A DNA stretch of 64,000 nt. It comes from Rozella allomycis CSF55 (lineage: Eukaryota). Numbering within the stretch: the stretch's first letter is position 1; every line of letters starts with the position of its first letter. The notes below the pieces were generated by a model. That model was given only the letters and a program-made list of their open reading frames with translations. It had not been told where the DNA came from and searched no databases. Below, piece after piece: positions 1 through 64,000 of the stretch. Position numbers and translations under genes: made by a program. The DNA lies in the NCBI GenBank assembly GCA_000442015.1, contig KE561209.1, positions 310,001 to 374,000 of the forward strand. The letters are read 5' to 3'.

Positions 1-505
1 GGAGGGGTCATTTGTTTGGCGGAAAAGTAACGACTATTACTAATGAATGAAAAAATTACTTTCAACCTTTCTTTGGACCAATCTTCATAGATCAATTTTT
101 TATAAGCTCTTTGCTCTTGACCAATTTCATTAAACAATGAATGAAATCTTTTAAGAATGGCATCATGAATAGCCGTATCTTCTTGTGAATAATCAATGTC
201 AAAGCTTATTATTTTTACTCTTTTTGATTGATTATTAGCAATTCTTCCAATTAGCCAACTTTTGCCTGAAAGCGGCGGTCCCGAAATATGATGTATGGAA
301 GGAACGCATTTAATTTCATTCAACATGTAAGATTCTAATTCCAGTCTTGGAAAAGACTTTTTGAAATTAAAAGAAGAAAGAATATCAGGTGCTGTAGGCT
401 CTGTTACAATTTTGTAATGTTATTACCGCCAACGGTTTTCACAAGAAAAGAAGTTAATCCAACAGCATTGCTGGTATTTAATTTTGAAACAAAGTCTTTC
501 AGCAT
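1..505 (-). CDS. P-loop NTPase, N-terminal part (continues off the left edge); absent from the ORF track
   Basis: ATG at 505; removing 26-nt GT..AG introns 426-401 and 59-34 gives MLKDFVSKLN...HHISGPPLSGKSWLIGR..., containing a Walker A motif (GxxxxGKS). Confidence 0.7.
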
Positions 506-555
506 TATGAAATTGAATAGTTAAAGTTTATTTGAATATCAAGCCACTGAAAAAT

Positions 556-1784
556 ATGACTCAGTTTGTGGCGGATATACTAAAGGTATCAGCTGAGCAG
601 TCGTGTAATCTTTTGAGAATTAAAATACCTGAGCTGAATGGCACCAATGACAAAAATATTAGATTAGCGAGACTATTGACTAACACATGCCATTTACAGA
701 TTTGCTTTCAGACCACTGAAAGTGTCCCGTTTGGATATAGAAAGCTGGGTTATTTTTGTATTCCAGAAGAGCACGTAAAAATTATAAAGCAAACCATTCT
801 GTTTGTGTATCCAGAGGAAATTCATGAAATAAATGGTGTTGGTTTTTATAAGAAAGAAAAACATTTGGAAGTTATTGCCCCACAATACTCTAACAAGGCG
901 TCAAGCTATTCAAAAAGGTTGATACCCTCAGAAATAACCAACATTTCATGCAAAAATTGCTCGGCACCGCTATTAAAACCTGACTTTTACTCGTTGCTTG
1001 AAACTCCAAACACATATTGGCTAGAATTACTAGATTGTTGGATGTGTCATCATGACATGGAACTTTGCTTTGATAAGAATACCATATCTCCCAGAGGAAG
1101 GAAAATTTTAATAAATACCACTCATATTCTTTTGAGTGAAAATCAAATGGACAATGTAATAAAGACACAAAACAATGTAGCAGCTTGTGGTTCATGTTCT
1201 TGTCCCATTGGCCAGCGAGCCATAAGAGAAAATGATAGTATTGTTATATATTTTGACAAAAGAAATGTTATTTTAAATGTTGTAAAATACACAAGCATTT
1301 TGAAATAGAATCTTGACATTTGTAAAGAAGTTACCTTTGATTCATTTTCTATTGTATTCAACAAGATAATTGAAGAATTAGATGCGAATTCATGCTACCG
1401 TTTAATATTAGAAAGTATCGAGTCCGACAGAAAGTTGATAATTCAAGTAAGAAGTTATTCTCAAACTTATAGTTTTGGATGGTCTCCTTAAACGTGACTA
1501 GATTTATAATAAAAGACAATATCAAAGATGAGATCTCTTTTGAAAATATAAAAGACCTGTGGAATAAAGAAAATTGCTACAAGATAATGTTCAAATCCCA
1601 TGAATGTGAAAGTAATGATATCGAAGAATGGAAGAATGACGAAGCGGTTGAAATTCTTTCCTTTCCAAGAGACATGCTCTCTGAATTTTATGATAACTTG
1701 AAAATAAACATTTGCCCACACGCAGTGGCAATGGAGAAAGGGTTTCAGGTGTCATATTTAAAGCATTACGTGTGCAAACTATAG
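556..1784 (+). CDS. UBE3D / HECT_2-family ubiquitin-conjugating enzyme E2C-binding protein
   Basis: ISCKNCSAPLL...TPNTYWLELLDCWMCH plus a later CxxC; introns 1282-1308 and 1447-1472 join ORFs 532-1308 and 1479-1784; start taken at ATG 556. Confidence 0.65.
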
Positions 1785-1841
1785 TATATAAATAAAAGGG
1801 AAATTCATTGTATTGCTTCATGCTTCGTGTGGCTTGTTTTC

Positions 1842-2507
1842 ATGAAAAATAATTCAACCCAATCGGAAAAATTTGTATCTAGATATGTCGACAGCAATAA
1901 GAACATTCTTTTGCTCATTTTATCAAATCCCAATGATCTTCATTTGTCGTTTGTCAGATGTAGCGTTTTTTACGAACACAGATTATTTCAAGGGCAAGTT
2001 CTCTCGAAAGATCAATTTCAAAATATAGTAAAGAAAGTTCCAAAATATGCCGGTCATAACTTTCCTTTTTCAGTATATAAACAATGGTTCGCGTCGCAGA
2101 AGTATGAGGATTTAACTTCACTTGAAAATTCAATTGCAACTTTCTTGAAAAAGCAATCAACTGTTCAATATATAATCGCTACAGCTGAATACGATTTAGC
2201 CGCACTTAATCATGAACTATATCATGCTGTATACCATATATGCCCAAATTATAGAAAGAAGGTGGAAAAGGCTTACAACTCATTACCTCAAGGCTCATTA
2301 AATGCCGTAGAGAGGTTTATGGATGGAAAAGGATATCATAGAAATGTATTTATAGATGAATTCCAGGCTTACTTGATGTGTAACCCGATGGAGTTTAAAG
2401 CAGCTGATTCAAAGTTGATGCAAAAGATTCAGAGAGACTTAAAGATTTTCATAGATGACAATAAATTATGGCGCTGGGATTTGGCAATGGCGAATAAAAA
2501 ACAATAA
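1842..2507 (+). CDS. Hypothetical protein with zincin-like HExxH motif
   Basis: Intronless ORF; ALNHELYHAVY followed about 40 aa later by DEFQAY. Confidence 0.6.
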   Translation: MKNNSTQSEKFVSRYVDSNKNILLLILSNPNDLHLSFVRCSVFYEHRLFQGQVLSKDQFQNIVKKVPKYAGHNFPFSVYKQWFASQKYEDLTSLENSIATFLKKQSTVQYIIATAEYDLAALNHELYHAVYHICPNYRKKVEKAYNSLPQGSLNAVERFMDGKGYHRNVFIDEFQAYLMCNPMEFKAADSKLMQKIQRDLKIFIDDNKLWRWDLAMANKKQ

Positions 2508-2591
2508 ACAGAAAATGTGTATTTCAATCAGTTTTGAGGCTTAGAGATGATAAGACTAGTTCTATCACATATTCTTTTTGTAACATTCTGC

Positions 2592-3157
2592 ATGGCTATG
2601 ACTAAATTTGAGGTTTACTTGTTGTATGGTAAGAACATGGCATGAAAAACCCGAGGTGTTAAAGGTGGATTCGTTCAACCCTTATATCACCGATGCGTTT
2701 ACTTTCGATTGAGGAATGATGAGATTGAAGTTACTGAAAAATCATTGATTTCCCCAAGAAATGACCTGTTCAACAAGGTACGCATATACAGGATAAGTAA
2801 TGGTAGGTCTACAAAGTTAAGAAATCGGTCTTTGCAATGGACAAGGCCATGATAGATAAGTTTAAAGTATTATCAAATATACCAAAGAATTATGTAACTG
2901 ACAAGGATAACGCCCTTGTAGTGTCAATAGAAAATGATGGGTATGCACTTGAATGGTCTAATCTCCCAACTTATACTGGATGTAATCAAAACGAACGCAC
3001 TGATGTAAAAAATGAATTTGTTGATCAATACGATAATCTGGTGTCTTTAATTGAATCTCTGACACAAAATTCCGTTAAAGAAGAGTATGTCGAAAATGAA
3101 GAGTATCCATTTGATATTTCTATATTACATAATGAATCCGGCGAAATGGTTGAATAA
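2592..3157 (+). CDS. Small hypothetical protein, 2 introns
   Basis: ATG 2592; introns 2629-2655 and 2778-2806 give a continuous frame MAMTKFEVYLLYGVKGGFVQP... into ORF 2837-3157 (WSNLPTYTGC). Confidence 0.6.
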
Positions 3158-3179
3158 ATAAAACTCCAGCAATAATTTA

Positions 3180-3686
3180 TTATTCGCTATTTTGAAACCA
3201 AAGTTCGTGTTCATCAGCAAACCTTTGTTGATAATTTATAGTCAGCTCTTCACCACCCTTGATATCTCTTTTTGCATAAAACGCAACTGAAAGTTGGTCT
3301 TCCCAAACTTGATAATGTAAATTCGCCTCTGTCTGGTGATTAAACAATGAACCGTAACCGAGTGCTATAGCTCCTCCATCATCTGACCAACCATACATAT
3401 ATTCATATAAAAATGTCTTTTCCGCAACTTCATAATCTTTTTGTGATAATCGAATGACTGGCGAGATTTCAACCATGGACCCTTTTGGAATATCCACGTC
3501 AGTAAATACACCACGTCCTTTGCTTGGCATAAATTCAATGCGAAAGTTCTTAGAAAATGATGTTGGCTGGATAGGATACTCTGGTTTCTTTAATGCTGTG
3601 TCTAATTTATAGGGCGAACAAGTCACTATCGTTGCTACTGTCATGATACAAAACAGATAACCAATCAATTTTGTAGATATCAACAT
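3180..3686 (-). CDS. Single-domain SET lysine methyltransferase (bacterial-type / Set7-like) with predicted signal peptide
   Basis: KGRGVFT, ALGYGSLFNH, RDIKGGEELTINY SET motifs; second Met (3686) begins hydrophobic MLISTKLIGYLFCIMTVATIVTC. Confidence 0.85.
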   Translation of the reverse strand: MLISTKLIGYLFCIMTVATIVTCSPYKLDTALKKPEYPIQPTSFSKNFRIEFMPSKGRGVFTDVDIPKGSMVEISPVIRLSQKDYEVAEKTFLYEYMYGWSDDGGAIALGYGSLFNHQTEANLHYQVWEDQLSVAFYAKRDIKGGEELTINYQQRFADEHELWFQNSE

Positions 3687-4600
3687 TGTAAGTGTTACAC
3701 AGTGGGGTTTGGCATTTCCTAATTGGAACGTTTCCTTATAGAGAATTCCACATGCACAAAGACAAAGACTTGACTGTTTCCGATTGATATTTGTAATATT
3801 CAATTCCTTATTGCCAAAATACATATTATAGCAATGGAATTGGCAGATTTGTATATATAACTATTGTAGGATATGTAATATCCATGGGAAAGATGGAGTA
3901 TCACTTCTAAATCGGAAGCAGACCATATAATAGAAGCAATAACAGTATGTTGGCTGTTGCTACTTTTGTCTTGTTAATCTAATGACGTACTTGCTCGATC
4001 AGTATCTGGCGCTCGAATTCAAAATGGTTGAGCCAGTTCAATATGTTTGATCACATTTAGTTATAACAATTATCACCCATTTCAATTTTATCATTCATAA
4101 TAGTTTCGCCTTATATCAGGACCGTTCCGTTATTGTTAGGCTGATTCGTTGACTGCATTGGAGTTACACACTTGTCACATGGTCATGACTCTAAAGGCCT
4201 ACTATAATTCACCCGGTGATTCATAAAGTATGATATTATAGCGGGAATCAGTTATTTATGGGCAGTTATTGTTTTAAAAAGTCTAGAAATGGTTCTTGCG
4301 TTTTGCATGGGGTTTATGGCGGAGGTTCTGGTATCCGTAATTAAAGAAATTGCCATTTAGACGTAGGATACTTTAAATTTGAGAAAAGTAAATATTATAA
4401 GGCATAATCCTTTTATTTTGGGGGATTGACCCAAGTATTGGTAATTTCTTTCGATATTCGTGAAACATTTGTTGTTGCACTTTGGAACTCTTAAATTTCG
4501 AAATTAAACAATAACAATAACAATTTAACGAATATGGCAAGTCAATCAAGGACCACATATATATAAACAGCCTCGGGAACCCCCCCAACATCGACTTGTC

Positions 4601-5142
4601 ATGTTTGTCACTTCAATGGTAGCAACGAATGCTTTTGTAATACAATTAAATAATTGATATTAGCCTATTTTCGGCAAGTGTACCGCCTCCGTACTAGGAA
4701 GCGCAGTGGGAAGCTCCGTCGCCTTTTTAGCGTTAGGGAGCTTGGTGAAGCTCACGTACCATAAAATTGTGGCAAGTAATTTATTCTCTGCCGTAACAAA
4801 GGAAATAAAAATGAGCAGCGGGTCTTAAAAAGTAAACGCTGCGATAGCGGTGTTCAGGTCCAGGATGCTGATGTAGACGAACTCAAAGACAAATTAAATA
4901 CAGCGAAATTAGTTGAAAAGGAATGCAAAGTATTAAAGTATAAAAGTAAACACTTTGTATCAGCCATATTTTTAGACTATAAATTGAAAAAGAAAATGCG
5001 AGAGTTGATAGACAGAAATGTCTTGCTGGAAGAAACAGTTTTAAAGAACATAGAGGAACTGAAGAAATTCGGCAATCAAGTAGATTTACTCATGGAGGAA
5101 CTTTACGAACTACGGAACCCTCATGTGAGGCCTGACAGATAA
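4601..5142 (+). CDS. Hypothetical membrane-anchored coiled-coil protein, 3 short introns; absent from the ORF track
   Basis: Splicing GT..AG introns near 4637-4663, 4776-4801 and 4946-4975 yields MFVTSMV...SVLGSAVGSSVAFLALGSLVKL...DVDELKDKLNTAK...LMEELYELRNPHVRPDR*; start uncertain. Confidence 0.55.
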
Positions 5143-5511
5143 TGACTCGTTATTACTACAAATAAATTTTGTTAACTTAGGTACGTTTATGCTTTAGAAG
5201 AATTGATTACCAAACTGAATGTACATTTTTTCATCATAGGACGTATGTTCAATTTTTTCAAATAGATGTATGAAAATCCTTAGAAATCAGAATCATTGAC
5301 GTATCCAGTCTTGCTAAATTGAAAACAAGCTTATGGTAGACCACATTGGTTTCGATATTATGAACATCGGATGCCCCCTTCACCACTGTTTATTAAAAAT
5401 ATCCTCAAAGGGAACCAATGATCAAGTCTTTAGGTTTTTTCTAAGACTGGGGCAAATATCTGCGGTTTAAACGATTGATTTACTAACAGTCCTTGAACTT
5501 TCCCCCTCATG

Positions 5512-5772
5512 TTTTTAGACTATAAATTGAAGAAAACAATGCGAGAGTTGATAGACAGAAATGTCTTGCTAGAAGAAACGATTTTAAAAACATAGAGGAG
5601 CTGAAGTAATTCGGCAAAAAATCGCATGGAAAGATGGTAAATGATGATATTCAACCAAAAATACGATTTCAGGTACCGGTCAATTACAAAACAGTCCAAT
5701 GTTTCAAAATTGTGTCCTCCAACAAGTCATTTCTGTCTATCAATTCGCTTTCGTATTTCTTCTACAAATTAT
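5512..5772. pseudogene. Two degenerate copies (one direct, one inverted) of the last exon of the 4601-5142 gene
   Basis: 5512-5616 matches 4969-5076 with an indel and a stop; the reverse complement of about 5701-5772 matches the same core (ttgatagacagaaatg). Confidence 0.65.
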
Positions 5773-5889
5773 GATCTTTTGTTACCGTAATAGAGTATAA
5801 AACGGGTAAGTGTTTTCGGAAGGGACGATGACTAGGACAGGGATATTATTATGGTAAGCAATTAATTAAGAAATTAAGGAAATTTCAAA

Positions 5890-6700
5890 ATGCGTTTTAT
5901 GAATGTATCCTTTGTTTCGTAAATATATATGCATTAAATTTTGATTATCAGACTGAGTATTTTCATCCTACATTTAAATATTGGATAAATATACTTTATT
6001 ATTTGCAGATATTATTATTTATTATGATAATAAATTATAAAAAAATATATTCTCCCTTTACAAACCCGTTAAAACATTTAAATAACATTTCCGATATTCC
6101 AGATCAACCCTTGTAATTTCATGGATTCCAACCAAGGTAATAATAACCAGTGTAGCATAATAGACGTGGAAAGCCAAATAAAAGCGATCCAGAAAGCGCG
6201 ACAAGAAGGGCACCTCCGTTCCGACCAGCTAGCGTTTGGTTCAACGACGGGCGACTATGAAAAGGACCTGTATGCGCCAGGAGCACCCGAGTATNATGCC
6301 TTTTATGAATACTTCTTTTGTTTTTTAAATATATATGCATTAAATTTTGATTATTAGACTGAGTATTTTCATACTACATTTAAATATTGGATAAATATAC
6401 TTTATTATTTGCAGATATTATTATTTATTATGATAATAAATTATAAAAAAATATATTCTCCCTTTACAAACCCGTTAAAACATTTAAATAACATTTCCGA
6501 AATTCCAGATCAACCCTTGTAATTTCATGGATTCCAACCAAGGTAATAATAACCAGTGTAGCATAATAGACGTGGAAAGCCAAATAAAAGCGATCCAGAA
6601 AGCGCGACAAGAGGGGCGCCTCCGTTCCGACCAGCTAGCGTTTGGTTCAACGACGGGCGACTATGAAAAGGACCTGTATGCTCCAGGAGCACCCGAGTAT
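5890..6700. repeat. About 405-bp direct duplication across contig join n6295 (SF3B1 promoter and 5' end); probably uncollapsed alleles
   Basis: 5890-6294 vs 6296-6700 nearly identical with scattered SNPs (e.g. EGHLR vs EGRLR). Confidence 0.85.
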
Positions 6701-9700
6701 TCTCGCGAGATTGTAGAAGAGGAGTCTGATAAGAGAAGGCTAGTTGGCGAGTATGGCATGTCTCGGGAGATTGAGCAGGAGGTGTTGGCAGCGATGCCTG
6801 ACAATGACATGTTTTTGAAGGAAAAGGCTAGTGTTGATAAGAGCGAGTATCATAAGAGGAGGCTGAATCGCGTGTTGTCGCCTGAGAGACGTGATCCGTT
6901 TAATAAGAATGACAAGGGGAGGGGATTTAAGGATGCGATGATGGAGCAGGAGGTTGACAAGGAGGAGATTGAGATTTATAAGATGATTGAGGAGAAGAAG
7001 AAGGAGAGTTTGGAGGTTGAGAGTGTGAGAGTTGAGGTTGAGGAGCCTGTTGTTAAGAAGAGGAGATGGGATCAAACGCCCACGCCCAAGAGTAGTGAGT
7101 GGGATAAGGAAGAGGCTAGTGTGTCGAAGAGCCGATGGGACCAGACGCCAGTGTCTATGGATTCAGGCGCAACGCCTAGTAGAAGGAATCGATGGGATGA
7201 GACGCCTGTAGTGAGTTCTGGGAATGCTACTAGTGATAGGAAGAGCAAGAGCAGATGGGATGAGACGCCTGTTTATCAAGGAGGGATGGCGACGCCGCTT
7301 GGAAATGCACAGCCAATGATGACGCCGATGGCAGGCGATGTTTCAGTGTTTGATGCAAGGAACCGACCAATGTCTGATGAAGAGTTGGATGCTATATTGC
7401 CTAGTAAAGGGTATGCTATTTTGGAAGCGCCGTCTTCGTATGTTCCTATTAGAACGCCCGCGAGAAAGTTGATGGCGACACCTTCACCGATGGATGTATC
7501 AGGGTTTATGATGGGAACGCCGCAGATGAATGTTGTTGGGGATATGGGACAAGGACAGCCAAGTGATCCGTCGTTGCCGTTTGTGAAAGCAGAAGATTAT
7601 CAGCATTTTAGTAAATTACTGGAAGGAGGAAAGGAAGAAGAATTGAGTGTTGAAGAGATTAAAGAGAGAAAGATTATGAGATTGTTGTTGAAGATAAAGA
7701 ATGGATTGCCAGCACAAAGAAAGTCAGCGTTGAGACAGTTGACGATGAATGCGAGAGAGTTTGGTGCTGGGCCTTTGTTTAATCAAATATTGCCATTGTT
7801 GATGTCGCCAACGTTGGATGATCAAGAGAGACATATGTTGGTTAAAGTGATTGATAGGGTGTTGTACAAGTTGGATGATTTGGTTAGACCATATGTTCAT
7901 AAGATATTAGTTGTGATTGAGCCATTGTTGATTGATGAAGATTATTATGCTAGAGTTGAAGGAAGAGAAATTATATCAAATTTATCTAAAGCAGCTGGAC
8001 TAGCGACAATGATAGCGTCTATGAGGCCAGATATTGATCATCAAGATGAGTATGTGAGAAACACAACAGCTAGAGCGTTTTCAGTTGTAGGATCAGCGTT
8101 GGGTATTCCATCATTGTTACCATTTTTGAAGGCTGTTTGTAAGAGTAAGAAATCATGGCAAGCAAGACACACTGGAATTAAGATTGTGCAACAAATAGCG
8201 ATATTGATGGGATGTGCAGTGTTGCCACATTTGACGAGTCTGGTAGAAACTATAGCAGAAGGATTGAAGGATGAGCAGCAAAAGGTGAAGACGATTACTG
8301 GATTGGCATTGGCAGCGTTAGCAGAAGCATCGTCGCCTTATGGGATTGAATCATTTAGTATTGTGTTGGAGCCACTTTGGAAGGGGATTAGACAGCAGAG
8401 AGGAAAAGTGTTGGCGTCGTTTTTAAAAGCTATTGGATGTATAATACCATTGATGGATTCAGAATATGCGAATTATTATGTGAAAGAAGTGATGGAAGTG
8501 TTGAGAAGAGAATTCCAAACGCCTGATGAAGAGATGAAGAAGATTGTGTTGAAAGTTATTAAACAGTGTGTGTCTACAGAGGGGGTGACTAGTGGATTTA
8601 TTAAGAGTGAAATATTGCCAGATTATTTCAAGTATTTTTGGGTTAGAAGAATGGCGTTGGATAAGAGAAACTATAAGGCAGTTGTTGAGACTACTGTTGA
8701 GTTGGCAAAGCAAGTTGGAGGGTTGGAGATTGTTAAGAGGATTGTTGAAGATTTGAAGGATGAGAGTGAAGTGTTTAGAAGGATGGTGATGGATAGTATG
8801 AATCAAATAATAAAGAACATTGGAAGTTTAGATTTTGATGATAGATTAATTCAATTGATGATTGATGGATGTTTATTTGCGTTTCAAGAACAAACAGAAG
8901 ATTCTTTTGTTGTTATGAATTGTTTTGGGACTGTTGTGCAATCGTTGGGGATTAGATCTAAACCATTTTTGAATACAATTTGTTCTACTATTTTATGGAG
9001 ATTGAATAATAAATCAGCCAAAGTTAGACAACAAGCAGCAGATTTAGTTAAACAAATTTCACCAGTTATGAATATCTGTAATGAAGAGAAATTGTTAACA
9101 CATTTGAGTCTAGTTCTTTATGAATCTTTGGGTGAAGAATATCCAGAAGTTTTGGGTTCAATTTTAGGTTCATTAAAGTCAATTGTTAATGTTATTGGAA
9201 TGAATGAAATGAAACCTCCAATTAAAGATTTATTACCAAGATTAACACCCATTTTAAGAAATAGACATGAAAAAGTACAAGAGAATTGCATTGATTTGGT
9301 TGGTAGAATTGCTGATAGAGCTTCTGATCAAGTTTCTGCTAGAGAATGGATGAGAATTTGTTTTGAATTGTTAGAAATGGTTAAATCTCAAAAGAAATCT
9401 ATTAGAAGATCAGCTGTTAACACTTTTGGTTTCATTTCTAAAGCTATTGGCCCACAAGATGTTCTAGCTACTCTCTTAAACAATTTAAAAGTCCAAGAAA
9501 GAAATATGAGAATTTGTACTACAATTGCTATTGCCATTGTTGCTGAAAATTGTGGTCCATTCACTGTTCTTCCTGCTTTGATGAATGAATACAGAGTCCC
9601 TGAAGCAAATGTTCAAAATGGTGTTTTAAAAGCTTTATCTTTTCTATTTGAATACATTGGAGAAATTGCTAGAGATTACATTTACTCTGTCACTCCAATG

Positions 9701-10099
9701 CTAGAAGATGCTTTAATGGACAGAGACCTTGTGCACAGACAAATCGCTTCTTCCACAATCAAACATTTATCGCTGGGTGTTTACGGTGCTGGCTGTGAAG
9801 ATGTTTTAACTCATCTCCTAAACTTTATCTGGCCAAACGTTCTAGAAACATCTGCACACATGATGCAGGCGGTTATTGATGCTGTCGACGGTTTAAGAGT
9901 TTCAATTGGTCCTGGGCCCATCTTCTTTTATCTCGTTCAAGGCCTCTTCCATCCTGCTAGAAGAGTAAGAGAAATTTATTGGAAAATTTATAACAATCTC
10001 TACATTGGACATCAAGATGCTCTGGTTGCGTATTACACTCGCGTTGAAGATGATGACGAGAATTTGTATGCTAGATGTGAATTGGATCTTTTAATCTAA
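6527..10099 (+). CDS. SF3B1: Splicing factor 3B subunit 1 (SAP155/Hsh155/Prp10), intronless, 1190 aa
   Basis: RWDETP/RWDQTP ULM repeats, [19 protein letters not shown] repeats with [46 protein letters not shown]. Confidence 0.98.
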
Positions 10100-10606
10100 G
10101 AGTTAATAAACATTATTTGCTAATTCTATTTTTAATTAGTTAAAAGTAGTTTAATTTTAGGAATGAGCCATGAGTATCTGTGCGAATTTGAGCATGATAT
10201 GATTGGAAGTAACTGAGTCTGCAATATCGCNATTGGTAAAAAAAGAAAACAGTTGTTGTGTGAAGAAATTTATTGTGAATATAAACTCCCCGCCCGATTT
10301 AACGAGCACTGCGACTTATCACATTCATTGACTCCGCCGCAAAATTAAAATTACAGCCAACAGTCGATAATATACTCAAATAATAAACCATNAAATTATA
10401 TTTTCAAATTCTATTTTTGATTAGTTTAAAGATGTTTAATACAAGAGCGTAGGAATGAGTTCTTTTAATTGAATATTGAACGTTTCATATATGTCATTCA
10501 TAAACTGGATTCAGTAAGGAGCACTGACTCTAGGTCATTCGAAATGAAAACTAAAGCTTCCACATATGTAGAGTTCATCAAATTTTCAAAATCTATTTTT
10601 AATCAG

Positions 10607-11014
10607 TAGGGCTCCGCAACAAACACAAATACTAGGGTTAACAAATGTTTGTAGAACAACTACCATTGGTATTTGTTTGTTTTGTGAGTTTGTCAAATAG
10701 TTTGACAAATACTTTCGATTTTGCGTTAAGGGGAAACTACAAGTGACGACATGGAAAATCAACCGGCTGACAACATTTCCGCCGCCACTGCAACCGGCTA
10801 ACATCTCCCAAGGGGACACCACATCTATTGCGAAAGAGTGCAAGCTAGTAAGACGGCACTGTGTCTGACAGTCGCGAAAAATGCACAGAATGAGTTTTGT
10901 GTTCACGCAAGATTCTTTTGCTGAACAGATCGTCGAATTTGTGCTTAGTAATTTGCCATGATTGAATCCAACGAGTTCAACGTGCTAGACAGCTAGTCCA
11001 TCTTGACATTTGAT
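10607..11014 (+). mobile_element. hAT DNA transposon fragment (left end plus decayed transposase piece)
   Basis: Starts with TAGGGCTCCGCAAC as at 15108; shares subterminal sequence with 14837-14960; 10890-11014 matches 15860-15980 and 16390-16500. Confidence 0.7.
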
Positions 11015-11015
11015 C

Positions 11016-11400
11016 ACTTGTCATACCTGACGAAATAAGGGTAATACGGACATTAATGTCCTAATAAGGGTCCTAATATACCACCAGTTGTCATTAAGAT
11101 AATTATGACCTGCATCCAGTGAGTACATAGAGTCTAAAATTCCACTAAACCTACACATAGATCATAATCATGGATATTGACGATAACATCGAAGTCATAA
11201 CCCCAATAACGATAATATTAGGTTCTATTAGTGATAAACAACATAGAATTCATACTCATTGATGGTGACTCAAGCTGGATCTCTTAGGATCTCTTAAGTA
11301 CTATTAATAGAATAAAACCGAGATAAAGGGCTCGGAGATATTATAAATAGACATACGGAAGATCCGTTCTCATACGATTTACGTTTTATTCTTAACTAAG
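11016..11400 (+). mobile_element. Possible LTR-like repeat, truncated at contig join
   Basis: Begins TGTCATACCTGAC exactly where hAT similarity stops; the same 13-mer and short shared motifs occur from 20563; TATAAATAG near 11342. Confidence 0.35.
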
Positions 11401-11401
11401 N

Positions 11402-34233: not shown

Positions 34234-35288
34234 TCTATAAATGGACCAAAATAATCAAACAAAAATAGACAATCACAAATTTATTACCATTATATACATG
34301 CCCTGTCTATATTGTATGCTCAGAAAATCAAAAACATGGTCATTATATCAACCTTGTCAATAGATTGAGCAATGAACGGTTCAATAAACAAAGGCGACAG
34401 ATACAGCATTACTGAAAATGACCAAACCCACCCCACAATCCCATTCAAGCCATTCTTGAATATTTTCATTTCGCCAAAAGTCAGTATCCCATTCAATACA
34501 AAAAACAATGTCATCCCACCAGAAAAAGATTCAGCAAATGGCATTATCATGAATTCATGCATCAACCCGCTGAAAAAGAAAGTTAGCATGTACAAGACAA
34601 ACTTCATGCTTCCTTCATTTTTGGATTTCAGTTTACTGCTGTTTGCCAATGGCCTGTATATCATTCTAAAAAAGCATTGCTGAACGTGCCTGTTCCAACG
34701 ATGGCCCCAAAAGTCTTTAAGGGATGTTGATTTCCATGGCCGATCGAACNTTGACGGGTAAACAAATCCCATTCTATAAATGGACCAAAATAATCAAACA
34801 AAAATAGACAATCACAAATTTATTACCATTATATACATGCCCTGTCTATATTGTATGCTCAGAAAATCAAAAACATGGTCATTATATCAACCTTGCCAAT
34901 CGATTGAGCAATGAACGGTTCAATAAACAAAGGCGACAGATACAGAATTACTGAAAATGTCCAAACCCACCCCACAATCCCATTCAAGCCCTTCTTGAAT
35001 ATTTTCATCTCGCCAAAAGTCAGTATCCCATTCAATACAAAAAACAATGTCATCCCACCAGAAAAAGATTCAGCAAATGGCATTATCATGAATTCATGCA
35101 TCAACCCGCTGAAAAAGAAAGTTAGCATGTACAAGACAAACTTCATGCTTCCTTCATTTTTGGATTTCAGTTTACTGCTGTTTGCCAATGGCCTGTATAT
35201 CATTCTAAAAAAGCATTGCTGAACGTGCCTGTTCCAACGATGGCCCCAAAAGTCTTTAAGGGATGTTGATTTCCATGGCCGACGGAAC
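34212..35288. repeat. About 540-bp direct duplication across contig join n34750; probably uncollapsed alleles
   Basis: 34212-34749 vs 34751-35288 differ by a few SNPs (KNGL/KKGL, SIDK/SIGK). Confidence 0.85.
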
Positions 35289-35965
35289 AATGCTCTGTAT
35301 GTTCCGTTAAAAATTATTGCAAAGATGGAAAAGATTGATTTGTGGATAATTGAAAGCAAAAAGTACAAATGGAAGAAGAAAATGATGCGAAAAGAAATCG
35401 AAGAGGGTGATAATGTAAAGTTTTTGATTTGGTATTGTGGATCCATATACAAGTAGAGCTTCGACATAATCTGCAGCAATACGAAATCCAAAGCGACATC
35501 TACCAGAAGCAAAATAAAGACTCTGATTTTAGAACCATTTGAATTCTTGAACACGAGTTTTTCTAGCCACTTTACACCCGCGCATTCAGCCAAATCAGTG
35601 CTGCTCAATTTCCCCTTTGAATTCCCGTCATTTCCAATTTCATCAAAATTTTCAATCAAAAGCAAGGATCTTGCATACTCGTTAATGGACATTGGCGGTC
35701 TGTGGGGATGAATGACAAACAGATCCCAGAAGCGCATTCCAAACACGATATACGACAGTGTGAGAAACCAGTTGTACGAGCACTGCACCATATCTGAAGC
35801 GTCGAGTTTCGTGGTTGCGAAATAGTAGAACCCCGCGGCGAGACACACCAGCGCGGTTGCCGATCGGGAGGTGGCGTTGTGGTTGAGTCCGCAGGGGATG
35901 TACAATGTGCCTAGAATTATGGTTACTGTGAGTATTGCGTGTAACAGGCCTTGGATCATTGTCAT
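34859..35965 (-). CDS. MBOAT_2 / wax-synthase-like membrane-bound O-acyltransferase
   Basis: FRRPWKSTSLKDFWGHRWN and FFFSGLMHE motifs, multiple TM helices; likely start MTMIQ at 35965. Confidence 0.88.
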   Translation of the reverse strand: MTMIQGLLHAILTVTIILGTLYIPCGLNHNATSRSATALVCLAAGFYYFATTKLDASDMVQCSYNWFLTLSYIVFGMRFWDLFVIHPHRPPMSINEYARSLLLIENFDEIGNDGNSKGKLSSTDLAECAGVKWLEKLVFKNSNGSKIRVFILLLVDVALDFVLLQIMSKLYLYMDPQYQIKNFTLSPSSISFRIIFFFHLYFLLSIIHKSIFSIFAIIFNGTYRALFRRPWKSTSLKDFWGHRWNRHVQQCFFRMIYRPLANSSKLKSKNEGSMKFVLYMLTFFFSGLMHEFMIMPFAESFSGGMTLFFVLNGILTFGEMKIFKKGLNGIVGWVWTFSVILYLSPLFIEPFIAQSIGKVDIMTMFLIF

Positions 35966-36005
35966 GCAAAGTTGTAAATTCCGAGAAATTGTTTGAAAAA
36001 TCGGG

Positions 36006-39000
36006 ATGACTTCAAGTCTGATCGTGTGTACGACAGGTGTGTCTCCAGTGGACAAGGTAAAGTTTGATGTTTGAGAAATAAAGGCTGAGATTAAACGCAA
36101 GTGTAGTGTGAAGGGGATCGAGTATACGACGGAACTAAACAGCCGCGTAACGCATTTGATTGCGAGTGCGTCGTGTTCGGCCAAGTATCGGGTAAATTCA
36201 TAGTGAGTGTTTGATAGTTTGCTGTGGAGCATGGGATACCGATTGTGACGTGTGAATGGCTGGATGCTGTTGTGAATGGAGGGTCTGTGAAGCAGGTAAG
36301 CGATGCTGTTTGTGGGTGATGAGGCGACGATAGATCACAAGTTTCCGTGTTTTAAGGGGTGTTTGATTAGTATATCTGGGCCTATATTTGACAAGAGGGA
36401 GCGGGGTGTGTTGAAGGAGCTGATTGAGGGGCATGGCGGGGTGTATACGCCTGATTTGAAAAAGGACTGTACGCATTTGGTTACGTGTACGACTGAGGGA
36501 CTAAAGTACCAGTTTGCGAAAAAGTGGCGGATCAAGACGGTTGATAGACGGTGGGTGAGTGAAAGTGTGGCGAAGGGGGTGTTGTTGGAAGCTGAGATGT
36601 TTCCTATTGTTGAGGAGGGAGGGTGTGGATTTAAGATTGAGGATGTTGAGATTAATGAGAATAGTGAATCGTTTTTGGAGGGTTGTAAGATATATTTGAC
36701 GGACAGTTTTGATGATAAAGAGGTTTTGATATTGAAGAGATTGATACTGAGTGCGTGTGGATTGAGAATGCAAGAGTTTTCGTCTGGTGTGACGCATGTG
36801 ATTAATAAGACGAATAATTTGAATTTGAAAACCAAAGAGATGATTGATTTGAATGAGAATAGTGCGATTGTTTTGAATGTGAAGTGGTTGGTTGAGTCTT
36901 ATAAGCAGCAGAGGATGCTTTCGTATTCAAGTTTTATTGTGAGTGATGCTGTGCAGAAACTGCAGCGACAGTCATCAGTTTTGATTCAAGATTCAATTTG
37001 GCTTCAATCGTCGAATAAAGTTGAAAATAGATTTGGAGAAAAGATTAATAAAAAAGTTGGATTCTTTTCTGGATGTTCATTTAAAGTTTTGTGTAATCAA
37101 GTAAGAAAATAGATTGAATGATTTTTAAGAAGATTAATTTAGAGAAATCAATTATAGAAAATGGGGGAATTATTGAAGAAACAAATCCAAAATATTTCAT
37201 TGTAGATTTAGATCAAAGTGATGAAGAGAGCAATTCACTAGTTTCAGAAACATTTTCTAATGGAGCTTCAACTTCCACTTTAATGGTGACAACGTTGTGG
37301 GTTAATAGATGTATATTTGAACAAAGATNTAGATGTTTATTTGAACAAAGATTAATAAATATAAATGAATGCGACTATTTCAAACCATTGAGATTTAAGA
37401 TTGAGTTTGAATATAAAGTTTGTGTGACAGGGTTTGAAGATAAAGAATATTTAAGAGAAGATTTGAAAAAGATTGTAAATTATTTTGGGGGTGAATTTCT
37501 TTCTTCTTTTTCTAAAAAATGTTCAATTTTAATTTGTGAAAAACCAAAAGGAATGAAATTTGAAAAAGCTAAAAGTTGGGAAATTCCTTGCGTTAAATTT
37601 GATTGGATTTTGAAAATTATTAAATTAAAGAAAATTATTCCATTTAATGAATTTTTATTCAATGGTGAAGCAATGGGGGAAGTAATGGGGGAATTAATGG
37701 GAGATAATAATGGAGTGAATAAAGACAATGGAGTGAGTAGAGATGATAGAGATGATAGGGTTAACTTGTTTAATACAGATAATTACATTAACTTGAATAA
37801 ATTGAATGACGTTAAAGACGTTAACAGTGTTCAACAGAGTGATGTTAAGAGCTTTAAATCTGTTAACCCCTTTGAGACACCATTTGAATTCTCTAATTCT
37901 AATAATGGAATATTTTCGCCTATCAATTCAAGTTTGAATCAAATGGTTAAAATAAATAATTTGAAATCTCCACTCTCTTCTAAACAAAATAATTCTTCAC
38001 AATCTAATTTAATTCTTCCATCATTTGATTCTTCTTTAATAAATGAAAATGAAATATTAAAAGATTGTATTATTTATGTTAGTCACAGATTGTTTCACAG
38101 ACGTCAAGAATTATCAAATTTAGCTTTAAAATGTGGCGCCAAATTTCTTTGGTCTTTTGAAAATGACGTCACTCACTTCATCCATCAAGGAAATAGAATT
38201 CACGAATCTTTCAAAGAATTCAAATTAGCTCAACAAAAGAAAATGTTCATTGTTTCTCCTTGGTGGTTATTCAACGTAAATTAATTCTTCATCTATCATT
38301 CTAGTCTGCTCAAAGTTGTACACGTCTAGATGAATCAAACTTTCCTCACATTTTTCATCCAAATAAACCAAGATTAGTATTCACTCCACAATCTTTAACT
38401 TGTTCTCAAAATGTTGATTTCATTTACAAAACTTTTGAATCCAAAAACAACAAAAGAGATTTTAGAGAGAGTAAAGGTGCAATAGGAGAAGATAAAGAGA
38501 GTAAAGGTGCATTGAAAGAGAGTACAAAAGAGACAAAATTTGAAAGCTTCAAACATTTTGATAGTAAAGATTTCAACCAATTGGCTACCCCAGTGAAAGA
38601 TGACGTTACTGATGCATTAGAACAAATTCTTTTAACAACTTCAAAATTCAAAGGAAAGAAGAGAGAAAGAGAAAATTTTAATGATTCAAATGATTCAAGA
38701 CAATCTCTCTCTAAATCAGAAAGCATTTCTAGCCCCATTAANAACATTCTCTCTCTAAATCAGAAAGCATTTCTAGCCCCATTAAATCAAACAAAGTCAC
38801 AGTCAGCTATGACGATAAAGTTTTATCTTTAATTGAAAAAGAAAAATCAATTCAAATTAAGAAATCTGATAATGATTTATTCAACATTGACATTGATTTA
38901 CTCTCTGAATTGGAAAATCTATCAAAGGCGAATTGTTCAAAGTCAAATTGTTCAAATATAAATCTATCAAATTCCAATATAAATCAAATTGAAACACACT

Positions 39001-39753
39001 CATCTNCACACTCTTCTTCTCCAATAAAATCTAAAAAGAGAAAAAGCAAAATAAATTTAGATTCTTCATTCAATTCAAGCGAACCCAAACAAACTAAGAA
39101 AGTTTTCATCCTCTCATCAATAGAACACAAACTACGCCAAAAATTTACAAAAATTATAGAAAAACTTGGCGGCAAAATAATCGATGCTCCTCATTGGCAT
39201 CCCTCATGCACCCATCTAGTAGCGTCAAATTTAATGCGAACAGAAAAATTCTTATCAGCCTGCGCTGTAGGCGCTTGGATCCTGCATCCAGATTATTTCT
39301 CTGCATGCCAATCACAAAATGCATTTGTTGATGAAGAAAAGTATGAATGGAGCGCTATTTGGAGTCCCAAAATTTCATCGCTTGTTAATGCGCCTAAATA
39401 TTGTCGGCTGATGAACAAGTCTAGAAAAGGTAATATAAATTATTCATAGAAATTAAAGTTTATGAGAATTGGAATGTTTTGCTGTTGATTGATGAAAAGA
39501 GACTGGGTGGGTTTAAAAGATTAATTGAATTGGGCGGCGGGTATGTGTCTACTAGTGAAGATTCGTCATCAGTAAGTATTTTTAGTTTGGAAAATAGTTT
39601 ACTCATGTAATTACGGATACAAACTCTGCATCGGCACTTCGAATTGATGCGTTCAAGTCTAGATATCCAAATGCTGTCATTGCTAAAACTGATTACATTT
39701 CTGAATTTTTGATTAATGGAGATTCTTTTGATCCCTCTTACTTTATACTATAA
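36006..39753 (+). CDS. TOPBP1: Multi-BRCT replication/checkpoint scaffold TOPBP1 / Dpb11 / Rad4-Cut5
   Basis: Many BRCT repeats (VTHLI, CTHLV..KYQFAKKW, KFEKAKSWEIPCV, RTEKFLSACAVGAWILHPDY); introns 36057-36083, 36192-36217, 36296-36323 and others; three n joins inside. Confidence 0.85.
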
Positions 39754-40107
39754 ATAAAGCATTTTTATTAAGCGGTAAAACTGTTCAGAAGCCCATCTTT
39801 CCATTTCTTAATTAAAAATTAATGGTTTCGTGAAAACAAAGATACATAATATCACCCATAACACGACATAGATTGTTATTGTTTGTATAAATCCTTGTTT
39901 ATTTTTTAACACTACGCGTACCGTGAGGGAAAGTTGAAAAGAACTTTGAAAAGAGAGTTAAAAGTACGTGAAATTGCTAAAGGGGAAACGTTGGAAACCA
40001 GTATTGGTCATTAGAAATCAATCTCTGTGGTATTCTATGTCATATATATTTTTTTCGGATGAAATTTCCTTTTTCAATCAACATCACCACCGTCAAAAAA
40101 ACCAAGN

Positions 40108-42728
40108 GCGAGTGTTTAACAGCAAAAACGTGTGTGAAGCGACGATAACTGATAAGCAATTGAAGCGGGGGATAGAGAAATGCTGTGTATCGAGGATAGA
40201 TGGGAGGATGAAGGTTGTTGGATGGGACGGCCGTGAAGTGTTTGTGTATGATGTGAGGAGACGGTGTGTTGAGGTGTGTGTGGGCCGGGAGGGAGTTGTT
40301 GAGATTGTTGGTGTCAAGGTAAGAGATTTGTTTGGGGTGGGTAGGATGGATATGTGTTGGTGGATGGGAGTGGGCTTGAGATGTGTTTGGTTGAGAATGG
40401 GGAGTGGGTTGTTTTTAGGAGGGAGGAGGAGGATATTGTTGGTGTTGGGGTGAGTGGGAGTGTGTTGAGTGTTGTGAAGGAGAATGGCGATGTTGTTGTG
40501 TTTGAGGTTGATGAGGAGTTGATTGTGGAGAGAGGGAGGGTGAGTGTTGGGTGTTTTGGTAAGATTGTTTGGTTGAGATGAAAAGTTAAAAGAGCGGAGA
40601 GTGTGAAGAGTGAAGATGGGGTTTATATTGCAGCTGTTTGTGAAGGGTAATTTGTGTTGGTTTTTATCAAGTAGAAAAGTTTGTTTCTTTTTGGGAGAAG
40701 AAAAGATTGGAGAGTTTGGGATAAATAATAAAGAGTGTGAAGAATTTATGTGTTTTTGTAAACGTAAGGGGATATTTGAGGGGTGTTGTAGAGATTGATA
40801 GTTTTATAGTTAAAATATTTGTTAATAAATATAAAAGAGAAGAATTTCATGGGATTTCAATTCATTCATTTGTTTTGGAAAAGGAAAAGGTTGGAGTAGA
40901 GAGAACAGAAGAGTTTTCAACGTTTGATGAAGAGAGGGCAATTTTGGGGGTTGGATCTAAATATGGATCTAATGAAATAATTGTAATTTTTGAAGATAAA
41001 ATAAGTTTATATAAATCACATTCGTATTTACCAAATGTAGAAAAGAAAGTTTATGAAATTTTGGATTTGATAGATTTTAAGAAATGTCCATTTAATGAAG
41101 AGTTTAATTTGAAGATTAAAGAGAATAAAAGAGATGAATTGTTTATTGAGATTTTGTTGAAAGAAATGAAGAAAGAATTTCCACCAAAAAATGAAGATGA
41201 ATGTGAGAATTTGTTTTTATTAATTTTGAATAGTTTAAAATCTGAAAATGAAAAATTAGAAATTCTTTTTTATTTTTTGAATTTCTTTGATGAAAATTTA
41301 GCAGAAAAATTTGCAATGAAGAATGGATTTGAAAATAAAAGATTGATTAAAGGATTGTTTTATTTGGATCAGAATGAGATTGAATTGGCTACTGAAGAAT
41401 TAATTAAATGTTCAGAATTTAAATTTTCAAATAAAATTTTAGAAAAATTTATAAAAGAAAATAGATTTGACCAGGGTTATAGATTGTTGATCTGTGGCTT
41501 AGTTCCAAATGAAGATGAAAAAACTTTTGAATTAAAATTAGAAATTTTGATGCGAGTGAATTTTTTTGAATCTTTTTGTTTCCAAAGAATGAAGAGTGGC
41601 TTATTTCTAAAATTTATTGAATTTGGATTAGAAAACAAAATGAAAGAATTAAATTTTATTCCATTTGATTCATTTGAACAAGGCCAATTAATTAATTTTT
41701 GTTCTTCTTCTTCAAATCCAAAAGTTCATGAATTTCTTTTTAATTATTTTATTAACAAGAATCAATTCATTGAAGCAATCCAATTTTATAATGCAAGACC
41801 CTTGTTGAATAAAGTTAAAATTGTTGAAGAAATTAAATCTATTATTCCAGAATGTCAAAAGTATTTATTAAATGAAAAATTGTTTAATGAAAAGGTTGAA
41901 GATTTAAATCAAGAAATTGTTCATACTTCATCTTTTCAATCTATAGATTTGGATTTATTATCCCCTGTAAAAGTAACCAAAACTTTAAAAATGAATTTGA
42001 AAGTTTTAAAGGTTATGGAAGGGGATTCTCTAAGTAGTTTGAAGGGTGATTCTTTAAGTAGTTTGAAGGGCGATAGTTTGAAAGTAGAATTAAATAATTC
42101 ATTTAATTCTGTAGCCGTTAATTCTCCAGTTAGAACGTCTAGTTTAACACCAATCAAATCACCAATTCTTTCACCTTCAAGTGTTTTAAAATCAACTTCT
42201 GGTGAAACTAATTTAAATCTTCCAATTACTTCTCCATTAAAACAATATTATCTTAGACAATCACCTCAAACAGTTCAAATTCCTTCAAGACCTAAAATTC
42301 CAATTCCTGATGAAATTCTTTCAAAAAAGAGAAGAACTTCTAAACTATCAATCGTCTCTTTTCCTGATGATGAAGAATCTTTAAAATCTACAAGAAAGAA
42401 ATTTCAATCTCTAAAAGTTCAAGAAATTACCCCTGTAAGAAGATCTCCAAGATTTTCAAGGCAGAAAATTTCTTTAAATGAAAAAGATTTAGAAAGCAAG
42501 AGCAAACTTTCTTTTAATACTATGGAACAAAATAACAAATCAAATAATGTTGAAAATAAGAGCAAATTGTCTTCTAATACTATTCAGTCTACTGTTAGTG
42601 GTGTTTGGTCCATCAAACATAAAAGTGATGATGATGTTTCAAAGAATAAACGTACATCCCCAAGGATTAGAAATGTTAATCCTAAAACTACTTCAAGGCC
42701 ACCAAGAAAGGATAGATCAAAGAAATAA
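40108..42728 (+). CDS. ELYS/Ely5-like nucleoporin; 5' end uncertain at n40107
   Basis: Beta-rich N-terminus, ELYS-type helical region (LEILFYFL...IKGLFYLDQNEIELATEEL), S/T-P and basic C-terminal tail. Confidence 0.6.
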
Positions 42729-42754
42729 ACGTCTTCAATTTTTAATGATATTTT

Positions 42755-43150
42755 TTATTGTGTTACCTCTGAAAGTGGCATCTGTGATAAAGGCTGTGGA
42801 GACCTATTCTGGACGGGATAGCACATTCCCATATACGTTATTTGACTAAGACGTTTGCAAACCTGGCAGTTATAAGCTACCCCATTCCTATACACCACCT
42901 CCTTGCTGCATTTAATCGCATAGTCTTTTATAGAATCCTTGACAGTCTTTTCATCCCTTCCCTCATTCTCCTCGTGATGTCCATGTGCATGTGGGGGATG
43001 GACATGCATCTCTTCGTGTTCAACAACATGCTCATTTGGGAGTTTAAACTGATTGTGCTTATATTGAACAGCGAAATTTTCTATAATAGGCTCCAATGGT
43101 TTAGACATCGCTGTAGCTGCAAGAAAGAGGAATAGTGCGGTCTTTGTCAT
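42755..43150 (-). CDS. Small secreted protein with His-rich linker and 4-Cys C-terminal module
   Basis: MTKTALFLFLAATAMS|KP; HVHPPHAHGHH; CSKE...NCQVCKR...GMCYP. Confidence 0.7.
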   Translation of the reverse strand: MTKTALFLFLAATAMSKPLEPIIENFAVQYKHNQFKLPNEHVVEHEEMHVHPPHAHGHHEENEGRDEKTVKDSIKDYAIKCSKEVVYRNGVAYNCQVCKRLSQITYMGMCYPVQNRSPQPLSQMPLSEVTQ

Positions 43151-43320
43151 ATGAAACGAATGAAACAGGGGAAATCTATTTTAATCCCTTAAAAGAATCA
43201 AATCCATATATTAACTCGAATGAAATTTTCTTGTCCAATATCTTCTTATTTCAATCCACTCTATTTTAATCCACCTAAAATCTTTCTATTTTAATCCACC
43301 ACAAATCCGAATTTTACAAA

Positions 43321-44822
43321 ATGGCAAAAACTGAACACAACGTCAACCAAGCAATTCTCAAGAAAATCTACGATATCTACAACAGTCCCCAAAACCCTCT
43401 CAGTAACAAACACCCGCAATTCACACCAGGCCTAAACGCAATTTCTCAAAAGGTCAATATCAAAATATCAGCACCACGCAAGAAGGCTCTCATAATGCTG
43501 CTCGGAAACCACTCGGCGGGAAAAAGCTCCTTTATCAACTGGTACCACACACACAGACTCCATTTCATAAAGGTACACCGAGGACGCCATCCAGCGAACC
43601 TCCGTAGCTATTGAAACCCAGGGATTCGTATTCGTCACCAGCGGCAAGGCAAGGAAGACTTTGAAGGGGCCGGCGACTGTTGAGCTGTATCCGCATCTCG
43701 CGCCGATGGCTGCAATGCCCGGCGTGCTCGAGAATATGGCCACCGAGGTGTCGGAATCGAGGGCGAGGAAATTTGAAATGATGCATTTTGTGGATACTCC
43801 GGGGCTGGTCGATGGCGATATGAATGTAAGGGGTCGTCGCTCGTTTTTATAGTATCCGTTTGATCCTGATCAGGTTTTGAATTTTCTGGCGGAGGAAGCG
43901 CACTTGATTCTCGGTATGTTAGTTGCTATGCTTGAATAGTTTTCTTTGATCCTATTGGCCAGGCACTGTGCAGAAGGACGATGAATATTGTTGAAAAGCT
44001 GCATGACGTTCATGGAGACAAGATGAGGTATTATTTGTCGAAAGCTGATACTGTGCCGGATGAGTCTGATAGGCAAAGAGTTTTGATCCAAATTACGCAG
44101 AATTTGACTGCTAGATTGAAAAATAAACAATTTGAATTGCCGCCAATTTTTATCCCGACTTTGACGGACAAGGAGAGTAACTTTTTGAATGATAGGAGAA
44201 CAAAGGCAGTGTTAAGAATCACATTGATGGTGTTTGCAACGATATTGAAAAGGTTATCAATCTTAATGTCCAAAACACATTAAACTCTTTTGAAAATGAT
44301 ACAGTTAATCTACTGGCCAAAATTACAGAGTAAGGATGATTGTTAACTATTAATGAAATTTAAACCAAAATGAAAAGATTAAAAAGCAAAATTCTTCAGC
44401 TCGAAAGAGAGGTTTCTTGTTGTTCCTAGTTTCATTAATCTTTCCGGCATTTGTTATCGCGCATGCTGGTTATGACTTGATTCTACCATTCATTCCTAAA
44501 GAAGCGTTATTCTATACAAATTTTATCAATGTGAAAATGACTAGACTAATTCCAGGTAACTCGATCGTAAATTGTTGAAAGAATATGACATGCCACAGAT
44601 TGGAATCACGGTGGCGGTTTCTTTTCTGTTCTTTGCTATCTCTAATTATGTTTGGGATATAAAACCTACACTGAGCAGAAAAGATGTTAATTATCTCAAA
44701 GAAGCCCATCGATATTTAAGCCAGGAAGCCACAAAGTTAAGGAGGAGTAATTGATATTTTGTTCAATCATAGATCTTTACGAAGAATATTTTAGGCAATC
44801 TATAGAAAATGAAACACTTTAA
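43321..44822 (+). CDS. EHD/sarcalumenin/dynamin-like P-loop GTPase with C-terminal TM helices, multi-exon
   Basis: LLGNHSAGKSSFINW, FVDTPG, FFDP, YLSKAD; hydrophobic segments near 44410-44480 and 44600-44650. Confidence 0.8.
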
Positions 44823-44830
44823 TAAAATTT

Positions 44831-45856
44831 TTATTTAGGATGCAGCATGTTATGAACCAAAGTATACAAAATCAAGGAATAAAGATCCAGCTTTGTTTTG
44901 AGGGTTAATAATAGGGCCTGGCAAAGTACTGCTTTAACAATTTGCGCATTTAACCCCTAATGGAAGATATAGATTTATCTTTACTTTAAACAAGCCTCTG
45001 AATCCTTCAGATTTATAGACTTTTCTCATTACATCAATCGCACCTTTATATTGCAAATTCTCATTGTTTTCTTCGCACTTCCATTGTAGTCGGACTTTAG
45101 ACATGATGTATGGATAAGTTAAAATTGTCGCCAAAGTCTTTGAGATTGCACCCATCCAAAAAATAAGAAGAGCGTTTGGAGACTTTTTGAATCTTTCCAT
45201 GTACCAATGCTTGAGTTTCTCAAAAATTGCGTATGTAATGGATGGATTAATTACGAGTATTAGGGATGGTTTCAAACCTTTCCACAAGCCTGTAATGCCA
45301 TCTTCATTCAAAACGTCAATCATGGTTTGGTGAAAATCTTTCGCGGGTCGTGTAGTCTGTTGCCTTGTAGCAATAACACTCTTTATAAACGCCTTCAATA
45401 GGTTTACAACTGGTATAGTAAATAGCTGCCCTAGTGCAGCAGCGTGAGCACCTAATAGTAGTTCCCACAATGTCCCCATTTTGTCTTTCCCATAATCTGA
45501 CTAAACAAAAGTTTGAATTCTACGCATTGCATATCTCTTTTCGTAAGCAGGCCGGAGCAGCCCGTAAAAATAAAAGTATGAAAATTGGCTGGATGCAGTG
45601 CTAATCCAATTGGCACCCAAACCATTCCAGTATAAACCTTGTATTCCTTCCTCTTTATATATTTGTTTTAATGCGTCTATCGTGCCTTTATATTTCGTAG
45701 ATTTCGCAGATTCTTTGTTTTGCACCTGCAGCCTTGTTTTCGCCCTATTAGTTTGTAAATGATCATTTACACGTCTAAGGGATAAACTAATGTATTGGAA
45801 ATTATTGCCCCGAGAGCTCCGGATATTGCATTTGCAAAGGGTGGCAAATTTGTCAT
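44831..45856 (-). CDS. Mitochondrial-carrier-family protein, peroxisomal adenine nucleotide transporter (ANT1/PMP34)-like, multi-exon
   Basis: MTNLPPFANAISGALG...VYPLD|xAKTRLQVQ, FSYFYFY, GLWKGLKPSLILVINPSITY, LTYPYIMSKVRLQ. Confidence 0.85.
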
Positions 45857-46478
45857 TATTTGCAGAATGGCACAAATTGACAAATCGCAAATTTCTGTTT
45901 TTCATCTCAGTCATGATTATACAAACTTTGGCATTTCAATAGATTGTTAGTATTTGCATGNATGGAAATTGTGATTTCTTTTAAAATTAAATAGAGATAT
46001 CTGATCTATTTCATTTTACCGCTTTCCTCTATCGCACGTGACCTTTGTCGCTCCATGCGCTCATAGAATCTTAATCCTCGTAAATTGGATAATAAATCGT
46101 AAGATAAATAGTAAAAACCGAGGTCGATTGAGAATGGATTATCCTCCGTTNATACTAAGAGCCAAACAACAACGTATAATTATTCAAAATAAAAAATACC
46201 ACTCATATTAGTTGGCATCACGGAAGGTTTAATTTCTATTCTATTCTTGACAGCCGCCAATTACCATGGCAACTCCGCTTTTAGTATTACAGATAGAGAT
46301 ATCTGATCTATTTCATTTTACCGCNNNNNNNNNNNNNNNNNNNNNNNNNNNNNNNNNNNNNNNNNNNNNNNNNNNNNNNNNNNNNNNNNNNNNNNNNNNN
46401 NNNNNNNNNNNNNNNNNNNNNNNNNNNNNNNNNNNNNNNNNNNNNNNNNNTTCAAGGAAATTTACTAAATATTTTTTA

Positions 46479-47264
46479 ATGGCACTTCCACCTTCAGAAA
46501 TAATATCAAACGAAGACGGAACCTTTACACAAATAGAATATCGTTTTGATGATAATAATAATATTCTTAAAGTTACACGTGTGATAAAGAAAGAGCTACA
46601 CAAATCTTTGGCTAGTAAAAGTGTGAAGATGCGCAAAGTAATTCGTTCAAAGCTTGGTTTATAGGAATGGAAAAAATTTGGAGATTCAGCTAATGATACC
46701 GACGGTCCCCAAAACGGTATTACAAGTTTGGCGGATGAAATATTTTTGAAACTTAAAATTCCATCATTTGTAAAAACTATTATGTGCATTTATTTAGCTT
46801 AAGGAAGATAATAAATCTATGGCTGCTATTGTTAAAACTGCCGCTAAACGTATTACCTGTGGAAACTGTGGCGGAGACCATATAACAGTTAGATGTCCAT
46901 TGAAGAACAAAATTATTAAAGAGGAAAAGAAAGAAGAAGTTAAAAACGTTTATGTCGCTCCTTCTCGTCGCTCCGATAGAAAAGGTAAGATATTATTTAC
47001 GCTTGTACCAAAGATGACAATTGTACCCTTCGAGTTTCAAATCTTCCAGAAGAAACCACTGAAAGAGACGTACGCGAATTGTTTAAAATGGCTGGTTATA
47101 TTGCAAGATGTTATTTGCCTGTCGATCAAAACCGAGTTTGTAGAGGTTTCTGTTATCTGACATTTGGAAGCAAAGAAGAAGCTGAAAAAGGTATCCAAAT
47201 TGTTAATGGACATCGATATGCCCACCGCGTTCTAAATGTGGAGTTTGCAGAACCAAGAAAATAG
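46479..47264 (+). CDS. EIF3G: Translation initiation factor eIF3 subunit g (Tif35), multi-exon
   Basis: NEDGTFTQIEYRFDDN, WKKFG, CGNCGGDHITVRCP zinc knuckle, RRM (LRVSNL; RGFCYLTF; LNVEFA). Confidence 0.9.
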
Positions 47265-47334
47265 TATAATAAATTCATTTTCATTCCTGATTAATCACTG
47301 TCAACTTTAGACCAGGGTCAACTGGATATCCAAA

Positions 47335-47937
47335 ATGCAAACCTCAAATCCCAAAGAAACAATATTAGAAAAAGATTTGAGCACTACCGAATCTGCGGAT
47401 TATTCTGCTAGTGAAATACCTTTAGGCGCGTTAAGGCCTCGTAGACGAGTAACTTGAAGTCTCAGTACTAATGGTAGAGTGTATCCTTTGTCCTGGTTGA
47501 GGAAGGGACGCAATCTGAAAATGGATCTAACTTTTCATATTCCATCTTGGGTGGCAATGACATATCTTTCCATTCTGCGCCTTCAAGTCCAAAGTCAATT
47601 GGTTCCCATGGGACGTTTGGGCCTGAAATGTTAATGACTATACCGGAAATAGGGTCTGAGTCTTCATATGGAGAATCATCGGTGAATCTTTTGAAATCTC
47701 AAATCAAATTAATGGAACAAGAAATGAAAATCAAGGACCACATGATTCGTTCGTTGGAGCTTCAAGCGGAAGAAAAGGAACTTGGATTAATGGAGAAAAT
47801 CAACGCCTATTTTCAAGAATGGTTCAATGGTTTAGTACTGTAAACTATATTTTAGCCCAATTTTAGATTGTTAAAGAGAATTTGGTTTCAATTTCAATTT
47901 GGCTATCAAATGATGCTGGGATATTTGGAAGAATAAA
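47335..47937 (+). CDS. Hypothetical Ser-rich protein with short coiled coil
   Basis: ATG 47335; ORF 47547-47843 (LKSQIKLMEQEMKIKD..) flanked by short GT..AG gaps; stop within AATAAA. Confidence 0.5.
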
Positions 47938-48073
47938 ATAAATAAGATGCTTTATTTAATTTTTTTATTTTCAAGTGTGATATTCAACTCAAAGTATAGA
48001 TCAGAAGCTTAAAGCTTGCACTGGTCGAAATTCAGTTTTCAATTTACCAGGGTTCTAATTTTGATTGAAATAT

Positions 48074-49155
48074 ATGCAAGAAAACCTGAAAAGTAGTACT
48101 AGTATATCTCGTCTGAGCATACCAAACTTGCTAAATCAAGAACAAGAAAATGATAGAAAGGTACGTAAAGCCACTCACGCTGGAACATGGTATGAAGATA
48201 ACAGTAAGAATCTTTTTTCTTTGTTAAAGGCGCTCGTCTCAATGACAAAGTACTAACATTTATTGACAATGTCGTCGCAGAAATAGATCAGAATCGCAAG
48301 CTTAAAGCTCTGATTGTACCGTAATTCCATTCTTTCCATTTTGTCAAGGCATGCTGGTCTAAAGTTTTCAGGGCAAACTGCGGCCTATTCATACAACCAC
48401 TTACTACAGAAGATTAATGAAATGTAAATGCTCTTTTTTAATATCTCTACTTCTAGTTCTAAGATTTTTGTTTTAGGGCCATCTCACCACTCTTATCTGG
48501 AAAAGCCTGCTGTAAGCACAGTGGACGTGTATGAAACACCATTGGGCAACATTGAAATTGATACTAAAAGTAAAAAATAGACACTATTAAAACAGTCGCC
48601 CATGAATTGATTTCTTCTGGAGCATTTTCTAAACTACCAAAAGATGTTGATGAAGATGAGCATTCAATTGAAATGCAATTGCCATTTATTGCTCATATTC
48701 TAAATAGCGTGTCTTGCAAAGTTTCACTTATTCCAATCTTAATCGGACAAATGAACAAAGTTACACTTCATAGCACAGTGAAAACCTTGTTGCCATATTT
48801 TGCTGATACAGACACAGTTTTCATTATATCTTCTGACTTTTGTCATTACGGTCCTCGTTTTTCGTATACCCCGTTTTCAAACTCTAAGACGCCTATCTAT
48901 AGTGAAATAGAGCAATTGGATAATGATGCTATTAACATGATTTTGGATATGGATTTAAAGTCTTTCGAAATGTATTTGAACCAAACTGGAAACACCATTT
49001 GTGGTCGACATGCAATCAGAGTCTTGTTATCGATCCTCTCGGAATTCAAAGATGAATTCTCAGGCACTCTATTGCATTATTCGCAGTCTAATAAAGCAGT
49101 CTCAGGGACAGATTCATCAGTTAGCTACGCAGCCATAGCATTCACGACAAAATAA
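48074..49155 (+). CDS. MEMO1: MEMO1-family protein, multi-exon
   Basis: RKATHAGTWY, HAG, LGPSHH, EHSIEMQLPF, SSDFCHYG, NTICG, SSVSYA. Confidence 0.92.
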
Positions 49156-49189
49156 ACCAAAGCAAAGTGAGCATAAAATTATACATTTA

Positions 49190-49963
49190 TTACACTGCGC
49201 TGTAGCGATTAAACGTTCCCTGAAACAGTGACGCAGGTTTCAATTCTTTAGAATTCGAAGCCAGAATTCCATGCATACTTTTACTAGCATTCTTCAACTT
49301 TTCTTCCAATTCCGGAAGAATCTGATCAACTCTTTTCTTTGTTGCCAAACTCGACACAGAATCGTCTTCCTTTTCAGCTTTCCTTTTCTTTCTTTTCGAT
49401 TTGCTCTTGATAGCCGCCAGCAATAGTTTCTGTTCATCAGCCGTCGCATTCAACGGAACTTGCCCGCTAACATCCACCCCACAAACTGGGCATTTTTCAG
49501 TCTTTTCCTTTTCAACCAGCAGCTCATTAGCCCCCTTTTCACTCACAACGCACCCACACGGTCTATAATACAAAAATCGGGATGATCCGTTCATTTCCTT
49601 TCTAGTAATAGGACATATAAATTGCGCTACTATCACCTCGTATCCGTCATTCGAAGCTTGTTTCTCGTACAGTGGGTTCGCAGTGAGTTTCAGTTCAGTG
49701 ACATCCTTGAGGGATCGGACGTGTCCGGCGACTGTTTCGCCGTCGCCATACGTTTCTTTGCCGAGAAGGTATTTGATGAGAGATTCTTTCGAGTATAAAC
49801 GGCCGAGACTGCACGATACTATGGGCTGGTTGAGCCGCTCTTTTGATAGGGCGCAGAAGTGCCATTTAGCGGTCGTCTGTGGTTCAGGATTTTCTTGCTT
49901 TTCTTTGGCTTTTGTTCTGATCATTTCGCAACGCTTTGGTATCGATCCGCCGTCGCAACCCAT
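49190..49963 (-). CDS. RTF2: Replication termination factor 2 (Rtf2 RING-like)
   Basis: MGCDGGSIPKR, CALS..L..PIV...LGRLYSKE, HVRSLKDV, FICPIT.KEMNG, CGCVVSE. Confidence 0.93.
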   Translation of the reverse strand: MGCDGGSIPKRCEMIRTKAKEKQENPEPQTTAKWHFCALSKERLNQPIVSCSLGRLYSKESLIKYLLGKETYGDGETVAGHVRSLKDVTELKLTANPLYEKQASNDGYEVIVAQFICPITRKEMNGSSRFLYYRPCGCVVSEKGANELLVEKEKTEKCPVCGVDVSGQVPLNATADEQKLLLAAIKSKSKRKKRKAEKEDDSVSSLATKKRVDQILPELEEKLKNASKSMHGILASNSKELKPASLFQGTFNRYSAV

Positions 49964-50099
49964 TTCGATTTATTTGTGGCTGAGTAGAGAATGTAGAGAA
50001 TGAAGAGTACAATTGTCCAAATATGTAACTATTACAGTATGTTTAAATGAATTATAATTTATTGAATTTAAATAAACCTCTACACAACGGACAAGAACT

Positions 50100-53000
50100 T
50101 TAAAATAAACTTCTGCACAACGGACAAGAACTTTGCGCTGAGCTTTTGAACCACTTGAACAAACAAGGCCCATGAAACTTATTCTTGCAAGTTTTGCACA
50201 TCTGCGACGGCAGCGACTTGTCTGTGATATGAATGACCGAGTAGCAGATGGGACAATCGTCGATGCCTTCGAAGCGCTTGTCAGCGTTATTCTTCCAAAG
50301 CAGCAGTGCATCGAGAATAGACAGATTCTAATTTATAATGGTAAAGATGAATACTTGGGAGGTGATTGCTGTTTGCGAGACGAGGAGCCATTGCCTCCAC
50401 TTGCCTTCATTAACGCCCGCGCGTTTGCCGCCTTCGACGGTGACTTGACGAAGCGGATATATGAGGGGGATGTTGACTTGGATTTCCATTGACACATCGT
50501 CGATTGTGTATTTGGCGACTACTTGGGCGTCTGAGCCTGATGGCTGGATCACTTTGAAGATTGTGTTTTCGAGACATGATTGATCGAATGATCGGATGAG
50601 ACTTAATTCTCTTTGGATAAGAATTGGTGAAAAGTATTTCTTTGTGTATCTGTTGAATTGAATGAAATGTGTTACTGTTCGAGAGCCAGGGTGATTGAAC
50701 GATTGTTGGATTCAGCGATCCATCTGCGTACAATGAATGATGAATGAAACAGTAACTTGTAGTAAAGGAATGCGCAAATTAGTTGTTTGCTGTTTGAATC
50801 GTTGAAGGAACTGAAGAATAGATTGGGAATGAATTCTGAAATATCAAACTTTGAGATATCGAAAGCTTTTTCAGAAATGTTTAAATTAACACAGATGATT
50901 TCTAGTAATTGTTCGATTAAAGACCAATGGTTGTCTTTTAATGCAACCATAATATTTAAGCGATCTAATTCACCCTTTTATGAATGTGAATGAAAATGTT
51001 TACTTTATCTTCAAGAATGTCAAAAAGTAAAAGAAAGCCAACAATCATTGAATCTAAACTCTAAGAATAGATTGAGAGAGTGTAGATTACCTTGTTTGTG
51101 AATATTTTAAACAGCAGGGGGTCAATTGTGAGATCTTTTTCATTTTCAATTGTTATCCAATCAGTAATGTTTGTGGTATTCTTGACTAGAAGATACCCAA
51201 TCATTGCCTTTTCAAAATATTCAGAATCCACAATTAAATCAGAAAAATTCAAATCTAAATCTATTTTGTTTAAATCTTTTATTTCAATAGATTCTTTCAC
51301 TTCATTGGAATATTTTTCTAAATAGATTGAATAAAGAAGATTAAATAGATTAAAATGATTTGAATTTGAAATTTCAGAAAAGCAAAATCTAAAAATAGAA
51401 TCATTGAAAGGTTTCTTTAAGACAGATTTTAACGCTAAATGTTTTAATTCCAAACAAGACAAAGAAAAGAAATCATCGACAGACAAATTTGATTCATCAG
51501 CCAAAGAAGAAAGCATTAAATTGATTTTATCAAACTTTTGAATTTCAAATTTCTCTAGATAGCCAGAATAATCAAATGGTTTAAATTTTAATAATTTTTG
51601 AAATTGAAGATTAAATTTTGCAAAAATTATTTCTCGTCTTGCTAGATCTATTTCAGAAATTTCATTTTGTTTGTTTAGAATTAACTTTTGAAGAATGAAT
51701 GGAGTTGAATCTTTTTCAAATTCAAAACATTCCAAGAAATTAACAAATGAAAAACTAGAAAGAATAGCCAATGGATCTCTTAAAGAAATTTTATCATTTT
51801 TAGAAAGTTTTTCTTCAATTAATGAATCTAAAAGAGATATTTCATTAAACAATTCTGGTTCAACATCCCTTGCATAAAGAAATAGATTAGATCGAAATTT
51901 TAATGCATTTTCAATAGAAAAGGAAAAAGATTCTTTTAGAAAATATATTACTAATTTTCCAATTGAAGAATAATTTTTAATTTCAAATTCAGAAACTAAA
52001 ATGAATGGATCTAATTGTGGCTGGTGTATTTTATAAATAGATTCAGAAATTTCTAAAATATTCAAAAGTAAATCTTCTTGTTCTTTTAAAGTCTTTTTGT
52101 TTAGAATCAATTTAAACAATTTTAATGAAATCTCATTTGGATCTATTTTGTAATTTTCAAAAATATATTTAATGAATTTCTCTGGATTTGAAATATTTTT
52201 CAAGATTAAATTATCTACAAGGATTAAACTGAAATAGATTTGAAACATATAATTCTCATGTTCTTCAAATTTAGGATCTTCAATTTCTTTATCTAGAATC
52301 TTTTTGATTAATCTATAATAAAGATTTGGATTTGAATTCAAGATTAATTCATTGAGGGTTGAAACCCAATCTTGATTTAAATTATCTAAAAACATTTCAT
52401 GTAAATTTTCTTCTTTACAAATTAATTTTAAATCTTCAAATTTTGGTTTAAAAATTTCAGAAAATGATTTTGGATTTTTACAAATAAATTTTACCGCCAA
52501 TTTTTGATTTAATGAAAATAAAACTTTTAACGCATTTATTACTTTATTATTTTCTTCTTTTCTTTCTTGATAAATTAAAATTAAATCTTCCAATTCCTTT
52601 TCATTCAAATCTCCAATTTCAATCTCTAAAACTTGTTCATTTAAATACTTTGGAAATTTAGAATAAAATGGCAACAAAATTCTCAAATCTTTAATTTTTA
52701 TTATTTTTTCAATATTTTCTTCAACATTAACAATCTCTTTAACATTTTCTAAAATAAAACAAAATTTTCTAATCTCATTTTGATTTTTCACTTTTTCATT
52801 CAAATTATTTAAAATTAATTCAATTTGTTCCTTTTGCAAATTTTCTAAAATAAATTTCACTTGATCGTTTCCAATTAATGAATCATTGGAAAAAAGCCAA
52901 TCTTCAAATGGAATCAAAATTGCTTCTTTTTCCAACCAATCTTTTTCTCTTATTGAATTCTTTATTAAATAATTTAAATTCTCAACAAATGTTTTAACAA

Positions 53001-54078
53001 CAAGAAAGATTAATGAAAATTCTAAATATTCAGATCTAATTCCCTTCCAAATTGCATTCACAAACAATTTAACATTAATCTTTTCTCCAATTAAATTCAA
53101 CAATGGCAAAATAAATGGATAAACTAAATTTCCTTGTCTTTTACATCCATTTTCTAAATATCCATAAAATCTATTCAACAATGGCTTCTTTGGCACATTC
53201 TTCTCCCAAATCTCAATATTCCTTTCACTCATCAACAAAATACATTCCCACAAGCTTTCAACCAACAAACTCTCTTCTTCTTCAAACGCATTCATCAAAA
53301 TATTCTTTTGAATCTCCAAATTCAATTTCATCCCCTTGCTCAACATAATCTTTATCAATTTAAATCCAGATTGTCTCAAAAACACATTATTCTCTTTATT
53401 CAAAATATTATTCCAAATCTCAACATCCATCATCCCCTCATTAACATCTTCCACATACCCATTCTCCACCAAATATCCCACCATCATCAACCCACTTCCA
53501 ACAATCCTAGCAAACTTAAACTCCACATCCTCATAATCCGCACAACTATCCTTCAAATCCCCCCTCTTAGTTTGCACAACACACCCCTCCACATACTTCA
53601 ATACACTCTCCAAACAATACTCAATCACCATTCTCCTCTTATCCTCCCCAAACGCACTCTACTCACCCACTCCAATCACCCTTACCTCAAAATTACTCTT
53701 CGAAACACCTTGCACCGACAAAGCCGGATCAAACCACGAACAAAACCACGCACCACTATACTCTTTCAAAACAGGTGCAAGCGNACGAACAAAACCACGC
53801 TCCACTATACTCTCTCAAAACAGGTGCAAGCGCCTTCTTATCCCTCTTCAAAATCTCCCCAACTACCCGATTCACACCCTCCCTCACACTCTTCGCGCCA
53901 TCCACACACAGCTTCACATACGGCTTCACAAACACTCCTGCAAACTCTCCAACATTGTCCACAGTCTCGATCATCGCGCTTATTTGCTCCAGCGATTTTT
54001 GGCGCGTTATTATATCCTTTTTACTCAGCTTCTTCAAAAGAACTACTAGCTCGGGGTCAAGCTCAGTGGCAGTCGGCC
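50100..54078 (-). CDS. LTN1: Listerin E3 ubiquitin ligase (LTN1/Rkr1), multi-exon; extreme 5' end lost at n54079
   Basis: N-terminal [19 protein letters not shown]-like [21 protein letters not shown]-terminal [39 protein letters not shown], stop 50102-50100. Confidence 0.92.
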
Positions 54079-54219
54079 NTACGTTGTTTCAATTCAATGT
54101 GGTAACTAAATATGTGCATCCGATTAAGTTTCAGTTAAACATTTAAATAAAATGAAATTTAATAGTTAAAAATGGTATGAGGTAATTATAAAATAGAGTG
54201 CTTTATTGAAACTATGGTA

Positions 54220-54818
54220 TTAAGACGATGCCATGAAATCCCGAAAAGGCTTGCGATTCTGGGGATCGGAGATGCTTTTCAATATAATTCTAAAACACTT
54301 TAGCATACTGGGTTGATTGACGATTTTATGATGATTTTGCAATGATTTTAGTAAGTCCACTTTAACGTTGTCATTTTCAAGAAACGGAATTAATAATTCA
54401 AGTGAATCTTCGATTGGGAACCGCACATTTTTAGAAAATAACTCCAATAGCAATAGATGTGGTTTCGGGGCAAACCCGACCAGGTCAATTAACAATTTTA
54501 AGAACCAATGGCCTCTTCCTGTATTCAATGAAGCTTCATGGAACTTTAGTTCAAATAATCCGTAATTTGAATCTTTTATATAACCTAAAATTTTCTTGAA
54601 AAGAATGGTTCTAGTTTTGTCCTCGGGCTTCCAATATTGAAAAGTTTCGATCCAATCAAGATCATACAGGAATGTCTTATCAATGTCTTCAAATGAAGTT
54701 AACAGCAATTCTTTTGTTTGAACCTCGAAGCTTTCATCTAGATCTTTTAGGAATCGTTTAAACATATATTTCCAGCGAGCTGCGATTTCTTTATATGTGC
54801 CAAACTTGGGGTATGTCG
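54220..54818 (-). CDS. Hypothetical protein fragment (5' end at n54819)
   Basis: Open frame of about 200 codons ending at TAA 54220 with AATAAA downstream; no family recognised. Confidence 0.45.
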
Positions 54819-56009
54819 NAGCAAAAGATTTCGTTTATTGAGTTTACAAGGGTATCATTGTTAGGCCGTAAAGTAAAAGTAAGGAAAACACTAATCGCCT
54901 GTTGATTCCGGTGATAAATTTAATATTTGGAGGCTGCATGCTGTGTCAGTGGTCGAGACTGCCTACTTTGCAGGATCCCATTGGCATAGTTGGCCAATTA
55001 ATTTATCTGAGGCTCTGAGCAAACTTGTTCATATATGCAACCAGGCATTACTGAACTGCCGTTCCATCACTTTCAAGAACCAATCCATAAATCTTTTCAC
55101 GTAAACTCATGATAGTTCATAGTAGGATCCCGTTGGCATAGTTTGCCAATTAATTTTATGAATCGGACGGGANGATACTATTTATAGAAAAGACCCATAT
55201 ATAAAACTCTACGGATATACCAATAAATAGAACGGAGGATAATCCATTCTCAATCGACATCTGTTTTGCTNATATGTTTCCTAAATTCAATGATGCCATG
55301 TACAATTTAATGACAAAAGCATACATTTACTCATATGCCAGTCACATTTTGGATCAATATGAATTTAAAGTTCCAAAGGATGCCACAAGTTTTATTTATA
55401 TATTCAATATATTTTTCAAAGAATCAGATAGAATCAAGTTATTCAGCATGCCATTCTATTCAAAATTTCGCCCCGATAATTCATTCTTCATCGACAACAT
55501 CAATATTTTAGAAGATTCGCTACATGAGTTCAACATCCAGAAATGGTTCTTGGATTGTTTTAAAAATAATGAACTTGAATAAGGCCAACAAGTCTCGCAG
55601 TGCTCCGTGCTCGTTGAATCGGACGGGGAGTTAATTAAGAAATAAAAACAAATTTCTTTACAATACNACGTCTTGGGGGTACATTAATTTCTTTAGATCT
55701 TTTCCATAAATTTCCATTATTGATAAAAAACTTTTCGCTCATTTTCTTTACTTGCTTAATCTTATCGTGGGTTACATTTTCTGGGAACTGTAGCGTTAAT
55801 AAATAATTGCATAATAAATTCCAATCTTCACTAAAGCTCTTGGTAAACCAGCGAAAAGTAATCTCAATACATCTCGTTTTACTAACTCTAATTCATGATC
55901 ATTAACATGTTCATAAAGATGGGCTAAATTCCGATAAATAACTATATGTATCCAACTTTTTCTGAGCCAAAGCTTCAAAATCCTTAATTGAATATTTCTG
56001 GACGGTCAN

Positions 56010-56036
56010 CCCCGGGTTCAATCCCCGGCGAAGCCC
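56010..56036 (+). tRNA. 3' part of a tRNA gene (T-arm and acceptor strand), possibly tRNA-Pro; 5' part lost at n56009
   Basis: CCGGG-TTCAATC-CCCGG stem-loop, then CGAAGCC plus discriminator C, then a T5 Pol III terminator at 56040-56044; anticodon not visible. Confidence 0.6.
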
Positions 56037-57153
56037 AGCTTTTTGATTTCAAGCCTATAACAAACAATTATTAATTGAATCACGCACTTGGATCAAATCT
56101 AGAATCTGCAAGCAAAATTTTTCAATTTCCTCAATTTTTCATTCCTTTTATATACTTGTTTCTTCTTGACACGGAAGATTTCATGAACCTTCGTGGAAAA
56201 CGNACACTAAGGATCTTGGTCTAATCAGTTTTCACTTGGTACTCCTGCTGATAACACTTCTGGTTTGCATATATGGGGGATTTGTAAAGGCAGTTCTTCT
56301 TCTTCATTAAGAAGAACTGCCAAACATGTGCATTTGTCCAAATTCCCCAGATATTGCAACGTCCTTTTCAGCGACGTTGATCGGTCCTGAAAGTGTCCTT
56401 TACATAGTCTTCTTTGATGTTTGATTGTTGAAATAGCGGAAACAGAGAGCGAAAAGATTTAAAAATTTCATCTCCCAGATACGCCGGCGGTACATAATGC
56501 GATTAAAGAGTTGGTAAACTTGTTGAATTTTAAAATTTTTTTTATANAGTTTTGTCACTTTTCACAATATATAACAATAACTTGAATTTTATTCCCACGT
56601 ATTCTTGTACTACTCTTTTTTGTATGACTCTATTCCAAGGCGTAACGTTGCTAACCTTTCAGATTGAAAATCACCTTCATTTCCTTTCTACACAGAATTA
56701 TTGTTAGTCCGTGAAACCCCAATAGGCATAGCATCGAACATAAATATGTACAAAATAAAAATATAATATATACTACCTTGAAATCTCCAAAGCGGTGTTG
56801 AAAAAAGGCGATGAAAGTAGATTATTTCAACTCTAACGACAATTTCAGTATTTTTTTTTTATATTTTAAATATATACAGTTATTTGAATAATCGTTTTTA
56901 NTTGATCAATAAAAGGTTGAAATATTAAGAAGAATTCTTTTTTCTGATTTAATGGTGGAAAAATAACTCGAAAAAGGCTGTCGCACCGACACAATCTCAG
57001 ATTGGAAAAGATGAGTCGTATAAAGAATGTTAATAATCAATAATAAATAAATTAGTTTATCTAAATAATTAATTTTTTATTGGTCGATTCCAATTCCAAA
57101 CTCCCTATCCCACGGAACATATGATTCCATAATATCTCATCAACAACTCAAAC

Positions 57154-59686
57154 TGTAAGGATACCCTTACATAAGCATGTAACTCTTAGATTTATTTCTT
57201 ACACTTTAACAAGACTAACTATTAACATGGATTTACAAGATTACTTTGTTGCACAGACCCAAGCATTGAATCAAATATCAGAAAAGCTTTTGGCAGTGAG
57301 TGCTGGAAGATCGGGAATGCCTAAAATTAGTGAGCCAGAATATTTCTACGGAAATCCAAAGAAACTTGCCGCTTTCCTGAGACAATTAGAGTTTGTGTTT
57401 GAATTGAATGAACAAATGTATAACACTGATAACAAGAAGATTATTTATGCAGCTTCATATTGTCGAGGACCTGTGAGCAATTGGTTAGAGTCATATTGGC
57501 TCATTGATGAAACATTAAGAACATACGAAGATTTTGTATTACAATTAAAGAGACAAATTGGATTAAGAGAAAATAAAGTAGCTATTCAGCAAGAGATAAT
57601 GAAAATGAAGCAAGGGAGCAAGTCTGTGAGTGCCTTAATCGCTGAGTTTCAACGACTTGCACCTCTTTCAGGTTTTAATGATGAAGCCATTCAAGCATTT
57701 GTATTTAAGTCCCTTAACCGAGATATTCAGCAAACTCTTGAGTACCACAATGAACCCAGAAATCTCCAAGAATTTTATAATTTACTTTTATTGATTGAGG
57801 AAAGAAAATTGATAAATAAAATGTATTCTTTTCAAAAAACAACGAAACTGAATGATGAGTATCAGAATAATCTTGAACCAACTGAAACATCAACATCAGA
57901 ACCAATGATAATTGACGGAACATTCAACAAATTCTCTAAATTAACAGTGGAGGGTCGTGAAAAATGTAAGAGAGAAGGGCGTTGTTTTCGCTGCGGAGCG
58001 AAAGGACACTTAGCAAAAAATTGTACGACTAATTCTAATAGTTCTATAAAGAACAATTTATCTACGTACCATCTTGTTTTTCCTATTTCTTTTATGAATG
58101 ATATTTGCACTCATGTTCTCATTGATTCGGGCGCCTCAACTTCGTTTATTGATAAAGATTTCGCTCAACACTACAGTATTCCGTCATCCATTAGGTCGCA
58201 TAGTGAAGAAATTGAAACCATTGATGGACAACGGTTGAAAATTGATCGACAATGTGAACATTTAACATTTGTTATAAATGAACAAGCATATCAGCATACT
58301 TTTAAATTAATTGGAAGTCCACACTTCAATATTATTTTAGGTATGGATTGGTTAGTTAAAACCAATCCCAATATTGATTGGAAACATCGAACCATGAATA
58401 TAAATCTGGAAACTAATTGTAGAAATATTTCATGTAATAAGCCTAATGATTCTATATTATCCAATTCAAAAACATCAAATACTTATCAAATGCATAAAGC
58501 AAAGAAATTAATTCATTCTATTAACTCCATCTTAAAAACGGATATTGATATTCATTCAAATCTCCCAGAAATTTATCATGAATATCTTGATGTATTTAGT
58601 GAAGAAAATGCGTCCCAATCACCAGAGCATTCAGAATTTGATATTACAATTGAATTATTGAAAGACACTAAACCACCGTTTGGTCCAATATACAATTTAT
58701 CACAAGACAAATCAATCAAGAGCCTTAAAGATATATTTAGATGAAAATCTTAAAAAGAAATTTATTGTTGCGAGTAAATCTCCTGCAGCTTCACCAATTA
58801 TGTTTGTAAAATAGAAAGATAAATCTTTGAGACTTGTTGTAGATTACAGAAAATTGAATAATATAACCGTGAAAAATAGATATCCAATACCACTTATTCA
58901 AAATTTAATAGATAACTTAAAAGGCTCAAAAATACTTACAAAATTGGATTTAAGAGGTGCTTGTAATTTAATAAGAGTTAAAAAATCAGATCAATGGAAA
59001 ACAGCATTTCGTACAAAGTATGGTCAATTTCAATACCAAGTAATGCCATTCGGATTATGTAACGCACCGTCCATTTTTCAAAATATGATGAATAGTATTT
59101 TTCATGATTTATTAGATCAGTTTGTTGTTATTTATTTGGATGATATTTTGATATTTTCTAAAAATCTAGAAGAACATTCTCAACATGTTAAAATAGTTTT
59201 GCAAAAATTGAGAGAACATAATCTTTTTGCAAAACTGGGAAAGTGGTTTTTCCATGTCACAGAGGTTGATTTGTTAGGTTTTGATATTAATACTAATGGT
59301 ATTTCGATGCATAAGAATAAAGTTCAGTCAATTGAAAAATGGGAAGAACCAAAAAATATTAAACAGTTGCAAAGATTTTTGGGAGTCACAAATTATAACA
59401 GAAAATTTATTTCTAATTACCCTAAAATTGCTGTACCATTGACCAATTTATTGAAGAAAAATATTGGAAAATGTAATTGGACAAATGAGTGTAAAAATGC
59501 ATTTAAATTATTAAAATCAAAATTTATTAAAATGCCAATTTTGCAATTTCCAGATATGACTAAACCATTCATTGTTCAAACGAATGCTTCGGATTTTGCT
59601 CTGGGTGGCGTATTATTACAAACTGATTCTGAAAACATTCTACATCCAGTTGCTTAGCATTCCCGGAAATTCTCGTCTGCAGAGCT
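57154..59686 (+). mobile_element. Degenerate Ty3/Gypsy LTR retrotransposon (gag-PR-RT-RNase H start), cut by the N gap
   Basis: Gag with CFRCGAKGHLAKNC knuckle, protease LIDSGAS, RT (LVVDYRKLN, KTAFRT, MPFGLCNAP, YLDDILI), RNase H (QTNASD); frameshift near 58710, TAG stops at 58811 and 59655. Confidence 0.95.
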
Positions 59687-60755
59687 NNNNNNNNNNTAAA
59701 AATTTGAATAACTTTCTAAAATCTTTATACAAATATTTCCTGAGAAATTCAGTACTGTCCATTTATTATACCAAGTGTGGTGAAGGACTATATTTGAATA
59801 TGAATATTTTGTTGTTTTTAAATCCATATAAAATGAAGCAAGCGATAATAATTGGAGTATTGCATGTTACCGCAGGCGCAATCATGCAAAGAATTTGTAG
59901 ATTAAAGTAAAAAGGATTCAATTTTCATTGAAATATTCAACGATACCATGTTTCGTATCTTATCTGCACAAACCTTTTATCTCGCGTATATTTTTTCGTA
60001 ATAAGATATTCGAGCTGTGTATTAATACCTCATTGGTAAATGCGACATTGCTTTCCCGTCACTGAAAACAACTTCCAATATTGTCTCTTTTTTTATAATT
60101 TATTTACTGAGACATGGGAAACATGCCGAGTAAATATCTTTTTGACATTATATTTAAACGAGTATTTGCTCAGCCTGTTTCCCGTGTCTAAATAGCTCAT
60201 TGAGGGGAGATTTTCTTTTTTTACCCAACTATCAACAAACAATTCTTTGATCATATGAAGGATTTAGTTATTCAGATGACATATCCGCGGAATGAAAAAG
60301 AAAATGGGACAAGCAAGAGAAATTATAATTAGGTGACCGAGAAAGAAATTTCTGATATTCCAGATCTCTTAGTGTTATAAGCACTCATAGTCCGCAACGG
60401 CATGGTTAGGTTCCTTGTTCAATGGGTATGGATTCCACTGGAACTTTAATAGAAAATGTTGAGTTTGCAGATGATACCCTGGTTAATATCACTTGAATAT
60501 AGTAATGCGCAGCCAAGTATCATGCGGAATGATAACTCGCTTATTATATTTTGGGTATTATTTTTCGCAGGGATATAATGTCCTTTCTAATAACTGGAGG
60601 CATTTCCATAATTTGTAAAGAATGGAATAAAGAAATGCAGAATCACCTCAAAGTGAATCCTTTCCTTCTTTAATGTATGAAAGTGAAGACCACAGGTTTG
60701 GATTACCTCCCTTAAAAAAGCAATTTTATTTTTAGGATTCATTATGTGCACAACT

Positions 60756-61474
60756 TCACCATTCACTATAGACAGCTTGATCGCACTGTGAGCCCTGTTT
60801 TCTTGTCGCGCCATAAAATATTTTTATCAAATATATATTGTTGAATGAAGTATTAATCCATGGCGTGTGATGCATAAGAGAACATTGATCTTGTGAAATA
60901 ACTATGTGCTTTAAATTAAATTGGTTTAATAGAGCAGCAATATTCCAAAAACAACTACGATTAGTCAACAGTGATTGATATACTCTCTGTCTTGTATTGT
61001 GACTAGAGCATAGCATTGATCATTTTGTGACAAAGCAGAATAAAGGGTATAGATAAATTTATCAAAAAACCAGGGATTGTAAAGTGTATCGGAAGCAAAT
61101 ATAAATGATACTTTCTCTTGAATTTGTTCTGCCCAAACGATTGGTTTGATTTTATACTTCAAAATTGAGTTGTGGCGACACGAGGTTTCAATATTATCAA
61201 ACCAAGATTTTTCTGGCAAGTCTGTTAATGTAACATTGGCACCGCATATTTTTTCTGCGACCATTGACACTAAACCTGTTCCAGAGCCCAACTAATCAAT
61301 TTTTGTTTCATTATTTACTTCCAAAGTCTTAAACCCGGTAAGATCTAAATTTTTTGCGATATAGTTTGCGAGAATAATAGCGCAGGGCCATGTGTAACTA
61401 GAGTAGTTTTCTGAAGAGCTTTCTAAAACAAAAAATGGCTTGTCCTGTATGACAATCTTTTTAAGATTTTTCAT
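60756..61474 (-). CDS. Methyltransf_16-family (METTL23-like) protein methyltransferase, 2 introns
   Basis: YTWPCAIILANYI, TLE|LGSGTGLVS, LTDL, IFASDTLY; ORFs 61292-61474, 60965-61291 and 60756-61016 joined by short introns. Confidence 0.85.
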
Positions 61475-62013
61475 AAAGCCTAAAGGTGAAATGAGAATAT
61501 AAAGCTAGCTCCTGGTTCTAAAAAATTAATGAGAAAAAGACAAAAGTATGTATTCTACTACCCTTCTTCGTTGAAGTCTTGATTAAATTATTATCTTTTC
61601 TTATCGATTATTACGAGGAGACCATTAGCCTCTAAGCTCAAAAAGATTTAATTAAGATTTCCAATCAGCGATCAGCGATGTTTAATTTTAATTTTTAGAT
61701 ATCATTGTTGCACTCTAAATACTACAAGTGTGATTTTTTTCGATTTTCGCTCGTTAGAGAAATGACTGGTGACTACTAAATCGCAATTGTAAATAAATTA
61801 ATTGACCGTTCATTACTATTACGGAATTCCTTTACAGTTTCGGCACCATGACCATCATTGAAAATTGACCACTTCTGAACTCTGACAAGACTTGAAGTGG
61901 TGTATTTCCAAAATATTTCCTACTATGGCATTCTAAAGGCTTAAAATTATTAATTAACCATTTCATTATTGTGAGGCATCTTTCTAGTTTCTGGATCTCT
62001 GCGCCACATTGCC

Positions 62014-64000
62014 ATGATTCCTAATTATGCTGAACAAGAGTTGTGTGAACATATTAGAAAAGCACTTAATAATGAAGAAACAGCACCCAAGCAGAAACAT
62101 GTGAGGGCCATAATAGTTTTCGCCTTTGATTACGGAACAAGTGGACCGTTTTGGAATATGTTAGGATTGTTACCTATATTTTCTGATGAAATAGTCTGCT
62201 TTAAAAGTCTTATAACTATTCATAAACTTGTCAGTTCCGGACCGCCGATCGTAAGGTTATTAAAAAGTTATAAAAGTGTATCAAGGATGCCATAAAGAAC
62301 ATTTCGATATTAGATAACTGTGATCGATATGCGTCTGAAGGATATATGGGCTATTCTGTTCTAATAAAGCTGCATGTTAAGTTTTTGAAAAAGAAATTAG
62401 AACTCCATAAAATCCATCCAGAGTTTACTGGATCGTTTGACTTTAAGGAATACATTGCCTTAAAAAGAGTTGATGATCCAAATGATGGGTAATTTATTTA
62501 TTCCAACTTTTCAGTTATTTAACCATTAGTGAATTGATGGATTTGCAAGATTCCATTGAACAATTTCAGCACACAGTTTTCTCAAGTTTTAGGCCATCAT
62601 CTAATAACGAATGTAGAATTTCATCTTTGGTTCCATTGATCGAAGAATCCTTTGGTATTTACCAATTCGTCACATCCTTGCTCAAGGCTATGTTTAATAG
62701 TAATCAGTTGTAACAAGGAATATAGTTTTAAGCGACGATTGCGATGTTTTGTTGCCTTTAGTTGATAAATATAAAATTCAATTTACTGCTTTGAGAAAGT
62801 TTTACGACGAGTGTCGTAACATTCGCTTTCTGTCTACCCTTGTCAATATACCCCAGCTTCCTCAAGTAAATTCACGAATAAAATCTGTTAGAATCCTCCA
62901 GACTTTTCTAAATGTTCATCTCAGGCAATATCGAGAAGCGGTTCACAAAATTTGGTTGTTGCCCGGGAACCAGAAACAACCTTGGTTGAGACAACAGTAA
63001 CTTATAATCATTTTCAGGAGCAACAAAACCAAGAGATGTCACAGCAAATTCAAACTTTGCTTCTGCAAAATGAGATGGGAAAGCAAGCACTGCAGCAGTA
63101 TCAACAACATCTCAATGACATGCAATTTCAAATACAGCGATATAATTCAATTTTAGTTGAAAAAGAATCTTCCTACATGCAATCTTTAAATGCGGCAAAT
63201 GAAGAAACATCAATGTGGAGAAATAAATTCGAAGGCATGTCTAAAATCTACCAGGGTTTAAGGGGCGAGCATTTAGAACTTTTACAGAAGTACACGAAAT
63301 TATCACAATCAAGTGATAAAAAGGGTGAAATGAATCAAAAGGTTGAAGCTTTAAAAGCCGAATTAGAAAAGAAAAGTGTGGAATTGATTGACAAACAAGG
63401 GGCACTTGAAAGGCTTAGAAATGATCTTCAAGAAGAAAAGTCCCGCAACTCCAACTTTGTGATTAACACAAAGTCACATTTAGAACAACTGGTGGCTTCA
63501 TTGCAAAATAAGAATGAAAGTTTGTCGAATGAAATCGCATTAAAGGATATTGAAATAAAAAATCTTAAGAGTGATTTATTAATGATGAATGAGAAGCTTG
63601 AAGTAAAAATTTCACATACTTTTAATTTAGGCGATGAAGCAAAACGCTGATAATGAAATCGCTTCCTTGAAAAATGTAATCAATTTTCTTTGTATTCACA
63701 AGGCGTTACAATTAGAAACTTTACAGACAAAGGAACTTCAAAATCGAGAAATGGTGCTAATGAACGAAATAGTTGATCTTAAAAGTAAAAATAATCAATA
63801 AATATTAAAAGATAAATTAGGCGATGAAAATAAATCAAAAGACCTGGATGCTGAAATGAAGGAAGCTTTTCTTATAGTTCAGAATGCAATTGACAGGCTT
63901 GGAAGTCTAAAATCAGATGCCGGTTTTTTAATAAAGTTGGATAAAAATATCCATGAAAAAATCATTGAAACGACAATGAATTTAATGGATTCTATTGCAA
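62014..64000 (+). CDS. SLA2: Sla2/End4/HIP1R endocytic adaptor (ANTH + coiled coil), continues off the right edge
   Basis: EETAPKQKHVRAII, FKSLITIHKL, HPEFTGSFDF.EY, NECRISSLVPLIEES, WRNKFEGMSKIYQGLRGEHLELL. Confidence 0.93.

What the first reader, a model, noticed from the sequence alone, without database searches (positions are those of the whole stretch)
6700..54000. Recurring 3-5 kb domains of strand-asymmetric cytosine loss, independent of gene orientation
Seen by eye: several blocks share one + strand profile: G-rich/C-poor left flank, extremely AT-rich CpG-poor core, C-rich/G-poor right flank, bounded by short CpG-rich switches. Examples: ~6700-9900 (SF3B1, +), ~21200-26000 (+, weaker right flank), ~36200-39300 (+), ~40130-43620, ~50450-54000 (LTN1, -), and a right half at ~11400-13150 (-). 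Other stretches (1-5000, 26400-33500, 60000-64000) lack it. The polarity is the same for + and - genes, so transcription strand or codon bias alone does not explain it. Inference: recurrent C->T deamination of single-stranded DNA, either on resected 3' overhangs around break hotspots in the AT cores or on lagging-strand templates of forks converging from the CpG-rich boundaries. It also appears to push encoded proteins toward F/L/I/N/K/E.
Basis: partly seen in the sequence, partly recalled or inferred. Interest (0 to 1): 0.7.

Follow-up and report, generated by a model that had tools for sequence, protein, structure and literature searches.

The report
Extreme gene-start GC skew in Rozella
In this stretch of the parasitic fungus Rozella allomycis, the first 1.5 to 3.5 kb of six long genes have almost no cytosine and a large excess of guanine on the coding strand, an extreme form of a strand bias seen at gene starts in other organisms.

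Summary
The blocks are real and far beyond chance. GC skew in 300-bp windows reaches +0.93 (133 G, 5 C) and -0.92. 104 of 1275 windows have |skew| >= 0.5, against a mean of 0.01 after G/C randomisation.

The window is Rozella allomycis nuclear DNA. The skew is strongest at synonymous sites and also present in non-coding DNA: SF3B1 third positions G167:C7, one ELYS intron G46:C1. It therefore acts on the DNA or transcript, not on proteins.

It is not independent of gene orientation. 102 of the 104 windows lie in six long genes, always with G on the sense strand, starting at a CpG-rich 5' island. A weaker reversed skew at 3' ends makes the profile antisymmetric, so + and - genes look alike on the + strand.

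Guanine gain is as large as cytosine loss.

My best reading (about 0.5) is transcription-coupled mutation of the exposed non-template strand, possibly through R-loops. Converging forks and breaks in the AT-rich cores fit worse.

This is a new, extreme variant of a known kind. No transcript, R-loop, origin or methylation data could be examined.

The parts
6527..10099 (+). SF3B1 gene, one open frame. The sense-G skew zone runs about 6700-8950. A weak reversed zone (C3 > G3) runs about 9227-10096.
   Evidence: 100% identical to an NCBI protein of Rozella allomycis CSF55; orthologues are named splicing factor 3B subunit 1. Third-position skew per 450 nt: +0.44, +0.76, +0.94, +0.91, +0.90, +0.80, -0.13, -0.31.
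11379..14500 (-). RhoGEF/SH3 coiled-coil gene, with sense-strand G excess along its whole length (the + strand is C-rich).
   Evidence: Pfam RhoGEF 1.1e-18 and SH3 4e-06. Third-position skew is +0.51 to +0.80 in all 7 bins. The skew starts abruptly at the stop codon. A segment between ORFs at 13527-13638 has G24:C6 on the sense strand.
20867..26200 (+). Long unnamed helical-repeat-like gene. The skew zone runs about 21100-23700 and fades by about 24900, followed by an AT-rich core.
   Evidence: ORF chain; no Pfam hit above cut-off. Third-position skew: +0.20, +0.80, +0.70, +0.74, +0.46, +0.59, +0.42, +0.21, +0.03, +0.03, -0.20.
35900..39750 (+). Multi-BRCT gene. The sense-G zone runs about 35900-37900, the reversed zone about 37900-39300, and there is a minor - to + switch near 39300.
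   Evidence: Pfam BRCT 9.5e-26 and RTT107_BRCT_5 3e-15. Third-position skew: +0.72, +0.90, +0.54, +0.21, -0.59, -0.41, -0.33, +0.39.
40130..42728 (+). ELYS-type nucleoporin gene. The sense-G zone is 40130-41600. The extreme tract is 40200-40800, with 1-6 C and 31-49 G per 100 nt.
   Evidence: Pfam ELYS 1.3e-21. 100-nt bins. Intron 40319-40418 has G46 C1, and the first 90 codons encode no A, P, T, H or Q.
50103..54088 (-). The sense-G zone is 54050-52400, the extreme tract 53750-53300, the AT-rich core 52400-50900, and the reversed, CpG-rich 3' zone 51000-50300.
   Evidence: RING finger 4e-09. Sense third-position skew: +0.74, +0.95, +0.77, +0.58, +0.09, +0.14, -0.25, -0.62, -0.07.
35611..36637 (.). 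Example of a CpG-rich switch island, shared by the divergent MBOAT (-) and BRCT (+) genes. Only the BRCT side is skewed.
   Evidence: Up to 30 CpG per 400 bp. MBOAT third-position skew is -0.10 and -0.03 over its first 900 nt, against +0.72 and +0.90 for BRCT.
43443..44016 (.). CpG-rich switch island (switch at 43619) lying about 300 nt inside a + strand P-loop gene. Its left flank, 43151-43500, is C-rich on the + strand. This is the one strong block that does not have G on the sense strand of the gene it overlaps.
   Evidence: 2 of the 104 strong windows.
49033..50638 (.). CpG-rich region spanning the Rtf2 (-) gene start and the LTN1 3' exons, with a - to + switch at 49652.
   Evidence: Pfam Rtf2 5.8e-62.

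Best explanation
This is a transcription-linked strand asymmetry anchored at CpG-island-like gene starts, taken to an extreme.

In a subset of Rozella genes (six long genes here), the non-template (sense) strand over 1.5-3.5 kb from the 5' island has been driven toward G and T and away from C and A. The proposed cause is that this strand is repeatedly left single-stranded during transcription, most plausibly in co-transcriptional R-loops. C is then deaminated to U (read as T) and A to hypoxanthine (read as G). Some further C-to-G change may come from bypass of abasic sites.

This acts on top of a local drive toward G+C near the islands, which some unskewed genes also show. A G-rich non-template strand favours R-loops, so the process could reinforce itself. 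That would explain why genes are either extreme or unskewed.

The weaker reversed skew at 3' ends is attributed to antisense or divergent transcription from CpG-rich 3' or neighbouring promoters.

Shown: the composition, its strand, its sites and its anchoring to gene orientation. Inferred: transcription as the cause, R-loops, deamination, the feedback and the antisense transcripts.
For: (1) Orientation. 102 of 104 windows with |skew| >= 0.5 lie in six genes, always with G on the sense strand: four + genes and two - genes. Third-position skew is above 0 in 17 of 18 ORF sets.
(2) Anchoring. The skew rises within 0-300 nt of the start codon at a CpG-rich island and peaks 300-900 nt downstream. 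Intergenic DNA is balanced: 39751-40129 has G61:C59 and 10097-11381 has G228:C223. The RhoGEF skew ends at its stop codon.
(3) It acts on DNA or transcript, not protein. In 5' zones, 2-fold sites have C/(C+T) 0.110 and G/(G+A) 0.487, against 0.255 and 0.344 in controls. 4-fold sites have G 0.312 and C 0.055, against 0.139 and 0.142. All eight 4-fold families behave alike. The ELYS intron has G46:C1, its leader G30:C7, and a BRCT inter-ORF segment G38:C9.
(4) One-sided islands. At the shared MBOAT/BRCT island only the BRCT side is skewed. The upstream flanks of the SF3B1, ELYS, LTN1 and 20867-gene islands reach only |0.1-0.2|, against 0.5-0.9 downstream.
(5) No sign of selection for G-tract motifs. 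G3+ runs are at or below the shuffle expectation in 4 of 4 zones.
(6) It is a property of Rozella, not of the gene. SF3B1 third-position skew is +0.93 and +0.87 here, against -0.24 to +0.45 in the 31 of 32 metagenomic SF3B1 loci that had enough codons.
(7) Precedent. [quoted passage not shown] Substitution asymmetries along mammalian genes are stronger for genes starting in CpG islands (PMC2927911, abstract read).
Against: No transcript data were available, so start sites, expression levels and antisense RNAs are all unknown.

The switch lies 200-330 nt downstream of the ATG in three genes (20867 gene, P-loop gene at 43321, Rtf2). There the first part of the transcribed sense strand is neutral or C-rich. 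At 43151-43500 the sense strand of the overlapping + gene is strongly C-rich.

The reversed 3' skew is sizeable: LTN1 third positions G13:C56 and BRCT G6:C23. It needs antisense transcription that was postulated, not observed.

In 4 of 5 genes the sign change falls roughly midway between neighbouring islands, as converging forks would predict.

3' UTR-sized segments after stop codons are not skewed.

Purines rise at 4-fold sites from 0.48 to 0.61, so transitions by deamination alone are not enough.

Conserved genes with CpG-rich starts (MBOAT, Rtf2, P-loop gene) are hardly skewed. The skewed genes are not ones expected to be highly expressed (own knowledge).

The sample is one 64-kb window with about 18 ORF sets, using ORF-based gene models.
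Confidence: 0.5

Rival explanations
1. Replication-associated skew. The CpG-rich islands are replication origins, the lagging-strand template is exposed on each side, and forks converge in the AT-rich cores. This would be a kilobase-scale version of mammalian N-shaped skew domains, with transcription only modulating the amplitude.
For: All 8 switches at CpG-rich islands go from - to +, the polarity expected at origins. Third-position skew declines from + to - across the BRCT and LTN1 genes. The sign change lies near the midpoint between neighbouring islands for BRCT (about 37900 against 37875-37975), ELYS (about 41600-41750 against 41860) and LTN1 (about 52300 against 51850-52075). G+T enrichment is also the leading-strand signature (own knowledge).
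Against: Amplitude is strongly one-sided at 5 strong islands and follows gene direction in 6 of 6 genes. The MBOAT flank of the island near 35850 is unskewed. Just before the ELYS island the skew is + (third positions +0.39), not at its most negative. In the 20867 gene the skew fades after 2.6-3.8 kb although the next island is about 13 kb away. Skew stops at the RhoGEF stop codon and the intergenic DNA is balanced. Replicons of 3-5 kb and a skew of 0.9 exceed any nuclear replication skew I know of (own knowledge).
Confidence: 0.13
2. Recombination-linked asymmetry. Recurrent double-strand breaks are followed by deamination of resected 3' overhangs, or by strand-asymmetric mismatch repair or biased gene conversion in heteroduplex DNA. 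The breaks would lie either in the AT cores or at the islands.
For: GC content and CpG are highest at gene ends and fall toward the cores. This resembles gradients attributed to biased gene conversion near gene starts (PMC2927911, abstract). GC3-rich but unskewed genes (MBOAT 0.51, P-loop gene 0.60) show that a drive toward G+C exists apart from the skew. Breaks in the cores would give the observed polarity (inference).
Against: With breaks in the cores, exposure should be greatest next to the core. The skew is instead greatest next to the island and decays toward the core. With breaks at the islands, the exposed 3' overhang is the opposite strand, which gives the wrong polarity (inference from the 5'-to-3' direction of resection). 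The one-sidedness that follows gene direction is unexplained. There is no TpC-specific depletion (TC o/e 0.96).
Confidence: 0.08
3. Selection. A G-rich, C-poor sense strand is favoured for function: R-loop formation that keeps the gene start open or unmethylated, weakly structured mRNA, sparing of CTP, or codon preference.
For: The same polarity, with CpG-rich starts next to CpG-poor gene bodies, is reported at unmethylated human CpG-island promoters (PMC3787257). A C-avoidance hypothesis has been proposed for fungal skews (PMC3315797, abstract). In the RhoGEF gene the skew ends at the stop codon, and 3' UTR-sized segments are unskewed.
Against: Introns and a 5' leader are as skewed as exons. 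All codon families shift alike. G-runs and G4-like motifs are not enriched over shuffles. The reversed sign at 3' ends of the same mRNAs contradicts simple C-avoidance or codon preference. Selection on thousands of synonymous sites seems unlikely in an obligate intracellular parasite (inference).
Confidence: 0.1
4. Artefact of sequencing, amplification or assembly, such as damaged or chemically converted DNA.
For: The window holds 31 single N and two N runs, and a 306-bp near-identical tandem duplicate that ends at an N.
Against: The frames stay open and encode conserved proteins through the zones. 31-mers of 39800-44300 are held at shares of 0.92, 0.89 and 0.72 by runs from different studies and years. 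The skew follows gene structure.
Confidence: 0.02

Closest known systems
GC skew at strong CpG-island promoters of human housekeeping genes, which are prone to R-loops (Ginno et al. 2013, PMC3787257; abstract and section 4 read)
   Same: A CpG-rich, GC-rich island sits at the gene start. G>C rises sharply on the non-template strand at the start. Conserved housekeeping-type genes show it and CpG-poor lineage-specific genes do not. Gene bodies are CpG-depleted.
   Different: The amplitude is up to 0.9 over 0.6-1.5 kb and the zone extends 1.5-3.5 kb; I recall much smaller skews for human promoters, but read no amplitude figure in the paper. The genome background here is AT-rich. The 3' skew is reversed here, whereas the human 3'-end skew is tied to transcription termination and I recall it as same-sense, without having read its sign. 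Protein composition is visibly rewritten. R-loops and methylation were not tested here.
[quoted passage not shown]
   Same: The two gene ends carry opposite signs. The effect is seen at 4-fold sites. Amino-acid usage is affected. The authors attribute it to transcription.
   Different: The polarity is inverted: those fungi are C-biased at 5' and G-biased at 3', while Rozella is G-biased at 5' and C-biased at 3'. Only the short leader upstream of the SF3B1 ATG is C-rich (G4:C19). The amplitude is much larger here, and only a subset of genes is affected.
Transcription-associated substitution asymmetries in vertebrates (Polak et al. 2010, PMC2927911, abstract read) and the G+T excess on mammalian coding strands (Green et al. 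2003, recalled, not read)
   Same: The sense strand is enriched in G and T. The effect is stronger for genes that start in CpG islands. Transcription-coupled mutagenesis and repair are the proposed causes.
   Different: I recall mammalian skews as a few percent. Here C is nearly eliminated from the sense strand.
Strand-asymmetric composition of vertebrate mitochondrial DNA, attributed to time spent single-stranded (recalled, not read)
   Same: The amplitude at 4-fold sites is comparable. The signature, C and A lost and T and G gained on the exposed strand, is the same.
   Different: That is an organellar genome with a replication-driven asymmetry. This is nuclear, kilobase-scale and anchored to genes.

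Membership tests
CpG-island-type promoter GC skew (R-loop class) | A CpG-rich, GC-rich island at the gene start | tested here: met
   Islands with 16-32 CpG per 400 bp and GC 0.39-0.51 sit at the starts of SF3B1, the 20867 gene, BRCT, ELYS, LTN1 and Rtf2.
CpG-island-type promoter GC skew (R-loop class) | A sharp rise of G>C on the non-template strand at the transcription start | tested here: inconclusive
   A sharp rise occurs within 0-330 nt of the start codon in 6 genes. The transcription start sites themselves are unknown.
CpG-island-type promoter GC skew (R-loop class) | R-loop formation and an unmethylated state over the skewed zone | not testable with these tools
   The only indirect hint is CpG o/e of 0.84 in 5' zones against 0.37 in cores.
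Opposite 5'/3' GC skews of unicellular fungi | Opposite signs at the two gene ends, visible at 4-fold sites | tested here: met
   Pooled 4-fold sites: 5' zones G 0.312 and C 0.055; 3' zones G 0.067 and C 0.146.
Opposite 5'/3' GC skews of unicellular fungi | Coding strand C-biased at 5' and G-biased at 3' | tested here: not met
   The polarity is inverted in all 5 genes that show both zones.
Replication N-domain skew | Upward (- to +) jumps at the domain borders | tested here: met
   8 of 8 island switches go from - to +.
Replication N-domain skew | Similar amplitude on both sides of a border, whatever the gene direction | tested here: not met
   Strongly one-sided at the islands near 6539, 21061, 35850, 40100 and 54052. 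The strong side is always the sense direction of a long gene.
Replication N-domain skew | The profile scales with the distance between borders | tested here: inconclusive
   The zero crossing is near the midpoint for BRCT, ELYS and LTN1. In the 20867 gene the skew is gone after 2.6-3.8 kb of a roughly 13-kb interval.
Deamination of resected DNA at breaks / APOBEC-type clustered mutation | The effect is strongest next to the break, with a TpC context preference | tested here: not met
   The skew is strongest at the island edge, not at the core. TC o/e is 0.96 in the zones.
Repeat-induced point mutation (RIP) | Acts on duplicated DNA, leaving an excess of TpA and a loss of CpA (features recalled) | tested here: not met
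   The targets are conserved genes that occur once in this window (genome-wide copy number untested). TpA o/e is 0.58 and CpA o/e 1.15 in the zones.

The most novel reading that the evidence does not exclude
Rozella has a self-reinforcing, promoter-proximal hypermutation regime. R-loops, or an AID/APOBEC-like deaminase or a loss of uracil repair, expose the non-template strand. C and A are deaminated, the strand becomes more G-rich, and R-loops form more readily. The end state is kilobase tracts almost free of cytosine. These tracts remove five amino acids (A, P, T, H, Q) from the N-terminal parts of conserved proteins. It would be a germline counterpart of somatic hypermutation acting on ordinary genes.
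Probability: 0.25. Interest if true: 0.8.

Novelty: new variant of a known kind. Interest (0 to 1): 0.6.

Why it matters
If the cause is transcription-coupled, Rozella shows how far such a bias can go in a nuclear genome: synonymous G:C ratios of 20:1 or more, and a 90-residue stretch of a conserved nucleoporin with no alanine, proline, threonine, histidine or glutamine.

That would make it a natural system for three questions: how R-loops, single-strand exposure and repair shape sequence; why polarity differs between fungal lineages; and how proteins tolerate a reduced amino-acid alphabet.

There are practical consequences too. Gene finders and codon or phylogenetic models that assume stationary composition would be misled in this organism. 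Antisense frames stay open across the zones, for example 40093-40803 (-) and 53158-54105 (+).

Tried and rejected
Tools that gave nothing.
- Whole-genome test: no genome is held for this window.
Independent support for the sequence therefore rests on k-mer shares only.
- No RNA holder was listed for 39800-44300.
- tRNA scan: 0 genes.

Tests that gave no clear answer.
- Polarised amino-acid changes in SF3B1. At 867 columns conserved in at least 80% of 65 orthologues, Rozella differs at 166. In codons 1-900 the inferred changes were C>T 2.0 against T>C 1.0, G>A 12.0 against A>G 6.3, and C>G 9.8 against G>C 3.0. There is no clear deamination signature, so the constrained protein is not being pushed.
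- Context of the surviving cytosines: no TpC or CpG effect. TC o/e is 0.96, CG 0.84, CC 1.56.
- G-run and G4-like motif enrichment: none.
- The 306-bp duplicate of the SF3B1 start has only 4 differences, too few to polarise.
- Two near-identical protein fragments of the LTN1-like gene (99% and 90% identity) gave no usable strand information.

Readings rejected.
- RIP (no duplication of these genes seen in the window; TpA is not raised).
- mRNA-mediated retro-conversion of edited transcripts (the introns are skewed and the bias is at the 5' end).
- Selection for mRNA structure or codon use (see rivals).

Literature. Four searches for a description of nuclear skew or of composition or codon-usage gradients in Rozella found nothing relevant (the hits concern mitochondrial genomes). 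Two searches on Rozella DNA methylation found nothing relevant. The Rozella genome paper and its supplement were not seen and could bear on novelty.

Full report
IDENTITY AND LIMITS. The long open frame at 6527-10096 is 100% identical to an NCBI protein of Rozella allomycis CSF55, and its orthologues are named splicing factor 3B subunit 1. The window is therefore nuclear DNA of this AT-rich intracellular parasite of the water mould Allomyces (host recalled). Everything below rests on this 64-kb window, approximate gene models built from open frames, Pfam, homologues, and papers.

- In 1-kb windows GC skew reaches +0.715 (40001-41000) and -0.692 (53001-54000).
- In 300-bp windows it reaches +0.93 (40351-40650: 133 G, 5 C) and -0.92 (53401-53700: 5 G, 122 C).
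- 104 of 1275 windows have |skew| >= 0.5. In 200 randomisations of G/C identity the highest maximum was 0.51 and the mean number of such windows was 0.01.
- The cores are AT-rich (GC about 0.20-0.24) and CpG-poor: pooled o/e is 0.37, against 0.84 in the skewed 5' zones and 0.71 in control ORFs.
- The boundaries are CpG-rich, and every switch there goes from - to +.
- K-mers of 39800-44300 are held at shares of 0.92, 0.89 and 0.72 by runs of different studies and years, and the frames stay open and conserved. An artefact is unlikely.

WHAT THE BLOCKS ARE. Each block is a gene.
- SF3B1 (+).
- A RhoGEF/SH3 coiled-coil gene (-), a multi-BRCT gene (+) and an ELYS-type nucleoporin gene (+) (Pfam).
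- A long unnamed helical-repeat-like gene from 20867 (+).
- An LTN1-like RING gene (-). It has a RING finger and N-terminal homology to unnamed proteins of 1500-1900 aa.

All 104 strong windows fall in 15 runs. 102 of them lie in these six genes, always with G on the sense strand. The other two (43151-43500) lie at the start of a + strand P-loop gene.

The skew rises at a CpG-rich island within 0-330 nt of the start codon, peaks 300-900 nt downstream and lasts 1.5-3.5 kb.

THE 'WOULD REFUTE' TESTS. The skew does not vanish at degenerate sites. It is strongest there.
- SF3B1 nt 901-2250: third positions G167:C7, 4-fold sites G58:C1.
- Pooled 5' zones of the six genes: C/(C+T) at 2-fold sites 0.110 and G/(G+A) 0.487, against 0.255 and 0.344 in ten control ORFs. 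4-fold G 0.312 and C 0.055, against 0.139 and 0.142.
- All eight 4-fold codon families shift the same way.
- Non-coding DNA inside the zones is equally skewed: ELYS intron 40319-40418 G46:C1, ELYS leader G30:C7, a BRCT inter-ORF segment G38:C9.
- Intergenic DNA is balanced: G61:C59 and G228:C223.

There are real switches inside genes. Third-position skew runs +0.72, +0.90, +0.54, +0.21, -0.59, -0.41, -0.33, +0.39 along BRCT. In the sense orientation it runs +0.74, +0.95, +0.77, +0.58, +0.09, +0.14, -0.25, -0.62, -0.07 along the LTN1-like gene. In pooled 3' zones G is depleted (4-fold G 0.067, C 0.146).

ORIENTATION. But a profile that is + at the 5' end and - at the 3' end is unchanged by reverse-complementing, so polarity cannot exclude transcription. 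Amplitude can. The strong flank is on the left in the four + genes and on the right in the two - genes. Third-position skew is positive on the sense strand in 17 of 18 ORF sets.

NOT ONLY CYTOSINE LOSS. Guanine gain is at least as large. In 40201-40500 the + strand is 48% G, 32% T, 17% A and 3% C. At 4-fold sites G gains 0.17 while C loses 0.09 and A and T about 0.04 each. Purines rise from 0.48 to 0.61.

EFFECTS ON PROTEINS.
- The first 90 residues of the ELYS-type protein contain no A, P, T, H or Q, and 78% are G, V, W, M, C, D, E or R.
- In the conserved N-terminal domain of the LTN1-like protein, 50 aligned homologues (of the 53 distant hits; two near-identical fragments set aside) average 30.6 such residues over 135 columns, where Rozella has 8. 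Replacements are often toward G and V.
- Over all 5' zones A, P, T, H and Q are each lower, and V, E and G higher, than in controls.
- The cores are enriched in F, L, I, N, K and Y: 58% in the LTN1-like core against 44% in controls.
- Conserved SF3B1 columns show no clear directional push.

A ROZELLA PROPERTY. In SF3B1 loci recovered from metagenomes, 31 of 32 had at least one bin of 60 or more codons. Third-position skew per quarter of the gene ranges from -0.24 to +0.45. Rozella has +0.59, +0.93, +0.87 and -0.25. A few AT-rich loci show a mild decline from 5' to 3', which suggests that Rozella exaggerates a wider trend.

MECHANISM. Four sources of strand asymmetry were weighed.

(a) Transcription. 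The non-template strand is exposed, most plausibly in R-loops. This fits:
- the orientation rule;
- the sharp onset at the gene start;
- balanced intergenic DNA;
- the end of the RhoGEF skew at its stop codon;
- the one-sidedness of strong islands. At the island shared by the divergent MBOAT and BRCT genes only the BRCT side is skewed, and upstream flanks of the other strong islands reach only |0.1-0.2|.

The G+T-rich product is what deamination of C and A on an exposed strand would give (inference; the mitochondrial analogy is recalled). G-runs and G4-like motifs are not enriched, which favours per-site mutation pressure over selection for motifs.

(b) Origins at the islands with converging forks. 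This has the right polarity (8 of 8 switches) and roughly the right midpoints for three genes. It does not explain the one-sidedness. It does not explain the + skew just upstream of the ELYS island. It does not explain why the 20867 gene's skew is lost within 2.6-3.8 kb of a roughly 13-kb interval between islands.

(c) Breaks with resection. Breaks in the cores give the right polarity but the wrong shape, because the skew is greatest far from the core. Breaks at the islands give the wrong polarity. There is no TpC signature.

(d) Selection on mRNA or codons. This is contradicted by the skewed introns and the reversed 3' ends.

A separate drive toward G+C near islands, possibly biased gene conversion, is suggested by GC3-rich genes without skew (MBOAT 0.51, P-loop gene 0.60).

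WHAT DOES NOT FIT THE FAVOURED READING.
- In three genes the switch lies 200-330 nt inside the coding region.
- The block at 43151-43500 is C-rich on the sense strand of the gene it overlaps.
- The reversed 3' skews are sizeable and need antisense transcription that I could not observe.
- 3' UTR-sized segments are unskewed.
- The purine excess needs transversions.
- The skewed genes share length (CDS about 2.3 kb or more) rather than any obvious high expression.
- The sample is small.

I therefore hold the transcription reading at about 0.5.

COMPARISON WITH THE LITERATURE.
- Closest in polarity and anatomy are human strong CpG-island promoters of housekeeping genes. They show a sharp rise of positive skew at the start site and form R-loops (PMC3787257, abstract and section 4 read).
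[quoted passage not shown] It is seen at 4-fold sites and in amino-acid usage, but with the inverse polarity and modest size (PMC3315797, abstract and sections 4 and 8 read).
- A C>G skew around plant and some fungal start sites is also known (PMC555766, abstract read).
- Stronger asymmetries for genes starting in CpG islands are reported in mammals (PMC2927911, abstract read).
- Four searches for Rozella nuclear skew or for composition or codon-usage gradients found nothing relevant. The Rozella genome paper and all supplements were not seen.

VERDICT. The feature is real, highly non-random and tied to genes. It is an extreme, polarity-inverted (for a fungus) variant of known transcription-associated skew.

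Noticed in passing
5990-6295 and 6396-6701: A 306-bp near-identical tandem duplicate of the SF3B1 promoter and first about 58 codons, with 4 differences. The upstream copy ends at a single N. It is either a real duplication or an assembly or haplotype artefact.
   Followed up: partly
57125-59657 (+), N run at 59687: A Ty3/gypsy-type retroelement with capsid, zinc knuckle, aspartyl protease, reverse transcriptase and RNase H domains. It has low GC3 (0.24), no 4-fold GC skew (G30:C29) and only a mild third-position skew (+0.20).
   Followed up: partly
17515-18921 (-): A gene encoding about a dozen tandem 13-residue repeats rich in P, T, V, A, N and K, preceded by a likely signal or membrane segment. 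The opposite strand also stays open.
   Followed up: no
10589-10984, 15763-16062, 16095-16475: Repeated CpG-rich element. The copy at 16153-16380 (+) has a weak BED zinc-finger hit. It may be a transposon remnant, and it accounts for some CpG 'islands' that are not gene starts.
   Followed up: partly
53662-54088 (-), N at 53784: In the first exons of the LTN1-like gene a 15-residue peptide stretch appears twice, in two frames on either side of a single N. This is a possible local mis-assembly or a small duplication.
   Followed up: no
40093-40803 (-) and 53158-54105 (+): Long open frames on the antisense strand of the skew zones. They are by-products of the composition, since few stop codons are possible without G. 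They could be mistaken for genes.
   Followed up: yes
51064-51900 (-): A public protein fragment (P0121, 332 aa) is only 90% identical to the core of the LTN1-like protein, while another fragment (P0122) is 99% identical to the 5' part. This suggests a divergent haplotype or strain.
   Followed up: partly
6440-6526 (+): The 87 nt just upstream of the SF3B1 start codon are C-rich on the sense strand (G4:C19). This is the polarity reported for other fungi and plants, and it flips to G-rich inside the gene.
   Followed up: no
L012, L013, L021, L028 (metagenome SF3B1 loci): These loci show a milder decline of third-position GC skew along SF3B1, from about +0.35 to +0.45 in the first half to about 0 at the 3' end. 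Rozella may be exaggerating a broader trend.
   Followed up: no
42758-43180 (-): A small ORF with an N-terminal hydrophobic segment and a His-rich stretch, lying between the ELYS and P-loop genes. No Pfam family matched.
   Followed up: no
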